Source: an uncultured delta proteobacterium (GTDB lineage Bacteria; Desulfobacterota; Binatia; Binatales; Binataceae). From it: DNA of 64,000 nucleotides. Position 1 is the stretch's first letter; each line of letters begins with the position of its first letter. Shown here piece by piece: positions 1 through 64,000 of this stretch. A model generated the notes under the pieces. The model ran no database searches, was not told the DNA's origin, and worked only from the letters and a program-made list of their open reading frames with translations. A program made the position numbers and the translations under genes. Location of the stretch: the NCBI GenBank assembly GCA_963808235.1, contig CAWEEQ010000004.1, forward strand, positions 64,001 through 128,000, in the 5' to 3' direction.

Positions 1-591
1 CTAAACCTCGATATGCATATCGGCGTCGATGCGAGCTTCGACGCGCGCATCGCGGAACTGATCGGCGCGCCGCCTCCGCCGCCGGGCAAGCCGGATCAAA
101 TCGCCGAGATGGCTCGCGATCCCGAGTCCGTCACTTTCAAGGCGATCGCGAATCCGCGACCGGTCATCGATCCCGCGCTGGTGAACAGCCGCGAATGGCG
201 CAGTGCCGAGATTCCCGCCGCCAACGGCCATGCAACCGCGCGTTCGCTCGCGGCGCTATACGGCGCGCTGGCAAGCGACGGCAAGGTGAAAGATTTTCGG
301 GTCCTGACCAAAAACAGCATCAGCCGCGCTCATACCGAGCAGGCTTTCGGACCCGACGTAGTGCTCGGCGTGGTCTCGCGATGGGGTCTCGGGTTTGCGC
401 TGAATCAGCCCGCGGCGCCACTCGGACCGAACCCGCGGACGTTTGGCCATCCGGGCGCCGGCGGCTCGATCGGATTTGCGGATCCCGACGCGCGCCTGGG
501 ATTCGGCTACGTGATGAATCAGATGGGTTCCGACGCCTTGATCGACGGACGCGCGGCGAGTCTTTTCAATACCTTGTTCGCGGCGCTTTGA
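1..591 (+). CDS. Serine hydrolase, beta-lactamase/EstA family (5'-partial)
   Basis: Open frame from window edge; AEIPAANG, FGHPGAGGSIGFADP, FGYVMN motifs of family VIII esterases. Confidence 0.85.
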   Translation, partial: LNLDMHIGVDASFDARIAELIGAPPPPPGKPDQIAEMARDPESVTFKAIANPRPVIDPALVNSREWRSAEIPAANGHATARSLAALYGALASDGKVKDFRVLTKNSISRAHTEQAFGPDVVLGVVSRWGLGFALNQPAAPLGPNPRTFGHPGAGGSIGFADPDARLGFGYVMNQMGSDALIDGRAASLFNTLFAAL

Positions 592-600
592 GTTTCGCCT

Positions 601-636
601 AAAACGAAGCCGCCTCGAAATTCGGGCGGCCGTTTT
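601..636. terminator. Bidirectional intrinsic terminator
   Basis: AAAACG-aa-GCCGCC..GGCGGC-CGTTTT inverted repeat between convergent genes. Confidence 0.7.
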
Positions 637-659
637 GTCCCCTTTTTGCGGAACTCAGA

Positions 660-1565
660 TCAGATGCCGGCTGACTTATGCAGCGCGTAACGAAGTTTCA
701 GGAAGTGCGCCATCGAGGTCAGGTAGCGCACCCGCCATGCCGCTTGCATCTTACCCTTGGTCAGATCGAGATTGTAGCGCGGCCCAAGCATCTTGTACGC
801 CGACTTGATCCGGTTGAAAAGATCGTCCGCCGACCCGGGCTTTAGCTGCGCGATACCTTCGAGGCTGCCGAGCGTGTCGCTTCCGTAAGCGCCGAGCGCA
901 ACCAAGCTGTCAGCGAACAACTCGTCCTCTTCGACCAGGTGGTTGGCGAACGCGCCTTCCATGAACGCCGTGTGCTCAGCTTTTTCGCCGACCAACGAGC
1001 CGTATATATAGTGTCCGAGTTCATGGCCGAGCGTCGCGGCGACTGCGCCCGGATGATGCGCGGTGTTTACGAAAATTACGAACTTGCTCTTCGGGCCGAC
1101 GTCGGCACGGCAGTAAAAGCCGCGCAGCGACAGTCCCGCCCCGGTGCGATACGGCTCGGCGCGAAGCTCTAGCTCGCGCGGGCCGAAAAGATTCTCGAGG
1201 TGAGACATCAGTTTCGGATTGCCGAGATCGGCCAGGCTTTCGTATGACCCCGTGTGCTGCTTGATGTCGGTTTCGACGATGCGCGCGAGTTCCTTGAGCA
1301 GGGGCTTGGGCGGAAGCGCAGGAACTTCCATGTAGTCGGTGGAAAGAATCTTCTTGAGATCGGTCAACTGATTGAGAACCCGGGTTCCGAGCGAGGCGAA
1401 GGGGACGTGAATCTCGCCGAGCAGTTTGGAAACGAGGAGGTCTACCTCGCGAGTTACGAGTGCGTCCGGACCGCGCGAGGGCATCGGTTTTGGGGCCGCG
1501 TGCGAAGAGCCAACCGAGGCACTCACGGGACCGCTACGAAGGCGCATTGCCGAGCTTATTGGCAT
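660..1565 (-). CDS. ImmA/IrrE family metallo-endopeptidase
   Basis: IFVNTAHH..AATLGHELGH (HExxH) and downstream E-x-x-A-D (DELFAD). Confidence 0.8.
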   Translation of the reverse strand: MPISSAMRLRSGPVSASVGSSHAAPKPMPSRGPDALVTREVDLLVSKLLGEIHVPFASLGTRVLNQLTDLKKILSTDYMEVPALPPKPLLKELARIVETDIKQHTGSYESLADLGNPKLMSHLENLFGPRELELRAEPYRTGAGLSLRGFYCRADVGPKSKFVIFVNTAHHPGAVAATLGHELGHYIYGSLVGEKAEHTAFMEGAFANHLVEEDELFADSLVALGAYGSDTLGSLEGIAQLKPGSADDLFNRIKSAYKMLGPRYNLDLTKGKMQAAWRVRYLTSMAHFLKLRYALHKSAGI

Positions 1566-1765
1566 AATGGACGAGTTATCTTAAGTGACACCCGGTTTAG
1601 TTCAAAGACCTACGTCTACTCTTGTCTATTGCAGCAAATCATAGGCCACACAACCTATGGTTGCCTTCATGCCACCTCATACCAGCTGTAGGGTTCCAGC
1701 TCTCCTCATGGTGCGATCGTGCAACATAATGCGCGCTTTCGAAGGCGCTTCGAATTGACAGCGAA

Positions 1766-1920
1766 CCAGCCGGAGAGGTCCAACTCCCGGCTGGCCGCGC
1801 CGTCGCATCGAGTCCCGTGCGATGCAGACGCGCGACTTCGATGGGCGTCGGGGTCCAATCCGACGTTAGAAGAGAATCTCGAAGTCAGCGGCCTCCCCTG
1901 CATCAAAGTAAAGTCCAAAA
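1766..1920. ncRNA. Candidate structured RNA with repeated GUCC(A/C) loops
   Basis: Three consecutive hairpins with loops GTCCAA, AGTCCCGTG, GTCCAA, plus a fourth GTCCAA at 1913-1918. Confidence 0.35.
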
Positions 1921-1928
1921 AATCGCGC

Positions 1929-2354
1929 TCAGGAAATCAAAGCCTGGCGCACGGTATTGAGAACGTAGATAAAGTCGCGCGAGCTTCTCACCTGGCCCAT
2001 CAGCGCGACCTGCGAGAGCATGTTCATTTCCTTGGCGTTGATGTTGTGAATGCGGCGGATTTTTTCGTCGCGGCGGAATTCATCCCACGCGGAATTGCCC
2101 TTGACCGGTTCCGCGGGATGCAAGAGTTCCTTGGCCCTGGGATTGGCGAGAAAGAAAAGTTCGCGACGATCGAAGCCCAGCGCATCGGCGAGGCGCGTCA
2201 CGATCTCATCGGAAGGATGCCGCTTGCCGGACTCGAGATGGCCGACGTAAGGAGTCGAGGTCCCGACTCTACGCGCGACCTGTTGCTGGGTCAGTTCACT
2301 CTGACGCCTGCGGTCTCGAATCACCTGCCCAAATTTTACGTTCGACATCGACAT
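1929..2354 (-). CDS. XRE-family HTH transcriptional regulator
   Basis: FGQVIRDRRRQSELTQQQVARRVGTSTPYVGHLESGKRHPS = HTH_3, with extra C-terminal domain. Confidence 0.9.
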   Translation of the reverse strand: MSMSNVKFGQVIRDRRRQSELTQQQVARRVGTSTPYVGHLESGKRHPSDEIVTRLADALGFDRRELFFLANPRAKELLHPAEPVKGNSAWDEFRRDEKIRRIHNINAKEMNMLSQVALMGQVRSSRDFIYVLNTVRQALIS

Positions 2355-2407
2355 GGAAGCCTCCTATGGCCTCCCCCCGAATAGAAGCCCTTCAGGTTAC
2401 GGACGTT

Positions 2408-2902
2408 TCAGAAACCCTCACTCGAAGAATCAATCTGCAAAAGTTCCGACTTCTTTCTGTTGCCAATATTGTTTGAGGCGTTTTGCGCGCGCTTCAGCAC
2501 TACGCGGCCGAAGCCCGCGACGACGTTGCTTGCGCGCAGCCGGCCGAGCCGACGCGTCTGCGCCTTGCGGCATTTCGAGGCGCCGACTTGCTGCTCGAGT
2601 TTGCGCCGCTGCCGATCGATCGCGTCAGCCATGGATTGATACATGCGAATCTGCGCGCCCAATTCGACCCACAAGCATGGGCCGCACAACGGCGCGCATT
2701 CACCAGTCGAATCAGGACCGGCGCATCGATAGTCGTCACCACAGATGACGCATCGATGGCCGTGCGGACGGCGAGCCTCGCGCGCCGACATCCCGGCGCT
2801 TGGCCATGGCAAAGGCAGGTTCTCGAGCGCGTCGTTGCGACGCTCTTCGATAGAGGCGAGGCGAGTCTTGCCGCGCAATGTGGATGTGCCAGACGCTGCC
2901 AT
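2408..2902 (-). CDS. Hypothetical Cys-rich (putative Zn-binding) protein
   Basis: HRCVIC..C..C..LCGPC followed by coiled coil; co-oriented with xre. Confidence 0.6.
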   Translation of the reverse strand: MAASGTSTLRGKTRLASIEERRNDALENLPLPWPSAGMSAREARRPHGHRCVICGDDYRCAGPDSTGECAPLCGPCLWVELGAQIRMYQSMADAIDRQRRKLEQQVGASKCRKAQTRRLGRLRASNVVAGFGRVVLKRAQNASNNIGNRKKSELLQIDSSSEGF

Positions 2903-3070
2903 GCGCCGGATTGTGCAACGTTGCCTACAATCAGTCAAGTGTTTCACTACGAACTGTAGGATGGTTTTCATGCCGCTTTGACACATTGAGGCTGGCGCGC
3001 GCCCTCCACGCCCGCGACCCATCGCGGCGTCCATTTCGTGGGAAAGTGCCGTATTCCGTAGATAATTCGG

Positions 3071-3694
3071 CTAGGGCGCGCGCTTAAGCCATCGTTCGAC
3101 GAAGTCGAGGCGGTCCTTGCCCCAGAACATTTCATCGCCGACGAAAAAAGTTGGGGCGCCGAAGACTCCGCGCGCGATGGCGCGATCGGTGATCGCGGCG
3201 AGCTCGTCGCGAATCGGGGCTGAGTTCGCGGCGTTGATGATGCGAGTTCCGTCAAAGCCGGCACCCGCCGCGATCGCCGCAATCACATCAGGATCGGCGA
3301 TATTTTCATCGCGCTCCCAGTATGCGCGCATGATCGCCTGAGTAAGCGCGCCCTTCGCGCGCTCGCGCGATTCGTCGCCGCTCTCGGCGCCGGAGTCAGC
3401 GCCCGCGGCCAGGACGGCGCGCAGCGTAGTCGAAGTCTTCATCGGGAAGCGGCTCGGCCTTTTGAATGGCAAGCCGGTGAGTTCCGCGTAGCGCGCATGA
3501 TCGCGCCAAAGATAACGCGCCTTTTGTGGCGACATCGCCATCACGTCGAAACCGGTGCCGCGAAACAGCGCGGCAAAATGCGTCGGCATCCAGTTCAGGC
3601 GGGCGTCGGTCCGAGCGCAGATTTCCGCAAGCAAGAAGGCGGCGAAGTAGCTATTGGTACTGGAAAAATCGAAATAGAAATCGACCGAGCGCAT
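3071..3694 (-). CDS. 2-hydroxychromene-2-carboxylate isomerase / DsbA-like (kappa GST) protein
   Basis: VDFYFDFSSTNSY and GVFGAPTFFVGDEMFWGKDRL motifs. Confidence 0.9.
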   Translation of the reverse strand: MRSVDFYFDFSSTNSYFAAFLLAEICARTDARLNWMPTHFAALFRGTGFDVMAMSPQKARYLWRDHARYAELTGLPFKRPSRFPMKTSTTLRAVLAAGADSGAESGDESRERAKGALTQAIMRAYWERDENIADPDVIAAIAAGAGFDGTRIINAANSAPIRDELAAITDRAIARGVFGAPTFFVGDEMFWGKDRLDFVERWLKRAP

Positions 3695-3855
3695 CGCTGA
3701 TGTCTCCGAGCCGCATCCTAGCGCGATTATCAGGGACGTCGGTAATCGACGGCCAATGACTGTTTTCGAGACGGCCAATGGTTGCGACGGCTCGAATGGC
3801 TTGCCATTAGTTTCATTCCCGTTGGCGCTCGGGAGCGGTCGCGCAATTTACCTGG

Positions 3856-5991
3856 ATGGCGAAAACCAAATCTCAAATCCTGCCCGGCGCTCCGTATCCG
3901 CTCGGCGCGAACTTCGACGGTACGGGAACGAATTTCGCGCTGTTCTCCGAGCATGCGACTGGGGTCGTGCTTTGCCTGTTCGACGGCGCGACCGGCAATG
4001 ACGAAACCGCGCGAATACCGCTCGTCGAGCGCACCGAGCATTTGTGGCATGCGTACATCGGCGGAGTCGGTCCGGGACGGCGCTATGGGTATCGCGTCGT
4101 CGGCCGATACGATCCGCCCGCGGGGCATCACTTCAATTCCGCAAAGCTGCTGCTCGATCCGTATGCCCGCGCGATCGATCGCGCGCCGGTCTGGGATGAC
4201 TCGATGATGGGCTATCGCGCCCGCACTGCAACCGGTCCGTTTCGCGCCGATCGGCGCAACAGCGCGCTCGTTATGCCCAAGTGCGTGGTTGTCGATTCCG
4301 TATACGACTGGGGCGGGGACCGCAAGCCGGCAATAGCGTCGGAGGACCTGGTAATCTACGAAGCTCACGTGAAAGGGATGACCGCACTGCGCCCGGAAGT
4401 CGCCGAGCCGATTCGTGGCACCTACGCCGCGCTCGCATCGCCGGCCGTGATTGGGCATCTGACCTCACTCGGGGTGAATGCAATCGAACTGATGCCGGTG
4501 CATCAGACGGCCCCTGAGCACCGGCTATACAGACAGGGTCTGAGTAACTATTGGGGATACAACACGATTGGCTATTTTGCGCCGGACATAAGATTCGCCT
4601 CGAAGGGCGCGCTCGGGGCCCAAGTCGCCGAATTCAAGCACATGGTCAGAGAGTTTCACTCGGCCGGAATCGAGGTGATCCTCGACGTCGTTTACAACCA
4701 TACGGGAGAGGGAGGAGATGGCGGGCCGACGGTTTGCTTCCGCGGCATCGACAATGCTTCCTACTACCGTCTTTTGGCCGACGGCAGCGGCCGATGCGAG
4801 GATTTCACCGGCACCGGCAACTCGCTGAATATGATGAATCCGCGTGTGCTGCAGTTAGTAATGGACAGCTTGCGCTACTGGGTAATCGAAATGCACGTGG
4901 ACGGATTCCGCTTCGACCTTGCGACCACGCTGGCACGCGGCCCGCGCGGAGAATTCGCGACCAGTCCATTTTTCGCTGCGATTGCGCAGGACCCGCAGCT
5001 GGCCGGGGTCAAGCTAATCGCGGAGCCGTGGGATGTCGGAGAACACGGCTATCGGGTCGCGAATTTTCCGGTCAACTGGAAGGAATGGAACGGCAGGTAT
5101 CGCGATAGCGTGCGCGATTTCTGGCGCAGCGCGAGCGATTCGATGGGCGAGTTCGCGTCGCGCATCACGGGCAGCTCGGATTTGTACCGCGCCTCAGGTC
5201 GCGCGCCGCTCGCGAGCATCAACTTCGTTACCGCGCACGATGGCTTCACGCTTTCCGACCTGGTCTCGTACAACGAGAAACACAACGCGGCGAACGACGA
5301 GGGCAATCGCGACGGCGAAAGCCACAACCGTTCATGGAATTGCGGCGTGGAAGGTCCGAGCGACGATCCTGCGATTCGCGCGATCCGCGACCGGCAAAAA
5401 CGCAACTTCCTGGCGACTCTCATTCTCTCGCAGGGAATACCGATGCTGCTCGCGGGCGATGAGCTTGGACGAACGCAGGGCGGCAACAATAACGCCTACT
5501 GTCAGGACAACCCGCTTTCATGGATCGACTGGACGAACGCGGACACGACACTGGTCGAATTCACGCGGCGGTTGCTTCAGCTCCGTCGCGAGCATCCGAT
5601 CTTTCATCGCCGCGGATGGTTCACCGGGATTACGCGGAAGACTGGATGGCCGAAGGATCTGGAGTGGTTCAGGCCGGACGGCGTCGAGATGAATTCCGGG
5701 GATTGGGGAGTCGGATATGCGAAAACGCTGGGAGCGTTTCTGAACGGACGCACTATTTCGGAGCGGAACCGCGCCGGCGATCAAATCAGCGACGATAGTT
5801 TCTTTTTGATCTTCAACGCGTACCAGGAGCCGATGGAATTCAAGCTGCCGGGCAGAAATTGGGGGCGCACGTGGAGCGTCGTCGTCGACACGGGCGATGC
5901 AACTACGCCGGCAAGCACGCGATCGTACTCATTCAAAGAGAGGGTGCACGTGAGCGGGCGCGCGATGGTCGTGTTGCGGCGCCGTACTTGA
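3856..5991 (+). CDS. glgX: Glycogen debranching enzyme (isoamylase, GH13)
   Basis: NYWGYNT, DVVYNHT, DGFRFDLA, IAEPWD, FVTAHDGFTL motifs. Confidence 0.97.
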   Translation: MAKTKSQILPGAPYPLGANFDGTGTNFALFSEHATGVVLCLFDGATGNDETARIPLVERTEHLWHAYIGGVGPGRRYGYRVVGRYDPPAGHHFNSAKLLLDPYARAIDRAPVWDDSMMGYRARTATGPFRADRRNSALVMPKCVVVDSVYDWGGDRKPAIASEDLVIYEAHVKGMTALRPEVAEPIRGTYAALASPAVIGHLTSLGVNAIELMPVHQTAPEHRLYRQGLSNYWGYNTIGYFAPDIRFASKGALGAQVAEFKHMVREFHSAGIEVILDVVYNHTGEGGDGGPTVCFRGIDNASYYRLLADGSGRCEDFTGTGNSLNMMNPRVLQLVMDSLRYWVIEMHVDGFRFDLATTLARGPRGEFATSPFFAAIAQDPQLAGVKLIAEPWDVGEHGYRVANFPVNWKEWNGRYRDSVRDFWRSASDSMGEFASRITGSSDLYRASGRAPLASINFVTAHDGFTLSDLVSYNEKHNAANDEGNRDGESHNRSWNCGVEGPSDDPAIRAIRDRQKRNFLATLILSQGIPMLLAGDELGRTQGGNNNAYCQDNPLSWIDWTNADTTLVEFTRRLLQLRREHPIFHRRGWFTGITRKTGWPKDLEWFRPDGVEMNSGDWGVGYAKTLGAFLNGRTISERNRAGDQISDDSFFLIFNAYQEPMEFKLPGRNWGRTWSVVVDTGDATTPASTRSYSFKERVHVSGRAMVVLRRRT

Positions 5992-5998
5992 GCATCGG

Positions 5999-6403
5999 CT
6001 ATCGCCAAGTGAGTTGATTCTTCACCGTGACGACGCCCTCGATGTTCTGCGCAAGTAAAGTCGCCCGCTTTGCATCGTTCGCCGATGCTACGACTCCGCT
6101 CAATTGCACGGTGCCGTGGTCGCAGTCGACGACGACTGGATATTTATCCGAGATGCCCTTGTCGGCCAGTGAAGTCTTCACCTCGGTTATTATCAGGTCA
6201 TCGTGCGCGCGCTCGGCGGGAGAATTATAGTGATGCTCAGCCGACGATTGTACGGTGTCGTGCTCGAGGTTTATCGACTTGGTCGTGGCTATTTCGTTAT
6301 GCGAGGGCGCCGGCGAGTCCTGTTGCGCGTGAACTCGAAGCGCCAGTGCGAGTCCTACTACCACACCGCACAGCACAGTGGAGATTAATTTTTTGTGTCT
6401 CAT
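5999..6403 (-). CDS. BON domain protein
   Basis: Signal peptide, DDLIITEVKTSL..GTVQLSGVV..VVTVKNQL. Confidence 0.85.
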   Translation of the reverse strand: MRHKKLISTVLCGVVVGLALALRVHAQQDSPAPSHNEIATTKSINLEHDTVQSSAEHHYNSPAERAHDDLIITEVKTSLADKGISDKYPVVVDCDHGTVQLSGVVASANDAKRATLLAQNIEGVVTVKNQLTWR

Positions 6404-6453
6404 GATTTGGATGCCTGGTGCACGAGGAATCGATTCCCCGTGCACCCCTGTTC

Positions 6454-6825
6454 TTAGTCAGTGCTCTCGTTGTAGGTCTTCTTCTGATAAGTCTGAGTCT
6501 CCGCAGTCGGCGCCATTGGGGCTGGCGCGACCACTACAGGAGCCGGCGTCACCGTGGTCGACTCGCTGTGATACGCATTGACACTTTCCGCACTCGAGTT
6601 GTCGCCGGTCTCAGTGGAGTGCGACGCGCTCTTTTCCTCGGTGGTATTGATCCTCGAAGGAGGTGAAGTCACCACGGTCACCGGCGCTGGCGCGGGCTGC
6701 ACGTAGGAAGTGCTGGTACTGGTAGTTTCTTTGACGCGGTCAGTTGATTCGCCGCATCCACTCACAAATGGAATGATGACCGCGCTCAATGCGGAGAGCG
6801 CAATCAAACGTCCTGCTTTGTTCAT
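6454..6825 (-). CDS. Hypothetical Thr/Ser/Pro-rich lipoprotein
   Basis: GGAGG RBS; lipobox VSGC; low-complexity body. Confidence 0.7.
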   Translation of the reverse strand: MNKAGRLIALSALSAVIIPFVSGCGESTDRVKETTSTSTSYVQPAPAPVTVVTSPPSRINTTEEKSASHSTETGDNSSAESVNAYHSESTTVTPAPVVVAPAPMAPTAETQTYQKKTYNESTD

Positions 6826-6907
6826 TTCCGATAGCCTCCTTGGCTCTGTCGACGGTTAACTGGCGGTCGAGACTGATGCCCGCGGGCTCCCGCCACGTTA
6901 AGAGGAG

Positions 6908-6923
6908 AGCAAAACCGGGACCA
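6908..6923 (-). promoter_or_regulatory. sigma-54 promoter
   Basis: TGGTCC-CGGTT-TTGCT (GG-N10-GC). Confidence 0.6.
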
Positions 6924-7142
6924 CATAGGTGCGATTAACTTACTGACTTATAGTAACGACGATTTATCGACGCGGGTTAAACTCAGGCGGGTAATTGCTT
7001 CCCTATGGTTCCGCGAGTACCCACTAACCCCGATTCCTCGGCTGCGAATCGCTTACGAGATGCCGACGAAGCTCTCGTTCCGCGCTCAGCCAATCTTCCT
7101 GTATTGGCCGTGGCGACGACCTCGAGAATGAATTCGTGCATT

Positions 7143-7442
7143 TCAGTCATTACTCAGTGGAAATATCGATACTTCGTTATTGACTATCTGCACATCGGCC
7201 AGGCTGTCGGCCACAAATTCCGCGTGCTCAGCTGCGTCCCATGAGTCAGCTCGACCCGGAAGCGTAATCACTCCACGATCGGTGTGAACCTTAATCACGT
7301 TTTGGGCGGCTACCTGCCCTTGCTTCTCCCAAGTTTCGCCGTGGCGCCTGCTCGACGAATTAATCACGCAAAGAGCGGAGCCCACGATAATGAGACTGCC
7401 GAATATTCCGATTGCCAAGATCGCTGGATAGTTTCGCTTCAT
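7143..7442 (-). CDS. BON domain protein (short/partial domain)
   Basis: IKVHTDRGVITLPG..VQIVNNEV. Confidence 0.65.
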   Translation of the reverse strand: MKRNYPAILAIGIFGSLIIVGSALCVINSSSRRHGETWEKQGQVAAQNVIKVHTDRGVITLPGRADSWDAAEHAEFVADSLADVQIVNNEVSIFPLSND

Positions 7443-7494
7443 TTTTGCTCACTCCTGGTTAGGCGGTCGAAGGCCCAGGCACGAGGATAAGAGG

Positions 7495-7510
7495 AGCAAC
7501 GGCCATACCA
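7495..7510 (-). promoter_or_regulatory. sigma-54 promoter
   Basis: TGGTAT-GGCCG-TTGCT. Confidence 0.65.
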
Positions 7511-7679
7511 TCCGTGAAAGCGGTTTAATGGAGCATTTCTTTACAGCAGTTGTGAAATATTTTCCTGAATACCGACCGAAAGAACCCCATTTGGCAAGAA
7601 GTACCGAAGGCGCAGAAATGCCTCGATTCTGTGCGGAACGCGCGAAAATAGGCGCTTATTGCAGCATCGCGCTCCCGCG

Positions 7680-7695
7680 TGGCTCAAATGTTGCG
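7680..7695 (+). promoter_or_regulatory. sigma-54 promoter
   Basis: TGGCTC-AAATG-TTGCG. Confidence 0.6.
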
Positions 7696-7762
7696 TTTTC
7701 TCGAAGTACGCAGACTGCCGTTTCGATCTTCAAGCGGCGTCGATGAGAAGGAGGTAAATTCC

Positions 7763-7993
7763 ATGAAGAGCATCGTAGTATTCGGCGCAATCATCGCATT
7801 GCTCGGACTGATCGCGTTCGCGATACCTTCATTCAATACGCACAAAACCGAAGACGTTGCCAAGCTCGGCGATCTGAAGCTCGAAGCCAACACCGAGGAG
7901 ACCCACTTCATTCCTCCTCTACTTAGTGAAGGCGCGATATTACTCGGGGTACTGATTATCGGCGCAGGAGTACTGACTAATCGCCAGTCCTGA
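7763..7993 (+). CDS. Small 2-TM membrane protein (DUF3185-like)
   Basis: AAGGAGG RBS; TM-KLGDLKLEA-IPP-TM pattern. Confidence 0.75.
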   Translation: MKSIVVFGAIIALLGLIAFAIPSFNTHKTEDVAKLGDLKLEANTEETHFIPPLLSEGAILLGVLIIGAGVLTNRQS

Positions 7994-8062
7994 GCCAGCG
8001 AATACTCGGGAGGGTCTTCAAATAGCAAGTCGAAGCAGCGTTCGGAGGAAAGACTTACTAAT

Positions 8063-8215
8063 CTAGACCCTGCCCAGCAACGCCAGGACCAGCACTATAA
8101 CGAGAACCGTTCCAAGCGCTCCGCTCGGGAAATAACCCCAGTTAGCGCTGTAGGGCCACGCAGGCAACGCGCCGAGAAGCAGGACAACTAGTATGACCAA
8201 TAGTATCAAGTTCAT
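8063..8215 (-). CDS. DUF3309 family small membrane protein
   Basis: LLGALPAWPYSANWGYFPSGALG signature. Confidence 0.9.
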   Translation of the reverse strand: MNLILLVILVVLLLGALPAWPYSANWGYFPSGALGTVLVIVLVLALLGRV

Positions 8216-8367
8216 TTTGTTCTCCTGAAGTTTGGGACCGCACCCGGGTTTACATCGTGTGAGCAACCAGGTACCAAATCACGATCAGCGAGAGAGGAAC
8301 GCCGAGAATCCATGCTACTGCGTAACGCATTTGCTATCTCCTTAAAGTACTGAACTCAAAGAAGTAA

Positions 8368-8383
8368 AGCAGAAACCCTGCCA
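8368..8383 (-). promoter_or_regulatory. sigma-54 promoter (candidate)
   Basis: TGGCAG-GGTTT-CTGCT. Confidence 0.5.
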
Positions 8384-8754
8384 CTGACTACTGCGCCTTA
8401 GCGCGTACTCAGTTGATCTGATATCACCCTGCGTCTTGTACTCACGGATTTATTACCGGGCGTGGAAGTCCCAAAAGTGTACTTGAACTCGCATGTGGCA
8501 GGGGTCGAATGGCTATTGCGGTCGAATAGCTATTGCGGTCTTCGAAGGATGTGCGTGCACAGACTATTCGGGCGATGCTATTCGTGCCGGCGCCTGGGTC
8601 AGCATCGCGGCAACAGATTCAGATAGGACGGAGACCGATTCGAAGTTGAGTCGGGGAATTGGCGGCAGGACCGAGTCGCGGACGCGTCTCAGCCGTGTTG
8701 GGGCTGAGTCGGGGAGTGTGGTCCGCGACGCCGGCCACTGCCGGGAAACCGTAG

Positions 8755-8838
8755 TCAGGCGTTCTTTCCGCAGCAGTCCTTGTACATCTTGCCGGAACCG
8801 CACGGACACGGGGCGGACGGATTAGGTGTGCTCGCCAT
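8755..8838 (-). CDS. 27-aa stand-alone SEC-C motif peptide MASTPNPSAPCPCGSGKMYKDCCGKNA
   Basis: Translated by hand (below ORF-track cutoff); CPCGSGKxYKxCC motif; AAGGAGGTG RBS; sigma-54 site upstream. Confidence 0.85.
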   Translation of the reverse strand: MASTPNPSAPCPCGSGKMYKDCCGKNA

Positions 8839-8881
8839 ATATATAGCACCTCCTTCTTAGTCGAGAGCGTAATTAAATCGA

Positions 8882-8897
8882 CGCAATCGGCATGCCA
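8882..8897 (-). promoter_or_regulatory. sigma-54 promoter
   Basis: TGGCAT-GCCGA-TTGCG. Confidence 0.7.
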
Positions 8898-9101
8898 TCG
8901 TCGTCGAGGATTCGGCGATTGAGTATCGCAGGGACTACGGGCATTCAGTTAGCGATTCGAGCTCGCGACCGCAAAACAATCGGTAAGTATGTAAAACTGA
9001 CCGCCAGTTCTATAGCCATTTCTTTCCGCAGACGTTCAGAAGGCGTCGTCGATATGGCGGTGGCGAAGGAAAGCGAGCGCGGAGTGCGACTATCGGCGGC
9101 G

Positions 9102-9776
9102 CTAGCGTCGCGAGCGCGCCGCTACGCGAGCTTGTGCCTGACTGTCGTTCTGGAGCAGGTAGACTTTGGCCGCGGGCGCGGCGCGAATGACTTCGCTTGC
9201 GAAGTTCAAGCCGTTCGCACCCAGAATTTCTGAATCGCAAATGATATTGTCGAAGTCAGCTTCGGTCTCCAGGGCCTGGAGTCCCTCGGCCACCGACGCC
9301 GCGACGATCACGTCGCAACCGCTGCGCTCGAGCCCGCTTCTCATCGATGAGTCTGCAGTGACCTCGGTCTGTTCCTTTCCGATCAGCAGGACTCTCGTTC
9401 GCGGCCGGTCTTCACGAATCTGCGCGGTTGCGTTGGCCTCTGCGATTTCACGCTCGATGAGCGCGGTGCGGATCGCCCCGACGAGCTGTTCCGCGCGTAT
9501 GTAGTCCTGAAGATTCCGCACGCAGTCCACCGCCTTTTCGACCAGGTCCGCGAGACGGTCCATGTTTCCGGTCGACGGCGGCAACGGGTTCTGATGATGG
9601 CGCAGCAAGGCCACCCGCAGTCCGAGCGCGTTCAGAATGTCGTTCAGGTCGATAGCGGCCTGAAGGGCTACCAGACCGATCGGCGCGGGTATTCGCGCCG
9701 AGGTCTGGGAGCCCATAGCAGCAACTTCAGGATGTCGATCGGAAGCTACTTTTGCCGCATCGCCCAAAAGCATCAC
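9102..9776 (-). CDS. Degenerate HisKA-like helix plus atypical receiver domain protein
   Basis: AAIDLNDILNAL (cf. AHDLNNxL); C-terminal VIVAASVAEGL..FDNIICD..NGLNF. Confidence 0.65.
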   Translation of the reverse strand: MMLLGDAAKVASDRHPEVAAMGSQTSARIPAPIGLVALQAAIDLNDILNALGLRVALLRHHQNPLPPSTGNMDRLADLVEKAVDCVRNLQDYIRAEQLVGAIRTALIEREIAEANATAQIREDRPRTRVLLIGKEQTEVTADSSMRSGLERSGCDVIVAASVAEGLQALETEADFDNIICDSEILGANGLNFASEVIRAAPAAKVYLLQNDSQAQARVAARSRR

Positions 9777-9791
9777 ATCACGAGAGAACTA

Positions 9792-10205
9792 TCAGTCCGT
9801 GCGCGAAGCGCTCACGACGGTCAAATTGTTCTTCACCCGCCGGACGCCTTCGGTATGCTCGGCAATGTCGCGCGCGCGGTCAGCCGCCTCGCGCGAGGAC
9901 ACTTGTCCCTGCAGCGTGACCACTCCGGCCCTTGTGTACACGTTAATCGAGGCCGCGCCGAGGGCCGGATCATTGTGCAGCGCCTTTTTGACCCTCATGT
10001 TGACGGTCGTGTCCTTCACCTCGATCTTGGTGCCATGATACACGTCCTCGGCGGCGGCGGCGGTATCGGAACCGGCCTGCTTGAGGTTAGATCCCGCCGC
10101 GTGCATCGCGTCGCCGGCGGACTCCTGCGCGAACGCCGGCATCGCCATCGCGAGGCCCAGCAATACGGCTGGTGCAACGAATTTCAACGAGTGGTTTCTT
10201 TTCAT
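9792..10205 (-). CDS. BON domain (OsmY-like) protein
   Basis: Signal peptide; VKKALHNDP..INVYTRAGVVTLQG..GVRRVKNNL. Confidence 0.9.
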   Translation of the reverse strand: MKRNHSLKFVAPAVLLGLAMAMPAFAQESAGDAMHAAGSNLKQAGSDTAAAAEDVYHGTKIEVKDTTVNMRVKKALHNDPALGAASINVYTRAGVVTLQGQVSSREAADRARDIAEHTEGVRRVKNNLTVVSASRTD

Positions 10206-10233
10206 AATTGGTCTCCCTTTTGACGGGATTTCC

Positions 10234-10428
10234 TTATTCAACGCCTTGCGACTTGAACCATTTCTCGATCGCTTCGCGCTGGTCGCCGGAGCGCTCCTGG
10301 ATCTTTCCGACCAGCTTTTCCATGCTGCCCTGCGCCTGGCGAAGATCATCGTCGGTAATCTGTCCCCATTTGCGTTTGATTTCGCCAGTCAACTGCTTCA
10401 GTTTTCCCTTTGCCTGATCGGTGTTCAT
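10234..10428 (-). CDS. csbD: CsbD family general stress protein
   Basis: KGKLKQLTGEIKRKWGQITDDDL..GKIQERSG. Confidence 0.9.
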   Translation of the reverse strand: MNTDQAKGKLKQLTGEIKRKWGQITDDDLRQAQGSMEKLVGKIQERSGDQREAIEKWFKSQGVE

Positions 10429-10489
10429 TACAAACCTCTCCAGTCCTGTTTGATTAATCAGACCAACTCCGGTCTGACACAGATTATCA

Positions 10490-10505
10490 AGCAATGGTGA
10501 GGCCA
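10490..10505 (-). promoter_or_regulatory. sigma-54 promoter
   Basis: TGGCCT-CACCA-TTGCT upstream of csbD. Confidence 0.7.
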
Positions 10506-10602
10506 GTAGAATAAAGCCCCGAATTACAAGGCTTTTCTTGCGGTACCGGTAGTAATTTCTTCACGCTTCAGGGCGAAAAACAGAACGGCGGGCGGAAGTT
10601 CC

Positions 10603-11430
10603 TCAGCGCATCGAGTTTGTGGAGGTCCCGGCGATTTTGGGCAGTGGATCGAGCAGGGTCGAAGCTTTGCTTGCGAGGCTGGTCGCGGCGACGTTGTCAC
10701 GATCGGCCAGCGCTTTCTTGGCATCCTGGAGGAGTCGTTGCGCGAGGACGTCGCGCGCGGTTTCGTCAGCGCTCAGGTCGTTGCGATCGATTCGCTTTTC
10801 GATCTTGTCGACCTCATCGATTAACTTTGCGGCGTTCGCAGGATCAGGTCCGCTCGAAGATCCTATCGCCGGAAGACTCGCAGTAGCTACGCTGGCGCTC
10901 TCCAAACCGGGCGTGCCTTTGGCGTGCGCCGCCGGAGTCGATCCGGAAGCGCCTGCTGCGAACGCTGCTCCTGGAGTTCCGGCCAAGGAAGCAACCGGGT
11001 TCGCTTCCAGACTGACGACATTTTTGCCGGCGCCCTCACCTTCGACTTGCGATGCTGCATTCGCGGCCTGGCGCGCTTGCTTTGAGGCTTGCAGCGCTTT
11101 TTCCGACGCCTGGGCCGCGCTCTCGGAAGCCTGCGATGCCTTCTCGACCGCGATATGCGCTTCGTTTGCGGATTTCTTGTGACCGCGCGCCTGTCCGGCC
11201 ACCGGCGTCGGTGTCGGCGACGATGTTGCGGACTCGGCTGGTGTAGCTACGGACGCCTCCGATCGAGGCGGCTCAGCCCTGGAGCCAAAGAAACGCCCAA
11301 CGCTCGAGGTTCCGCCCGCGCAACCGGAGAACAAAATCGGCTGCGCTGAAAGCAGACCAAACAGCAACCACAAGGCGAGCCGAGCAGCCTGCCTATGCGG
11401 CGCTGGAGACCGACGTTTTGGCGGGCGCAT
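10603..11430 (-). CDS. Hypothetical Ala-rich lipoprotein overlapping kinase 3' end
   Basis: Lipobox FSGC; helical C-terminal domain. Confidence 0.65.
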   Translation of the reverse strand: MRPPKRRSPAPHRQAARLALWLLFGLLSAQPILFSGCAGGTSSVGRFFGSRAEPPRSEASVATPAESATSSPTPTPVAGQARGHKKSANEAHIAVEKASQASESAAQASEKALQASKQARQAANAASQVEGEGAGKNVVSLEANPVASLAGTPGAAFAAGASGSTPAAHAKGTPGLESASVATASLPAIGSSSGPDPANAAKLIDEVDKIEKRIDRNDLSADETARDVLAQRLLQDAKKALADRDNVAATSLASKASTLLDPLPKIAGTSTNSMR

Positions 11431-13207
11431 TAGCAGCAATCGGAAAAGTGACCGTGCATACCGTACCCTGGCCGACTTGCGAGTCTATAGAAATCTTTCC
11501 GCCGTTCAACTCGATCGCGCGCATCGCAAACGGCAAGCCAAGACCGCTGCCGTTGCTCTTGGTCGTGTAATACAGATCGAAGATTCTATCCAATTGCTCT
11601 TTCGGAATTCCATGCCCCTGGTCGGCGATGCTTACCTCGACCGACGATCCGCCCGTCTTGCTCGACAACTTGATGGCGCCGCCATCGCGCATCGCCTGGT
11701 CGGCGTTGGTTATCACATTGGTCAGCGCCTCGTAAATCATGCCGCGGTCTGCGCGGATGGGCGGCATCGGCGAGTCCAGTTGATATTCGACTTTGATTCG
11801 ATCGCCGATCACATGAGAGCCGAGTTCCTTCAGAAGCTCATTCATGTCGAAATCAGTGACCTTCAAATCCTCGGGGCGCATAAATCGCAGCAAGGCTTCA
11901 ACCGCCTCGTCAAGACGGGTCACTTCGCGCCGCAACCTTTCGACATGCCTTGCGCCTAGCTCGCCTGCTTCACGGCTCAGGAGTTCGAGCCGCATGTTCA
12001 TTCCATGCAAAGGACTGCGCAGTTGATGAGCCAGGCCCGAAATCAGCGTGCCCAGCCGGGCCAGCCGGTTGGAAGCGTCGAGCGCGGTTTCGAGCTCGAT
12101 AACCGGCTGCAGATCGCGCAGAACGATCAGCAGGCCGGCCGGAATTCGTTCGTGGCCGAGGCGGAAAAACGAAACCAGAAAACTGCTGGAATCCCCAAGC
12201 GTCAGCGGGACATCATGAGCTTCGGTGCCCGCGACCGTTGACTGTACGAGCGCGAGGACCGGATGCGAACTGTCGAGAACCGCGGTGAGCGGGCCGCCTT
12301 CAAGCGTGTCTTTCCCCTTCTTCGGTGCAAGCAGTGCTTGCGCTATCTCGTTCACGAACAGCACAACTCCATTGGCATCGAGCAGCACGACGCCGTCCTG
12401 AATCGATCGAATCGCGTCGAAGAGGCCGGTCTGATCGTTGTCCAAGCGAGATCGATCGGCCCTGACCTGGCGCGACAATTCGTTGAATTTCTCCGCCAGG
12501 GTGCTTAGTTCGCCGCCGCCCGCGACTTTGACTTCGGCGGGATTCGCGCCGGCCTTGAGCTGGTCGAAGCCGCGAGCCAACACCGCGAACTGTTCGAGGA
12601 TTCGGTTGGCAATCAGCGACACCACCAGCAAGGCGCCGGCGATGACCAATCCCGCGGTGGTGACGATCACAATCAACAAGTGGCGAACCTTGTCGGCGAT
12701 CAGCGCCGTGGTCACGCCGATCGAAATGGTCGCGACAGGCCGGTTGTTGATTTCCACCCGGCGGCGCGCTTCGAACACCTTGGAGGTCATAAGGTTGGGC
12801 AGCGATGCGAACAGCATCCATCGTCCCGCATCCGCATCGAGTTCCGCGATGGACGCCATGTTGAGCGCCGGCCTTCCCTCACCTTCCCCGTGCGCCGCGA
12901 CGACGATGGTGCCGTCGGCTCCGACAATCGCCGCATTCACGACTCCGGGGCCGAAGGCGACAGTGGAATCGAGCACTTTCCTGACTGGTTCGCTATTCTT
13001 CAGCTTCTCGGTGACGTTGGCGCCGTTGCCTTGTTCCAGCGCGAGGCGCACCTGTTCGAAGATCTGCTCGATCATGAAGTCGGTGGACCGGGACATGTCC
13101 TCGATCATCGTGTCGATTCTGGAATCGAGCGAGATGAGGCTCAGCGCGATGATCGGAACGAGCATCAATGCGAGAGCGATGAGGGCCAGTCTTGCTCGCA
13201 GTTGCAT
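11393..13207 (-). CDS. Sensor histidine kinase (2TM, HAMP, PAS, HisKA, HATPase)
   Basis: LAHQLRSPL, NVITNA, DQGHG, GSGLGL. Confidence 0.93.
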   Translation of the reverse strand: MQLRARLALIALALMLVPIIALSLISLDSRIDTMIEDMSRSTDFMIEQIFEQVRLALEQGNGANVTEKLKNSEPVRKVLDSTVAFGPGVVNAAIVGADGTIVVAAHGEGEGRPALNMASIAELDADAGRWMLFASLPNLMTSKVFEARRRVEINNRPVATISIGVTTALIADKVRHLLIVIVTTAGLVIAGALLVVSLIANRILEQFAVLARGFDQLKAGANPAEVKVAGGGELSTLAEKFNELSRQVRADRSRLDNDQTGLFDAIRSIQDGVVLLDANGVVLFVNEIAQALLAPKKGKDTLEGGPLTAVLDSSHPVLALVQSTVAGTEAHDVPLTLGDSSSFLVSFFRLGHERIPAGLLIVLRDLQPVIELETALDASNRLARLGTLISGLAHQLRSPLHGMNMRLELLSREAGELGARHVERLRREVTRLDEAVEALLRFMRPEDLKVTDFDMNELLKELGSHVIGDRIKVEYQLDSPMPPIRADRGMIYEALTNVITNADQAMRDGGAIKLSSKTGGSSVEVSIADQGHGIPKEQLDRIFDLYYTTKSNGSGLGLPFAMRAIELNGGKISIDSQVGQGTVCTVTFPIAANAPAKTSVSSAA

Positions 13208-13269
13208 TAATTACCCGCGTCAATTTTGGTCCGGCTCAGAATGTCGTCGCAAGGCCAAACCGCGAGAGA

Positions 13270-13410
13270 CGACTAACGCTCCGAGGGCCGAGTCGTTCAA
13301 GCTTGTTGTACAGAGTTCTCGCGCCGAGGCCAAGAACCTCGGCGCGCGACTTTTATTCGTACCGTGAATTCGATTGTGCGCGCGATCATTTCATTCTCGA
13401 CCGTTCTCCA
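13270..13410 (-). pseudogene. Degenerate duplicate of 3' end (Fis HTH) of the NtrC-family gene
   Basis: Aligns by eye with 15495-15634; reads VENEMIARTIEFT/GTNKSRA/AEVLGLGARTLYNKLERLGP across frameshifts. Confidence 0.8.
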
Positions 13411-13489
13411 TAAATGCGATTCAAAATCAGGTTGGGAAATGGCGGTCCCTTAACCAGTAAGCTAGTGAATTGCACGCGTCTGGCGTAGC

Positions 13490-14251
13490 ATGCAGACCGA
13501 TGCGTCGGTCACGATGAAAAGGTCCCCGCGATCAGATAGAACGAGAAGTCTCAAGGGACTCGCCAACATTTCCTGGCTCGCGGCGGAACAACTGGAGAAA
13601 CTTGCCGACGCACTGACGGTGACCCGTCACGAAAAGCGGAGCACTATTTTCTCTGACAAACATTCCTCCGAAGCCGCTTTCATTTTGCTTTCTGGTGTTG
13701 CTCGCATTACCTGCGTCAATCGCAAGGGCCGGCGAACAATGGCGATCTTGTTGTCGCCCGGACTGATTCCGGAGTTCCCGTTAGCCGTAGCCGGCATCAC
13801 GTACAGCTTTCGCTGCGAAGCCGTTACCAGTTGCCAGGTTGGAACCACTGGATTCGATAACTTCATGAAAATCTGCCTAGGGATCGGATCGGCAAGCTTC
13901 CGGAAGATGGCCGCCGGTCTTTTAGGACGTTGGGACCGGGTGCACCTGCGCTGCTCCAACTTGATGGCATGCACGATTGAGGAACGCCTGGCGCTCACGC
14001 TGCTCGATTTGACCGAGAATTTCGGTGTTCGCAGACTGCACGGGGGAGTGCTGCTGGGCGAGCTGATCCGGCAAGGCGATTTGGCTGAGCTAGTCGGAGC
14101 CTCGCGACCTCGAGTAACGGAACATTTGCGCAAGCTTACGCAGAAACACCTGATTTCCCGGAACAGTCAGGGCATGGTGGTAGACGACAAAGGACTGAGA
14201 AGCTTTCTGCTGGAAAGAGATCGCGAAGGGTTCTCTGGGGAACTCCGTTAG
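13490..14251 (+). CDS. Crp/Fnr family transcriptional regulator
   Basis: cNMP-like beta-roll; IEERLALTLL..QGDLAELVGASRPRVTEHL HTH. Confidence 0.9.
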   Translation: MQTDASVTMKRSPRSDRTRSLKGLANISWLAAEQLEKLADALTVTRHEKRSTIFSDKHSSEAAFILLSGVARITCVNRKGRRTMAILLSPGLIPEFPLAVAGITYSFRCEAVTSCQVGTTGFDNFMKICLGIGSASFRKMAAGLLGRWDRVHLRCSNLMACTIEERLALTLLDLTENFGVRRLHGGVLLGELIRQGDLAELVGASRPRVTEHLRKLTQKHLISRNSQGMVVDDKGLRSFLLERDREGFSGELR

Positions 14252-14476
14252 TTCGATTTTCCTTACATTGCTACGTATACGCATGAGATGCTGATCCGGA
14301 CAGCATCGGCGCGGATTTTGCCCGCCGGAAAGATTCCACCACGCGCTTGATAATTTGTCCGTGGAATCCGAAACACCTTGGTGCTTCGTCCGCACTTTAT
14401 TGGTTCAGATAAACTATGAGCGAATGGACTCTCAACGCGCAGTCGATCAAGGGCAAGATTCCCCAGGGGTACCGCC

Positions 14477-15460
14477 ATGCCAAGTGAAATATTGCGAGAG
14501 CTCATTCTTGAGCTTAGCGAATCCGATCGTACCGAGATCATCCGCGAGGCAGGGATACCTGACGACCGGCCGGCGCTCCTGCGCGGAGGCGCAGAGGATG
14601 GACCTGTGGAGGAGGCCGATTCCTGGGTAACTCAGAATGGCGCCAAGATACTTCCGCATCTCTTACGAAGGATCGATCCTTCAGACAGTGAGATGGTCCA
14701 GCTCGTTCAAAGCGGAATGTTGCCTTTCGACCCAAACTTGCTGGAACCGCGCGAATTTATTGTTCGATTCAACCATCCCGCGATGCGCAGTGCGCCCGAT
14801 GGCGGGCTGCCGCTCTCCGAAGTCGCGGCCACCTCATTAGCGCTGACTGAACTCGTTACCTCGCTGTTGTCCGCGAATCGCTCGTTTGGCGCGGACACCG
14901 TGATGCCGACGGTACGGGTTGCCGCTGGCTCGGTGGACTTTTCCGCAATGGGCACGGGTTTGATCGCGGCCGGGTTGGGTCTGCTCGCTGCGTGCGGGAT
15001 CGGTGTGATTTCTGCCCCTGTTATCGCAGGCACGGCGGTCCTCTCCAGTGCTATCGATCTGACGCTGAATTGGCAGAAGCGAAGTTCCGAAAAGGGAAGA
15101 AGCGACGGAGAGAAGGCAGGAGCCGTTGCCGAGAGGGAGAGGGCCGATGCCGACCGGGCAAGAGCCGATGACAAAAAAATCGAAGTGGAGACAATAGGCC
15201 AGGAACTGGAGAATGAGATCAAGCGGGTTCGATTGGGCAACTTGCCGGTTCAGGCGGAAGCCCATAAGGCGGAGAAGTCCGAAACGCGTCCACCGTCATT
15301 CTTCGTACCTTTTGCGCTAATCGAGCAAACCGCGCAAGAAAATGGTTTGGCGGCGGCGCACGGTGTCCATCTCGTCAATCGAGGATTGCCGTCCCTATTC
15401 GCGATTCTGCGCGTGATGCCCGGACTGCTGATTACCGTCGAGAATAGAGTGCTGCAATAG
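14477..15460 (+). CDS. Hypothetical protein (hydrophobic hairpin plus charged coiled coil)
   Basis: 327-aa ORF filling the gap; no recognised motif. Confidence 0.6.
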   Translation: MPSEILRELILELSESDRTEIIREAGIPDDRPALLRGGAEDGPVEEADSWVTQNGAKILPHLLRRIDPSDSEMVQLVQSGMLPFDPNLLEPREFIVRFNHPAMRSAPDGGLPLSEVAATSLALTELVTSLLSANRSFGADTVMPTVRVAAGSVDFSAMGTGLIAAGLGLLAACGIGVISAPVIAGTAVLSSAIDLTLNWQKRSSEKGRSDGEKAGAVAERERADADRARADDKKIEVETIGQELENEIKRVRLGNLPVQAEAHKAEKSETRPPSFFVPFALIEQTAQENGLAAAHGVHLVNRGLPSLFAILRVMPGLLITVENRVLQ

Positions 15461-15497
15461 ACCGCGGCGGCCGGTTGCGTTTCTCCGGCGGGCGCGA

Positions 15498-16859
15498 CTA
15501 ACGCTCCGGGCCGAACCGTTCCAACTTGTTGTACAAGGTCTTCGCGCTGACGCCGAGAATCTCCGCCGCGCGAGTTTTGTTCCCGCCGGTGAATTCGATG
15601 GTTCGCGAGATCATTTCCTTCTCGACATCCTCCAGCGACGATCCGATTGGGATCTTGATAAAGCTGCCGTCGTTGGTGCTCGCGGCGCGGAAGTCGTCGG
15701 GCAAATCCGACTTGCGGATCATCCGCCCATCGCAAACGATCAGCGCGCGCTCGAGAACGTTGCGGAGTTGGCGCACGTTTCCCGGCCACGGATGCGCCAT
15801 CAGCGCCTTCATGCATTCCTCGTCCACCCCGACCACATCTTTCTTGTTCTGCTCGGCGTAATGACCGACGAACATTTGAATGAGCTGCGGCATGTCGTCG
15901 GCGCGCTCGCGCAGCGGGGGAAGCTGGATCGTGAAAACATTTAATCGGTAATACAGATCGGAGCGGAGCTTGCCGTCGCGAACTGCCTGCTCCACGTCCC
16001 GATTCGAGGCCGCCAGCACGCGCACATCCAGCGGTATCTCGGCCGTGCCGCCGACCCGGCGCACGCGGCCTTCCTCGATCACGCGCAGCAGCTTGGCCTG
16101 CAACTCGACTTTCATCTCGGTAATCTCGTCGAGCAGCAAAGTGCCGCCGTTGGCAACTTCGAAGCATCCTTCCTTGCGCCGATCCGCTCCGGTAAACGAG
16201 CCGCGCTCGTGGCCGAACAGCTCGCTCTCCATCAGAGTCTCTGGAATCGCGGCGCAGTTCACCGGCACGTAGGCCGCATCGCGACGCGGCGATAGCTCGT
16301 GAATGGTGCGAGCCACCAGCTCCTTGCCGGTGCCGCTATCGCCGGTTATCACCACTGACGCTGACGACTGTGCGAGCCGTTCGATGGCCGAGATCACGCG
16401 GCGCATCGCGAGCGAGCGCCCGAACAGCGGCCCGAGTTCACCGACGTTGGCCAGTCTTCGCCGCAGGGTCGTATTTTCCTCGCGAATGGAAATATTGTCG
16501 GCGATGTTTCGCAACACTCGCTCCAAATGCGCAGGGTCGACGGGCTTGCGCAGATAGTCGATGGCGCCGAGCTTGAGCGCCTCGACGGCGTCGGGAATCT
16601 CGCCTTGTCCGGAGATCATTATGGCCGGGAGGCGGATTCCGAGCTCCTGGATATCGCGCAGCAGCTCGAGGCCGTTTTTGCGCGGCATCCTCAAGTCCGA
16701 GACAAGGATGTGGGGATTGAAGCTGCTGATCAGCTCCAGCGCCTTGATGCCATCTTCCGCTATTTCGATGCGGAAGCCCCAGGCCGCCAGGGACTCGCCC
16801 CATTCCTCGTGGGTGTTTACGTCGTCCTCAGCAATCAGAACTCGAATTTCGTTGGTCAT
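15498..16859 (-). CDS. sigma-54-dependent response regulator (NtrC/AtoC family)
   Basis: REC; GDSGTGKE, GSFTGA, LLLDEI, WPGNVRQL; Fis HTH. Confidence 0.96.
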   Translation of the reverse strand: MTNEIRVLIAEDDVNTHEEWGESLAAWGFRIEIAEDGIKALELISSFNPHILVSDLRMPRKNGLELLRDIQELGIRLPAIMISGQGEIPDAVEALKLGAIDYLRKPVDPAHLERVLRNIADNISIREENTTLRRRLANVGELGPLFGRSLAMRRVISAIERLAQSSASVVITGDSGTGKELVARTIHELSPRRDAAYVPVNCAAIPETLMESELFGHERGSFTGADRRKEGCFEVANGGTLLLDEITEMKVELQAKLLRVIEEGRVRRVGGTAEIPLDVRVLAASNRDVEQAVRDGKLRSDLYYRLNVFTIQLPPLRERADDMPQLIQMFVGHYAEQNKKDVVGVDEECMKALMAHPWPGNVRQLRNVLERALIVCDGRMIRKSDLPDDFRAASTNDGSFIKIPIGSSLEDVEKEMISRTIEFTGGNKTRAAEILGVSAKTLYNKLERFGPER

Positions 16860-17105
16860 AGGTTTGAGCGGGAGAAGTTCGTCTCGGATGATTTCAATAG
16901 TCGAAGTCGTTTCGTGACCGAGCGCATCGGCGCCGCATGTGCACCAGATACAGCAATACTAGGACCGAATGCCGGTGGTGCTCAAGGACATGTCAAAGAG
17001 AGCTAAAGCATATTGAAGCTATTGCTTTCTGCAAGGTCGATCGGCAATTTTTACCGCATTCGCCTCTACGTTATCGAACTATCAAACATTTGCAGCGCCG
17101 TACAG

Positions 17106-17121
17106 TGGCAGATGACTTGCT
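17106..17121 (+). promoter_or_regulatory. sigma-54 promoter
   Basis: TGGCAG-ATGAC-TTGCT. Confidence 0.72.
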
Positions 17122-17186
17122 TCTTAAATCCCGAGGCGGCCGGATTCACAATTTCAATTATGCGACCGGCGTCCAGGGAGAGCAAA

Positions 17187-17435
17187 ATGGCCAGCGACAA
17201 CCTTTCCAATAGCGCGGGACGGATCGTGGACGAGGGCCGCGAAAAACTGGGCGAGTACGCCGACAAGGGCCGTGACATGCTGAACGACTATGCCGACAAG
17301 GGGATGGATTACGTCTCGTCGGCGAATTCGGCGATGACGACGTTCATTCGCGAAGAGCCTCTGCTCGCGATGGCAACGGTGTTCGCCGCCGGATACCTCG
17401 CCGCGCGCATCCTCAATCAATTGACGCGGCGATAG
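17187..17435 (+). CDS. DUF883/ElaB-YqjD-like tail-anchored protein
   Basis: Helical N-terminus, FIREEPLLAM..AAGYLAARIL tail. Confidence 0.7.
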   Translation: MASDNLSNSAGRIVDEGREKLGEYADKGRDMLNDYADKGMDYVSSANSAMTTFIREEPLLAMATVFAAGYLAARILNQLTRR

Positions 17436-17441
17436 CAGGCG

Positions 17442-17708
17442 ATGGCAAACCAGAAGGCTCAACCCGGTCAAACGCTGCGCGAGCTGATCGTCGAATACCC
17501 GGAGCGCTCGTTTGCTATTGCGGCGCTCAGCGGATTTGCCGTCGGCGGGGGCCTCAGCAGCCGGACCTCGTTTCAAATCATCTTGATGGCTCTGGAAGCC
17601 GTGGTCGGAGACCGTCTGATACCGACGATGAGGTCGGGTAACGGCGCGCATTCATCCGGCAACGGCAAGGACTCAAATGAACGACGACGCTCCCGAAATA
17701 AAAAATGA
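17442..17708 (+). CDS. Hypothetical small membrane protein
   Basis: EYPERSFAIAALSGFAVGGGL; operonic. Confidence 0.6.
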   Translation: MANQKAQPGQTLRELIVEYPERSFAIAALSGFAVGGGLSSRTSFQIILMALEAVVGDRLIPTMRSGNGAHSSGNGKDSNERRRSRNKK

Positions 17709-17976
17709 AATCGAGGACGCGACAGAGGACCTTCGCGACGCACTGAACGAAGTCAACGACCGCGTCGGCGAAGGCATCGCGCGAGTCGAAAGCGGGTTCG
17801 CAAACCTGAATCCGCAGCGGAGCATCCAACGGCGGCCAATGGCGGCGGCATGCCTGGCGGGCGCCGTCGGCGCCACCTTCGGCTCGAGAACACTTCAAGC
17901 TTCGATATTGGGCCTGGCATTGTTTGGAGTTGCCGTCGCGCTAATCGCAAAAGATGGAATCGTCGAGGAAGAATGA
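17677..17976 (+). CDS. Hypothetical (DUF3618/DUF883-like) protein
   Basis: IKNEIEDATEDLRDALNEV..RRPMAAACLAGAVG. Confidence 0.6.
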   Translation: MNDDAPEIKNEIEDATEDLRDALNEVNDRVGEGIARVESGFANLNPQRSIQRRPMAAACLAGAVGATFGSRTLQASILGLALFGVAVALIAKDGIVEEE

Positions 17977-18359
17977 AGCGCGCGGAAACCGAAATTGCGG
18001 CGAGCGGCAACCGCGTCGGTAAAGAGACAGACCTCCCCGACCTGGGAGTTCGCATCCTCTCCGATTTTGGACGAATCGTCGCGGCCGAAGCCCGCTTGCT
18101 CGAAATAAACCTGCTCGGGGGCGCACAGGCCGTAGTCGACAGGATTTATCTCGCGTCGGTGCTGGTCGTAATCTCCGCCATCGGCGTTATCGCAATTATC
18201 GGCAGCATGACTCTTTTGCTGCATCAGTGGATGCCCTGGTGGCAAGTGCTGGGAATCGTGGGAATTGTTTCGTTACTGCTCGCCGAGATTCTGCGCCGTA
18301 CATTGATGCCCGCCAACGTTCCCATCTACCAAGTTTCTACGCCGCGCGACAATCAGTAA
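17973..18359 (+). CDS. Holin-like (YqjE/superfamily III) 2-TM protein
   Basis: ATGA overlap; IVAAEARLL followed by two TM segments. Confidence 0.6.
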   Translation: MKRAETEIAASGNRVGKETDLPDLGVRILSDFGRIVAAEARLLEINLLGGAQAVVDRIYLASVLVVISAIGVIAIIGSMTLLLHQWMPWWQVLGIVGIVSLLLAEILRRTLMPANVPIYQVSTPRDNQ

Positions 18360-18463
18360 CCGTACCGACCGGTTTTGAAACGTTATTTCTGAAAACGTTA
18401 TATAGTTCACGCATGCCGGCTGGAAATACTGCATTTCGCAGAACCGATCTTTATACTTGGTAA

Positions 18464-18479
18464 TGGCATAGTAGTTGCT
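18464..18479 (+). promoter_or_regulatory. sigma-54 promoter
   Basis: TGGCAT-AGTAG-TTGCT. Confidence 0.78.
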
Positions 18480-18513
18480 CGATACTACATCAGGTGTTGG
18501 AGGCCATACTCAT

Positions 18514-18675
18514 ATGCTATACTACGCCTTAGTATTTTTGCTGATTTCTCTGGTCGCAGCGGCATTCGGTTTCGGCGGCATCGCGGGAGTATCAGCGGAG
18601 TTTGCCAGAGTGCTGTTCTTCGTCTTTCTGGTACTGTTTATCGTGTCTCTGGTCGCAGGACGAGTCATCATATAG
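18514..18675 (+). CDS. DUF1328 (YtjA/UPF0391) membrane protein
   Basis: [25 protein letters not shown] signature; GGAGG RBS. Confidence 0.92.
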
Positions 18676-18849
18676 TCGCACACAAGAGCGATCACTCTGC
18701 TGATCGCCAGCGAAGGCCCACGGTGCGAGATAACTCGCACTGTGGGTCCTCTCGCAAATCACTCTACCCACACGCTCCCAATATGTTCATAGTCGATCAG
18801 TCTCGTTCGATAGAGCGGTCGGCATCGCGAGTCGAAGCTGATTCGCCTG

Positions 18850-19145
18850 CACCCCGAAGCTTACCTTGACGTTATGCTTGCGCCGGTCGGCAACCCGCGA
18901 GATCGAATCGCCATTGCCTACATGACCATCGACGCTCGCTGTGATAGCACCTTTGCCGCCGGCACCATTCAAGACAATGTGGTAGATGCTATTACCAAAT
19001 CGATAGCCAATCGTGAACGATTTCCATTCCCGCGGAACGCACGGCGCGATATTCAATCTGCCATCGATTAGTCCAGACCAAGTAGTGACTCTAATATAGC
19101 CCGATACCTCCATCCCGCAGAACCTGTATACCAAGTCCAGCTTCG
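18850..19145 (-). pseudogene. Remnant C-terminus of GH94 (NdvB/cellobiose phosphorylase-like) gene
   Basis: WTWYTGSAGWRYRAILESLLGL then shifted frame LNIAPCVPREWKSFTIGYRFG. Confidence 0.8.
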
Positions 19146-19349
19146 TTGATCTGGATACCAAAGAAGAAGGGACCGGAAAATTCTCCACGGAGGGAGTACT
19201 CGGGGCAGATCGAGCGCCACTACCAGGTAGAAAACTTGACCTCTGAATTCGTCTGAATCCGCCGTTGCAGGTGAGACGCATATAGAAGAGTCACCCTTAG
19301 TTCGAGAGCATCGCTGGATGAACGATGCGGTGAGCTGTCTGCCATACGA

Positions 19350-19365
19350 TGGCACGCGCGTTGCT
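19350..19365 (+). promoter_or_regulatory. sigma-54 promoter
   Basis: TGGCAC-GCGCG-TTGCT, perfect consensus. Confidence 0.85.
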
Positions 19366-19440
19366 CAGAATTAGATGAAGGCCGACGCAAGTTCCCTTGA
19401 TTGTCGGCCGCCAAATGCTGAATTCCGGAGGTCAGTAAAC

Positions 19441-19842
19441 ATGAGAACTCAGGCGTTGCTGTTCTCCGCATCGCTTATCGCGAGCGCCATGATTGTTCCG
19501 GTCGGAATCGGATCTGCCCACGCGCAGACTGCCGCGGAAAACGTCGCCGTGGACAACAGCGCTCGAAATCAACGTGACCGCGATCGTCAGAATCTCACTC
19601 CCTTCGATCAATCCAACAAGCCAGCGGATCTGGAGCTCAGCAGAAATATTCGCCGCGCGCTGATGAAGGAAGACCATCTTTCTACCGAGGCGAAGAATAT
19701 CAAGATCATCACGATAGACGGCGCGGTAACCTTGCGCGGGCCGGTCAAGACCGATCAGGAGAAAGCCGCGATCATGTCCAGGGCGGTTGAGGTCGCCGGG
19801 ACCTCCAATGTTCACAACGAGCTACAGGTCGAAGGGCAATAG
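19441..19842 (+). CDS. BON domain protein
   Basis: DNSARNQRDR..TPFDQSN..KNIKIITIDGAVTLRGPV. Confidence 0.9.
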   Translation: MRTQALLFSASLIASAMIVPVGIGSAHAQTAAENVAVDNSARNQRDRDRQNLTPFDQSNKPADLELSRNIRRALMKEDHLSTEAKNIKIITIDGAVTLRGPVKTDQEKAAIMSRAVEVAGTSNVHNELQVEGQ

Positions 19843-19878
19843 TCAGTACGGCGCTGGCAGCACTACGGAGATACTCAC

Positions 19879-20394
19879 ATGGTCAAAGCAGTTATCTGTA
19901 TCGCGAAGAATGAAGATCAGGCAGTAAGAATAGTCGATCAACTGAAGGCGGCTGGTTTTTCGAACAATGACGTATCGGTGCTGCTGCCGGATCGCGCGGG
20001 CACTCGGGACTTCGCGCACGAACAGCATACCAAGGCGCCCGAAGGTGCGACGGCTGGAGCAGTCGTCGGCGGACTGGCGGCTGGGGCCCTTGGATGGTTG
20101 GTAGGTATTGGAACGCTGGCGATTCCGGGCGTCGGCCCGTTCATCGCTGCGGGTCCGATCATGGCGGCGCTCGGCGGAGCGGCTGCCGGCGGCGCGGTCG
20201 GTGGAGTCGCAGGCGCGCTGATTGGTTTCGGAATCCCTGAATACGAAGCCAAGCAATACGAAGGCAAGGTCAAGAACGGAAATATACTGATTTCTGTTCA
20301 TACCGAAGATAGCAGGCAGCGCAACACCGCCAAGGATATTTTCGAGCGCTCGCAAGCGACCGATATTTCCTATACCGGCGAAGCGCGCGTTTAA
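19879..20394 (+). CDS. General stress protein (YflT/DUF3341-like, glycine zipper)
   Basis: KAPEGATAG..LAIPGVGPFIAAGP..GIPEYEAKQYE. Confidence 0.85.
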   Translation: MVKAVICIAKNEDQAVRIVDQLKAAGFSNNDVSVLLPDRAGTRDFAHEQHTKAPEGATAGAVVGGLAAGALGWLVGIGTLAIPGVGPFIAAGPIMAALGGAAAGGAVGGVAGALIGFGIPEYEAKQYEGKVKNGNILISVHTEDSRQRNTAKDIFERSQATDISYTGEARV

Positions 20395-20506
20395 TGCGAT
20401 TCGTTCGCAACACCGCTACTTCGATTGCTCTCGGTCGCCGGACAAACACCGTCGCCTGAGAGCACTTTCCTATCATCCTTGATTGCGTCGGTGCCGGAGA
20501 GGCTCT

Positions 20507-22402
20507 ATGGAAGAAGTCACCGAAACCGACAAGCAGGGCGCAGAGACCGACGCGAAGTCAGTTCCGATCGACGCAGAGGGGGAAGCTCAGTTCGCGCTGA
20601 TCTGGGCAGCCGCACCGATCGTCGCATTCCTGATCGCGACCGCGGCGCTCTATGCGGGACGGGAGGTGCTTCTGCCGTTGGCGATGGCAGTCATTCTCGG
20701 AGTCATTTTCAGCCCGGTCGCGACTCGTCTCGAACGTTATGTCGGCCCCCTGCTGAGCGCGGCGATTGTAGTATTCCTGGTGGTCGGGCTACTGGCCGCA
20801 ATGGTCTATTTTCTAACTATTGAGCTGACTACTGTCGCGGATCACGTCGCTGGATACTCAGACAACATAGGCAATAAGCTGGCGGCACTGGAAAAGACCA
20901 CGCCAGCGTGGCTGCAGCACATACAAGGTGCGGTCGCCGACGTAGAGCGGCGACTGAACCGTGCGAATCCGCCGCAACGTCCCGCGAAAGGAGTGGTGCA
21001 GGCACTACCGATGCCCGCATCGCTCAGCGAAAATCTGAAACCAGTTTTTCCGGTGCTCGGCGGGATCGTTAATTTTCTGCTGGTCGTCACGCTGCTGTTT
21101 TTTTTGCTTTACAGCAGGCGCGATCTTCGCGATCGAATCGTCAGATTGGCTGCCAGAGCGCGTATCACTCTTGCGGCAGAGGCTATCGAAACCGCTGGAC
21201 AGACCGTCGGCCGCTACCTCCTGCTTTTCTCGCTGACCAACCTTGCGTTCGGTATCGCAACTGGAACCGTGGTCTGGCTGATCGGCCTGCCGAGCGCGGA
21301 GCTATGGGGACTGCTCGCATTTCTGCTCCGATTCATCCCCTACGTGGGCGCGATGACCTCGGCGGTTTTGCCTGCGCTCGTTGCGTTCGCGCTGTTTCCC
21401 GGGTGGACAAAGTCACTTGAGATTCTGGGAGCGTTTCTGATTCTGGATCAGCTTGCGTCCCAACTTGTCGAACCATTTGTAATTGGCCGTGGGGTCGGCG
21501 TGTCGCCAGTGGCCCTGCTGATTTCCGCTATGTACTGGTCATGGCTATGGGGATTGCCGGGATTACTACTCGCAACACCATTGACTGCGTGCCTTAAAGT
21601 AGCGGGCGACTACATTCCCGCATTAGGGTTTCTGGCTATTCTGCTCGGCGCCGATAGAGTACTTGATGACTATAACGACTTTTATCGCATGCTGCTGGAG
21701 CTCGATCCGGAGGGCGCGCGTAAGCTTGCGATTCGATATTGCGATGAACATGGTCTGGAATCGACGTTCGACGACGTCCTGGTTCCGGCGCTGCTCCTGA
21801 TGGGCAAGGAACGCGCCGAGGATCATATCAGCCAGGAAAACCAGCAGCTCATCGTTGACACCGCCTGTGCGCTGGTTGCGGAGTTGGGAAATCGACTCGA
21901 GCGTCCGCGCCATCCGCCGAGCGCGCGTGTGCTGGGCGTGGTCGCTCCGGGAGAAATCCACACTTTCGGATTGTTGATGGTTCTCGAGTTGTTGCGTCGC
22001 GATGGAGTCGCGGCAAACTTCGCCGGTACAGACAAACCAGTCGCCGAGCTGTGCGATCTCGTGAAGCGTTTCACGCCAGATTTCATTTTCATTTCGTGCA
22101 CGACGCTCGAACAGTTGCCCGCCGCGCTGGAATTTGCCGGTTGGGTGAAGACCAATTCATCGCGGGTAACGATGCTTGCCGGCGGCCCGGGCGCACTTTC
22201 GGAACCCGCGCAGCTAATCGCAGCCGGATGCGCCGAAGTCTGCGCGGGTCGTGGCGCAGGCCTGCGTGCGGTAAGGCGGTACGTTTTGCGACGGGCGCGT
22301 TCGCGATTTCCCGGGGCGCGGTTGATTCCCGGCTTCGCGCTGGAGCCCGGGGTCGGAGTGTCCGAGACCGATACTGCGAGCGGCGCCGGTCCCCGCGCCT
22401 AG
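20507..22402 (+). CDS. AI-2E family transporter with C-terminal B12-binding-like domains
   Basis: LRFIPYVG, WLWGLPGLLLATPLT; C-terminal helical cap and GEIHTFGL Rossmann. Confidence 0.88.
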   Translation: MEEVTETDKQGAETDAKSVPIDAEGEAQFALIWAAAPIVAFLIATAALYAGREVLLPLAMAVILGVIFSPVATRLERYVGPLLSAAIVVFLVVGLLAAMVYFLTIELTTVADHVAGYSDNIGNKLAALEKTTPAWLQHIQGAVADVERRLNRANPPQRPAKGVVQALPMPASLSENLKPVFPVLGGIVNFLLVVTLLFFLLYSRRDLRDRIVRLAARARITLAAEAIETAGQTVGRYLLLFSLTNLAFGIATGTVVWLIGLPSAELWGLLAFLLRFIPYVGAMTSAVLPALVAFALFPGWTKSLEILGAFLILDQLASQLVEPFVIGRGVGVSPVALLISAMYWSWLWGLPGLLLATPLTACLKVAGDYIPALGFLAILLGADRVLDDYNDFYRMLLELDPEGARKLAIRYCDEHGLESTFDDVLVPALLLMGKERAEDHISQENQQLIVDTACALVAELGNRLERPRHPPSARVLGVVAPGEIHTFGLLMVLELLRRDGVAANFAGTDKPVAELCDLVKRFTPDFIFISCTTLEQLPAALEFAGWVKTNSSRVTMLAGGPGALSEPAQLIAAGCAEVCAGRGAGLRAVRRYVLRRARSRFPGARLIPGFALEPGVGVSETDTASGAGPRA

Positions 22403-22426
22403 ACTCCTTACCCTTTCCAGCTACGG

Positions 22427-22457
22427 TTGACACGATCTCCATGTGCATTATATTGCA
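22427..22457 (+). promoter_or_regulatory. sigma-70 promoter with BzdR/BoxR-type operator
   Basis: TTGACA-16-TATATT; TGCA-N6-TGCA (22444-22457) over the -10. Confidence 0.7.
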
Positions 22458-22471
22458 CCTTGGGCGAAACA

Positions 22472-23383
22472 ATGACACGCGGTTCAAAAGTTGGCGGACT
22501 ACTGGCCGAAGACCGTGGCCGGCGCACGATCGCTCCCGCCAACTACTTGAAGATGCTTGGCGAGCGAGTGCGCAATGCTCGTTCCCGGCATGGGATGACA
22601 CGGCGAATGCTGGCGCGGGACTCGGGAATTTCGGAGCGATACCTTGCGGAGCTGGAGAGCGGCCGCGGCAATTTTTCGATTGCGCTGCTGCGAAAAGTTG
22701 CCAGTGCGATCGATGTGCCAGTCTCGGATCTGGTCACCGACGATTCGCCACGACCGGTCGAGTATTCGTTGCTGGTCGAACGGCTCCGGCGTTTCGAGGC
22801 TCGAGAACTCGCCGAAGCTTCGAGGATGCTCGCCGAGCGTTTCGGCGATCGCAGCCGCCGGATGGACCGGGTCGCTCTGATCGGGCTTCGCGGCGCCGGC
22901 AAGAGTACGCTCGGAACGCTGCTGGCACGGCATCTTGGCTGGTCGTTTGTCGAGCTGAGCCGCGAAATCGAAATCGAAGCGGGCGTCAAAGTGGACGAAA
23001 TCTTCGACCTCTGGGGGCAGGCGGCTTACCGGCGCTACGAGCGCCGCGCGCTCGAACGTATCGCTCGATCGCGGACCAAAGTTGTGTTGGCGACTGGAGG
23101 CGGACTGGTTTCCGAGCCGGCTACATTCGAACGATTGCTGGATTCATTTTACACGGTGTGGTTGCAGGCTTCGCCCAAGGAGCATTGGGATCGGGTGATT
23201 GGCCAGGGCGATCATCGCGTCGAGGGCAGTGGCGATACCGAAGCTCTGGTGGACATGCGCCGGATACTTGCCCAGCGCGACGCGCTCTATAAGAAGGCGA
23301 ATGCAAGGCTGAACACGAGCGCCAGAACCCCGCGGCAAGCGCTCGCGGGTCTGATCGCGATCGTCGACAAGCGCCAGAATTAG
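22472..23383 (+). CDS. boxR: BzdR/BoxR regulator (XRE HTH plus shikimate-kinase-like domain)
   Basis: SGISERYLAELESGRGN; ALIGLRGAGKSTLG; upstream of boxCB. Confidence 0.92.
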   Translation: MTRGSKVGGLLAEDRGRRTIAPANYLKMLGERVRNARSRHGMTRRMLARDSGISERYLAELESGRGNFSIALLRKVASAIDVPVSDLVTDDSPRPVEYSLLVERLRRFEARELAEASRMLAERFGDRSRRMDRVALIGLRGAGKSTLGTLLARHLGWSFVELSREIEIEAGVKVDEIFDLWGQAAYRRYERRALERIARSRTKVVLATGGGLVSEPATFERLLDSFYTVWLQASPKEHWDRVIGQGDHRVEGSGDTEALVDMRRILAQRDALYKKANARLNTSARTPRQALAGLIAIVDKRQN

Positions 23384-23397
23384 AGTCGTAATCCGGC

Positions 23398-23430
23398 TTG
23401 AACTTTCCCTTATATGCATTATAATGCATA
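23398..23430 (+). promoter_or_regulatory. boxC promoter and palindromic operator
   Basis: TTGAAC-16-TATAAT; perfect palindrome TATGCATTATAATGCATA (23413-23430). Confidence 0.78.
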
Positions 23431-23449
23431 CGTTGACAGGTTGCGTAAG

Positions 23450-25088
23450 ATGATCGATTTTCGCACCGAACCCTCCAGGTATCGCCATTGGAAGCTTAAC
23501 TTTTCCGGGCCGGTGGCAACGCTCGCAATGGACGTCGATGAAAACGCGACGCTCAATCCAGGCTATGAGCTCAAGCTGAATTCCTATGATCTGGGTGTTG
23601 ATATCGAGCTGAATGATGCGGTCCAGCGCTTGCGCTTCGAGCATCCCGAGATCGAGAGCGTGATCATCGCCTCTGGCAAAGAACGCGTTTTCTGCGCCGG
23701 TGCCAATATCCGGATGCTCGGCCAGTCGAGCCATCCATTCAAAGTGAACTTCTGCAAGTTTACCAATGAAACTCGCAACGCGATCGAAGATGCGACCCGC
23801 AACTCCGGCCAGTTTTACCTGAGCGCTATCAGCGGAGCGTGCGCCGGCGGAGGCTACGAGCTCGCGCTGGCGACCGATTACATAATTATGGCCGACGATG
23901 GCTCGACCAGCGTGTCGATGCCGGAAGTGCCGCTGCTCGCGGTGCTGCCCGCCACCGGTGGATTGACGCGGCTGGTCGATAAGCGACGGGTGCGGCGCGA
24001 CCGCGCTGATTTTTTCTGCACCACCGAGGAAGGACTCAAGGGCAAACGGGCCGCTGACTGGGGCCTGGTCGATGAGATCGTTCCGCGCACGCAACTGATG
24101 GAAGTTGCGACGCGCCGGGCGCTCGAGCGAAAGCGGTCGTCTCGGCCGGCGCAGCGCGGGATTCCATTCTCTACGCTTTCGCGAACGATTGACGAACATC
24201 GTATTACCTATAGTCACTTGACGGTTGAAATCGATCGCGACAGCGCGACTGCATCGCTGACGATCGATGGTCCCCGGATTGGGCCGCCTTCCAGTTTGGA
24301 AGACGGACTTGGCGAGGACTTCTGGCCGTTGACGCTGGCCCGCGAACTCGAAGACGCGATCCTGCATCTGAGATTCAACGAGGAAACGACGAGAACGTGG
24401 ATCTTTCGCAGCCGCGGAGACTCGTCAATCGTGAAATCGTACGACGCATTTCTCACCGCGAATGCAGATGACCGGCTGGTCCGGGAGATAACGCTATACC
24501 TCAAACGGACGCTCAAGCGGCTCGACGTTAGCTCGCGCTCGCTGTTCACGCTGATTGAGCCGGGCTCATGCTTTTGCGGAACTATCCTCGAGCTTGCGTT
24601 GGCATCGGATCGCATATTCATGCTGCGCGGTTCGCGCAGCGGGAAATGAATCGGCCGCGGCTAGCATTTGTCTTACTGATATGAACTTTGGCCCGTTGCC
24701 GATGTGTAACGGCCTGACCCGCCTGGAAAGCAGATTTCTCGGCCAGCCCGAGCGGGTAGGCGAACTGCGCGGGCGAATCGGCAGCTCGATAGATTCGATA
24801 GTCGCGGAGCAACTCGGCCTGGTAACTTTCACTCCCGACGAGATCGATTGGGACGACGAAGTTCGCCTCGCGATCGAGGAACGCGCCGTATTCTCGTCCG
24901 ATGCGCTGACCGGTATGGAAGCGTCGCTGAGATTCGGCGGCCCGGAAACGATCGAATCGAAAATTTTTGCTCGCTTGTCAGCGTGGCAGAACTGGATTTT
25001 CCAGCGCCCCAACGCGGTAGGTGAAAAGGGCGCGCTGAAACTTTACGGCACCGGGGTTCGGCCGGAATTCGACCCGAGGAGAGTCTAG
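23450..25088 (+). CDS. boxC: 2,3-epoxybenzoyl-CoA dihydrolase; +1 frameshift at about 24644-24646
   Basis: YELKLNSYDLGVDIEL..; C-terminal RLSAWQNWIFQRPNAVG in next frame; extra A in GGGAAATGAA. Confidence 0.93.
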
Positions 25089-26512
25089 TGTCGATCAACT
25101 ATTCCGAACGAATCCCCAACAACGTGAGTCTTGCCGACGACCGCCGCCTGCAACGGGCGCTGGAAGCCTGGCAGCCGGGCTTCCTCCAATGGTGGAGCGA
25201 AATGGGGCCGGAGAGTTTTCAAAGTTGCGATGTATATTTGCGCACAGCGACCTCGACCGACGCGCAGGGCTGGGCGACATTTGGATACGTGAAGATGCCG
25301 GATTACAGATGGGGCATTTTCCTCGCCGAACCCGAACCGGACCGGCGCATTCCGTTCGGTGAGCATCAGGGCGAGCCGGTATGGCGCGAAGTTCCCGGCG
25401 AGCATCGTGGAGTACTCCGGCGGCTGATCGTAACCCAGGGCGATACCGAGCCGGCCTCGGTCGAGCAGCAGCGTCATCTGGGGAAGACCTGTCCATCGCT
25501 GTACGATCTGCGCAATCTATTTCAGGTGAACGTGGAAGAAGGGCGCCATCTGTGGGCCATGGTCTATCTGCTGCACGCCTACTTCGGGCGTGACGGGCGC
25601 GAAGAGGCCGACGGATTGCTGCAACGCCGTTCGGGAAACGCGGACAACCCGCGGATTTTGGGCGCCTTCAACGAGAAGACCCCCGATTGGCTGTCGTACT
25701 TCATGTTCGCGCACTTTACCGACCGTGACGGAAAGTACCAGCTCGCGAGCCTGGCGGAATCCGGCTTCGATCCGCTGGCACGGACTTGTCGTTTCATGCT
25801 GACCGAAGAGGCGCACCACCTTTTTGTCGGCGAATCGGGCGTGGGCAGAATAGTCGCCCGCACTTGCCAGCTGATGCGCGCTCACGACTGCCTGGAAGTG
25901 GGTAAATACGGCGGGATCGATCTCTCAATCATACAAAAGTATATAAACTTTCATTACTCAGTATCGCTCGATCTGTTCGGCTCCGAACTCTCGACCAACG
26001 CGGCAAATTACTTCAGCGCGGGCCTGAAAGGCCGCTTCAAGGAAGCCGATCGAGCAGACGATCACCGGCTCAAGGACAGTAGCTACTCGCTATTGAGACC
26101 CGAACGCGGATCAATTGTCTCCACCGAGCAGCCCGCGCTGCTCGCATTGAACGAGACGCTTCGCGACTCCTACATAGCCGATTGCGAACGTGCACTGGCG
26201 CGATGGAACAAGATCGTCAAAGAGGCGGAGCTTGACATCGAGCTGAAGCTGCCGCATCGGGGATTCCGGCGTTCGATCGGCGAGTTCGCCCAGGTCAGCG
26301 TGACGCCCGATGGGCAAATCATCGCGGCCGAGGAATGGCAGCGGCGCAAATCCGAGTGGATACCGAGTAAGACCGATCGCGAATTCGTCGCATCGCTGAT
26401 GAAGCCGGTGAAGACTCCGGGCGAGTTCGCCAGTTGGATCGCGCCGCCGCTACGCGGAATCAATCATCAACCGCTAGACTTCGAATTTGTAGCCGGCCTG
26501 CCCAGCGCGTAG
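25088..26512 (+). CDS. boxB: Benzoyl-CoA 2,3-epoxidase subunit B
   Basis: ERIPNNV, TQGDTEPASVEQQ, EEGRH, EEAHH di-iron motifs. Confidence 0.96.
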   Translation: MSINYSERIPNNVSLADDRRLQRALEAWQPGFLQWWSEMGPESFQSCDVYLRTATSTDAQGWATFGYVKMPDYRWGIFLAEPEPDRRIPFGEHQGEPVWREVPGEHRGVLRRLIVTQGDTEPASVEQQRHLGKTCPSLYDLRNLFQVNVEEGRHLWAMVYLLHAYFGRDGREEADGLLQRRSGNADNPRILGAFNEKTPDWLSYFMFAHFTDRDGKYQLASLAESGFDPLARTCRFMLTEEAHHLFVGESGVGRIVARTCQLMRAHDCLEVGKYGGIDLSIIQKYINFHYSVSLDLFGSELSTNAANYFSAGLKGRFKEADRADDHRLKDSSYSLLRPERGSIVSTEQPALLALNETLRDSYIADCERALARWNKIVKEAELDIELKLPHRGFRRSIGEFAQVSVTPDGQIIAAEEWQRRKSEWIPSKTDREFVASLMKPVKTPGEFASWIAPPLRGINHQPLDFEFVAGLPSA

Positions 26513-26539
26513 ATAAGCCGGAGTTCGGAGTTCAGGTAG

Positions 26540-26983
26540 CTACGACTTCGGGCCGCCATATACGTTGAGGACTTTTTGGAGGCTTGCCAAAGTTGCGCGG
26601 CTTTGCGCTAGTTGCTGCTCGATTGTTTTGCGGGTCGCGGGCAGAAAATCGTGCGCGAGAGCTTTTTCGTACTCCGCGATCACTTTCTCTTCGTCCTCGC
26701 GGCACCAATCGACTACGCCTGTATCTCCCATGCTCATGACGACGCTCAGGTCCATCGCAGTCCGATCGGCGAGACCGCTCCAGGAGCCCGACTCGTCTCC
26801 GTTTCCACCGAGCCGCTTCCGCTCGAAGGTGAGTTCATCGGCCGAGCGTTTGCGTGCAGCGGCTTGGCGATTGAAAAACTGCTCGAGCGTCGCTTTTCCA
26901 ACGTCGCTGGCCGCGCTTTGATATCGTTTTTCGCTGTCAACGCAAACTTCAATGAGATGGTCCAGGATTTCCGCAGTATTCAT
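26540..26983 (-). CDS. PA2169/DUF2383 four-helix-bundle protein
   Basis: LIEVCVDSEKRY..ESGSWSG..EEKVIAEYEKAL. Confidence 0.85.
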   Translation of the reverse strand: MNTAEILDHLIEVCVDSEKRYQSAASDVGKATLEQFFNRQAAARKRSADELTFERKRLGGNGDESGSWSGLADRTAMDLSVVMSMGDTGVVDWCREDEEKVIAEYEKALAHDFLPATRKTIEQQLAQSRATLASLQKVLNVYGGPKS

Positions 26984-27090
26984 CAGGTAGGCCTCTAAAT
27001 GGAGCTTACCCCAGATCGGCGGTCGAGGCCCGCACAATCAACCTTGACTATTCTCGGCGAACGACTTGAGCATCTCGCCGACAAATGCGG

Positions 27091-27142
27091 GGATAGCTGC
27101 TACGTGCCGTTCGTGCGCAGAACGCGACCGTGACGTGAAAGT
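27091..27142 (+). repeat. Diverged direct repeat of 30894-30946
   Basis: GCTGCtACGTGCCGTTCGtg-CgCAGAACGCGACCGTgACGT vs GCTGCcACGTGCCGTTCGcggCaCAGAACGCGACCGTtACGT. Confidence 0.8.
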
Positions 27143-27392
27143 AAGAGATAGTTGGACACTGTCCTACACAGTGGTTACTATTCACACTTAGTCCTAGCCA
27201 GCCCTTGCATTTGTTACCAAGGATCATATAAATTTCAGTGCAGTATCACGTGTGGATTTCGGGGGGTATACCGAATCCGCCGAGAAGGTGCGTGAGCGTC
27301 CGGGGCCGGGGAGTTACGGTAGAGGGGGGACGACCGTACCGTCTTGAGCAGATTCGGTTTTTGCTTTTGGAGGAGTGCTTGGGGAGTAGGGA

Positions 27393-27563
27393 TTGACAGA
27401 GCTTGGGGAAAAACTTCTGGCGCGATCTCAGGTCGCAGAAATCTTAGGTCTGAGTCTCTGCACTATCGACGCGTGGCGTGAGTCGCAGAGGGGACCTACG
27501 TTTATCCGATTCTCGCGCCGAGCGGTGCGCTATCGGTTGACCGAGGTTGAGAAGTTTATCTAA
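27393..27563 (+). CDS. AlpA/excisionase-like HTH protein (56 aa, TTG start)
   Basis: Hand translation LTELGEKLLARSQVAEILGLSLCTIDAWRESQRGPTFIRFSRRAVRYRLTEVEKFI. Confidence 0.8.
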   Translation: MTELGEKLLARSQVAEILGLSLCTIDAWRESQRGPTFIRFSRRAVRYRLTEVEKFI

Positions 27564-27959
27564 GCACATGAGGTGAGCCGACAAGAAAATAGCTGAGAAA
27601 AGATAAGCAGAAAAGACAAGGCCTTGGCCGTTTTGGACGGACGACCAAGGCGCTTGTCAAGGAAATCGGATGCCTAGAACTAGGCATGCCGCCACCACAG
27701 GGCAGCAAGTCTAGTCCCACACAGGGCCATTCGTCAACCAGCGGGCGCGGTCCGGGCGCAACCGCCACGGGAGACGTACGGCCATGACGATCGATACCTC
27801 ATAAGACAGGGCGTGTTCTATGTTGGGCAGATCAGTTCTGTCACGGCTGATCTGCCCGTAAGCAGTCTTGCGACGTTCACTGATTGTCAGGTATGTGGAC
27901 AGGATCAGAAGCGGAGAAACTTATGCCAGCAAATTGTCTTTCGTTAGCGAAATAACTCA

Positions 27960-28749
27960 GTGCTCGACCTAGAAGAATGGCGCATCCTGCTAGCGAACTG
28001 TACGTCGTGTGTTCGCAACTCAAATCTGTCCTCGCTAGACAACGTTCCCGACGCTTGGACTTTCAACCGCGCGACGAACACACACTCGGGGCCAGCTTTG
28101 ATGGGATGCTCCGATGGAAAAGAATATTGGCTTAAGGGTCGCCCCGACCAACTACGGGAAATCTTCATAGAGCAAATTGTCGGTTCTCTAGGAATTAGAC
28201 TAGGTGCGCCAGTTCCGCCCATTACACTTGTCAAGCTTCCTGAGATCGATCCGCGACCGCGAAGCTCGGATAAGCCATTTCGATGTCGGTTACGTGCACG
28301 GATCGCAGAACCAAACCGACTGCACCGATAGAATGGCTATCGCTTACGCCGATCAGCCGGAGAATCGGCCACGGTTCGCTGCAATTGCGGTGCTTTATAC
28401 GTGGACCCAAGCCAGTGACCATCAGTTTATTTACAAGAAACAAGCGCCTAATTTAGCGTTCTCGTATGACCATGGACTGTTCTGCGGTGGCGGCAACTGG
28501 AACGCCGCATCACTTGCCGCCACGCCACCGATAACGGCTCTTGACCCCGTCTTCGGGATGGTTAAACTCACCCCCGATGAGCTCTTGCCCTTTTTCGACG
28601 CATTGGAAACAATCGAATTGGTCGAACTCGCCGCTGTTATCGCGGCACCGCCCGAGTCTTGGCGTGTCTCGACGGTTGATCGAGCCGCCCTCTGCCAATA
28701 CCTGGAACGGCGACGAGAAGAACTCCTGGCAGCTGAAGCCGATCACCAA
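27960..28749 (+). CDS. HipA-like (HipA_2-type) kinase, frameshifted at about 28245, reading in-frame into DUF3037
   Basis: EYWLKG, EQIVGSLGIRLGAPVP; then WTQASDH, YDHGLF, IAAPPESW in next frame. Confidence 0.75.
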
Positions 28750-29553
28750 ATGACTGTTCTTAATTATTCTGTTGTGCGATACGTTCCCGATCCAAATCGG
28801 GAAGAGTTCATCAATATAGGTCTCATACTGGCCGGTGAGGACGGCAGTTTTGCCAAGTGCAAATTCACCGAAGATTGGAGACGGGCACGGTGGTTTGGAT
28901 CGGAAAATCTCTCGTTCCTGAGAGATGTTCGGAAAGAACTCGAAATCTTTGGCACTAGCCAAGCTGAATTCTTTGAGAGGGAATCGCTCGCTCATCATTT
29001 GAACGAGCTAGCTAAGAACTGGCAGAACTCAATTCAGTTTTCTCAGCCGCGCGCGTCGATTAACCCAAATCCACTCGCGTTGTTTGATAGGCTCTTCGAG
29101 CAATACGTGCAGAGAACCGAAGTGCGTCGAAAACACCGGTTGGGCAAACGAGTCGCGTTGTCCAATGTATACGAAGACTTGAGTGAATCTCTCTTTGAGA
29201 AATTTCCCAAGCCGCCTGATATTCTCCGCCGACAAACATTGAGCGGAGACGTTGCAGAACATCAGTTCGATTTAATGGTACAAAACGGCTCTCCACAACT
29301 GTGTATTGATGCGCTAGCTCCCCATGAAGACGACGTGTTCGAGCTAGATCAGAACGCGAGGGCTATTGCCTTCGATATCGAAGACACGAAGAAGAAGCAT
29401 CGACACCTTGTGCTTTGCGTCGTCGTCGCGGGAGCTTCCAATAAGCAATACAACGAAGCCAAACGGATATACGGAAAGTTGGGCGCCGATGTGACCAAAG
29501 ACGATTCGTTTCGCCACTGGGCCAAGGACGCCGTCAAAGAACTCTCGAAATAG
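28750..29553 (+). CDS. DUF3037 domain protein with possible nuclease-like C-terminus
   Basis: YSVVRYVPDPNREEFINIGLIL signature; IQFSQPR; HQFDLMVQNG. Confidence 0.82.
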   Translation: MTVLNYSVVRYVPDPNREEFINIGLILAGEDGSFAKCKFTEDWRRARWFGSENLSFLRDVRKELEIFGTSQAEFFERESLAHHLNELAKNWQNSIQFSQPRASINPNPLALFDRLFEQYVQRTEVRRKHRLGKRVALSNVYEDLSESLFEKFPKPPDILRRQTLSGDVAEHQFDLMVQNGSPQLCIDALAPHEDDVFELDQNARAIAFDIEDTKKKHRHLVLCVVVAGASNKQYNEAKRIYGKLGADVTKDDSFRHWAKDAVKELSK

Positions 29554-29631
29554 ATTCCCCACCAAATTCGACCTGTCACGTCCGCTCCAGAATGCGCGCC
29601 TCGGGCCGAGGTGTCGACATTCTAGTAATCT

Positions 29632-29768
29632 CCATCGTCTGAGGGTTGGGTTCCACTCGCGGCGGCGCTCGCGCCCATCGTTTAAATCTTGCAGCTTGGT
29701 ACGCCGAAAATTTTACCCGGATCTTGGAAGGATCGTCGCGCCGGTTCAGGACTGATAGTTTCGCTTAT
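29632..29768 (+). repeat. Diverged copy of about 30970-31115
   Basis: Shared ACGCCGAAAATTTTACsCGGAT (21/22) and TGATAGTTTC blocks, collinear flanks. Confidence 0.75.
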
Positions 29769-29880
29769 TCCGCGGCGGTGCTCAAATCCCGCAGTTAAAC
29801 AGTCGCGCCTCCTGACCGCCGAGGTAATACTCGGAAGCCCGGAATGCGCGCCGCACCAGGCAATCGCGGCGCGCAGATGT

Positions 29881-30208
29881 CCCTCACCCTGACTCTCTCC
29901 CGACGAACGGGCGAGGGAAATCAGAAAGAGCATCGCTTCGTCCTTCGGGAATACTCAGGGCAGGCTCCGAGCATTTTACTTCGGTCGGGATGACGGAGGG
30001 GGAGCAGCGGGACGACTGAAAGAGAATCGCTCCGCCCCATGGGAATACTCGGGGCAGGTTCTTCGGGAATACTCAGGGCAGGGTTATCGAAAAAGAAATC
30101 GCTTCGCCCTTCGGGAATACTCAGGGCAGGCTCCGAGCACTTTGTTTCGGTCGGGACGACGGAGGGGACGATCCGGGAAAAAGGCATCGCTTCGCTCTTC
30201 GAGAATAG
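29881..30208. repeat. REP-like tandem repeat cluster
   Basis: GGGAATACTCRGGGCAGG at 29947, 30041, 30065, 30113 in longer ATCGCTTCG-containing units; CCCTCACCCTGACTCTCTCCC. Confidence 0.8.
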
Positions 30209-30223
30209 CGAAACTGGTCGAGA

Positions 30224-30703
30224 TCAATGTTTCATCACTTGCTCGACGATACGCATCATCTCCGCATACCTGTTCACAGCTGATGGCTGATGGACTACCT
30301 CGAACTTCAGTCCATCCGGTCCGAGAAAGTACACCGCATACCAGCCTTCCGGATCGTACGGGAACTCGCCGGGACCATCGAGGACCTTTGCACCGAGGCG
30401 CTTGGCCAGATCGCATGCCTGATCAACCTGCTCGCGCGTGTCGGTGTAGAAGGCGATGTGATGCAGCCCTACCTCGTAAACCTCGAATGGATGCTTGGCA
30501 AACTCAGGCTTTGCTTCCCAGAGATTCAACACCGCGCCGTTTCCATGGTTGACCGCTATCCTAACGCGCTGCCCATTCGGATTCCGGATCTCATCCCAAA
30601 TCTCATAGCCGAGGAACTCCAAGAACGGCTTGAAGAACTCCATAGCGTCAGTGAGATCGCTGACCGTGATACCAACGTGGCACATTGCTCCAAGCAGCGG
30701 CAT
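30224..30703 (-). CDS. VOC/glyoxalase family protein
   Basis: HVGITVSDL, GLHHIAF, YAVYFLGPDGLKFEVV. Confidence 0.9.
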   Translation of the reverse strand: MPLLGAMCHVGITVSDLTDAMEFFKPFLEFLGYEIWDEIRNPNGQRVRIAVNHGNGAVLNLWEAKPEFAKHPFEVYEVGLHHIAFYTDTREQVDQACDLAKRLGAKVLDGPGEFPYDPEGWYAVYFLGPDGLKFEVVHQPSAVNRYAEMMRIVEQVMKH

Positions 30704-30827
30704 AACTGAGCGTTGCCTCCGAGGATCAGTTCTTACCACGTCATACTGCGGCGAGATCAAGTCCCCGGCCTCCGCCACAGGGCGGCGAGGGGGGATCCCC
30801 TCGCGATCCCCCTGCTCAGAGCCCGCC

Positions 30828-30893
30828 AAGGTGGGTCAGTTTTACTTCGGCGACCTCGCGAATAGGTGGGTCAACATTCGACCGGCGTTGACA
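30828..30893. mobile_element. Solo IS21-family terminal end
   Basis: Ends ..CGGCGTTGACA with two internal GGTGGGTCA repeats (30830, 30865); no transposase in window. Confidence 0.7.
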
Positions 30894-31122
30894 GGAATCG
30901 CTGCCACGTGCCGTTCGCGGCACAGAACGCGACCGTTACGTTGAGTGGCGCAAGAGGACGGGCCATATGCCAACGCCTGAAGATTGCGCTCCAATCGAGG
31001 CGGCCTCGCGTCGGTCGTTACGTCTTACTGGTTTGAAACGCCGAAAATTTTACGCGGATGATAGAGAGGTCGGCGTGCTGGTTTCACGATTGATAGTTTC
31101 ACTTTTCATGCAATCCGCCGAA

Positions 31123-31138
31123 TGGCAGGGGACTTGCA
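31123..31138 (+). promoter_or_regulatory. sigma-54 promoter
   Basis: TGGCAG-GGGAC-TTGCA. Confidence 0.72.
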
Positions 31139-31203
31139 CATTCATTGAACGGCATCAGGTTCGCCGAAGTCACGAGACGTTCAAAAATTTCGAGAGAAAA
31201 TTT

Positions 31204-31365
31204 ATGAAGTGCCGACATCAGGCCTGCAGCTGCAAAGCAGCGGCGGGTCGCGACTATTGCTCCAATGAATGCGAATCCGACACGCGCGATGAAGGCGCGA
31301 CGGACTGTCATTGCGGTCATGAAGAGTGTCGCGCGTCGAACGAGTCGCATCGCGACAGTACGTAA
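31204..31365 (+). CDS. Bacterial metallothionein-like peptide
   Basis: KCRHQACSC..YCSNEC..CHCGHEEC. Confidence 0.8.
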   Translation: MKCRHQACSCKAAAGRDYCSNECESDTRDEGATDCHCGHEECRASNESHRDST

Positions 31366-31461
31366 AATCCGTCCGCGTCAATAAGAAAATCACGCGGCGT
31401 CGGCTGCACGCTCGTTAAGGAAAAGGAGTCAACAACAATCCGCGAAAGGAGAAGGAGTGCC

Positions 31462-32052
31462 ATGAAAGGAAATGCGAAAGACAAGAACGGTTCGAAGAAA
31501 GCTCATGCGTCCTCCGCATCGAAGCGAACAGGCGAGAAGACCAACTCCCGGCAACCACGCAGTGGCGCCGGGGCGAATGCGATCGATCTCTTGATGAAGG
31601 ATCACGAAACTGTCCAGAACTTATTCGCTCAATTCGAGCGGGCTCGCGAAGATGCTCAGAAGAAGGCGATGCTGTTTGAAAAAATCAAAGACGAACTGCT
31701 GGTTCATACCAGGATCGAAGAGGAGATCTTCTATCCCGCTGTAAAGGAGATTGGTACCGGACAAGCGGTAAACGATATCGAACATTGCCGCGAGGACCAC
31801 GAGGAAGTCGACGAACTCCTCAACCAGTTGCAGTCGCTCAGTCCCGATGATTCCGATTTCGAAGAGAAGATGACGGACCTGATGGAAGCGGTGGCCAAGC
31901 ACATCGAGCTCGAGCAGAACGAAGTTTTCAAAGAGGCGCGCACCGGCTTGGCTGACGACAGGATCGAAGAACTGGGTCGCGAGATGAAAGAGCTCAAACA
32001 ATCCTTGAAGCAGGAAGAAAAGGACTCTCGGGGCGCCGAGGCTAGCGAATAG
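31462..32052 (+). CDS. Hemerythrin-like (HHE) domain protein
   Basis: AIDLLMKDH, HTRIEEEIFYP, EDHEEV, HIELEQNEVF. Confidence 0.9.
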   Translation: MKGNAKDKNGSKKAHASSASKRTGEKTNSRQPRSGAGANAIDLLMKDHETVQNLFAQFERAREDAQKKAMLFEKIKDELLVHTRIEEEIFYPAVKEIGTGQAVNDIEHCREDHEEVDELLNQLQSLSPDDSDFEEKMTDLMEAVAKHIELEQNEVFKEARTGLADDRIEELGREMKELKQSLKQEEKDSRGAEASE

Positions 32053-32080
32053 AAAGGAGTGTCAGGCCTTGCTGCGTTAT

Positions 32081-32114
32081 GAGGAATCCCCCGATTCGGG
32101 GGATTCTCTCTTTT
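32081..32114. terminator. Intrinsic terminator
   Basis: GAATCCCCC-GATTCG-GGGGGATTC followed by TCTCTTTT. Confidence 0.75.
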
Positions 32115-32589
32115 AGAGATCGGCAGAGATTGGTGCGGCGAGGCGGTCCACCTTGGTCATCCACCGCGTCAGTCCATCGCGGACGTATTCAGCGTCGAGG
32201 TCGACGTAGGCGCATAGGGAATCAAAACCAAGCGCGGAGCTCGAGTCGGGCGCGCCCATCCATTCGCGCACCATCGCGCGGGATTCGGGTCTCTGCTGGT
32301 ACAGTCTCAGCAGCATAGACAAAAATGGAATGAACAGATGATGTTCGGCGGATCGATCGAAGAGCACCAGGCCTTCGTCATCGTTGAACCGCACTTCGGG
32401 GCTATCGTAACCGGCATACTGAAGGCCGGAATCGATCCAAGCATTCTCCGCGCTCAAACTGGGGTGACCGTTGGAAGCCGGAAATCGTAACGGCGCGCCG
32501 TATAGTCCGGATTCCCGTTTCTTATAGATAGTTCGCGGGGCCGGGAAGGCGCTCCGCGATTCCGATAATTTCCGGGTTCTTATTTGCAT
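32113..32589 (-). CDS. Hypothetical protein, divergent paralog of 40751-41101
   Basis: AEHHL..EW..FDSLCAYVDLDAEYVRDGL. Confidence 0.65.
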   Translation of the reverse strand: MQIRTRKLSESRSAFPAPRTIYKKRESGLYGAPLRFPASNGHPSLSAENAWIDSGLQYAGYDSPEVRFNDDEGLVLFDRSAEHHLFIPFLSMLLRLYQQRPESRAMVREWMGAPDSSSALGFDSLCAYVDLDAEYVRDGLTRWMTKVDRLAAPISADL

Positions 32590-32644
32590 CGATCAAGTCC
32601 TTGTCCCAAGTATCTCTCTACGCAGGAGGACTGAGTGGGAGTAG

Positions 32645-32660
32645 AGCAACAGCTATGCCA
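32645..32660 (-). promoter_or_regulatory. sigma-54 promoter
   Basis: TGGCAT-AGCTG-TTGCT. Confidence 0.78.
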
Positions 32661-32872
32661 CCCGGGTTTCCTCGTCGTTCGGCGGCCTCACGTATCAAAC
32701 ACAAGGCTTTCGCGCCTTCTACGCCCTACGAATGTCTTTGAAGTGACTAAGTTGGAATGGACCGTGTAAGAAAGGGAGGGTGGTGATCGGTAGTCAGCGA
32801 TGTTGGCATCTAACTTGGATCACTAGTTCAAAGAGTCGCGAATTTCTGGAGGATAGAAATAGCTTCGCGCGA

Positions 32873-34207
32873 ATGGCAAAAGAACCGGTCATCGGCGGCG
32901 CGAAGCAAGTCACGACGCTGAGATCGGCGTCGCCCCATCTCCCCAGACTGACATCGAAACTGTTTCGCGTGCTTGGAAACTTCGGTCCCGGAATCGTGAC
33001 CGGCGCTTCCGACGACGACCCCAGCGGCATCGCGACGTACTCGCAGGTCGGCGCCCAGTTCGGCTTTTCGATGCTCTGGACGATGATTCTTACCTATCCG
33101 CTGATGGCGGCAATTCAGGAAATCAGCGCATGGATCGGGCGAGTGACCGGAGTCGGCATTGCAGGCAACATCCGCCGTCACTACGCGCCGATCGTGCTCT
33201 ACCCGCTAGTCGGGCTCTTGCTGTTGGCCAATGTGATCAATCTTGGCGCCGACATCGGCGCGATGGGTAGTGCGCTGCAATTGTTGGTCGGCGGATCGGC
33301 GCTATTCTATTCGGTCGAGTTCGGAATCATTTCGGTAATCGCGGCGATCTTTGTGCCGTACGGCCGATACGCACAATTGTTGAAGTGGTCGACGCTCGTG
33401 CTGTTTGTGTACGTAGCAACTGCATTAGTGGTCCACGTTCCATGGAAACCTGTGTTGATGGGAACGTTCATTCCTTCGATCTCATTTTCGAATAGCTACT
33501 TGACTGCGCTGACCGCGGTTTTCGGTACTACGATTAGTCCATATTTGTTTTTCTGGCAGGCGTCGCAGGAAGTCCAGGAACAAAAGGCTGCAATCGGCGA
33601 GATGCCACTGAAGCGCGCTCCAGAGCAGGCAGCGGCGCAACTCAATCCAATGCGGGCCGACACATACCTGGGCATGGCATTTTCCAACGTGATCGCTTTC
33701 TTCATCATCCTGGATACGGCGGCGGTGCTGCATACTCACGGAATCACCGACATTCAAACCGGCGCGCAGGCTGCGGAGGCATTGCGGCCGCTGGCCGGCG
33801 AGCTCACGTTTCTGCTTTTCAGTTTGGGCATCGTAGGAACCGGGTTGCTCGCTATTCCGGTTCTGGCCGGCTCCGCGGCGTACGCGATGGCCGAGGCCCT
33901 GAACTGGCCGATCGGGCTCGACCGCAAACTGCATAGGGCCAAAGGTTTCTATGGAATTTTAGGCGGAGCGACACTGCTCGGCGTGGCCATGAATTTCGGC
34001 TCAATCAATCCGATCAAGGCGCTCTTCTGGAGTGCCGTAATCAATGGAGTCGCCGCCGTTCCGATCATGGTGATCATGATGATGATGACCAGCAATCCGA
34101 AGGTGACTGGCGCGGTCAAGCTTCCCAAACCGCAAAAGATAGTTGGATGGATCGCGACCGGGATCATGCTGGTGGTGGCCGCCGGCATGATCGCAAGTCT
34201 GTGCTAG
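32873..34207 (+). CDS. NRAMP-family divalent metal transporter
   Basis: GPGIVTGASDDDPSGIATYSQ, GTTISPYLFFWQ. Confidence 0.92.
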   Translation: MAKEPVIGGAKQVTTLRSASPHLPRLTSKLFRVLGNFGPGIVTGASDDDPSGIATYSQVGAQFGFSMLWTMILTYPLMAAIQEISAWIGRVTGVGIAGNIRRHYAPIVLYPLVGLLLLANVINLGADIGAMGSALQLLVGGSALFYSVEFGIISVIAAIFVPYGRYAQLLKWSTLVLFVYVATALVVHVPWKPVLMGTFIPSISFSNSYLTALTAVFGTTISPYLFFWQASQEVQEQKAAIGEMPLKRAPEQAAAQLNPMRADTYLGMAFSNVIAFFIILDTAAVLHTHGITDIQTGAQAAEALRPLAGELTFLLFSLGIVGTGLLAIPVLAGSAAYAMAEALNWPIGLDRKLHRAKGFYGILGGATLLGVAMNFGSINPIKALFWSAVINGVAAVPIMVIMMMMTSNPKVTGAVKLPKPQKIVGWIATGIMLVVAAGMIASLC

Positions 34208-34389
34208 ATGTCGGCCGACCTTGGCGCAAGCCCGGATTAGTCAGATCTCCTCGCACAGACCGAACCGCCTATGAACTCGGTAAGATCGTGGTCCAACAAT
34301 TGTGAGAAGCCCAAGCGCCACCACTTCAAAGATCTCGATTCTCGTAAGCACGATTGCACTCACGAGTCCGAACCGGAATTGATCGCCTC

Positions 34390-34405
34390 TGGCACTTCGC
34401 TTGCT
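34390..34405 (+). promoter_or_regulatory. sigma-54 promoter
   Basis: TGGCAC-TTCGC-TTGCT, perfect consensus. Confidence 0.85.
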
Positions 34406-34456
34406 TTAGTAGTCGGGCACCGAGACGCATCTCGATATGCCCGAACAGGAGAAATC

Positions 34457-35056
34457 ATGATGATCAGGAAAATAGTGCCAGTCGGGCTTATTGCGGCCGC
34501 GTTCGCGATCCCCGTTTGGGCGCACTCCGCCGATGACGCCGCCTCGCTGCTGAACAAAGCGAACCAGATGAACTACGAGGAGCAGGAGACCGCTAAGGTC
34601 GCGCACTCGAAGGCAGGAGACAATCAAGCGCTGCTGACTTATGCCGACACGATCAGAGGCGACCACGAAGCCAACGAGGAAGCGGTGTCCGCACTCTCCC
34701 GGCAAAAGAGCATCAAGCTCGAAGGGACCAACGCCGACAAGGTGAACAACGATCCGATAAAGAACCTGAGCGGTGGCGCGTTCAACGACGCCTACCTGGA
34801 CGATCAGATCAAAGGTCACAAGGAGGCGCTCGCAATGTTCAAGAGCGCGGAGGGCAGCTATCGATCGGATCCGGACATGGAGCTCTACATTCAGCAGACG
34901 CTCCCGGTACTCCAGGCGCATCTGAAAATGGCGGAGAACCTGCGCCATCACGTCTCGCCGATGAGTGCCGAAGATCCATCCAACAACAAGAGCACGACCA
35001 GCGGGATGGGAGAGAGCTCTGAAAAGACGCCGAACAACGAGACCACATCGCGCTAG
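34457..35056 (+). CDS. DUF4142 domain exported protein
   Basis: Signal peptide; DH..LSGGAFNDAYL..GH..TLPVLQAHLKMA. Confidence 0.88.
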   Translation: MMIRKIVPVGLIAAAFAIPVWAHSADDAASLLNKANQMNYEEQETAKVAHSKAGDNQALLTYADTIRGDHEANEEAVSALSRQKSIKLEGTNADKVNNDPIKNLSGGAFNDAYLDDQIKGHKEALAMFKSAEGSYRSDPDMELYIQQTLPVLQAHLKMAENLRHHVSPMSAEDPSNNKSTTSGMGESSEKTPNNETTSR

Positions 35057-35078
35057 GGCGAGACTACAAAACGACGCG

Positions 35079-35672
35079 GTGCGAGACTCCCTCGCGACGT
35101 GGAGTCTCGGCGCCGCGATTGCCGCGGTATTCATTTTCGGCACGCTCTTGAATCAAAGCGTCGAGTCGGCGATCGAGCCCGCTCTTCAGATTGCGCCTCC
35201 CTTCGAGGGTCTGCGCCTTTCGGATCTTCACGACAGTTTCGACGAGATGCACTTTGGACATCGTCACGAGGCGATTGACATCATGGAGCCTCGCGGCACG
35301 CCGATTCATGCGGTCGACGACGGCACAATTCGGAAGTTGTTTCTGAGCCGCGCTGGCGGCATCACGGTATACGAATTCGATATGGCCGGTTCGTACTGTT
35401 TCTACTACGCGCACCTGGATCATTATGCGGACGATCTGCGTGAAGGAATGCCGGTGGCGCGCGGCCGGGTAATCGGGTTCGTCGGGACAACCGGCGACGC
35501 TCGGCCGGATGCGCCCCAGCTCCACTTCGCGATCTTTCGACTGGGTAACGACGCAGTCTGGTGGAAGGGAACGCCGATCAATCCGTATCCAATTCTCGTG
35601 GATGCGTTAAAGAGAGAATCATCCGCGGATACCGCGAATAGTCATGATAGTAGTAAGGTGAATAGTAACTGA
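35079..35672 (+). CDS. M23 family metallopeptidase
   Basis: HEAID, YYAHL, LHFAI, INPYP; start uncertain. Confidence 0.88.
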   Translation: MRDSLATWSLGAAIAAVFIFGTLLNQSVESAIEPALQIAPPFEGLRLSDLHDSFDEMHFGHRHEAIDIMEPRGTPIHAVDDGTIRKLFLSRAGGITVYEFDMAGSYCFYYAHLDHYADDLREGMPVARGRVIGFVGTTGDARPDAPQLHFAIFRLGNDAVWWKGTPINPYPILVDALKRESSADTANSHDSSKVNSN

Positions 35673-35694
35673 CTAGTCGTTGCGATAGTCAGAA

Positions 35695-36066
35695 TCAGGC
35701 GCAGTGCTTCGCGATAGTAGCGAGGAGACGATCGATGTCCACGGGCTTGCGCAGAACGGTGTCGGCGTCGATTGGTTTTGCCACGCTCGAGGCCGACACG
35801 ACCACGACCGGGATATTGGCTATCCGCGGATCGCTCTTTTGACGACGGCGAAATTCCCACCCATCCATGGTGGGCATCAGAAGATCGAGCACGATCATCT
35901 GTGGAAGAGGCGATCGTCCGAGCATCTCCAGGGCTTCCGCCCCGTTTCGGGCGCTGGAAACCGCATAGCCGTGCAGTCCGAGCAGATCGCTGAGGGCTTC
36001 GAGGGCGTCGGGATCGTCTTCAACTACCAGGATGACAGGCCGCGTGCCCACGGATTCATTTACCAT
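35695..36066 (-). CDS. Single-domain response regulator
   Basis: LVVEDD, LDLLMPTMDG, LRKP. Confidence 0.93.
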   Translation of the reverse strand: MVNESVGTRPVILVVEDDPDALEALSDLLGLHGYAVSSARNGAEALEMLGRSPLPQMIVLDLLMPTMDGWEFRRRQKSDPRIANIPVVVVSASSVAKPIDADTVLRKPVDIDRLLATIAKHCA

Positions 36067-36350
36067 TTCCGAGTCGCCTTCAATATCTCAAACAAAGCTG
36101 GAATCTTTGCCAAGTCTTCGAGGGATCGGTTGGGGTCGGCGCTGGCGGGACTCAACTTGTGGGACCGTTCTCGCAAGTAATGGTAGCTCCAAAAGCCCAG
36201 CCGCTCAACTTCGGGATTCCCGGCGATCGATTGGGCCGCGGCCGAAGTCGAGTCTTCCTCGATTCGATAATCATTCGCGTTCGAATTGTCGAAAACTTGT
36301 ACATCACGCAGAGACTGTTTCCAGGGATTTATACCACCTAAGTCTCGCAT
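36060..36350 (-). CDS. Hypothetical protein
   Basis: Fills gap between ligD and response regulator, 7-bp overlap. Confidence 0.35.
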   Translation of the reverse strand: MRDLGGINPWKQSLRDVQVFDNSNANDYRIEEDSTSAAAQSIAGNPEVERLGFWSYHYLRERSHKLSPASADPNRSLEDLAKIPALFEILKATRKW

Positions 36351-36366
36351 AGCGTACGCGCGGACG

Positions 36367-39072
36367 TCAGGCTGAACTGTTCATCCCCAGGCGCGGAGTG
36401 TTCAGGAGAGCTTCGAGCTGGCCCAGCGCGTTTTCGAGGTCGGCGTGTCTTTCGATCGCGTCGAGGAATGGATCGCGCTTGAGCCGGGTCATCCGGGGCG
36501 CGATGGTTTTAATGTTGTAAATCGACGGGTCCAGCGCCGGCTTGAGTTCGGTCCACTTCATCGGCGCGGAGACCGGCGCACCTTCGAGCGGACGCACGGA
36601 GAACGGCGCAGCGATGGTTTTGCCGTGGCCGAGTTGCAGGTAGTCGATATAGACGCGGCCCTGACGCGAGCGCGGGTTTCGATTGATGGTCGCAATTTTC
36701 GGAATTCGCCGCACCACGATTTCCGCGACCAGTTCGGAGAACATCTTCGCCTGCGCGTAGGTGTATTTTGGCGCCAATCCGACCACCACGTGGAGGCCCA
36801 TCTGGCCCGAGGTCTTGAGGCACGGCTCCAGACCCACCTCGCGCAGAACCGCGGCGGTCTCGCGCGCGACCTGCACCGCGAATCGCGTCGTTGATCCTTT
36901 CGGATCGATGTCGAACAAAAGCCAGTCCGGGCGCTCCAGATGTGTGATGCGCGACGACCAGATGTGAATGGTGATCGCGGCAAGATTTGCGATGTATGCC
37001 AGCGCCTCTTCGCTGTCGAGGATGAAGTAGCCGATCTCGCGCTTCGAATCTTCCGACCAAATTTTTTCAATACGAAGCCACGAGGGCGCAAATGCGGGCG
37101 CGTCCTTTTGATAGAACATCTTACCCGCGATACCGTCGGGATAACGGGTGAGCATCACCGGACGATCCTTGAGATAGGGGAGCATCCACTTCGAAATCGT
37201 GCGGTAGTACGTGACCAGGTCGCCTTTGGTATAGCTATCTTTGGGAAAAAAGATTTTGTCGGGATTTGTTACGGTCGCGATATCCGTGGCTGAGCGGTTA
37301 CTCTCAATCGAGTTGGTAGGTGAGTGAGTATTCGAATTGTTATTCGAGCCGGTATCATCGCCGGAGCCGGCGGCTTGCCTGATAGCTACTCCGCGATCGC
37401 CCGCATGTTCCTGCGCTGAGCGATCGGCTGTCGCGGGCGAGTCGAAATCGCGCGCGGGTCCCTCGTAGCTACATTCGCGCGGGTCGGTATCTTTGACGAG
37501 GCCCAGGAAACTGGGCTGCCTGATACCTCCGCCGTTCGTCCACTCCGTGAATCTGACTTCGCAGACCAGGTCGGGCCGCACGAAATGCACGTTTTTCCCC
37601 GGTGTGGGCTCGTCGCGGGCGGCCTTGCGAAATGGCGACGTCGATTGCACGCGCTCCTCGAGCATCGCGCCGATCTTGCGGAGCGTATCCTGATTGAAAC
37701 CGGTGCCGACCTTGTCGGTGTAGCGCAGTGCGCCGTCGGATTCATATTGGCCGAGCAGCAAGGCGCCGAAATGAGTGCGCGTTCCTTCCGGGTCAGTGTA
37801 GCCGCCAATCACGAATCGGCGAGTGAGCGGGCATTTGATCTTGAGCCAATCACCGCTGCGCGCGCCGCGATAAGGCGAGTCGCGCAGTTTGCCGACGATT
37901 CCCTCAAGAGCCTTTTCGGAGACCGCCGCGTAGAAATCTTTTCCTCGCTCGACGACGTGATCGCAATATCGGACCGGACCTTCGCCCAGGATTAGCGCGC
38001 TCAAGTTGCGCTTGCGCTCTTCGAGCGGCAGGGTTCGCGTGTCGAAACGATCGAAGGCGAGCAAGTCGAAAACAAAGTAGCGGACCGGAACGGCGAAACT
38101 TAAGCGCGCGATCTGACGCGGATCCTTCACGTGCATCCTGCGCTGGAGCAATTGAAAGCTCGGACGGCCATCGTCGTCCTGAGCTACGATTTCGCCGTCG
38201 AGGACGAATCGTTCGTAAGGAAGAGAATTCAAAGCGAGGATCACTTCCGGATAGCGCGCGGTAATGTCGGTGCCGCTGCGCGCGTAAAGATGCGCAGTTG
38301 CGCCGTCGCGAATAGCGACCGCGCGCACGCCGTCGTACTTGAGTTCGAACAGCCATCGCGGGCTGTCAAAGGAGTCGCCGCCAAGCTTGGCGAGCATCAG
38401 CTGAAAATCGGCGCGCTTCAGCGTTCCCGCGTGCTCCGGAAGTTTTGCACGCGCGAGCCGCTCGATAACTTTCTCGCCGACCGAGTGCGTATCGCGCATC
38501 TCCTCGATGGTCAGGCCCGACAGCACCGAGCGGGGATGCTCCTCGAGGACGTCGGAGCTGGTCGCGTATTGGTCGCGCTTCTTTATGAGCAACCAGTTCT
38601 GCTTGTCTTTCGGGGTGGTGCCGGGGCGTCCTCCAGTCCGCACCAGCGTGAAAGCGCCGTTAAGTTTGAAACCGTGGAGTTCGATATCCACTTTGCCTTT
38701 GCGTATCGCATTCGCGGCGTCACCCTCGCCCTCGAGGACTTTGTACACGCCGCGATCCCAGACGATAACCGCGCCGGCGCCGTAGTTGCCCTCTGGGATG
38801 AGGCCTTCGAAGTCGCCGTATTCGAGCGGATGATCTTCGACCGCAACCGCCAGGTGTTTATCGGCCGGATTGAGAGTGACGCCCTTGGGGACGGCCCACG
38901 AGCGGAGCACGCCCTCCATCTCGAGGCGGAAATCGTAGTGGAGTCGGCGCGCGGCGTGTTTCTGGATGACGAAGATTCCGCCGCTGGCAGGGTGCCCGGT
39001 CGCGACGGTCTGTCCGAACGGCTCGGGGGTGCGCTCAGCGTGTCGTTTTTCGCGATATTTGGTTAGGGGCAT
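36367..39072 (-). CDS. ligD: NHEJ DNA ligase D (PE-Lig-Pol)
   Basis: QKHAARRLHYDFRLE, ELKYDG, RYPDG, FDIDP, KTSG. Confidence 0.96.
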   Translation of the reverse strand: MPLTKYREKRHAERTPEPFGQTVATGHPASGGIFVIQKHAARRLHYDFRLEMEGVLRSWAVPKGVTLNPADKHLAVAVEDHPLEYGDFEGLIPEGNYGAGAVIVWDRGVYKVLEGEGDAANAIRKGKVDIELHGFKLNGAFTLVRTGGRPGTTPKDKQNWLLIKKRDQYATSSDVLEEHPRSVLSGLTIEEMRDTHSVGEKVIERLARAKLPEHAGTLKRADFQLMLAKLGGDSFDSPRWLFELKYDGVRAVAIRDGATAHLYARSGTDITARYPEVILALNSLPYERFVLDGEIVAQDDDGRPSFQLLQRRMHVKDPRQIARLSFAVPVRYFVFDLLAFDRFDTRTLPLEERKRNLSALILGEGPVRYCDHVVERGKDFYAAVSEKALEGIVGKLRDSPYRGARSGDWLKIKCPLTRRFVIGGYTDPEGTRTHFGALLLGQYESDGALRYTDKVGTGFNQDTLRKIGAMLEERVQSTSPFRKAARDEPTPGKNVHFVRPDLVCEVRFTEWTNGGGIRQPSFLGLVKDTDPRECSYEGPARDFDSPATADRSAQEHAGDRGVAIRQAAGSGDDTGSNNNSNTHSPTNSIESNRSATDIATVTNPDKIFFPKDSYTKGDLVTYYRTISKWMLPYLKDRPVMLTRYPDGIAGKMFYQKDAPAFAPSWLRIEKIWSEDSKREIGYFILDSEEALAYIANLAAITIHIWSSRITHLERPDWLLFDIDPKGSTTRFAVQVARETAAVLREVGLEPCLKTSGQMGLHVVVGLAPKYTYAQAKMFSELVAEIVVRRIPKIATINRNPRSRQGRVYIDYLQLGHGKTIAAPFSVRPLEGAPVSAPMKWTELKPALDPSIYNIKTIAPRMTRLKRDPFLDAIERHADLENALGQLEALLNTPRLGMNSSA

Positions 39073-39129
39073 TGGAGGGGAAATGCGGATCGGTAGTGAT
39101 CTAATTTGGTTTGAAAGTCTAGTCTACCA

Positions 39130-39440
39130 GACCGTCATCGAGCGATCTGAGAGTCGAGGTGGTGTGCGTAGATCTTAGAGGCAGAGTTGGCATTGCCTGG
39201 TGCCGCAAATCTGCAAGGTGTGCTGCTGCCAAGCGCCGAGAAAGATCCGGGGTTCCTCGGCTTCGCTCGGAATGACACAAAAAAAGACGGCGGAGCAGAG
39301 GCGGGCGACCTAACCCTGGCCCCTTTCCCTTGAAGGACGGGGAACCGCGTCGCACTTGGTCGATTCGGCAATTCGGATCGTGCTTGCTTTGGGCGTGAAC
39401 CTCTCCCTAACCCTCTCCTTGGACAAGGAGAGGGGAAAGC
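39130..39440. repeat. REP-like palindromic elements between ku and ligD
   Basis: CCTCGGCTTCGCTCGGAATGACA; CCTAACCC..GGGGA palindromes related to the 29881 element. Confidence 0.55.
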
Positions 39441-39461
39441 GTTGGGCAACTCGGCGATCGG

Positions 39462-40352
39462 CTAGCGGGCGCTGCGGGAGCGCGCTCGTTTTGGCTGGGA
39501 CTTGCGTTCCTCAGTCGCCTGGCGTTCCGCTTTGGACGATTTTGCGGATTCCTCTTTGCCCTCGGCGTTGAAGGCGACGCCGCGCTTTTCCAGCGAGGCT
39601 TTCAGCGCGCTCATCAGGTCGATCACGTTGCCGCGGCGAGCTTCCGGGGTGGGCTCGGAGATCTCGTGCCCGGCGAGTTTCTGCTCAGCCGCCTCGATTA
39701 CGCGCTCGCGATAGTTGTCCTTGTATTTCGAAGGCTCGAATTTCTTCCTGGTGAGGTCGGCGAGCAGGCGCTCCGCCAGCGCGAGTTCCGAATCTTTGAC
39801 CGCGGCGTCGGCTCCATGATCGATCTCTTTGAATGTTCGAATCTCATCTTCGTAGTACATCGTATGCAGCATCAGGCCGTCATCATGCGGCCGGATGAGC
39901 ACCAAGCGTTCCTTGCCACGCATCGTGAATTTGGCGAGTCCGACCCGGCCCGCTTTGGCCATCGCTTCCTTCAGCAGATGGTAGGCTTTCGCCGAAATCG
40001 GTTCGCATCCGAGCAGATACGAATTCTCGAAATAGACTGGATCGACTTCGGTGACCGGAATGAACTCCTCTATTTCAATTGCGCGATCAGCCTGCGCCTC
40101 GAGCTTCTTCAATTCCTCGTCAGTGAAGGTTACGTAGCGGCCCTTCTCGATCTCGTAGCCGCGGACCAGCTCGCTGCGGTCAATAATCTTTTCTTCCACC
40201 GGGCAGAAAATCTTTTCCTGGATCCGGCTCTTGTCCTTATCGTGGAGCAGGTTGAAGCGGACCGATTTCGAGCTGGTCGCCGGAAACAAACGGACCGGGA
40301 TCGAAACCAGGCCGAAGGTGAGACTTGCAGTCGATATCGAACGAGCAGGCAT
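39462..40352 (-). CDS. ku: NHEJ Ku protein
   Basis: LTFGLVSIPVRLF, LVRGYE, VIDLMSALKASL. Confidence 0.96.
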   Translation of the reverse strand: MPARSISTASLTFGLVSIPVRLFPATSSKSVRFNLLHDKDKSRIQEKIFCPVEEKIIDRSELVRGYEIEKGRYVTFTDEELKKLEAQADRAIEIEEFIPVTEVDPVYFENSYLLGCEPISAKAYHLLKEAMAKAGRVGLAKFTMRGKERLVLIRPHDDGLMLHTMYYEDEIRTFKEIDHGADAAVKDSELALAERLLADLTRKKFEPSKYKDNYRERVIEAAEQKLAGHEISEPTPEARRGNVIDLMSALKASLEKRGVAFNAEGKEESAKSSKAERQATEERKSQPKRARSRSAR

Positions 40353-40653
40353 CGCTGTAACCTCCAGGAATTCGGGGGGCCATATTACACCGGCGTTTTG
40401 CCGCGCAATAGTACCATCAACCGCCCATGGAGGGGTTATTGACGATATCAACCACGAGGCAATCGTCATGCCATCGGCGAAGATTTGGCCTCCATATCGT
40501 GGCCTAGCGGGGTCGACGATAACGCACGTCGCGATAGATTGGTCGCTCGACAAGCCTGAATAATTTTCACTATGGGCAATCGCGATCGTCGCGATTTGTA
40601 GCTCGCGGAACGAGATTCTCTAAACTTTTCCGACAGATTTTTGAGCAAATCGT

Positions 40654-40669
40654 TGGCAGCGGTCTTGCT
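40654..40669 (+). promoter_or_regulatory. sigma-54 promoter
   Basis: TGGCAG-CGGTC-TTGCT. Confidence 0.72.
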
Positions 40670-40750
40670 TCACACTAAGCCGAGCGACGCAGAGACGATC
40701 AGTCGCCACTCTTCCCGAGGGGAACCAGAAACGACCGTTGAGGGACTAAC

Positions 40751-41101
40751 ATGAACGTAGAAATAGCCAACGAACTGCCGAACATATTTCAGGGGTCCGA
40801 TATCCTGCCGGTCCAATACAATGACCTGTTCCGTCGGGGCACTCAGACGGCGGACGCCGAGCGGCGCCTTCTCTTCGCCCTTCTCGAGGACGGCATCCGC
40901 TGCTACTTGAGGTATCGCGATGCCGAGCGGAACTCGCCCCAGCGGCTCGAATTTCTCGAAGCTTCGAACTGGATCAATTCCAACGACGACGATGGACCGT
41001 TCGCCTTCGTAAACGTTTGCGAGGCGCTCGGTATCGACCCGAGCCATCTGCGCTACGGCGTGCATAAGCACGTTGGACAGCTCGAGGAGATCCGCATCTA
41101 A
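40751..41101 (+). CDS. Conserved-looking hypothetical protein
   Basis: AERRLLFALLEDGIRCY..W..FAFVNVCEALGIDP. Confidence 0.8.
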   Translation: MNVEIANELPNIFQGSDILPVQYNDLFRRGTQTADAERRLLFALLEDGIRCYLRYRDAERNSPQRLEFLEASNWINSNDDDGPFAFVNVCEALGIDPSHLRYGVHKHVGQLEEIRI

Positions 41102-41191
41102 GCCGATCGATCTCGGCACCACTTTGCATACATCTTACGCCGGGTAACCCTGCACCACCAATCCTGCACCCGGACACCTGGCGTGGGAAAA

Positions 41192-41224
41192 GAGAGGCGT
41201 TGGCTAAATCAGCCAGCGCCTTTC
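41192..41224. terminator. Intrinsic terminator
   Basis: AGGCGTTGGCT-AAATC-AGCCAGCGCCT-TTC between convergent genes. Confidence 0.65.
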
Positions 41225-41276
41225 TCGCATCAGGGCCTGAAACACAGGATAGCGTCGGCGACCGTTCGGAGAGCTC

Positions 41277-42116
41277 CTATTCGGTTGGTATCCGGGGCTG
41301 CTCTTCCGATTGGGGCGCAGTGGCCGGCGGCGTGACGCTCGGGGCAAGAGGCACAGATTGAGGGTTCGTCGATATCGCATTGCCGACGCTCGTCGTGGAT
41401 TCCCCGTCCGCCCACAGAGAGGTGCGGGTATCAGTTTGATGTGTCTCCTCGTTCAGTAGAGTCATCTGAATCGATGTGTACTCGCCCTTGGGGAAAAATA
41501 CATAGCCATTGACCGAATAGTTGGGATGGGCCACGCGAGGTTGCAAGGAGAGCTCGGAAATTTGAGTCTGAGCGTCGTGATGAGCTGCCGCTTGACCCTG
41601 CAGTCCACCCGCCACTCCGCCGCCCGCCGCGCCGATACTGCCGCCTAGCGCGGCGCCGAACAAAGCGCCCTCCGCCGGCGAGGCCACAATCATACCCACT
41701 GCGGCGCCAACAGCTGCACCCGTGGCTGCTCCGGCAAGCCCGCCGATCGCCGCGTTCTTCGCGGCGCCCGTCAACCCTGCCTTTAGAGCGTTTGAGTTGC
41801 CGGCCTCCTGGATCGCATCGTCGGCCGAAATCGGCATGATCCTTTGACCTTGCTCGTTGATAGCAAAAACTTGATCGGGCTCGATCAGGTACGGCTCGTC
41901 GGTTCCGTTTGCGACCGCGACATCGACGGGAACCATGCCACCGATCGCTTTTCCGGGCCGAACCTGCACCGTGACATCTCCCTTGGTCGGAGTAAGCGCA
42001 ACTCTAGGAGTGAGCGGAATCGGGCGCCAACTGGTGGAGCATCCGCCGACAGTGAACGCGAGCAGAACTGGCATCAACGCGGCCAATGCTGAACGATACG
42101 AGCAACTAATTGTCAT
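41277..42116 (-). CDS. Lipoprotein with glycine zipper
   Basis: Lipobox VGGC; GAAxGAAxG tract. Confidence 0.75.
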   Translation of the reverse strand: MTISCSYRSALAALMPVLLAFTVGGCSTSWRPIPLTPRVALTPTKGDVTVQVRPGKAIGGMVPVDVAVANGTDEPYLIEPDQVFAINEQGQRIMPISADDAIQEAGNSNALKAGLTGAAKNAAIGGLAGAATGAAVGAAVGMIVASPAEGALFGAALGGSIGAAGGGVAGGLQGQAAAHHDAQTQISELSLQPRVAHPNYSVNGYVFFPKGEYTSIQMTLLNEETHQTDTRTSLWADGESTTSVGNAISTNPQSVPLAPSVTPPATAPQSEEQPRIPTE

Positions 42117-42338
42117 AGCTATTTCCGGATCTCGCTAACTACAAAGTGGCTGGGCCTTAAACATGTCCCGTGCCGATAGCCGTTGTCAACGCTTTCGGGC
42201 GATCGTCACGCTCTTCGACAGAGTGAAAGTGTTGCGTCCGCCGACATGCGGTTCCTTGTTCTGCCTCCGAGTCTCCGGTTATATGACCAAAGTCCAATAG
42301 CCACTTGGAAAAGCGCTCCAAATGTTCAAAATGATCTG

Positions 42339-43016
42339 ATGAATCCGGTGTATAACCAGCCGCTCGACGATCCCGCGCTTATCGCTTGCCAGCACTGCGA
42401 CCTGCTCCAGCGCCTTCCCGAGCTTGCGCCGGGCGCGTCGGCGCGATGCCCGCGATGTAACAAGGAACTGCACCGGCGGCGCGAGGACTCGCTCAACCGG
42501 ACGCTCGCGCTGGCGCTTGCGGCGGCGGTGCTCTACGTGGTCGCGAATTCGGTTCCGATGCTCGGTCTGACGATCGTCGGGCGCGACGCATCCACCACGG
42601 TGTTCGGCGGCGTGCAACATCTATGGGACAACGGCGATCAGATCGTCGCGATGCTGGTGTTGTTCACCGCTATCGTCGCGCCGGCACTGCAGATCGGGCT
42701 GATGCTGGCGATCGTGCTCGGAGGTATGCGCCAACGACCGCCGAGATGGGTGGGAGCGTTGCTACGCTACCATCCGACCACCAGGATCTGGAGCATGATC
42801 GAGGTCATGATGGTCGGGGTGCTGGTCGCGCTGGTCAAGATCGCGGACTACGCAACTGTGATTCCCGGAGTGGCGCTGTTCGTTCTCTGGGTGCTGGTTT
42901 TCCTCCTGGCCGGGATGTCGGCCAGCTTCGACTCCAGTGAAGTGTGGAAGAAGATCCAGTGGGCGGACGAAGCGCATCGCGATGCCGGCCGTAGCCTCGT
43001 GGAGGGCACCTCGTGA
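42339..43016 (+). CDS. pqiA: Paraquat-inducible protein A (first half-gene)
   Basis: CQHCD..CPRC, WSMIEV. Confidence 0.9.
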   Translation: MNPVYNQPLDDPALIACQHCDLLQRLPELAPGASARCPRCNKELHRRREDSLNRTLALALAAAVLYVVANSVPMLGLTIVGRDASTTVFGGVQHLWDNGDQIVAMLVLFTAIVAPALQIGLMLAIVLGGMRQRPPRWVGALLRYHPTTRIWSMIEVMMVGVLVALVKIADYATVIPGVALFVLWVLVFLLAGMSASFDSSEVWKKIQWADEAHRDAGRSLVEGTS

Positions 43017-43654
43017 GCGCGCCCGCCATCACCGCGATGCAGCAAGGTCTGCAGAGTTGCGACGGATGCGGCCTGCTATCGCGTCCCGCGACTGGCGAGG
43101 TCGAAGGGCGATGCCCGCGCTGCGATGAGGAACTGGTCTTTCGCAAGCCCCAGAGCTATCAGCGCACGTGGGCATACCTGATCGCCGCGGCAATCTGTTA
43201 CATCCCGGCCAACGTACTTCCCGTCTTGACCACTACGACGGCGGCGGGCGCCGAGTCCGATACGATTTTGCAAGGAGTCGTGCTGCTGTGGTCGCCGACT
43301 GGATGGCCGCTGTCGATAATCGTGCTGGTCGCGAGCATCATGATCCCGAGCGCGAAGATCGTGGCGCTCGCGTACCTGCTCGTCACCGCGCAGCGGGGCT
43401 CAGTCGCGAACAATGAGCAGCGCGTGCGGCTCTATCGGATGGTCGAGTTCATCGGGCGCTGGTCGATGGTCGACGTTTTCGTCGACACTTTCACCGCGGC
43501 CCTTATCCAGCTTCAACCGCTCATGTCGGTGGAGCCCGGCCCCGGATTGATTTTCTTTGCCGCGGTAGTGGTGTTCACGATGCTCGCGGTTGAGTCGTTC
43601 GATCCGCGGCTGATCTGGGATTCAGCAAGTTCGAAAGAGGTAACATATGCCTGA
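43013..43654 (+). CDS. pqiA: Paraquat-inducible protein A (second half-gene)
   Basis: CDGC..CPRC, YIPANVLP, GRWSMVDVF, FDPRLIW. Confidence 0.92.
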   Translation: MSAPAITAMQQGLQSCDGCGLLSRPATGEVEGRCPRCDEELVFRKPQSYQRTWAYLIAAAICYIPANVLPVLTTTTAAGAESDTILQGVVLLWSPTGWPLSIIVLVASIMIPSAKIVALAYLLVTAQRGSVANNEQRVRLYRMVEFIGRWSMVDVFVDTFTAALIQLQPLMSVEPGPGLIFFAAVVVFTMLAVESFDPRLIWDSASSKEVTYA

Positions 43655-45236
43655 GAGCGAACCACCACGGCCTTCCGTGCCCGAGTCGCGGACGGTGGAA
43701 AAAAAACGCACGCGGCTCTCGCTGGTTTGGTTCATCCCGATCTTGGCGGCGGTGGTCGGCGCATGGGTGGCGGTGACGAGATATTTGAGTGAAGGGCCCC
43801 GGATAACAATCGTAATGAAGTCGGCCGAAGGACTGGAGGCGGGTAAGACCAAGATCCACTACAACGGCGTCGACGTCGGCACGATCACCAAGATTCGGCT
43901 CTCGGACGATCATCAGCGCGCCATCGCAACCGCCGAGATGGCGCCCCGGACGGAAGAATTTCTGGTCACCGACACGAAGTTCTGGGTGGTGCGGCCGCGC
44001 ATCTCGGGCGCCAACGTCTCGGGGCTGGGCACTTTAATTTCCGGGTCCTACATAGGCATGGAGATCGGCACGTCCAAAGAGAGCAAGAGCGACTTCGTGG
44101 CGCTCGAAACGCCGCCAGTGATAAGCGGTGACGTTCCCGGCCGCTTTTTCATCCTCAAGACGCCTGACCTGGGTTCGCTGGATACCGGCACTCCGGTGTA
44201 CTTCCGGCGCCTGCAAGTCGGCCAGGTCGCATCGTACAAGCTCGACGATGATGGCAGGAATCTGACCGTCAAGGTGTTCGTGCAGACGCCCTACGATCAG
44301 TACGTGAACCCGGACACGCGCTTTTGGCACGCGAGCGGAATCGATCTGTCGCTCTCGGCGAGCGGGCTCAGCGTGCAAACCCAGTCGGTGCTGTCGATTC
44401 TGATCGGGGGCATCGCATTCGAGACCGCGCCGACGGTTATAGTTTCGCCGCCGGCCGATGAGAACACCGTCTTCACCCTCTATAGCAGCCGATCGGAGGC
44501 CTTTAACCCACCACCGCGCAATCCGCAGACTTACCAACTCGTCTTCAAGGACTCGGTGCGCGGGCTGGTGGCGGGAGCTCCGGTCGAGTTTCGCGGCATT
44601 CCGATAGGCGAGGTTTCCGATATCACCGCGCAAATCGATCTCAAGACTTTCGATTTCTCGGTGCCAGTGACTATCCGCCTCGATCCGCGCAGACTCGGGG
44701 TCAAGATCTTCGATCTGGGCGCGGGCATGAACCTCGAGACGATGCGTCGGAGGTTGATCGACAGCCTGATATCGCACGGAGTCCGTGCGCAGCTCCGGAC
44801 CGGGAATCTGCTGACCGGGTCCGCATACGTTGCGCTCGACTTTTTCCCCAACGCTCCCAAGGCGGCTGTTGATTGGTCACAAAACCCGGTCCAGTTGCCA
44901 ACTACTCCCGGACAATTCGAGGCGACGGAGGCCACCGTCGAGAGCATCATCAACAAGGTCGACCAGATGCCCATGAAAGAGATCGGCGACAACTTGAGCA
45001 AGGCGCTCGTTGACCTGGATGCTACCCTGGTCAGCGCGCGCGGCACGTTGGTAAGTGCGCAAGGCACCCTCGATAACACCGGCAACCTCACCGGGCCCAA
45101 TTCCGTGCAGGTCCAGCAATTGGACCAGACGCTGCGTGAGATCGCCCGGGCGGCCCGATCGGTGCGAGTGCTCGCAGACTATCTCGAGGCTCATCCCGAA
45201 GCGCTCATTCGCGGCAAGACCGGGGAGGCGAAGTGA
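43647..45236 (+). CDS. pqiB: PqiB MCE-domain protein
   Basis: Three MCE domains; AEGLEAGKT, FWVVRPRI, PEALIRG. Confidence 0.95.
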   Translation: MPESEPPRPSVPESRTVEKKRTRLSLVWFIPILAAVVGAWVAVTRYLSEGPRITIVMKSAEGLEAGKTKIHYNGVDVGTITKIRLSDDHQRAIATAEMAPRTEEFLVTDTKFWVVRPRISGANVSGLGTLISGSYIGMEIGTSKESKSDFVALETPPVISGDVPGRFFILKTPDLGSLDTGTPVYFRRLQVGQVASYKLDDDGRNLTVKVFVQTPYDQYVNPDTRFWHASGIDLSLSASGLSVQTQSVLSILIGGIAFETAPTVIVSPPADENTVFTLYSSRSEAFNPPPRNPQTYQLVFKDSVRGLVAGAPVEFRGIPIGEVSDITAQIDLKTFDFSVPVTIRLDPRRLGVKIFDLGAGMNLETMRRRLIDSLISHGVRAQLRTGNLLTGSAYVALDFFPNAPKAAVDWSQNPVQLPTTPGQFEATEATVESIINKVDQMPMKEIGDNLSKALVDLDATLVSARGTLVSAQGTLDNTGNLTGPNSVQVQQLDQTLREIARAARSVRVLADYLEAHPEALIRGKTGEAK

Positions 45237-45826
45237 TGACGGCGCGTATCACACAACTGATCTCGATCGCGATGCTCGCGGCGATCGTGGCCGGATGCAG
45301 CACGGCGCCGGCGCGATTTTACGCGCTCGACTCCACCGCGAGCGCCGACGGCGCGGCGCCCGCCCACGCCTCGGTCATGGTCGGCCCGGTCACCGTTCCT
45401 GCCGCGGTCGACCGGCCGGAGTTCGTCGTCCAGGTCGCGCCGAACCGCGTCGACGTCGATGAGTTCAACCGCTGGGTCGCGCCACTGGGCGACGCTATCG
45501 CGCGCGCCGTCGCCGGCGACCTGGTGGCGATGCTCGGGACGCCGGACGTGGCGACCGAGACGCTTGCCAACTTCAATCCTGACTACCGAGTCACGATCGA
45601 TGTCCAGCGCTTCGACTCGATTCAGGGCCAATCGGCAGTGCTCGAAGCGGTATGGACCGTGCGCAAGACTGTCGGCACAGAATCCCGCTCCGGCCGCACC
45701 GTAGCGCACGAACCGGTGCAAGGACAGAGTTTCGAGGCGCTCGCCGCCGCGCACAGCCGCGCGCTCGCGAAGATGAGCGGCGACATCGCCGCCGCAATCC
45801 GCGCCGAAGCAGAGCAGAAGCAATAA
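45233..45826 (+). CDS. pqiC: PqiC lipoprotein
   Basis: VAGC lipobox; VGPVTVP..DRP, RWVAPL. Confidence 0.92.
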   Translation: MMTARITQLISIAMLAAIVAGCSTAPARFYALDSTASADGAAPAHASVMVGPVTVPAAVDRPEFVVQVAPNRVDVDEFNRWVAPLGDAIARAVAGDLVAMLGTPDVATETLANFNPDYRVTIDVQRFDSIQGQSAVLEAVWTVRKTVGTESRSGRTVAHEPVQGQSFEALAAAHSRALAKMSGDIAAAIRAEAEQKQ

Positions 45827-45887
45827 CGATGGGGCAGCTGCCGGGACGAGGCCAGTTCTTCGCATCAAACTTCCAGGTAACGGTAGC

Positions 45888-45906
45888 GGTGCCGAGGGGC
45901 GGGGCT
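45888..45906 (-). repeat. Degenerate tRNA-Leu 3'-end fragment (att remnant)
   Basis: GGTGCCGAGGGGCGGGGCT vs tRNA GGTGCCGAGGG-CGGGACT. Confidence 0.55.
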
Positions 45907-46642
45907 AATCAGGGTCAATTGTGCGATGGAAATCGGCGTGCCAGGTTCTGACGGCTGGCAGCCCGTCCACTTCTAATTCCTGGCGCGCCTGTACCGACAA
46001 ATGGTCCAAATCTCTCTTTTGCACCAGTTCCTCTTCAACCAATGCCTGATGTCTTGGAACAGGAAGTAACCACCTCCAACCGCCGATGATCTTGAGCGGC
46101 ACAAAAGTGCGCGCGTAGATCTGGGTAGGAGTAATCGCATAGACCCTGTTGAAAATGTCGTGATGATCCACTTGGACAAAGGCGAAACTGAAGCCTAGAT
46201 GCGTGGCCATATCTTTGATCAAGGATGGCGCCGCGAATCCCGCCTCGAGCTCGGCAACCGGAACGTCGATATGATTTCGCCGGTAACAGAATACGATTCG
46301 ACCTGGCCTACTGATGGTCACGTCTTGGAAATTTCCATCCGCCGAATCGTATCGCTCGACCGTCCCTTCCCAGCATCCAATGAATGGTGACGGTATCAGT
46401 GGGTTGGCCAGAGGCGGTGGGGGCGGTGGCAGTGCCCCGTCTACCAGGGGCGGCAACTCGAGAATGCGATTATTCTGCGACGGCGTGACCGCGAGAGCTT
46501 GATTGCCTTGCGGCGATTGGCTAGCGGGGAACTGGCCGCGCGGCGGCGGTGCGAACTCCTGCTGCGGATCGGCGACCGCGTGGGTTGGCGCTATGATCGC
46601 CAGGGACGCCAACAACGAGATGACCAGTAGGCCGTTCTTCAT
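45905..46642 (-). CDS. Hypothetical exported protein
   Basis: Signal peptide, Pro-rich linker, FIGCWEG beta-domain. Confidence 0.65.
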   Translation of the reverse strand: MKNGLLVISLLASLAIIAPTHAVADPQQEFAPPPRGQFPASQSPQGNQALAVTPSQNNRILELPPLVDGALPPPPPPLANPLIPSPFIGCWEGTVERYDSADGNFQDVTISRPGRIVFCYRRNHIDVPVAELEAGFAAPSLIKDMATHLGFSFAFVQVDHHDIFNRVYAITPTQIYARTFVPLKIIGGWRWLLPVPRHQALVEEELVQKRDLDHLSVQARQELEVDGLPAVRTWHADFHRTIDPD

Positions 46643-46950
46643 TGAGCTTGCAAAGGCCGCGGAGTCGGCTGCGCCGACGCACTCGGCGCATTCAGTGCCT
46701 GGACGCAACGGGATTTGCCGAGGTTTGCCTCCAGGAACCGGTGCGTGGCCGTCCACGAAGAAAAGAGTACGTCATCTCCGTCTTGGTGCTCCGCACCACT
46801 CACAAGATGCAACTGGACGCTGCCGCCCGATTGCCGCAACGCTTATTCCATTTCTTCAGCTTGCTCGGGCGGTGTGATCGTGTCGGCATCTCCCTGGATC
46901 AAAAGCACCGGCGCTTTTATCCGGCTGGCCACGGTAACATTCCGGATGTT
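46639..46950 (-). pseudogene. C-terminal fragment of S9/alpha-beta hydrolase with internal stop
   Basis: IKAPVLLIQGDAD..EEME*ALR..GAEH in one frame; TAA at 46843-46845; N-terminus missing. Confidence 0.75.
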
Positions 46951-47049
46951 ACGCCGAAGCCGAGTAGAAGCAATAGCGATTGCGCTAACTAATCGTTTAC
47001 AGTATTTGCTACGCACGATACCCTTGGCGAAACGCACAGCCGAGTTCCA

Positions 47050-47955
47050 ATGACTAGCAGAGTAGCGAAAGTCTCACGCCCGGTTGCGCTAGTATGCCTG
47101 GTCCTGGCGTCGGGATGTTGTACGGTTCCGGCCGGCCAGCTCAAAGCTCTTGCCGAATCAACTTCACAATTGAACCAGGTTAGTCAGCGGGCATACGACC
47201 AGAGCGCGCAGCTCGAACGCGCGTGGATCGTATTGACCGTCAAATCAGGTCAGTTGACCGTCAACAGCTTTGATCTCGAAACCGCGTTTCAATCTCAGGC
47301 AGAGGGCAAGTCGCTGGGTGACAAAGACCTGGGTGCGCGGATGCAAGCCAACGAAGCCGTGCTCACGGTAATTAACAATTACCTGTCGGCGCTGTCTGCA
47401 TTTGCGAACAAGGATTTCCAGTCGGACCTAGATGCGCAGTCAACCAAGCTCGCGGCCAGTGTGAAGAGTCTAGACAGTCTCTCGCAGCCGTGGGCCAAGC
47501 AGGCTGCAGCCAGCTCAGGCTACCTTGCAACCGCAATCGACGGGCTCGGGCATGCCTACATCGAATACCAACGCGTCGAAACTCTCCAACGAACGATGAC
47601 TGCGGTGCAGAAGCCACTGGAGGATCTCGCCGGGTTCGTAATCACAAACGATCAGACCGCCCAGCTGGTGCTCCAACAGATGGAAGGGTACTACATCACC
47701 GACGCAAATGTGCTTCAGCCGCAGCATCATGGCGCCGAGGAGCTTGCTTTTCACGCATACGTCGGGGACATCGTAGGCCAATTTACTGACGCTCGCAAAA
47801 CATTGACCGGAATGGACGCTGCGATGCGAAAATTGCCGGCGGCACACGACGAACTTGAGAAATCGATGTGCTCCGATAAACCGAATATTGAGAGTCTGAA
47901 GGGGCTGATCGCCGAGACTCAGCGTCTGAGTAAGTTTTATAAGTCGGTAAAGTAA
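47050..47955 (+). CDS. Hypothetical all-helical lipoprotein
   Basis: Lipobox ASGC; long amphipathic helices. Confidence 0.75.
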   Translation: MTSRVAKVSRPVALVCLVLASGCCTVPAGQLKALAESTSQLNQVSQRAYDQSAQLERAWIVLTVKSGQLTVNSFDLETAFQSQAEGKSLGDKDLGARMQANEAVLTVINNYLSALSAFANKDFQSDLDAQSTKLAASVKSLDSLSQPWAKQAAASSGYLATAIDGLGHAYIEYQRVETLQRTMTAVQKPLEDLAGFVITNDQTAQLVLQQMEGYYITDANVLQPQHHGAEELAFHAYVGDIVGQFTDARKTLTGMDAAMRKLPAAHDELEKSMCSDKPNIESLKGLIAETQRLSKFYKSVK

Positions 47956-47979
47956 TCCAGCGCAAAGTGATCTAATAAA

Positions 47980-48297
47980 ATGGCAACAAATTCAGATCTA
48001 CAGGACAAGATCGACCAGCTCTCCAAGTGGCTGGTCGCAAACAAAAACCGCATCGGCCCGGACGACAAGGACCAAGCCTTCGACGCGCTGGTGACATTAC
48101 AGAAGGAGAGCCTGGCGGATATTCTTGCGACGTCTCCGCTACCCGACATCACCGCGGCGGTCAAAGCGATGAACGTCGCAATTGACGGAATCAACAAAGA
48201 AACGAAAAAGCTGGCAACCGTCGCGCAGGTAGTAGGTTGGATCGCCGCCGCGGCATCATTGATCGAAAAAGCGCTTGAGAGTGGCGTCGCGTTCTGA
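47980..48297 (+). CDS. Hypothetical small helical protein
   Basis: Operonic; amphipathic C-terminal helix. Confidence 0.7.
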   Translation: MATNSDLQDKIDQLSKWLVANKNRIGPDDKDQAFDALVTLQKESLADILATSPLPDITAAVKAMNVAIDGINKETKKLATVAQVVGWIAAAASLIEKALESGVAF

Positions 48298-48359
48298 TCG
48301 CTCGACCCCCCGAACGAAGTCGTAAAGACCGAAAATAGCACGTTACTGGACCAGAATTC

Positions 48360-48434
48360 TGGTGCCGAGAGTGGGAACGTGCCGAGGGCGGGACTTGAAC
48401 CCGCAGGTGGTTGGCCACGGAGGACTTTGAGTCC
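48360..48434 (-). repeat. tRNA-Leu 3' duplications (att remnants)
   Basis: 48379-48434 matches 54178-54233 at 53/56; 48360-48376 matches the tRNA 3' 17 nt at 15/17. Confidence 0.9.
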
Positions 48435-48554
48435 GAGTGAGCAATGCAACTATTTGCCTTTCCTCGACTGTTCCAATTTGAAGCACGACTGGCGATGACC
48501 TGGTCGCGCCGGTTGCCTTTGCGCGGCTTGGGCAAGCCAATCAGCACAAGCATC

Positions 48555-48570
48555 TGGCACCTGCCTTGCT
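48555..48570 (+). promoter_or_regulatory. sigma-54 promoter
   Basis: TGGCAC-CTGCC-TTGCT, perfect consensus. Confidence 0.75.
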
Positions 48571-48581
48571 GATTACGCTCG

Positions 48582-49607
48582 GTGGATCTCTTCCAAATTT
48601 GCCGCGCTGAAATACCGGCGCGCGAAGCGACCCTAGGTTCGCGATGTGCGCGGGGTCATGGCAGGCCCGCGCCATGGCGACTTACGTTTATCAGCTCCGC
48701 AACCATCGTTGCCCTGATTCTGGCCGCCGGCGTCTTGCACGCTTCAGAGTACGGAGTCGGGACGTATCGCCCGGGCCAGGTTGATTTGTTTGCCGGGACG
48801 CTTCCGGCGCCGGGCGGCTGGCTGGTGAAAAATTATTTTCTCTACCAGGACGCGTCGCTCACGGCGCAGCCGAATAACGCGCCGGTGCGAGTGCATACTC
48901 ATACGATTACCTACACCGACGCGACCTTTGTGGTGTGCACCACCCGACTTAAGATTCTCGGCGCCAGCTGGGGAATGGCGGCGCTCACGCAAACCCGAAT
49001 CGCTGAGCAAACCTTGCGCGTCTCGGTAATAGGAGGACCTACCTCGCGGCAACACTCCACGATTGGAGGATTCGGCGATCTGATCTTTTCGCCGTTGATG
49101 TTGAACTGGAACTTCTCGAACTTTCACCTGGTCGGCGCGCTCATGCTCTATGCCCCCACCGGCGGTTACGATCGTCAGCACATTATCGACATGGGCCTCA
49201 ATAGATGGTCGATCGAACCCGACTTCGGAGTGACCTGGTTCGATGAAGAAACCGATCGTCACGCATCGTTGTTCGCCGGCTATACCATCAACGCTGAAAA
49301 CCCTTCCACGCACTATCTGAGCGGCCAGGAGTTTCACGCCGATTTCGTACTCGCCCAGCATCTGCCGCACGGGCTGGTCGCCGGGATGGCTGGCTACGCG
49401 GTTCAGCAGACCACGCCCGACTCCGGCAGTGGTGCGAACTTCGGTGCGTTTAAAGGACGGGTGATCGGGCTTGGTCCGCTGGCTGGCATCACCGTGCCGA
49501 TCTGGAAAGCACCGGTCAGCTTTTCCTTCAAGTACGAATTCGAATTCGCGGCGCAAAATCGATCGACTGGAAACGCGCTCTGGCTGACGTCGTCGCTGCG
49601 GTTCTGA
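48582..49607 (+). CDS. SphA/MetA-pathway (COG4313) outer-membrane beta-barrel
   Basis: GGFGDL..P, YAPTGGYD, GLNRW, QQTTPDSG, terminal Phe; start uncertain. Confidence 0.85.
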   Translation: MDLFQICRAEIPAREATLGSRCARGHGRPAPWRLTFISSATIVALILAAGVLHASEYGVGTYRPGQVDLFAGTLPAPGGWLVKNYFLYQDASLTAQPNNAPVRVHTHTITYTDATFVVCTTRLKILGASWGMAALTQTRIAEQTLRVSVIGGPTSRQHSTIGGFGDLIFSPLMLNWNFSNFHLVGALMLYAPTGGYDRQHIIDMGLNRWSIEPDFGVTWFDEETDRHASLFAGYTINAENPSTHYLSGQEFHADFVLAQHLPHGLVAGMAGYAVQQTTPDSGSGANFGAFKGRVIGLGPLAGITVPIWKAPVSFSFKYEFEFAAQNRSTGNALWLTSSLRF

Positions 49608-49610
49608 TTC

Positions 49611-52600
49611 ATGCAGGAGGACGGCCGACAAAATCACGATGGCGTGGAAGATGTTGAGCCAGTGGCTCAGGCTCCGCTGGTGCACCTTGCAGATAAATAT
49701 CGCGCCGGCCCCGAAGGCCAGCTTCGCGCGCAGGAGGCTTTCTACAGAAACATAATCGAAGGCGCCGCGGACATAACCACCCTCATTTCCCCCGATGGAA
49801 CTATCATCTACGCCAGCGCGACGTTGGCCGAACCCGGGTCGCTGGGCTATGCGCCCGGAGAAGTAGTCGGCCGCAATTCTCTCGAGATCATACATCCCGA
49901 CGACCGCCCGGGAGTCCTCCACGCGATCGCGAATGACCTGGCAGGAAAGCCTACCACCGTGGAGGCCAGGGTCCTCAAGAAAGACGGGACCTGGATGTGG
50001 GCGGAGATGCGCGGCAAGGCCATTGTCGGACTCGATGGCGAAACTATCGTCGCGGCGTACTCACGCGACATCACTGATCGCAAACGCCTTCAGCAACAGC
50101 TGGAGCAGAGCGAGCAGTACCACAAGGCCTTACTCCACGGGTCCTCGGATCTGATTACCGTGGTTGATCAAGACGGGACAGTCCGCTTTGCGAGCGATTC
50201 GATACAGAGAATCCTGGGTTACTCGCCCGACGAAGTGATCGGTCGGCAAATGTTCTCGTTCATTCACGAAGACGATACCGCCCGCGCCGCGGATTGGCTC
50301 CGCAAAGCCGCACAGTCGCACAGCCTGCTAGCCGAACTCCGCGTGCGCCGCAAGGACGGTACCTGGTGTCTATGCGAGGCTAGCGGCGGGGCAATCCTCG
50401 GGCCCAGCGGCCAATCGCTCCTGTTGGTCAATGTGCGCGATATCACCGAGCGAAAACAAATCGACCGAGAGCATGCGCTGCTCGCGGCGATCGTCGAGTC
50501 CTCCGAGGACGCCATCGTAAGCAATTCACTCGATCAGCGCATCACCACCTGGAACAAGGGCGCAGAGCGAACATTTGGCTTTACCGCCGAGGAAGCTATC
50601 GGGCAGCCCGCGAGTCTCTACATGCCGTCTGACATGAGAGCCTGGGGCGAGAATTTTCTCAATGATCTCAAGACCCGTCTCGATCACGTCCAGAGCTTTG
50701 AAGTCCGGTGCATGCGCAAAGATGGCAGCCGCGTTGATGTATGGACGGTCTGCGGCGGAATCCGCGACCGAAAAGGGAAACTGGTCGGCATCTCCGCGAT
50801 CCACCGCGATCTCACCGAGCTCAAACGCGCCGAACGCGAGCAGGCACTGCTTGCGGCTTTGGTCAAAACCTCGGAGGACGCGATCATCAGCTACTCCACC
50901 GACTTCCGGATCACGAGTTGGAACCGGGGCGCGCAGAGACTCCTCGGCTACACAGCGGAAGATGCACTGGGCAAGATGCCCTTCGAGCTTTACATCCCGG
51001 AGGGAGACCGCGAGACGGACCGGACAAGGCTGACCAACGACCTCGCAATGATAAGGGAAAATCGCGAGGCTAAGCGCCAATTCGAAGGGCCAGTGCTGAA
51101 AAAGGACGGCACCTCGTTCGACGGGGTGATTGTGGGTTGCGGAATCCATGACTCGAACGGAAAGCTGATCGGCTTGTCGACGATTATCCGCGACGTCACC
51201 GAGCGCAGATGCGCCGAGCGCAAACAGTTGCAGCTTGCGACCATCGTCAGCGCCTCCAGCGACGCCATTATCGGATTTTCCAAGGACCTCCGAATCACCA
51301 GCTGGAATCAGGCTGCGGAGAGCCTCTATGGCTATTCGGCCGAAGAGGCGATTGGACGCGGGTTTGATCTGTTCGTCTCCGGCGATCAACTTCCTCAGGC
51401 GCTTGCAGCGGACCGGCGTGTTTTAGAGACCGGCGTTCCGATAACATTCGAGCAGGTTTTCCAGCCCAAGGACGGTTCGACGTGCACCTCGCTGGTGAAC
51501 ATCTTTCCGATTCGCGACCCTGAGGGAAAGATAGTCAGCGGCGCCGGCATCGGACGTGACATCACCGAACGCAAACGCGCCGAGCGCGAGACTGCGGCAC
51601 TCGCCGCCATCGTCAATGCTTCGCAGGACGCGATAATAACCACGTCGCTGGACGCCAAGATCACCGCTTGGAATCCGGGTGCGGAAAAAGCGTATGGCCA
51701 CACCTCTCAGGAGGCTATTGGAAAAGGTATCGAGCTGTATGTTCCACCCGAGGAAATGGAGAAAAGCATTGCCGCCATGCGGCGCGTCGTCGAGACCGGC
51801 CAGCCCGTTTCGTGGGAACACACCCGCGTTCGTGACGGCAATAAGTTTTTTACCGCGGTCAACATTTTCCCCATCTTCGATGAGGCCGGAAGGACTGTCC
51901 GCATAGCCGGCATAGGCCGCGACATCACCGAACTCAAACGTGTCGAGCACGAGGCGTCTTTGCTTGCTGCGATCGTTAATTCTTCGCACGACGCGATCAT
52001 GAACGTCTCGTCGCAGGCCAGGATCACGTTCTGGAATCCGGCGGCGGAAAAGGCCTACGGCTACAAGGCCGAGGAAGCTGTTGGAAAAGGTATCGACATA
52101 TTTGTGCCCCCTGACGAACTTCCGGAAACCATCGCCAGAACCCTGCGCGTGGTTGAGACCGGCCAGCCGATCTCCTGGGAACAACACACCAGCAAAATGG
52201 ACGGCACTCGGCTCGTATACGCGGTCAATATTTTTCCCATCCGCGATGCGGACGGAAAAGTTACCAGCGTGGCCGGCATCGGCCGCGATATTACCGCGCT
52301 CAAGGAAACCGAGCGCCAGCTCGTCGAGGCGCGCGAAGTGGCGCTCGCCGCATCGCGAGCCAAGTCGGAATTCCTGTCCAGCATGTCGCACGAGATCCGC
52401 ACTCCTATGACCGCGATCCTCGGGATGGCCGAGTTGTTGGCCGAGGGCGAGCTCAACCTCGAGCAGCGCCGCTATATCGAAATCCTTTGCAACAATGGCC
52501 ATAGCCTGCTCGACCTTATTAACAGCATCCTGGATCTCGCCAAGGTCGAAAGCGGCCGCCTCGCCCTCGAGAACGTCGGATTCGACCTTTGCGAGGTAGT

Positions 52601-53936
52601 GGAAAAGTCCGCTCAGACCCTTGCTATCCGCGCGCACTCCAAGGGCCTCGAGCTGATCGTCAGCATCGCGGCCGACGTACCGGTCGCGTTGCTCGGCGAT
52701 CCGCTCCGGCTTAGACAGGTGCTTGTCAATCTGATCGGCAACGCCGTCAAGTTTACCGAACATGGCGAAGTGTTGGTTTCAGTGGAGCGCGATTGCTCGC
52801 CGGGCGATAAACGGCGCTTGAAATTCAGCGTTCGCGACACCGGCATCGGAATCGCCGAAGACAAGCTTCCCGCGTTGTTCGCCGCCTTCTCGCAGGCCGA
52901 TTCCTCGACCGCCCGCAAGTACGGTGGCAGCGGCCTCGGACTTGTGATCGTCAAGCGACTGGTCAAGCTCATGCAGGGCGAGGTCACGATACAGAGTGAG
53001 CCCGGCAAGGGTAGCACCTTCGGCTTCACCGCGCCTTTTGAATTGCAGCCGGACCCTCCCGCCGCCGAGCCGTGGCCCGATCTTGCCCGGGTCACGATCC
53101 TGATCGTCGATTCCAACCAGACCGGACGCGCAGTCTTGCGCCTGATGCTCAGCGAGCACGGCGCAAACATCGAGGAAGCCGGGTCGTACGCCGCCGGACT
53201 GGCCGTAATCAAGGAGGGCGTTAGCGCCGGCCGGCCTCCGCGAATCGTGCTGCTCGACGATCGAATCGCCGCGCAAGAGGCTGACGAGCCGGCACGTCTG
53301 ATCGCGGCGGCATCGGATTGCAAAGCATCGATCATCGCGATGCTTCGATGCGACAACTTGGCCGTCGATATTTCGCGGCTGCAATCTCTGAAGCTGGAAA
53401 CCTACTTGCTCAAGCCGGTCGATCTGCGCGAAATCGCGAAACTGGTGCGCCACGTCATCACAGGCGATAGCAGCGAGCCGCCGCAGGAACAGCGCCGATT
53501 GGCAAAAGACTCCGGCCCGCCGCCGCTAGTCAACCACTCGCTCAAAATTCTCTTCGCCGACGATTCGACCGACAATCGAACATTGATCCGCGCTTTCCTG
53601 AAAAAGACCCCCTATCAGCTCGACGAAGTCGAAGATGGCAGGCAAGCCATCGATAGCTTCATCGCCGGCCACTACGACCTGGTGCTGATGGACATCCAGA
53701 TGCCTGAAGTCGACGGCTACGCGGCGACCCGCGCGATCCGCGCTTGGGAGCACGACCACAATCGCGCGCGCACTCCGATAATCGCGCTGACCGCCTCAGT
53801 GTTCAGCGACGCGATCCGCCTCGCGCTGGATGCGGGATGCGACGCGCACGTCGGCAAGCCGATCAGCAAGGCGACCCTGCTTCACGCCATCCAGGATGCT
53901 CTCCAGGGCTCCGCCGAAATCAAGCCGGCGCCCTGA
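49611..53936 (+). CDS. Cytoplasmic hybrid histidine kinase (7 PAS, HisKA, HATPase, 2 REC)
   Basis: Seven RDxT-ending PAS/PAC units; MSHEIRTPM; GGSGLGL; LMDIQMP. Confidence 0.95.
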   Translation: MQEDGRQNHDGVEDVEPVAQAPLVHLADKYRAGPEGQLRAQEAFYRNIIEGAADITTLISPDGTIIYASATLAEPGSLGYAPGEVVGRNSLEIIHPDDRPGVLHAIANDLAGKPTTVEARVLKKDGTWMWAEMRGKAIVGLDGETIVAAYSRDITDRKRLQQQLEQSEQYHKALLHGSSDLITVVDQDGTVRFASDSIQRILGYSPDEVIGRQMFSFIHEDDTARAADWLRKAAQSHSLLAELRVRRKDGTWCLCEASGGAILGPSGQSLLLVNVRDITERKQIDREHALLAAIVESSEDAIVSNSLDQRITTWNKGAERTFGFTAEEAIGQPASLYMPSDMRAWGENFLNDLKTRLDHVQSFEVRCMRKDGSRVDVWTVCGGIRDRKGKLVGISAIHRDLTELKRAEREQALLAALVKTSEDAIISYSTDFRITSWNRGAQRLLGYTAEDALGKMPFELYIPEGDRETDRTRLTNDLAMIRENREAKRQFEGPVLKKDGTSFDGVIVGCGIHDSNGKLIGLSTIIRDVTERRCAERKQLQLATIVSASSDAIIGFSKDLRITSWNQAAESLYGYSAEEAIGRGFDLFVSGDQLPQALAADRRVLETGVPITFEQVFQPKDGSTCTSLVNIFPIRDPEGKIVSGAGIGRDITERKRAERETAALAAIVNASQDAIITTSLDAKITAWNPGAEKAYGHTSQEAIGKGIELYVPPEEMEKSIAAMRRVVETGQPVSWEHTRVRDGNKFFTAVNIFPIFDEAGRTVRIAGIGRDITELKRVEHEASLLAAIVNSSHDAIMNVSSQARITFWNPAAEKAYGYKAEEAVGKGIDIFVPPDELPETIARTLRVVETGQPISWEQHTSKMDGTRLVYAVNIFPIRDADGKVTSVAGIGRDITALKETERQLVEAREVALAASRAKSEFLSSMSHEIRTPMTAILGMAELLAEGELNLEQRRYIEILCNNGHSLLDLINSILDLAKVESGRLALENVGFDLCEVVEKSAQTLAIRAHSKGLELIVSIAADVPVALLGDPLRLRQVLVNLIGNAVKFTEHGEVLVSVERDCSPGDKRRLKFSVRDTGIGIAEDKLPALFAAFSQADSSTARKYGGSGLGLVIVKRLVKLMQGEVTIQSEPGKGSTFGFTAPFELQPDPPAAEPWPDLARVTILIVDSNQTGRAVLRLMLSEHGANIEEAGSYAAGLAVIKEGVSAGRPPRIVLLDDRIAAQEADEPARLIAAASDCKASIIAMLRCDNLAVDISRLQSLKLETYLLKPVDLREIAKLVRHVITGDSSEPPQEQRRLAKDSGPPPLVNHSLKILFADDSTDNRTLIRAFLKKTPYQLDEVEDGRQAIDSFIAGHYDLVLMDIQMPEVDGYAATRAIRAWEHDHNRARTPIIALTASVFSDAIRLALDAGCDAHVGKPISKATLLHAIQDALQGSAEIKPAP

Positions 53937-53948
53937 CTTATCTGGAAT

Positions 53949-54098
53949 CATCGTCGCTACGCGATTGTCGGTGTTGGGATACTCAAGTAAGCAATCGTGA
54001 AGCTGGTCGCGTTCCACAAGACCGAACAGGAAACCGCTGCTGGAAGCGGCTCGAAAGTGGCCGCGCTCGACGACGCGCGCGCGGCCAAATCAAATTAG
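53949..54098 (+). pseudogene. Tyrosine integrase C-terminal remnant
   Basis: HRRYAIV..LK*AIVKLVAFH..KVAAL, convergent with and adjacent to the tRNA 3' end. Confidence 0.55.
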
Positions 54099-54175
54099 CG
54101 TCAAAGTCAACATCAAAGACGTCCCGTCCGAGTGTCAACGATGAACCCTCGAAGCCAGAAAACCCTTGATCTTGT

Positions 54176-54261
54176 TGGTGCCGAGGGCGGGACTTGAACC
54201 CGCACGTGGTTGCCCACGGAGGATTTTGAGTCCTCTGCGTCTGCCATTCCGCCACCTCGGC
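54176..54261 (-). tRNA. tRNA-Leu(CAA)
   Basis: Cloverleaf with long variable arm, GAGGA-CTCAAAA-TCCTC anticodon arm, GGTTCAAGTCC, CCA end. Confidence 0.97.
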
Positions 54262-54478
54262 ATAGGGCGCGGACACCCGCGTCATCTTAGGCAAAGAGTG
54301 CGTCGCAGGAAAGTGGCAACCAGATCCGCGCGGCAAACATCAGATCTGACCAAACAGGAGTGACCGCTGGAATGTACGAATAGTCATAAGCAAGTGTGGA
54401 ACTGAATACTCAGTACACTCGTTGCCAATATACTGGGATTCTTTGCGTATATAATGTTCGCAAGCTCACTATGTATTC

Positions 54479-55144
54479 ATGGAAGCAATCGCCGATCGCC
54501 TGGCGCCTGCCAAGATCGACCATCGTTTGGTCACGGGCTCTGGGCTCAGGGTTGCGGCGGGGAATTGCCTGCTCGCCGCGTCCTTTTTCATCGCAATGAT
54601 TCCCGCCGCGCGCGCTCTCACCTGGAACGTGGCCGGTCTCGCCAACCTCGTATGGTTATGCGGCGCCGCGATCATGGCGATATTGTCCTTTGTGCGGACT
54701 GCGCCGCGGAGCACGATGGTCAACATGTGGACCGTCGCCGCGACTGGCGGGATGCTGGTCCTGCCATGCCTGATGCGTCCGATCGCTCCCTCGGCCGGCC
54801 TGCTCGCCCTTGGCGGCGTTGTGCTCGAGTTGCTCGGGATCGCGCTCACGCAGGTCGCGCGCGTTTACATGGGTCGCAGCTTCGGAATCCTGCCTGCCAA
54901 TCGCGGAGTCGTCTCGCAAGGTCCGTTTTCATGGGTTCGCCATCCGATTTATTTCGGCTGGATCGCGCTCTCGATCGGTTACGCGATGTCCTATCCGAGC
55001 GCGCGCAATGTACTGCTGATCGTGGTAACGCTGCCGTTCATGGTGTGGAGAATCGAGCAGGAGGAGCGTCATCTGCGCGATGATCCAGAGTACTGCAGTT
55101 ATGAGCGGCGCGTGCGCTACCGGCTGGTGCCGGGTCTGGTCTGA
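54479..55144 (+). CDS. ICMT/PEMT family methyltransferase-like membrane protein
   Basis: GPFSWVRHPIY, RIEQEE, VRYRLVPG. Confidence 0.88.
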   Translation: MEAIADRLAPAKIDHRLVTGSGLRVAAGNCLLAASFFIAMIPAARALTWNVAGLANLVWLCGAAIMAILSFVRTAPRSTMVNMWTVAATGGMLVLPCLMRPIAPSAGLLALGGVVLELLGIALTQVARVYMGRSFGILPANRGVVSQGPFSWVRHPIYFGWIALSIGYAMSYPSARNVLLIVVTLPFMVWRIEQEERHLRDDPEYCSYERRVRYRLVPGLV

Positions 55145-58100
55145 TACTAAGCACCTTGCTGTTTTTTGATCCGTCAGTCTCGCCTGCGATTTTTTTGCGC
55201 GTGCCCATCAGGTAGATGCCGCCGGCCAGCGGCGTTGAAAGAAGCATCGCAAACGCGAGCCCGCCGATCACCGCGATAGCCAGCGGCTGCTGAACCTTTG
55301 CGCCGGCTCCGTATGCCAGCGCCAGTGGAAATAAACCCGCCGCGGTCGCGAGCGTCGTCATGATAATCGGGCGCAGGCGCACCTTGGCGGCGTCCGACAG
55401 CGCCGCGCGCGGCTCGGTGCCCGCTTCGACTTCGCGCTCGGCATGATCGAGCAGCAGGATGCCGTTCTTGGCGGTGATCCCGGCGACCATGATGATTCCC
55501 ATGAACGACGAAATGTTGAGCGTCATGCCGGTCAAGTAAAGTGCGATGAAACTCCCGGCGAGACCGGAGACCGCGGCGACGAGGCAAGCGATCGCCGGCG
55601 TCATCCGCGCAAACTCCCAGACCAGGATCAGGAACATGATGATCGTTCCCGCGACCAGCACCAGCGCCAGTTGCCGAAACGCCTGCTGCTGCTCTGCATA
55701 AAGTCCGCCGTACTCGAGCGACAAACCCGCCGGCAGCGGCATCTTTGCCAGGTTCGCCTTCACGGCTGCGACTCCGCTGCCGAGATCGACCCCTTCCAGG
55801 CGGCCGGTTACGTGCACCACGGCCCGTTGGCGCTCGCGGGCTATTTCGTTCCGCTCGCCCACGTAGTTGAGCTTCGCTACCGACAGGAGCGGCACGCGCG
55901 CGTTGGTGGACGATTTGAGCAGCACTTCGGAAAGCGTGGCATTGTCTTCGTGGAACGCGTCGGGGTATCGAACGCGCACGTCGACCAGACGATCTCCCGA
56001 GAGCACCTGGGTTGCGACGGTGCCCCCGATCACCGAGCTGAGCGCGACGCGGATGTCGTCGGCGCTCAGTCCGTAGTGCGCGGCCAGGATCTGATCGACG
56101 ACCAACTCCTGCTCCGGGATGCTGGTGACAATTCCGTCGGAGACGTCCACCAGACCGCGGATGCCGCGCATCCGCTCGGCCACCTGCCGCGCCGTCGCTT
56201 CGATAGTGGTCTGGTCGGAGCCGAACACTTTGACCTCAATAGGCTCCGGGCTGCCCGATAGATCGCCGATCATGTCCTGCAATATTTGCGAAAACTCGAT
56301 CTTCACTCCCGGCACCGACTCGAGGATTCGCGTGCGTACCGATTCGATCACTGTATCGATATCACGCGTGCGCTCCTGCTTGAGCCGCACAGACATATCG
56401 CCGCGATTCGACTCGGTCAGAAAAAATCCGAGCTGGGTGCCGGTGCGTCGCGAAAAAGAAGCCACCTCGGGCGTGGTCGTGAGCACTTTCTGGATTTTCT
56501 CGAGCAGCGCCGTCGTATCGTCAAGCGTGCTCTGCGGCGGCGTTATGTAGTCGAGGATGAACGCGCCTTCGTCGAGCGGGGGCAGGTAATCGGTGCCGAG
56601 GTTCCGATAAACTCCGTAGCCAACCGCGACCGAGATGACAGCCGCGACGATCGCGAGCGCAGGCAGTCGGATGAATGGGCGCACGATCATCAGATAGCTG
56701 CTCTCGATCGCGTGATAGATGCGCCCCGGCTCGCGCGCTTTGCGGCGAAGCCGTTCCATCGCGAGTTCGATCGCGGGCGTAAAATAAATTGCGAGCACCA
56801 GCGAGATCGCGAGTCCTCCGCCGAGCGTCGCGGCGAGCGATCGCGAAAAAACTCCGGTCACGCCCGACAGAAAAACCAGCGGCGCGAAGACCACGATCAC
56901 CGTCATCGTCGACGCGAACAGCGGCCGCCCGAGATGCGTCAGCGCGGCTCCGACCGCCGTTTCGGCCGACTCACCGGTCGCCAGTTCGCGATGAATCGCC
57001 TCGATCATCACAATCGCATCGTCGATGAAAAGTCCGATTCCCGCGGCCAATCCGCCGAGCGTCATCATGTTGAAGGTCAGGCCCGCAGCCTTCATCACCA
57101 CGCAAGTGATCGCGACCGTGCAGGGGACCACGATTGCCGCTACCAGGGCGCTTATCGGACTCATCGTGAATGCCAGCACGACCAGCACCGCGAGCACCAG
57201 TCCGAGCAGGATCGCGTCGCGGACACTGTTGAACGATTCGGTAACCAGGTCGGACTGGTCATAGGAAAATGTAAGCTTCACGTCGGGGTATCGCGCGCGG
57301 AAGTTTTCGACGATCGCGCGCGCGTCGGCGGCTATCTGCACCGTGTTTCCGCCCGGCCGCCGCGAGATTCCGACCAGCACCGCGGGGCCATTCTCCGATT
57401 CGGTGCGGATATAGTCTTCCTGGATTCCAAGTTCGACCGAGCCGATGTCACTCACCCTGACCGGTTGGGCGCCAGCAGTTGCAATTGGCAGCGCCGCGAG
57501 CTGATCGGCCTGGTGCAGATCGGTCGTGACGACGGTCAGCAGCATCCGGTGCGATTCATTCATCCGGCCCGCCGACGCAATGACATTATTCTTCGCCATC
57601 CCGCTCACGACGTCCCCGGGCGTCAGGTCATGCTGCAACATCCTCGCCGCATCCAGCCGCACCACGAACTCGCGATACTTCCCGCCGACCACTTCGACCC
57701 GGTAAGTGCCTTCGATCAGGTGCAAGCTCGGCACCAGCTCGTAATTTGCGATGTCGGTAAGTTCGGCGAGATTGCGGGTTTTCGAACTCAGACTCATGTC
57801 GATGATTGGAAAGGTGCCGGTCGTGAGCAGCACCGCATCAACCGAGGTGTCGGGGGGCAATTTGGATCGGACGTGCGCAATCGCGGCGCTCAGCATCTGG
57901 AAGGCGTTTTGCGGATCGGCGTCCTCGCCGAACGTCACGTCGATTTCAGAACTGCCGCGAGTAGTAGTCGATCGAACCAGGGTCACCCCTACGACGCTGT
58001 ACGCGGTTTCCTCCAGCGGCCGCGTCACCGAGGCAAGCATCTGCTCGGCCGGCAGGTCGCCGCTATCGGCGAGAATAGTCGCGCGTCGAAAAGTAATTTC

Positions 58101-58199
58101 AGGAAACACCGCGCTCGGGATCATGCGCGCCAGGATGTAACCGAAGATGCTCGCCGCGATCACCGCGATCAGCGCCAGCGTCGAGGTGCGCCGCGTCAC
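55038..58199 (-). CDS. RND efflux permease (CusA/CzcA/AcrB family)
   Basis: GLFIDDAIVMIE, KNGILL, RLRPIIMT; C-terminus probably over-extended. Confidence 0.93.
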   Translation of the reverse strand: MTRRTSTLALIAVIAASIFGYILARMIPSAVFPEITFRRATILADSGDLPAEQMLASVTRPLEETAYSVVGVTLVRSTTTRGSSEIDVTFGEDADPQNAFQMLSAAIAHVRSKLPPDTSVDAVLLTTGTFPIIDMSLSSKTRNLAELTDIANYELVPSLHLIEGTYRVEVVGGKYREFVVRLDAARMLQHDLTPGDVVSGMAKNNVIASAGRMNESHRMLLTVVTTDLHQADQLAALPIATAGAQPVRVSDIGSVELGIQEDYIRTESENGPAVLVGISRRPGGNTVQIAADARAIVENFRARYPDVKLTFSYDQSDLVTESFNSVRDAILLGLVLAVLVVLAFTMSPISALVAAIVVPCTVAITCVVMKAAGLTFNMMTLGGLAAGIGLFIDDAIVMIEAIHRELATGESAETAVGAALTHLGRPLFASTMTVIVVFAPLVFLSGVTGVFSRSLAATLGGGLAISLVLAIYFTPAIELAMERLRRKAREPGRIYHAIESSYLMIVRPFIRLPALAIVAAVISVAVGYGVYRNLGTDYLPPLDEGAFILDYITPPQSTLDDTTALLEKIQKVLTTTPEVASFSRRTGTQLGFFLTESNRGDMSVRLKQERTRDIDTVIESVRTRILESVPGVKIEFSQILQDMIGDLSGSPEPIEVKVFGSDQTTIEATARQVAERMRGIRGLVDVSDGIVTSIPEQELVVDQILAAHYGLSADDIRVALSSVIGGTVATQVLSGDRLVDVRVRYPDAFHEDNATLSEVLLKSSTNARVPLLSVAKLNYVGERNEIARERQRAVVHVTGRLEGVDLGSGVAAVKANLAKMPLPAGLSLEYGGLYAEQQQAFRQLALVLVAGTIIMFLILVWEFARMTPAIACLVAAVSGLAGSFIALYLTGMTLNISSFMGIIMVAGITAKNGILLLDHAEREVEAGTEPRAALSDAAKVRLRPIIMTTLATAAGLFPLALAYGAGAKVQQPLAIAVIGGLAFAMLLSTPLAGGIYLMGTRKKIAGETDGSKNSKVLSIRPDPAPAGSARAAHNCSTLDHRADDAPPARFSTP

Positions 58200-59240
58200 T
58201 TACGCACCCCCGCTCTCTGCTCGTCCGGTTTCTGCTCTCCCGCGACGCGCACGTCGAGCCCGTCGGACAAAGCGTATCCGCCCGACGTGACGACCTGGTC
58301 GTCCGCCTTCACTCCGGCAGTCACCTGAGCCCGCTCATGATCGCGAAGCCCGAGCGTGACGGCGGTGCGATGCGCACGGCCATCGGCGCCGACCACGTAA
58401 ACGTGGTACTTGTCCGCGCCGGGATCCTGGAACAACGCGGCAGCGGGAATTACCACCGCGTCGGGCGCGCTCGAAGTCTCGACTCTGATTTCGACGGGCG
58501 CGCCGGCCTCCGCGATTCGTTCCGCGCCTGCGAAGTCGATTCGCATTGCGGAACTCGAGTTGGTGGCGTCGAAGTTCGGCAGCGGGGGACCGACTCGCGC
58601 CGGAATTTCAACGCCGGGACGAATCGCAGTAGTCACCGTCGCGGACATCCCGGGCTTCATTAAAGACAACTCGCTGACCGGCACCGACGCTTCAATATAA
58701 AGGCTCGCCGGATCGATCAGGTCGATTAGCGTGTCGAGATCGGCGACCATCTGGCCGCTGCTCACGGGCGGTTGCGACACGACGCCGGCCTCGGGCGCAA
58801 CGGACCGGAATACCGGGGCTGTGATTGTAGCGGCTGACCGATTTGGCAAGCGCGTCGGCACTCGGCGGATCGATTTTGCGCGCCACCGCAAGGCCGGCCT
58901 CCGCGGCCTCGGTCTCGCGATTGATCACGTGCGCGACGACCTGACCTTTGCGCACGGAATCTCCGCTCACGAGCTTCAGTCCGATCACTCGTCCCGGCGT
59001 GGGCGCGCGAATGATCACGTGCCGGGCCGCGACCGTTTTTCCGAGCAGGCGAAGCTCGCTCTTCATCGGCTGAACTTCAGCTTTCGCGGCGGATACGAGC
59101 AGGACCGGCTTTTGTGCTGGCGCGCCTCGTCTTCGTCGCTATCGAGTTTTTCCGCCACCGCATCCGATCGACACAGTCATCGCAATTGCCAAACTAATGA
59201 TCGCGCAAAAGGTGTGATTTGAGCGTCTATGCGCCGTCAT
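58196..59240 (-). CDS. RND periplasmic adaptor (MFP), interrupted by indels
   Basis: Lipobox SIGC; IRAPTPGRV; stop at 59139-59141 and frameshift near 58802; DQVVTSGG. Confidence 0.8.
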
Positions 59241-60496
59241 CGGATACGGCCGTACAAGCAGGTTGGTCTCCGCCACCGCTTCTCGCGCGGCGAATTCCTG
59301 GTCGGGACGTTGGAGCCGTAGCTGCTCGGCCTGCTGATACGAATCCAGAACCTCGAGCATCGTCGCGCTCCCACCGCCCAAAAAGCGCGTCCACGTTAGC
59401 GCAAACGCGTCATCGGCAGTCGGTTGCGCCCGCGACAGAATGTCCAATTGGCGCACGGCCTGATCGTAGCGCAACGACGCATCGGCGATTCTGCGCGTGA
59501 TCAGGTATTCCGCCTGATGCGCTTGCGCGATCGCGGAGTGTTCCTTCGCCTTGGCTTGATCGATATGCGATGCGATGAGGCCGCCGTCGAAGATCGGCAT
59601 CGAGACGACTCCGTCATATGAAGCGCCGCCGAAATGTTCGACGGTCGCGGGCGGATCGATTCCAACAAATCCAGTTGTGAACGCGACCTGGAAGGTGGGC
59701 AAGCGCTCGGCCTGGCCGCCTGGATTTGCGAGGTGGCCGACAGAATCGCGCGGCGCGCCGCCTGGATCACCGCGCTCTGTGCGATATCGCCCGACGGCTT
59801 CGGCATCACGCCCACTACCGGCGCGATATCGAGCTCCGCCTGGCCGGGCTGGCCGATGAGCGCCCCCAGCGTCGCCGACGCGCGCTCGACGTTTCCGCGC
59901 GCCACGTCGAGTGCGAGTTCCGTGGTGTCGCGCGCGGTGCGAGCTTTCAGCACGTCGCTCGGAGTCATGCGTCCGTTTTTTTTCAGCGCGTCGATCGTTA
60001 TGACGTAACGGTTCAGCCGCTCGAGGCTCGCCCGCAAATCATTTTGCGCATCGTGCGCGCGGAGAAGATCGAAGTATGCGATCGTCGTATCAAAAACTAT
60101 TTGCGCGCGTGCCGCCGCCACTCCGAGCCGCGAGGCTTCCACCACGTATTGCGCCGCGCGCAGCCGCGCCTCGCGCCGCCCCCAGTCCCACGCCGTGTAG
60201 TCGAGCGTGAGCAGGGCCGTCGAGAGTCCGCGGTTGCTGATGGTCGGATCGTAACCGGGCGCCTGGAAGTACTCGACGCCGGTTCCCACCGTCGGAAACA
60301 GCGGAGCGCGCTGCTCGCGCACATGCGCGGCGCTCATATCGCTCGCCGCGGCGGCGATGTCGACTGAGGGCGCGACGCGAAGCGCGCGATCGATCGCGTC
60401 GGAAAGAGTAATCGGAGCGGCCGCTGCCACCGAAGCCCAAACCGCAACCACGGCAGCAAGCGCGGCCGCAAATGAGCGGCGGCAGGTTGGTCCCAT
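59237..60496 (-). CDS. TolC family outer-membrane channel, frameshifted
   Basis: ITLSDAIDRAL, AYFDLL, MPIFDGG, ATMLEVLD; frameshifts near 59713 and 59255. Confidence 0.85.
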
Positions 60497-60590
60497 GGTA
60501 AAATGTTAACAGCCGATCGGCGAGTCGTCTAATTAATAGACGTTCACAGAGTTAATGAACGTTCAGCGGAGCACTCGAAGCCGGCGATGC

Positions 60591-61964
60591 TCAGAGCGGC
60601 ACAGTCGCGCGCTTCGCGTCGCTGCGAGCCAGCGGCAACGTGACCACGAACTCGCATCCGCCGGACGGACGATTCGCAACCGCGATATCGCCGCCGTGCA
60701 GTCGCGCGATTTCCTTGCACAGGCTCAGCCCCAGGCCGCTGCCTTCACCAGTCGACGATGCGCCCCGAAAGAATCGATCGAAGACGAACGGCATCTCGGC
60801 AGGATCGATTCCCGGACCGCTGTCCGCGACGCGAATAACCGCGCGATCCGCGCCCATCGTGAGCCTGACTTCGATCGATCCGTCGGCGGGCGTGAACTTG
60901 AGCGCGTTGTCGAGCAAATTGACGAAGAGCCGCCGCAGGTGTCCCGCGTTGCCGTCGACGAACGCATCGCGACCGGCGCTTACCCGCAGCCGGATTCCGC
61001 GCGCCTGCGCGAGCGGCTGGACCGTTGACGCGATCTCGACGATCAACGCGCGAACGTTCAACCGCGCTTGCTCGACCGATACCTCGCCGTTGAGCCGCGC
61101 CAGCATCAGCAGCTCATCGGAAATTCTGCATAGCGAAAGAACCTCGCGAAGTGCGGAGGTGAGCGCGGCGCGATTGTCGTCGGCACTGCGCTCCCGCGCC
61201 AGCGTCACTTCAAGGCCGGTGCGGAGCACGGCGAGCGGGGTGCGAAGTTCATGCGCCGCATCGGAAGCGAAGCGCCGCTCCGTCACCGACGCGCGCTCGA
61301 GCCGCTCGAGTAGCGCGTTGATCACCCCGGAGAGCCGCGCAACTTCGTCATTCACCGGCGGAATCGGCAGCCGCGAGCCAAGATTCGTCGGTTGAATCGC
61401 GTCAAGTTCCGCGGTCACCGATTCGATTGGCCGCAAGGCTCGCGCCGCCAGCCAGTAGCCGCCCGCGACGCACAGCAGCAGCACGACCGGCACCATCAGC
61501 AGCAGGCTATTGCGCAGACTGTCGATCGATTCCTGCACCAGGTTCCCACTGATGCCACTTTGCAGGTACGCGGGCACACCGTCGAAGAGCAGCGGAACGA
61601 CTGCGAATCGCGATTCGCGGCTGGTCACGAGAATTGCGCGCGGCGGTAACTGCGCTTGCGGCGCGGGTGGAATCGTGTGCACATCGCCGAAGTTGTCGAC
61701 GATGCCATGGTCGGTGACGATTTGCACCCGCCGGCCTGGTCCGATGTCGGTCTCGCGGCTGAGCGCTTCCAGAATTGCACGCGTGCCGGCGAGATCGGTG
61801 CGCTCGATTTCCTTGGCCGTGGTGTCGGCCTCTTCGAGCAGCGCCGCATCGACCGCGCTCCACTGCTGGCGCTCAAAGAGTTTCAGGCCGGCGAATGCCG
61901 CGACCAGCAGGATCATGGCCAGCACCGCGGCCCAGTATATGGTGAGCCTGAGTCTGATCGTCAT
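60591..61964 (-). CDS. Sensor histidine kinase (CusS/CzcS-like)
   Basis: FASDAAHELRTPL, NLLDNALKF, GSGLGL. Confidence 0.93.
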   Translation of the reverse strand: MTIRLRLTIYWAAVLAMILLVAAFAGLKLFERQQWSAVDAALLEEADTTAKEIERTDLAGTRAILEALSRETDIGPGRRVQIVTDHGIVDNFGDVHTIPPAPQAQLPPRAILVTSRESRFAVVPLLFDGVPAYLQSGISGNLVQESIDSLRNSLLLMVPVVLLLCVAGGYWLAARALRPIESVTAELDAIQPTNLGSRLPIPPVNDEVARLSGVINALLERLERASVTERRFASDAAHELRTPLAVLRTGLEVTLARERSADDNRAALTSALREVLSLCRISDELLMLARLNGEVSVEQARLNVRALIVEIASTVQPLAQARGIRLRVSAGRDAFVDGNAGHLRRLFVNLLDNALKFTPADGSIEVRLTMGADRAVIRVADSGPGIDPAEMPFVFDRFFRGASSTGEGSGLGLSLCKEIARLHGGDIAVANRPSGGCEFVVTLPLARSDAKRATVPL

Positions 61965-61990
61965 TCGTGACAGTCACGACCGGCGCAGCG

Positions 61991-62671
61991 TCATTCCGCG
62001 CGCATCGTGTAACCTACTCCGCGCACTGTGACAATCAACGAGCGATCCGCGCGCGGATCGATCTTCTGGCGCAGGCGATTGACGAAAACCTCGATCAGGT
62101 TGGTCAGCGAGTTGTAGTTCGAATCCCAAACCGTCTCCGCGATCATGTCCCGCGTCACCACCTCTCCTGCATGCCGCATCAGCAACTCGAGCAGCATCTT
62201 TTCCTTGGGCGACAGGTTCAAGTTGTGCTCGCCAATCTTTGCGCGGCGTTTGATCGTGTCGAATTCGAGGTCGCCGACCTTCAGGATCGGCGAAGATTTA
62301 GATCGCGGACGCCGCGCCAGCGCTTTGACCCGTGCCACCAGCTCGGCAAATGCGAACGGCTTGGCCAGGTAGTCGTCGCCGCCGGCGTCCAGCCCGGCGA
62401 CGCGTTCCTCGAGCGCGCCACGAGCGGTGAGAATCAAGACCGGAGTTTGATTGCCGCCAGCGCGCTGCTCGCGCAAAAGATCGAGTCCACTTTTTCCGGG
62501 CAGTCCGAGATCGAGAACGATCAAGTCGAGCTCGCCGCGCGCGATTACTACTTCTGCCGCCTCCGCACTACCCGCGGTTTCGACGCTGAAGCCCTCTTCA
62601 CCGAGTCCCTGCTTGACGGCATCGGCCAGTCGGGTCTCGTCCTCGACCACCAGGATGCGAAGTGCGCCCAT
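61991..62671 (-). CDS. OmpR-family response regulator (CusR/CzcR-like)
   Basis: LVVEDE, DDYLAKPF, TVRGVGY. Confidence 0.95.
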   Translation of the reverse strand: MGALRILVVEDETRLADAVKQGLGEEGFSVETAGSAEAAEVVIARGELDLIVLDLGLPGKSGLDLLREQRAGGNQTPVLILTARGALEERVAGLDAGGDDYLAKPFAFAELVARVKALARRPRSKSSPILKVGDLEFDTIKRRAKIGEHNLNLSPKEKMLLELLMRHAGEVVTRDMIAETVWDSNYNSLTNLIEVFVNRLRQKIDPRADRSLIVTVRGVGYTMRAE

Positions 62672-62717
62672 GCCCTCGATGCTGCCATTTAAGCGCATCC
62701 AAAAAAAGACGGACCAA

Positions 62718-63359
62718 TCAGACCAGCAGGGTGACCACGCCGGCCGCCACCAACGCACCTGCCCAGATTGTATCGAGATTGATCCAGGCGCTGCGGAGGA
62801 TCGCGAGTCCGACGAAGTCGTAAATCAGGATCGCGATCGCGCCCATCACCACGACCATCGCGCCGGTATGCAAAATGACTACGCCGACCGCCTGCCAGAC
62901 TGTGTGCGCAGCATGAGCGGCGGCCATCTGATGCGCGCTATGAGCGGAGTGGGGCGTCATCCCGATCAAAATTGGAAAGAGCATCAATCCCGCGCCGTGC
63001 GCCGTGGCCATTATGAATGACCACAGCGCGAGTTCGGCGGAATTCACCCGCATCGCAACCCAGCGCGGATGCGCGCGCGGCCAGATGAAACGAAACAGCC
63101 CGAATCCGACGAGCGCAGCCGCGCCGAGCGGGCGAAGGAAATCAATCGCGACGAAAAATCGCAATCCGCCGATGATCGCCACCACCGCCGCAATCGAAGC
63201 GAGATGACCTATCGCAATCGGTCCGAGCGACGCGATCACCTTCGAGCGCCGCCGCTCCTGGAGCCCGAGCGCGACTGCGAACAGCCAGCCCATCGACGGA
63301 TCGATCCCGTGATATGCGCCGAGCGCAGCGACCGCAATCCACGGCCAAGCGCCGCTCAC
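62718..63359 (-). CDS. His-rich multi-TM protein coupled to SBP56 gene
   Basis: YHGIDP, GHLAS, AHGAG, HSAHSAH, HTG; 4-bp overlap with SBP56. Confidence 0.8.
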   Translation of the reverse strand: MSGAWPWIAVAALGAYHGIDPSMGWLFAVALGLQERRRSKVIASLGPIAIGHLASIAAVVAIIGGLRFFVAIDFLRPLGAAALVGFGLFRFIWPRAHPRWVAMRVNSAELALWSFIMATAHGAGLMLFPILIGMTPHSAHSAHQMAAAHAAHTVWQAVGVVILHTGAMVVVMGAIAILIYDFVGLAILRSAWINLDTIWAGALVAAGVVTLLV

Positions 63360-64000
63360 GGATAGCAGAACGAGTCGGACGACGAGTCGCCACCTTCGAG
63401 ACGGATTTGATGGGGCCGTTCGCCGTCGAAGGTCGTGAAGAACTTCGGATCGACCGCCATTCCGCCGGCCGGGTTGCAGTCAACTTTCGCCACCCATCCG
63501 CGGATTCCCTCAGGATAAAACTGAGCGTCCCAGGCGCCGTACAGCGAGTTCGAAATGTAAACGCGGCGCCCGTCGCGGCTGAGCTCGATCATTTGCGACG
63601 CGCCGTTGAGCGGCCCGCTCTTCGGGTGCGCGCCCTTCGAGACGATACCGCCGAGCCGCACCGTGCCCGTAAGCCGCGGCTTGAACGGATCGCTCACATC
63701 GTACTGCTTCAAGTCGCCGGTGCCGAAGCATGCGACGTACAGGAATTTGTCGTCGAGGCTGAGATTGATATCCGTGATGAGCGGCGGCACCGCCTTGAAA
63801 GGCTTCAGCGCGGGCGGCAACACGCTTTCGTCGGCCGGCTCCGCGGGAATTTCGATCACCTTGCGGATCTTCCAATCCTCACCATCGCGATGCCACAACC
63901 AAACCGCCGCCGACAAATCTTTGGTCGAGATGACCACGCCGACAAATCCATAGGTCTTGGTCGGGTCGTGCGAGGGGCGCAGCTCGAGCGGCATTTGCTG
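63356..64000 (-). CDS. Selenium-binding protein SBP56 / methanethiol-oxidase-like (5'-partial)
   Basis: PLELRP, ITDINLSLDDKFLY, SLYGAWDAQFYP, RLEGGDSSSD. Confidence 0.92.
   Translation of the reverse strand, partial: QQMPLELRPSHDPTKTYGFVGVVISTKDLSAAVWLWHRDGEDWKIRKVIEIPAEPADESVLPPALKPFKAVPPLITDINLSLDDKFLYVACFGTGDLKQYDVSDPFKPRLTGTVRLGGIVSKGAHPKSGPLNGASQMIELSRDGRRVYISNSLYGAWDAQFYPEGIRGWVAKVDCNPAGGMAVDPKFFTTFDGERPHQIRLEGGDSSSDSFCYP

What the first reader, a model, noticed from the sequence alone, without database searches (positions are those of the whole stretch)
6908..48570. Apparent sigma-54-driven general stress regulon
Seen: 14 correctly oriented GG-N10-GC sites (6908, 7495, 7680, 8368, 8882, 10490, 17106, 18464, 19350, 31123, 32645, 34390, 40654, 48555). 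They precede BON proteins, csbD, DUF3309, DUF1328, the DUF883-like operon, metallothionein-hemerythrin, DUF4142, the SEC-C peptide and two unknown paralogs, and an NtrC-type activator plus kinase sits in the cluster. Known: these families are usually under sigmaS, sigmaB or EcfG. Inference: here the general-stress programme is wired to sigma-54 through this two-component system. Best candidate for an undescribed regulatory system in the window.
Basis: partly seen in the sequence, partly recalled or inferred. Interest (0 to 1): 0.8.

Follow-up and report, generated by a model that had tools for sequence, protein, structure and literature searches.

The report
Sigma-54 promoters driving stress-protein genes
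An uncultured soil bacterium carries about fifteen sigma-54-type promoters in front of small stress-protection genes, packed around one two-component activator, which suggests its stress or dormancy programme is switched on by sigma-54 instead of the usual stress sigma factors.

Summary
All 14 sites exist, lie between genes, point at a start codon 34-164 nt downstream and precede the named genes. I add a 15th site, before Ku-LigD.

In the whole genome, TGGCA-N6-TTGCT with at most one mismatch gives 66 intergenic, correctly oriented sites. Wrong-spacer controls give 5-11. This 42-kb stretch is the densest in the genome: 11 sites against 0.6 expected.

rpoN is intact and single-copy. The window holds 1 of the genome's 19 enhancer-binding proteins: REC, AAA+ with a GSFTGA loop, and a Fis-type HTH.

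In relatives of the same genus, the -24/-12 boxes are conserved beside orthologues of this activator. Genomes lacking the activator also lack the sigma-54-linked csbD and DUF1328. csbD and DUF1328 carry such sites in several families of the class.

A shared AT-rich upstream element is only partly supported. No RpoS- or SigB-type sigma factor was found.

The sigma-54 wiring is well supported. That this two-component system is the master switch, and that the response is "general", are inferences. No transcript data were available. I rate it a new variant of a known kind.

The parts
6908..6923 (-). sigma-54-type -24/-12 site TGGTCCCGGTTTTGCT. ATG of the lipoprotein-like gene 6454-6825 lies 82 nt downstream, followed by BON 5999-6376.
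   Evidence: Two mismatches to the consensus. A comparable site precedes the orthologue in L043.
7495..7510 (-). sigma-54-type site TGGTATGGCCGTTGCT, 52 nt before the BON gene 7143-7442.
   Evidence: The TGGTAT...TTGCT form is conserved in 5 of 5 orthologous promoters.
7680..7695 (+). sigma-54-type site TGGCTCAAATGTTGCG, 67 nt before the 76-aa membrane protein gene 7763-7993. Divergent from the 7495 promoter.
   Evidence: Two mismatches; the weakest site.
8368..8383 (-). sigma-54-type site, 37 nt before the 26-aa peptide gene 8250-8330, followed by DUF3309 8063-8215.
8882..8897 (-). sigma-54-type site, 43 nt before the 27-aa SEC-C-motif peptide gene 8755-8838.
   Evidence: Sites also precede the orthologues in L034 and L041.
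10490..10505 (-). sigma-54-type site TGGCCTCACCATTGCT, 61 nt before CsbD 10234-10428, then BON 9792-10205, then REC-domain protein 9102-9716.
   Evidence: The TGGCC...TTGCT form recurs in 8 of 9 relatives' promoters aligned.
10550..10565 (-). Conserved AT-rich upstream element CGTGAAGAAATTACTA, 60 nt upstream of the -24 TGG of the csbD promoter. Candidate activator-binding site.
   Evidence: Footprinting: present in 8 of 9 relatives' csbD-type promoters. Score 18.4 in the profile scan.
7551..7566 (.). AT-rich element TGTGAAATATTTTCCT, shared by the divergent promoters at 7495 and 7680.
   Evidence: Conserved in 5 of 5 orthologous BON promoters. Score 17.4.
11393..13165 (-). Sensor histidine kinase: unknown N-terminal domain, transmembrane segment, weak HAMP match (below Pfam's threshold), HisKA, HATPase.
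   Evidence: Pfam; translation. Lies directly downstream of the activator gene in 8 of 12 relatives' loci.
10603..11202 (-). Unknown Ala/Ser-rich 199-aa protein that follows the kinase gene in relatives.
15498..16859 (-). NtrC-type enhancer-binding protein: REC (Asp55), AAA+ sigma-54 interaction domain with a GSFTGA loop, HTH_8.
   Evidence: Pfam; translation. The only one of the genome's 19 activators in the window. Below every NCBIfam equivalog cut-off.
17106..17121 (+). sigma-54-type site TGGCAGATGACTTGCT, 65 nt before a four-gene operon of small membrane or coiled-coil proteins, 17187-18359.
   Evidence: Conserved in L034, L041 and L043.
17043..17056 (.). Element GGCAATTTTTACCG, 63 nt upstream of the 17106 site (GTAATTnTTAC in relatives).
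   Evidence: 3 of 3 relatives
18464..18479 (+). sigma-54-type site, 34 nt before DUF1328 18514-18675.
   Evidence: Conserved in L033 and L043. 10 of 26 DUF1328 loci across the class carry such a site.
19350..19365 (+). sigma-54-type site TGGCACGCGCGTTGCT, 75 nt before BON 19441-19842, then YflT 19879-20394.
   Evidence: Conserved in L034, L041 and L043.
31123..31138 (+). sigma-54-type site, 65 nt before the Cys-rich 53-aa protein gene 31204-31365, then hemerythrin 31462-32052.
   Evidence: A homologue of the Cys-rich protein follows a sigma-54-type site in L210, from another family.
32645..32660 (-). sigma-54-type site, 55 nt before the unknown ORF 32113-32589.
34390..34405 (+). sigma-54-type site, 51 nt before DUF4142 34457-35056, then M23 peptidase 35079-35672.
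   Evidence: Conserved in L041.
40458..40473 (-). Additional sigma-54-type site TGGCATGACGATTGCC, 105 nt before Ku 39462-40352, then LigD 36367-39072.
   Evidence: In L042 a Ku-LigD operon lies beside a copy of the activator gene, with a two-mismatch site.
40654..40669 (+). sigma-54-type site, 81 nt before the unknown 116-aa protein gene 40751-41101.
   Evidence: Conserved in L034 and L038.
40555..40570 (.). AT-rich element CCTGAATAATTTTCAC, midway between the divergent promoters at 40458 and 40654.
   Evidence: Profile built from relatives only: score 13.7, null p about 0.001.
48555..48570 (+). sigma-54-type site TGGCACCTGCCTTGCT, 164 nt before the MetA-type outer-membrane protein gene 48735-49607, then PAS hybrid kinase 49611-53936.
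   Evidence: An identical 16-mer occurs in G016; its neighbours there were not examined.

Best explanation
The window holds the core of a sigma-54 regulon of stress-protection genes.

Shown from sequence:
- Fifteen -24/-12 promoters sit in front of operons for small periplasmic, membrane and cytoplasmic proteins of families typical of general-stress regulons: four BON proteins, CsbD, DUF1328, DUF3309, YflT, hemerythrin, DUF4142 and tail-anchored coiled-coil proteins. One promoter precedes the end-joining repair pair Ku-LigD.
- The genome has an intact rpoN.
- The promoters cluster around one NtrC-type response regulator and a histidine kinase.

Inferred mechanism:
1. The kinase senses a still unknown signal, probably from the envelope or from water or osmotic status.
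2. It phosphorylates Asp55 of the activator.
3. The activator oligomerises on AT-rich sites (roughly G-W-A-R-N3-T-T-W-C) that begin 54-129 bp upstream of the -24 box.
4. Through its GSFTGA loop and ATP hydrolysis it opens the closed sigma-54 holoenzyme complexes at many promoters at once.

Sigma-54 promoters are silent without their activator. This wiring would therefore keep the protective genes tightly off during growth and switch them on together. In this lineage it would do the job that RpoS, SigB or EcfG do elsewhere.
For: 1. Motif statistics. 66 intergenic, oriented sites have the right spacer, against 5-11 with wrong spacers. Coding-region counts equal the controls. The local density is 11 per 42 kb against 0.6 expected, the highest in the genome.

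2. Machinery. RpoN has its AID, CBD and DBD domains. The activator has an Asp55 receiver, Walker A/B motifs, a GSFTGA loop and HTH_8. A table of Desulfovibrio vulgaris activators lists a GSFTGA regulator (PMC4641369, passages seen).

3. Classical sigma-54 targets elsewhere in the genome carry the same motif: amtB, Flp pilin/Tad, prkA and kinase-activator operons.

4. Conservation. In the 12 loci of 20 kb fetched around activator orthologues from 9 genomes of the genus, the -24/-12 boxes are kept while spacers and flanks vary. Promoter-specific deviations are also kept: TGGCC at csbD and TGGTA at BON.

5. Link to the activator.
- The gene sets beside the activator copies are always members of this set.
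- Exact-motif counts average 19.4 in the 17 genus genomes with the orthologue and 9.8 in the 6 without. The reversed-pattern controls average 5.9 and 7.3.
- In five genomes lacking the orthologue, DUF1328 was found in 0 of 5, and 0 of the 8 csbD paralogue loci have a site.

6. Upstream element. It is conserved at csbD (8 of 9), BON (5 of 5) and the 17106-type operon (3 of 3). A profile built from relatives only hits four further window promoter regions at null p < 0.01.

7. Breadth. Across the class, 9 of 30 csbD loci and 10 of 26 DUF1328 loci carry a site with at most one mismatch within 250 nt upstream, most of them 56-101 nt upstream. The antisense control for DUF1328 is 0 of 26; none was run for csbD. 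One genome of another family (L210) shows a similar island with an activator whose best match in this genome is the window's activator.

8. Sigma factors. Only RpoD and an RpoH-like factor have region 3. The other 14 sigma-70-family hits lack it and look ECF-type.
Against: - There is no transcript, start-site or protein evidence; no RNA run was listed.
- The upstream element is clear at only about a third to a half of the promoters. The strict pattern hits 5 of 16 cluster promoters. The sites at 8368, 8882, 19350, 32645, 34390 and 48555 score at background.
- That strict pattern was written after I had seen the sequences.
- The element starts only 54-99 bp upstream of the -24 box at most promoters. 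That is close for an enhancer. It could instead be an IHF-like bending site or the site of another factor; its GTGA half resembles a CRP half-site (recalled), and a Crp-family gene lies at 13490-14251.
- The genome has 18 other activators.
- A conserved promoter (TGGCA[G/A]CGCTCTTGCT) also occurs in genomes without the orthologue, so other activators serve part of the stress-like set.
- The genus genomes are kin. The co-occurrence may reflect a single gain or loss, and the genomes without the orthologue are mostly smaller.
- The genome is 93% complete, so a missed sigma factor cannot be excluded. One of the 14 ECF-type sigmas could be a stress sigma.
Confidence: 0.62

Rival explanations
1. The sites are real sigma-54 promoters, but several different activators serve them, each answering its own signal (for example nitrogen or carbon starvation through an NtrC-like protein). 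The local two-component system controls only its nearest neighbours. There is then no single master switch, and the clustering reflects an island of co-selected genes.
For: - The genome encodes 19 activators.
- The shared upstream element is missing or at background at about half of the cluster promoters.
- A conserved stress-like promoter persists in genomes lacking the orthologue.
- Similar small-protein promoters are scattered across the genome far from this activator.
Against: - No other activator gene lies within the window.
- In relatives, duplicated copies of this activator each sit inside subsets of the same gene set.
- The sigma-54-linked csbD and DUF1328 are missing where the orthologue is missing.
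- The element recurs at non-orthologous promoters: Ku/unknown, 6908, 18464 and 31123.
Confidence: 0.22
2. The regulon is a specific envelope, osmotic or desiccation response, comparable to ZraSR, CpxAR or the phage-shock system. It is not a general stress response and does not replace a stress sigma factor. General stress control may lie with one of the ECF-type sigma factors.
For: - Most products are periplasmic or membrane proteins: BON, DUF1328, DUF3309, DUF4142, a lipoprotein and an M23 peptidase.
- The kinase is membrane-bound with an extracytoplasmic N-terminal part.
- Isoamylase and nucleotidyl-transferase genes elsewhere carry the same promoter and element, which points to storage or compatible-solute sugars.
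- 14 ECF-type sigma factors are present.
Against: - The set also contains cytoplasmic members that are not envelope functions: CsbD, YflT, hemerythrin and Ku-LigD.
- The family list matches multi-stress regulons of model bacteria (recalled knowledge).
- No RpoS- or SigB-type sigma factor was found.
Confidence: 0.3
3. The motif matches are not promoters. They are chance matches, a dispersed repeat, or sites of an unrelated DNA-binding protein.
For: No expression data exist. Two sites (6908, 7680) have two mismatches. One good match (27704) has no gene downstream.
Against: - The motif depends on the spacer, is enriched between genes and is oriented towards genes.
- Only the GG and GC blocks are conserved in orthologous alignments, with variable spacers, so it is not a repeat.
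- The distance to start codons is consistent.
- The same motif precedes classical sigma-54 targets.
- rpoN is intact.
Confidence: 0.03

Closest known systems
NtrC-family two-component sigma-54 regulons (NtrBC, ZraSR, AtoSC; PspF for stress)
   Same: A histidine kinase plus a REC-AAA+-HTH_8 activator. -24/-12 promoters with upstream activator sites. AtoC, ZraR and NtrC are among the best NCBIfam matches.
   Different: The activator is below every equivalog cut-off, so it is not an orthologue of any named one. The target set is about 15 local promoters for general-stress-type small proteins and Ku-LigD. It is not nitrogen, zinc, acetoacetate or phage-shock genes.
DVU3305-DVU3304-DVU3303 'three-component system for general stress responses' of Desulfovibrio vulgaris (PMC3333781, passages seen; PMC4641369, passages seen)
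   Same: A sigma-54-dependent response regulator proposed to control stress-induced membrane and hypothetical proteins next to its own operon.
   Different: That system targets a few operons (UspA-type proteins, kdp, a transporter) and is paired with a Lon-protease response regulator. Here none of the 51 window proteins scanned has a Lon or UspA domain. The targets are CsbD, BON, DUF1328 and similar families, and there are many more promoters.
RpoS, SigB and EcfG general stress regulons (recalled: E. coli osmY, yjbJ, ytjA, elaB; B. subtilis csbD, yflT; Sinorhizobium ku genes under RpoE2)
   Same: The gene-family content overlaps strongly: BON/OsmY, CsbD/YjbJ, DUF1328/YtjA, YflT and Ku-LigD.
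   Different: Those regulons depend on a dedicated sigma-70-family factor controlled by proteolysis or partner switching. Here the promoters are -24/-12 type, and no RpoS- or SigB-type factor was found. Control would be by ATP-dependent activation from an enhancer.
Rrp2-RpoN-RpoS cascade of Borrelia burgdorferi (recalled)
   Same: A two-component enhancer-binding protein and sigma-54 sit at the top of a stress or adaptation programme.
   Different: In Borrelia, sigma-54 drives one promoter (rpoS) and RpoS does the rest. Here sigma-54-type promoters sit directly on each effector operon.

Membership tests
sigma-54 (-24/-12) promoter class | GG and GC doublets exactly 10 nt apart within TGGCAC-N5-TTGCW (consensus recalled) | tested here: met
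   All 15 sites have GG-N10-GC. 13 of 15 have at most one mismatch to TGGCA-N6-TTGCT.
sigma-54 (-24/-12) promoter class | Strict spacer dependence and enrichment upstream of genes in the right orientation | tested here: met
   66 oriented intergenic sites with the N6 spacer against 5-11 with N4, N5, N7 or N8.
sigma-54 (-24/-12) promoter class | The host encodes RpoN and enhancer-binding proteins | tested here: met
   One rpoN with AID, CBD and DBD domains. 19 activators.
sigma-54 (-24/-12) promoter class | Transcription starts about 11-12 nt downstream of the GC and depends on RpoN | not testable with these tools
   No RNA run was listed.
NtrC-type (group I) bacterial enhancer-binding protein | Receiver domain with a phospho-acceptor Asp, AAA+ sigma-54 interaction domain with a GAFTGA loop, C-terminal Fis-type HTH | tested here: met
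   PF00072, PF00158 and PF02954. Asp55, Walker A GDSGTGKE and loop GSFTGA, a natural variant (variant listed in PMC4641369).
Named activator orthologues (AtoC, ZraR, NtrC, PspF, PEP-CTERM regulator) | Score above the NCBIfam equivalog cut-off | tested here: not met
   The best match, AtoC, scores 428 bits against a cut-off of 714. All others are also below their cut-offs.
Classical general stress response (RpoS, SigB or EcfG type) | A dedicated sigma-70-family stress sigma factor | tested here: not met
   Region 3 is found only in RpoD and an RpoH-like factor. RpoS and SigB models score far below their cut-offs. 14 ECF-type sigmas were not classified further. The genome is 93% complete.
Classical general stress response (RpoS, SigB or EcfG type) | A regulon of small protective proteins (OsmY/BON, CsbD, YtjA/DUF1328, YflT and others) | tested here: met
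   Pfam.
Classical general stress response (RpoS, SigB or EcfG type) | Induction by many unrelated stresses | not testable with these tools
   No expression data.
DUF883 / ElaB-YqjD family (for 17187-17435) | Match to Pfam PF05957 | tested here: not met
   No Pfam family even at E <= 5. Only the coiled N-terminus plus C-terminal membrane anchor resemble it.
DVU3305-type three-component stress system | A partner response regulator with a Lon protease domain; UspA-type targets | tested here: not met
   None of the 51 window proteins has a Lon or Usp domain.

The most novel reading that the evidence does not exclude
[quoted passage not shown] It acts directly at each effector promoter and replaces the RpoS, SigB or EcfG solution. 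The whole module (activator, kinase and sigma-54-driven effector genes) behaves as a unit that is gained, lost and duplicated between species.
Probability: 0.4. Interest if true: 0.75.

Novelty: new variant of a known kind. Interest (0 to 1): 0.62.

Why it matters
How bacteria outside the well-studied phyla organise their general stress response is largely unknown. All three textbook solutions use a sigma-70-family factor. A regulon in which sigma-54 and an ATP-driven activator directly switch on CsbD, BON/OsmY, DUF1328/YtjA, YflT and Ku-LigD would be a fourth design.

Sigma-54 promoters have essentially no basal activity. That suits genes meant only for non-growing or drying cells in soil.

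The finding also assigns a regulatory context to several families of unknown function: DUF3309, DUF4142, DUF1328, the SEC-C peptide and the two unknown paralogues. It offers a compact, testable promoter set and a candidate enhancer sequence.

Tried and rejected
- **Dyad search.** A search for 4+4 dyads shared by at least 6 of the 15 upstream regions found none.
- **First Gibbs sampler.** The run timed out. The second run gave only an AT-rich GAAA...TTTC-like motif that was not convincing on its own. It gained weight only because it coincides with the blocks found by footprinting.
- **Immediate upstream region of the activator.** The 600 nt upstream of the activator orthologues showed a site in only 4 of the 16 orthologous loci with sequence there (L018 gave none). 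I therefore fetched larger regions.
- **Activator homologues from other phyla.** The 80 loci from the search for related loci mostly show no such gene neighbourhood. Only a csbD with a site beside a 59%-identical homologue stood out. The link is therefore not a property of all similar activators.
- **csbD outside the class.** It is too rare to judge: 6 loci, of which 1 has a site.
- **RNA evidence.** No RNA holder was listed.
- **Literature.** Searches for sigma-54 or RpoN together with CsbD, BON, DUF1328, OsmY or general stress turned up no paper describing such a regulon in the listings I read. The nearest were the Desulfovibrio DVU3305 papers. Subscription journals and supplements were not searched.
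- **Organism name.** Not established. The nearest public records are labelled 'uncultured delta proteobacterium' metagenome-assembled genomes.

Full report
**What was checked.** The window is G000:C4:64001-128000 of a 4.59-Mb, 60% GC genome in four contigs. The nearest named public records are metagenome-assembled genomes labelled 'uncultured delta proteobacterium'. I did not establish the organism's name.

I searched the window for TGGCAC-N5-TTGC, a consensus recalled from the sigma-54 literature.
- All 14 sites exist.
- Each has GG-N10-GC and lies between genes.
- Each points at a start codon with a ribosome-binding site 34-164 nt downstream.
- Twelve of the 14 have at most one mismatch to TGGCA-N6-TTGCT. 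Sites 6908 and 7680 have two.
- A fifteenth site (40458-40473, minus strand) precedes Ku and LigD.

**The genes.**
- BON domains at 5999-6376, 7143-7442, 9792-10205 and 19441-19842.
- CsbD at 10234-10428, DUF3309 at 8063-8215 and a 27-aa SEC-C peptide at 8755-8838.
- DUF1328 at 18514-18675 and YflT at 19879-20394.
- Hemerythrin at 31462-32052, behind a Cys-rich 53-aa protein.
- DUF4142 at 34457-35056.
- Ku at 39462-40352 and LigD at 36367-39072.

The two 'unknown paralogues' are weakly similar (E = 9e-5). The four-gene operon at 17187-18359 encodes small coiled-coil or membrane-anchored proteins. Pfam does not assign them to DUF883, even at E <= 5.

The regulator at 15498-16859 has a receiver domain, the sigma-54 interaction domain and HTH_8. 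It carries Asp55, Walker motifs and a GSFTGA loop. It is below the cut-off of every named NCBIfam equivalog. The kinase at 11393-13165 has a weak HAMP match (below Pfam's threshold), HisKA and HATPase domains behind an unknown N-terminal part.

**More than chance.** I called genes with a simple codon-usage caller of my own. It gives 85% coding density and misses very small genes. Results:
- Exact TGGCA-N6-TTGC occurs 49 times in the genome. 33 are intergenic, 27 of those oriented to a gene start within 300 nt, and 10 are in this window. Spacers N4, N5, N7 and N8 give 17-45 hits, of which 0-4 are oriented.
- Allowing one mismatch to TGGCA-N6-TTGCT gives 171 hits, 86 intergenic and 66 oriented. 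Control spacers give 113-144 hits, 19-22 intergenic and 5-11 oriented. Counts inside coding DNA equal the controls, so the excess lies entirely between genes.
- Twelve of the 66 lie in the window, which is 1.4% of the genome. Two more good sites (8882, 31123) precede small genes that my caller missed.
- The densest 42 kb in the genome is this one: 11 sites against 0.6 expected.

**The machinery and the rest of the sigma-54 set.** The genome has one rpoN with all three domains and 19 full activators, only one of them in the window.

I ran Pfam on the first gene behind 52 sites outside the window. It shows the classical targets: an ammonium transporter, Flp pilin and Tad genes, PrkA, and kinase-activator operons. 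It also shows more stress-type small proteins: hemerythrin, OmpA-like, DUF4168, DUF6496, a transglycosylase-associated protein, several unknowns of 57-131 aa, and a divergent isoamylase / nucleotidyl-transferase pair. Sigma-54 is therefore used conventionally as well, and the stress-like set extends beyond the window.

**Conservation.** Orthologues of the activator (at least 79% identity) occur in 16 of the 22 published genus genomes searched. In other families of the class the best matches are 40-46% identical. Two further genomes in that search are unpublished and are not used here.

I fetched twelve 20-kb loci around orthologues from nine genus genomes.
- The kinase gene directly follows the activator gene in 8 of the 12 loci.
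- Sites with at most one mismatch precede the orthologues of csbD-BON, BON-lipoprotein-BON, the 17106-type operon, DUF1328, BON-YflT, the SEC-C peptide, DUF4142 and the 116-aa unknown.
- Some genomes have two or three copies of the activator, each embedded in a different subset of these genes. One copy lies beside Ku-LigD with a two-mismatch site.
- In alignments, the conserved columns are the GG and GC blocks, while spacers and flanks vary. Promoter-specific deviations are kept: TGGCC at csbD and TGGTA at BON. This excludes a dispersed repeat.
- In the window, a Crp-family gene and an unknown gene on the other strand separate the activator from the kinase. Relatives do not show this arrangement.

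**Link between activator and regulon.**
- The exact 16-mer pattern occurs on average 19.4 times in the 17 genus genomes with the orthologue (reversed-pattern control 5.9). It occurs 9.8 times in the six without (control 7.3).
- In five genomes lacking the orthologue, DUF1328 was found in 0 of 5.
- Four of those five genomes have csbD copies. They are of the lower-scoring type, and 0 of their 8 loci has a site. The second csbD of this genome, far from the cluster, has none either.

These genomes are kin and mostly smaller, so this is one or a few evolutionary events, not independent trials.

**A candidate enhancer.** Footprinting shows one conserved non-coding block upstream of each of three promoter families, starting 56-64 nt upstream of the TGG:
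- GTGAAGAAATTAC at csbD (8 of 9 relatives' promoters).
- GTGWAGTATTTTC on the other strand at BON (5 of 5).
- GTAATTnTTAC at the 17106-type operon (3 of 3).

A 16-nt profile built only from the relatives' csbD and BON blocks was scanned over -130 to -25 of 88 candidate promoters in this genome, with a null from 2,500 random intergenic windows. Besides the two orthologous regions, it scores at null p < 0.01 on:
- the shared Ku/116-aa region (13.7), 6908, 18464 and 31123 in the window;
- three regions elsewhere, including the isoamylase / nucleotidyl-transferase pair (17.4).

A strict pattern, G-W-A-R-N3-T-T-W-C, written after I had seen the data, hits 5 of 16 cluster promoters, 6 of 72 other sites and 1.9% of random intergenic windows. 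In relatives, 8 non-training promoters (counting a divergent pair once per promoter) exceed the null's 95th percentile.

The element is thus real and enriched but not universal. Six window promoters score at background. It could also be a bending-protein site or the site of another factor.

**Breadth.** In 61 genomes drawn across the class:
- 9 of 30 csbD loci (8 of 29 without this genome), in families f1, f3, f7, f10 and f11, have a site with at most one mismatch within 250 nt upstream. Eight of the nine lie 67-86 nt upstream and one at -195.
- 10 of 26 DUF1328 loci (families f1, f7, f9, f10, f11) have a site 56-101 nt upstream. None of the 26 has one on the antisense control strand. No antisense control was run for csbD.
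- About 0.005 sites per locus are expected by chance.

A locus from another family (L210) has seven sites in 20 kb, with a homologue of the Cys-rich protein, csbD, BON, DUF1328, a kinase and an activator. That activator's best match in this genome is the window's activator, at 328 bits against 286 for the next. Outside the class, csbD is too rare to judge.

**Sigma factors.** Sigma-70 region 3 is found only in RpoD and in a factor that passes the sigma-32 subfamily model. That factor scores far below the RpoS and SigB cut-offs. The other 14 region-2 hits lack region 3 and look ECF-type. The genome is 93% complete.

**Literature.** Five searches returned no paper, in the listings and abstracts I read, that describes sigma-54 control of CsbD, BON, DUF1328 and similar families.

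The closest precedent is the DVU3305 system of Desulfovibrio vulgaris. It is described as a three-component system for general stress responses, with UspA-type targets and a Lon-domain partner (PMC3333781, passages; PMC4641369, passages and table text). Francke et al. 2011 (PMC3162934, passages) mention the general stress response only for SigB and RpoS. Supplements were not read.

Statements about E. coli, B. subtilis, Sinorhizobium and Borrelia regulons in this report are recalled, not checked here.

**Verdict.** The sigma-54 nature of the promoters is well supported by sequence statistics, conservation and the presence of the machinery, although no transcript data exist. That the local kinase-activator pair drives most of them is the best reading, at about 0.6. 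It rests on synteny, co-loss and a partly shared upstream element. That this amounts to the lineage's general stress response is plausible but untested. I rate it a new variant of a known kind, a sigma-54 and enhancer-binding-protein regulon with unusual content and scale, of moderate to high interest.

Noticed in passing
window 13490-15460: A Crp-family regulator gene (13490-14251) and an unknown 327-aa gene (14477-15460) lie on the opposite strand between the kinase and the activator. In 8 of the 12 relatives' loci the activator and kinase genes are adjacent. This looks like an insertion or rearrangement.
   Followed up: partly
window 26984-30223: A lower-GC stretch (0.54) with few convincing genes. 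It holds an AlpA-like HTH_17 ORF (27393-27563), a DUF3037 protein (28333-29553) and a good sigma-54-like match at 27704 (minus strand) with no gene behind it. It may be a remnant of a mobile element splitting the cluster.
   Followed up: no
G000:C4:913256-916850 (outside the window): A divergent isoamylase and nucleotidyl-transferase gene pair has two sigma-54-type sites and the best non-window match to the upstream element (17.4). An isoamylase also borders the cluster in the window (3856-5991) and follows csbD-BON in L208. This hints at storage or compatible-solute sugar metabolism in the same programme.
   Followed up: partly
L033/L034 (G008), L040/L041 (G020), L038/L042 (G004): Some genus relatives carry two or three copies of the activator, 84-88% identical to the window's. 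Only one copy has the kinase beside it. Each sits in a different subset of the regulon genes.
   Followed up: partly
window 10490-10505 and 7495-7510, with orthologous sites in L032-L043: Deviations from the consensus in the -24 box are promoter-specific and conserved: TGGCC at csbD in 8 relatives, TGGTA at BON in 5. They may be tuned promoter strengths rather than decay.
   Followed up: no
G000 C2:65357 and C4:2382610; several genus genomes: The 16-mer TGGCAGCGCTCTTGCT, or its A variant, recurs before DUF4168 and a transglycosylase-associated protein. It is also found in genus genomes that lack the activator orthologue. That promoter is probably served by another activator.
   Followed up: no
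window 42339-45826: A PqiA-PqiA-MlaD-lipoprotein (paraquat-inducible-type) operon lies inside the cluster. No sigma-54-type site precedes it.
   Followed up: no
window 48555-53936: One sigma-54-type promoter appears to drive an outer-membrane MetA-type protein and a 1441-aa kinase with seven PAS domains and two receiver domains. This suggests a regulatory cascade below the sigma-54 layer.
   Followed up: no
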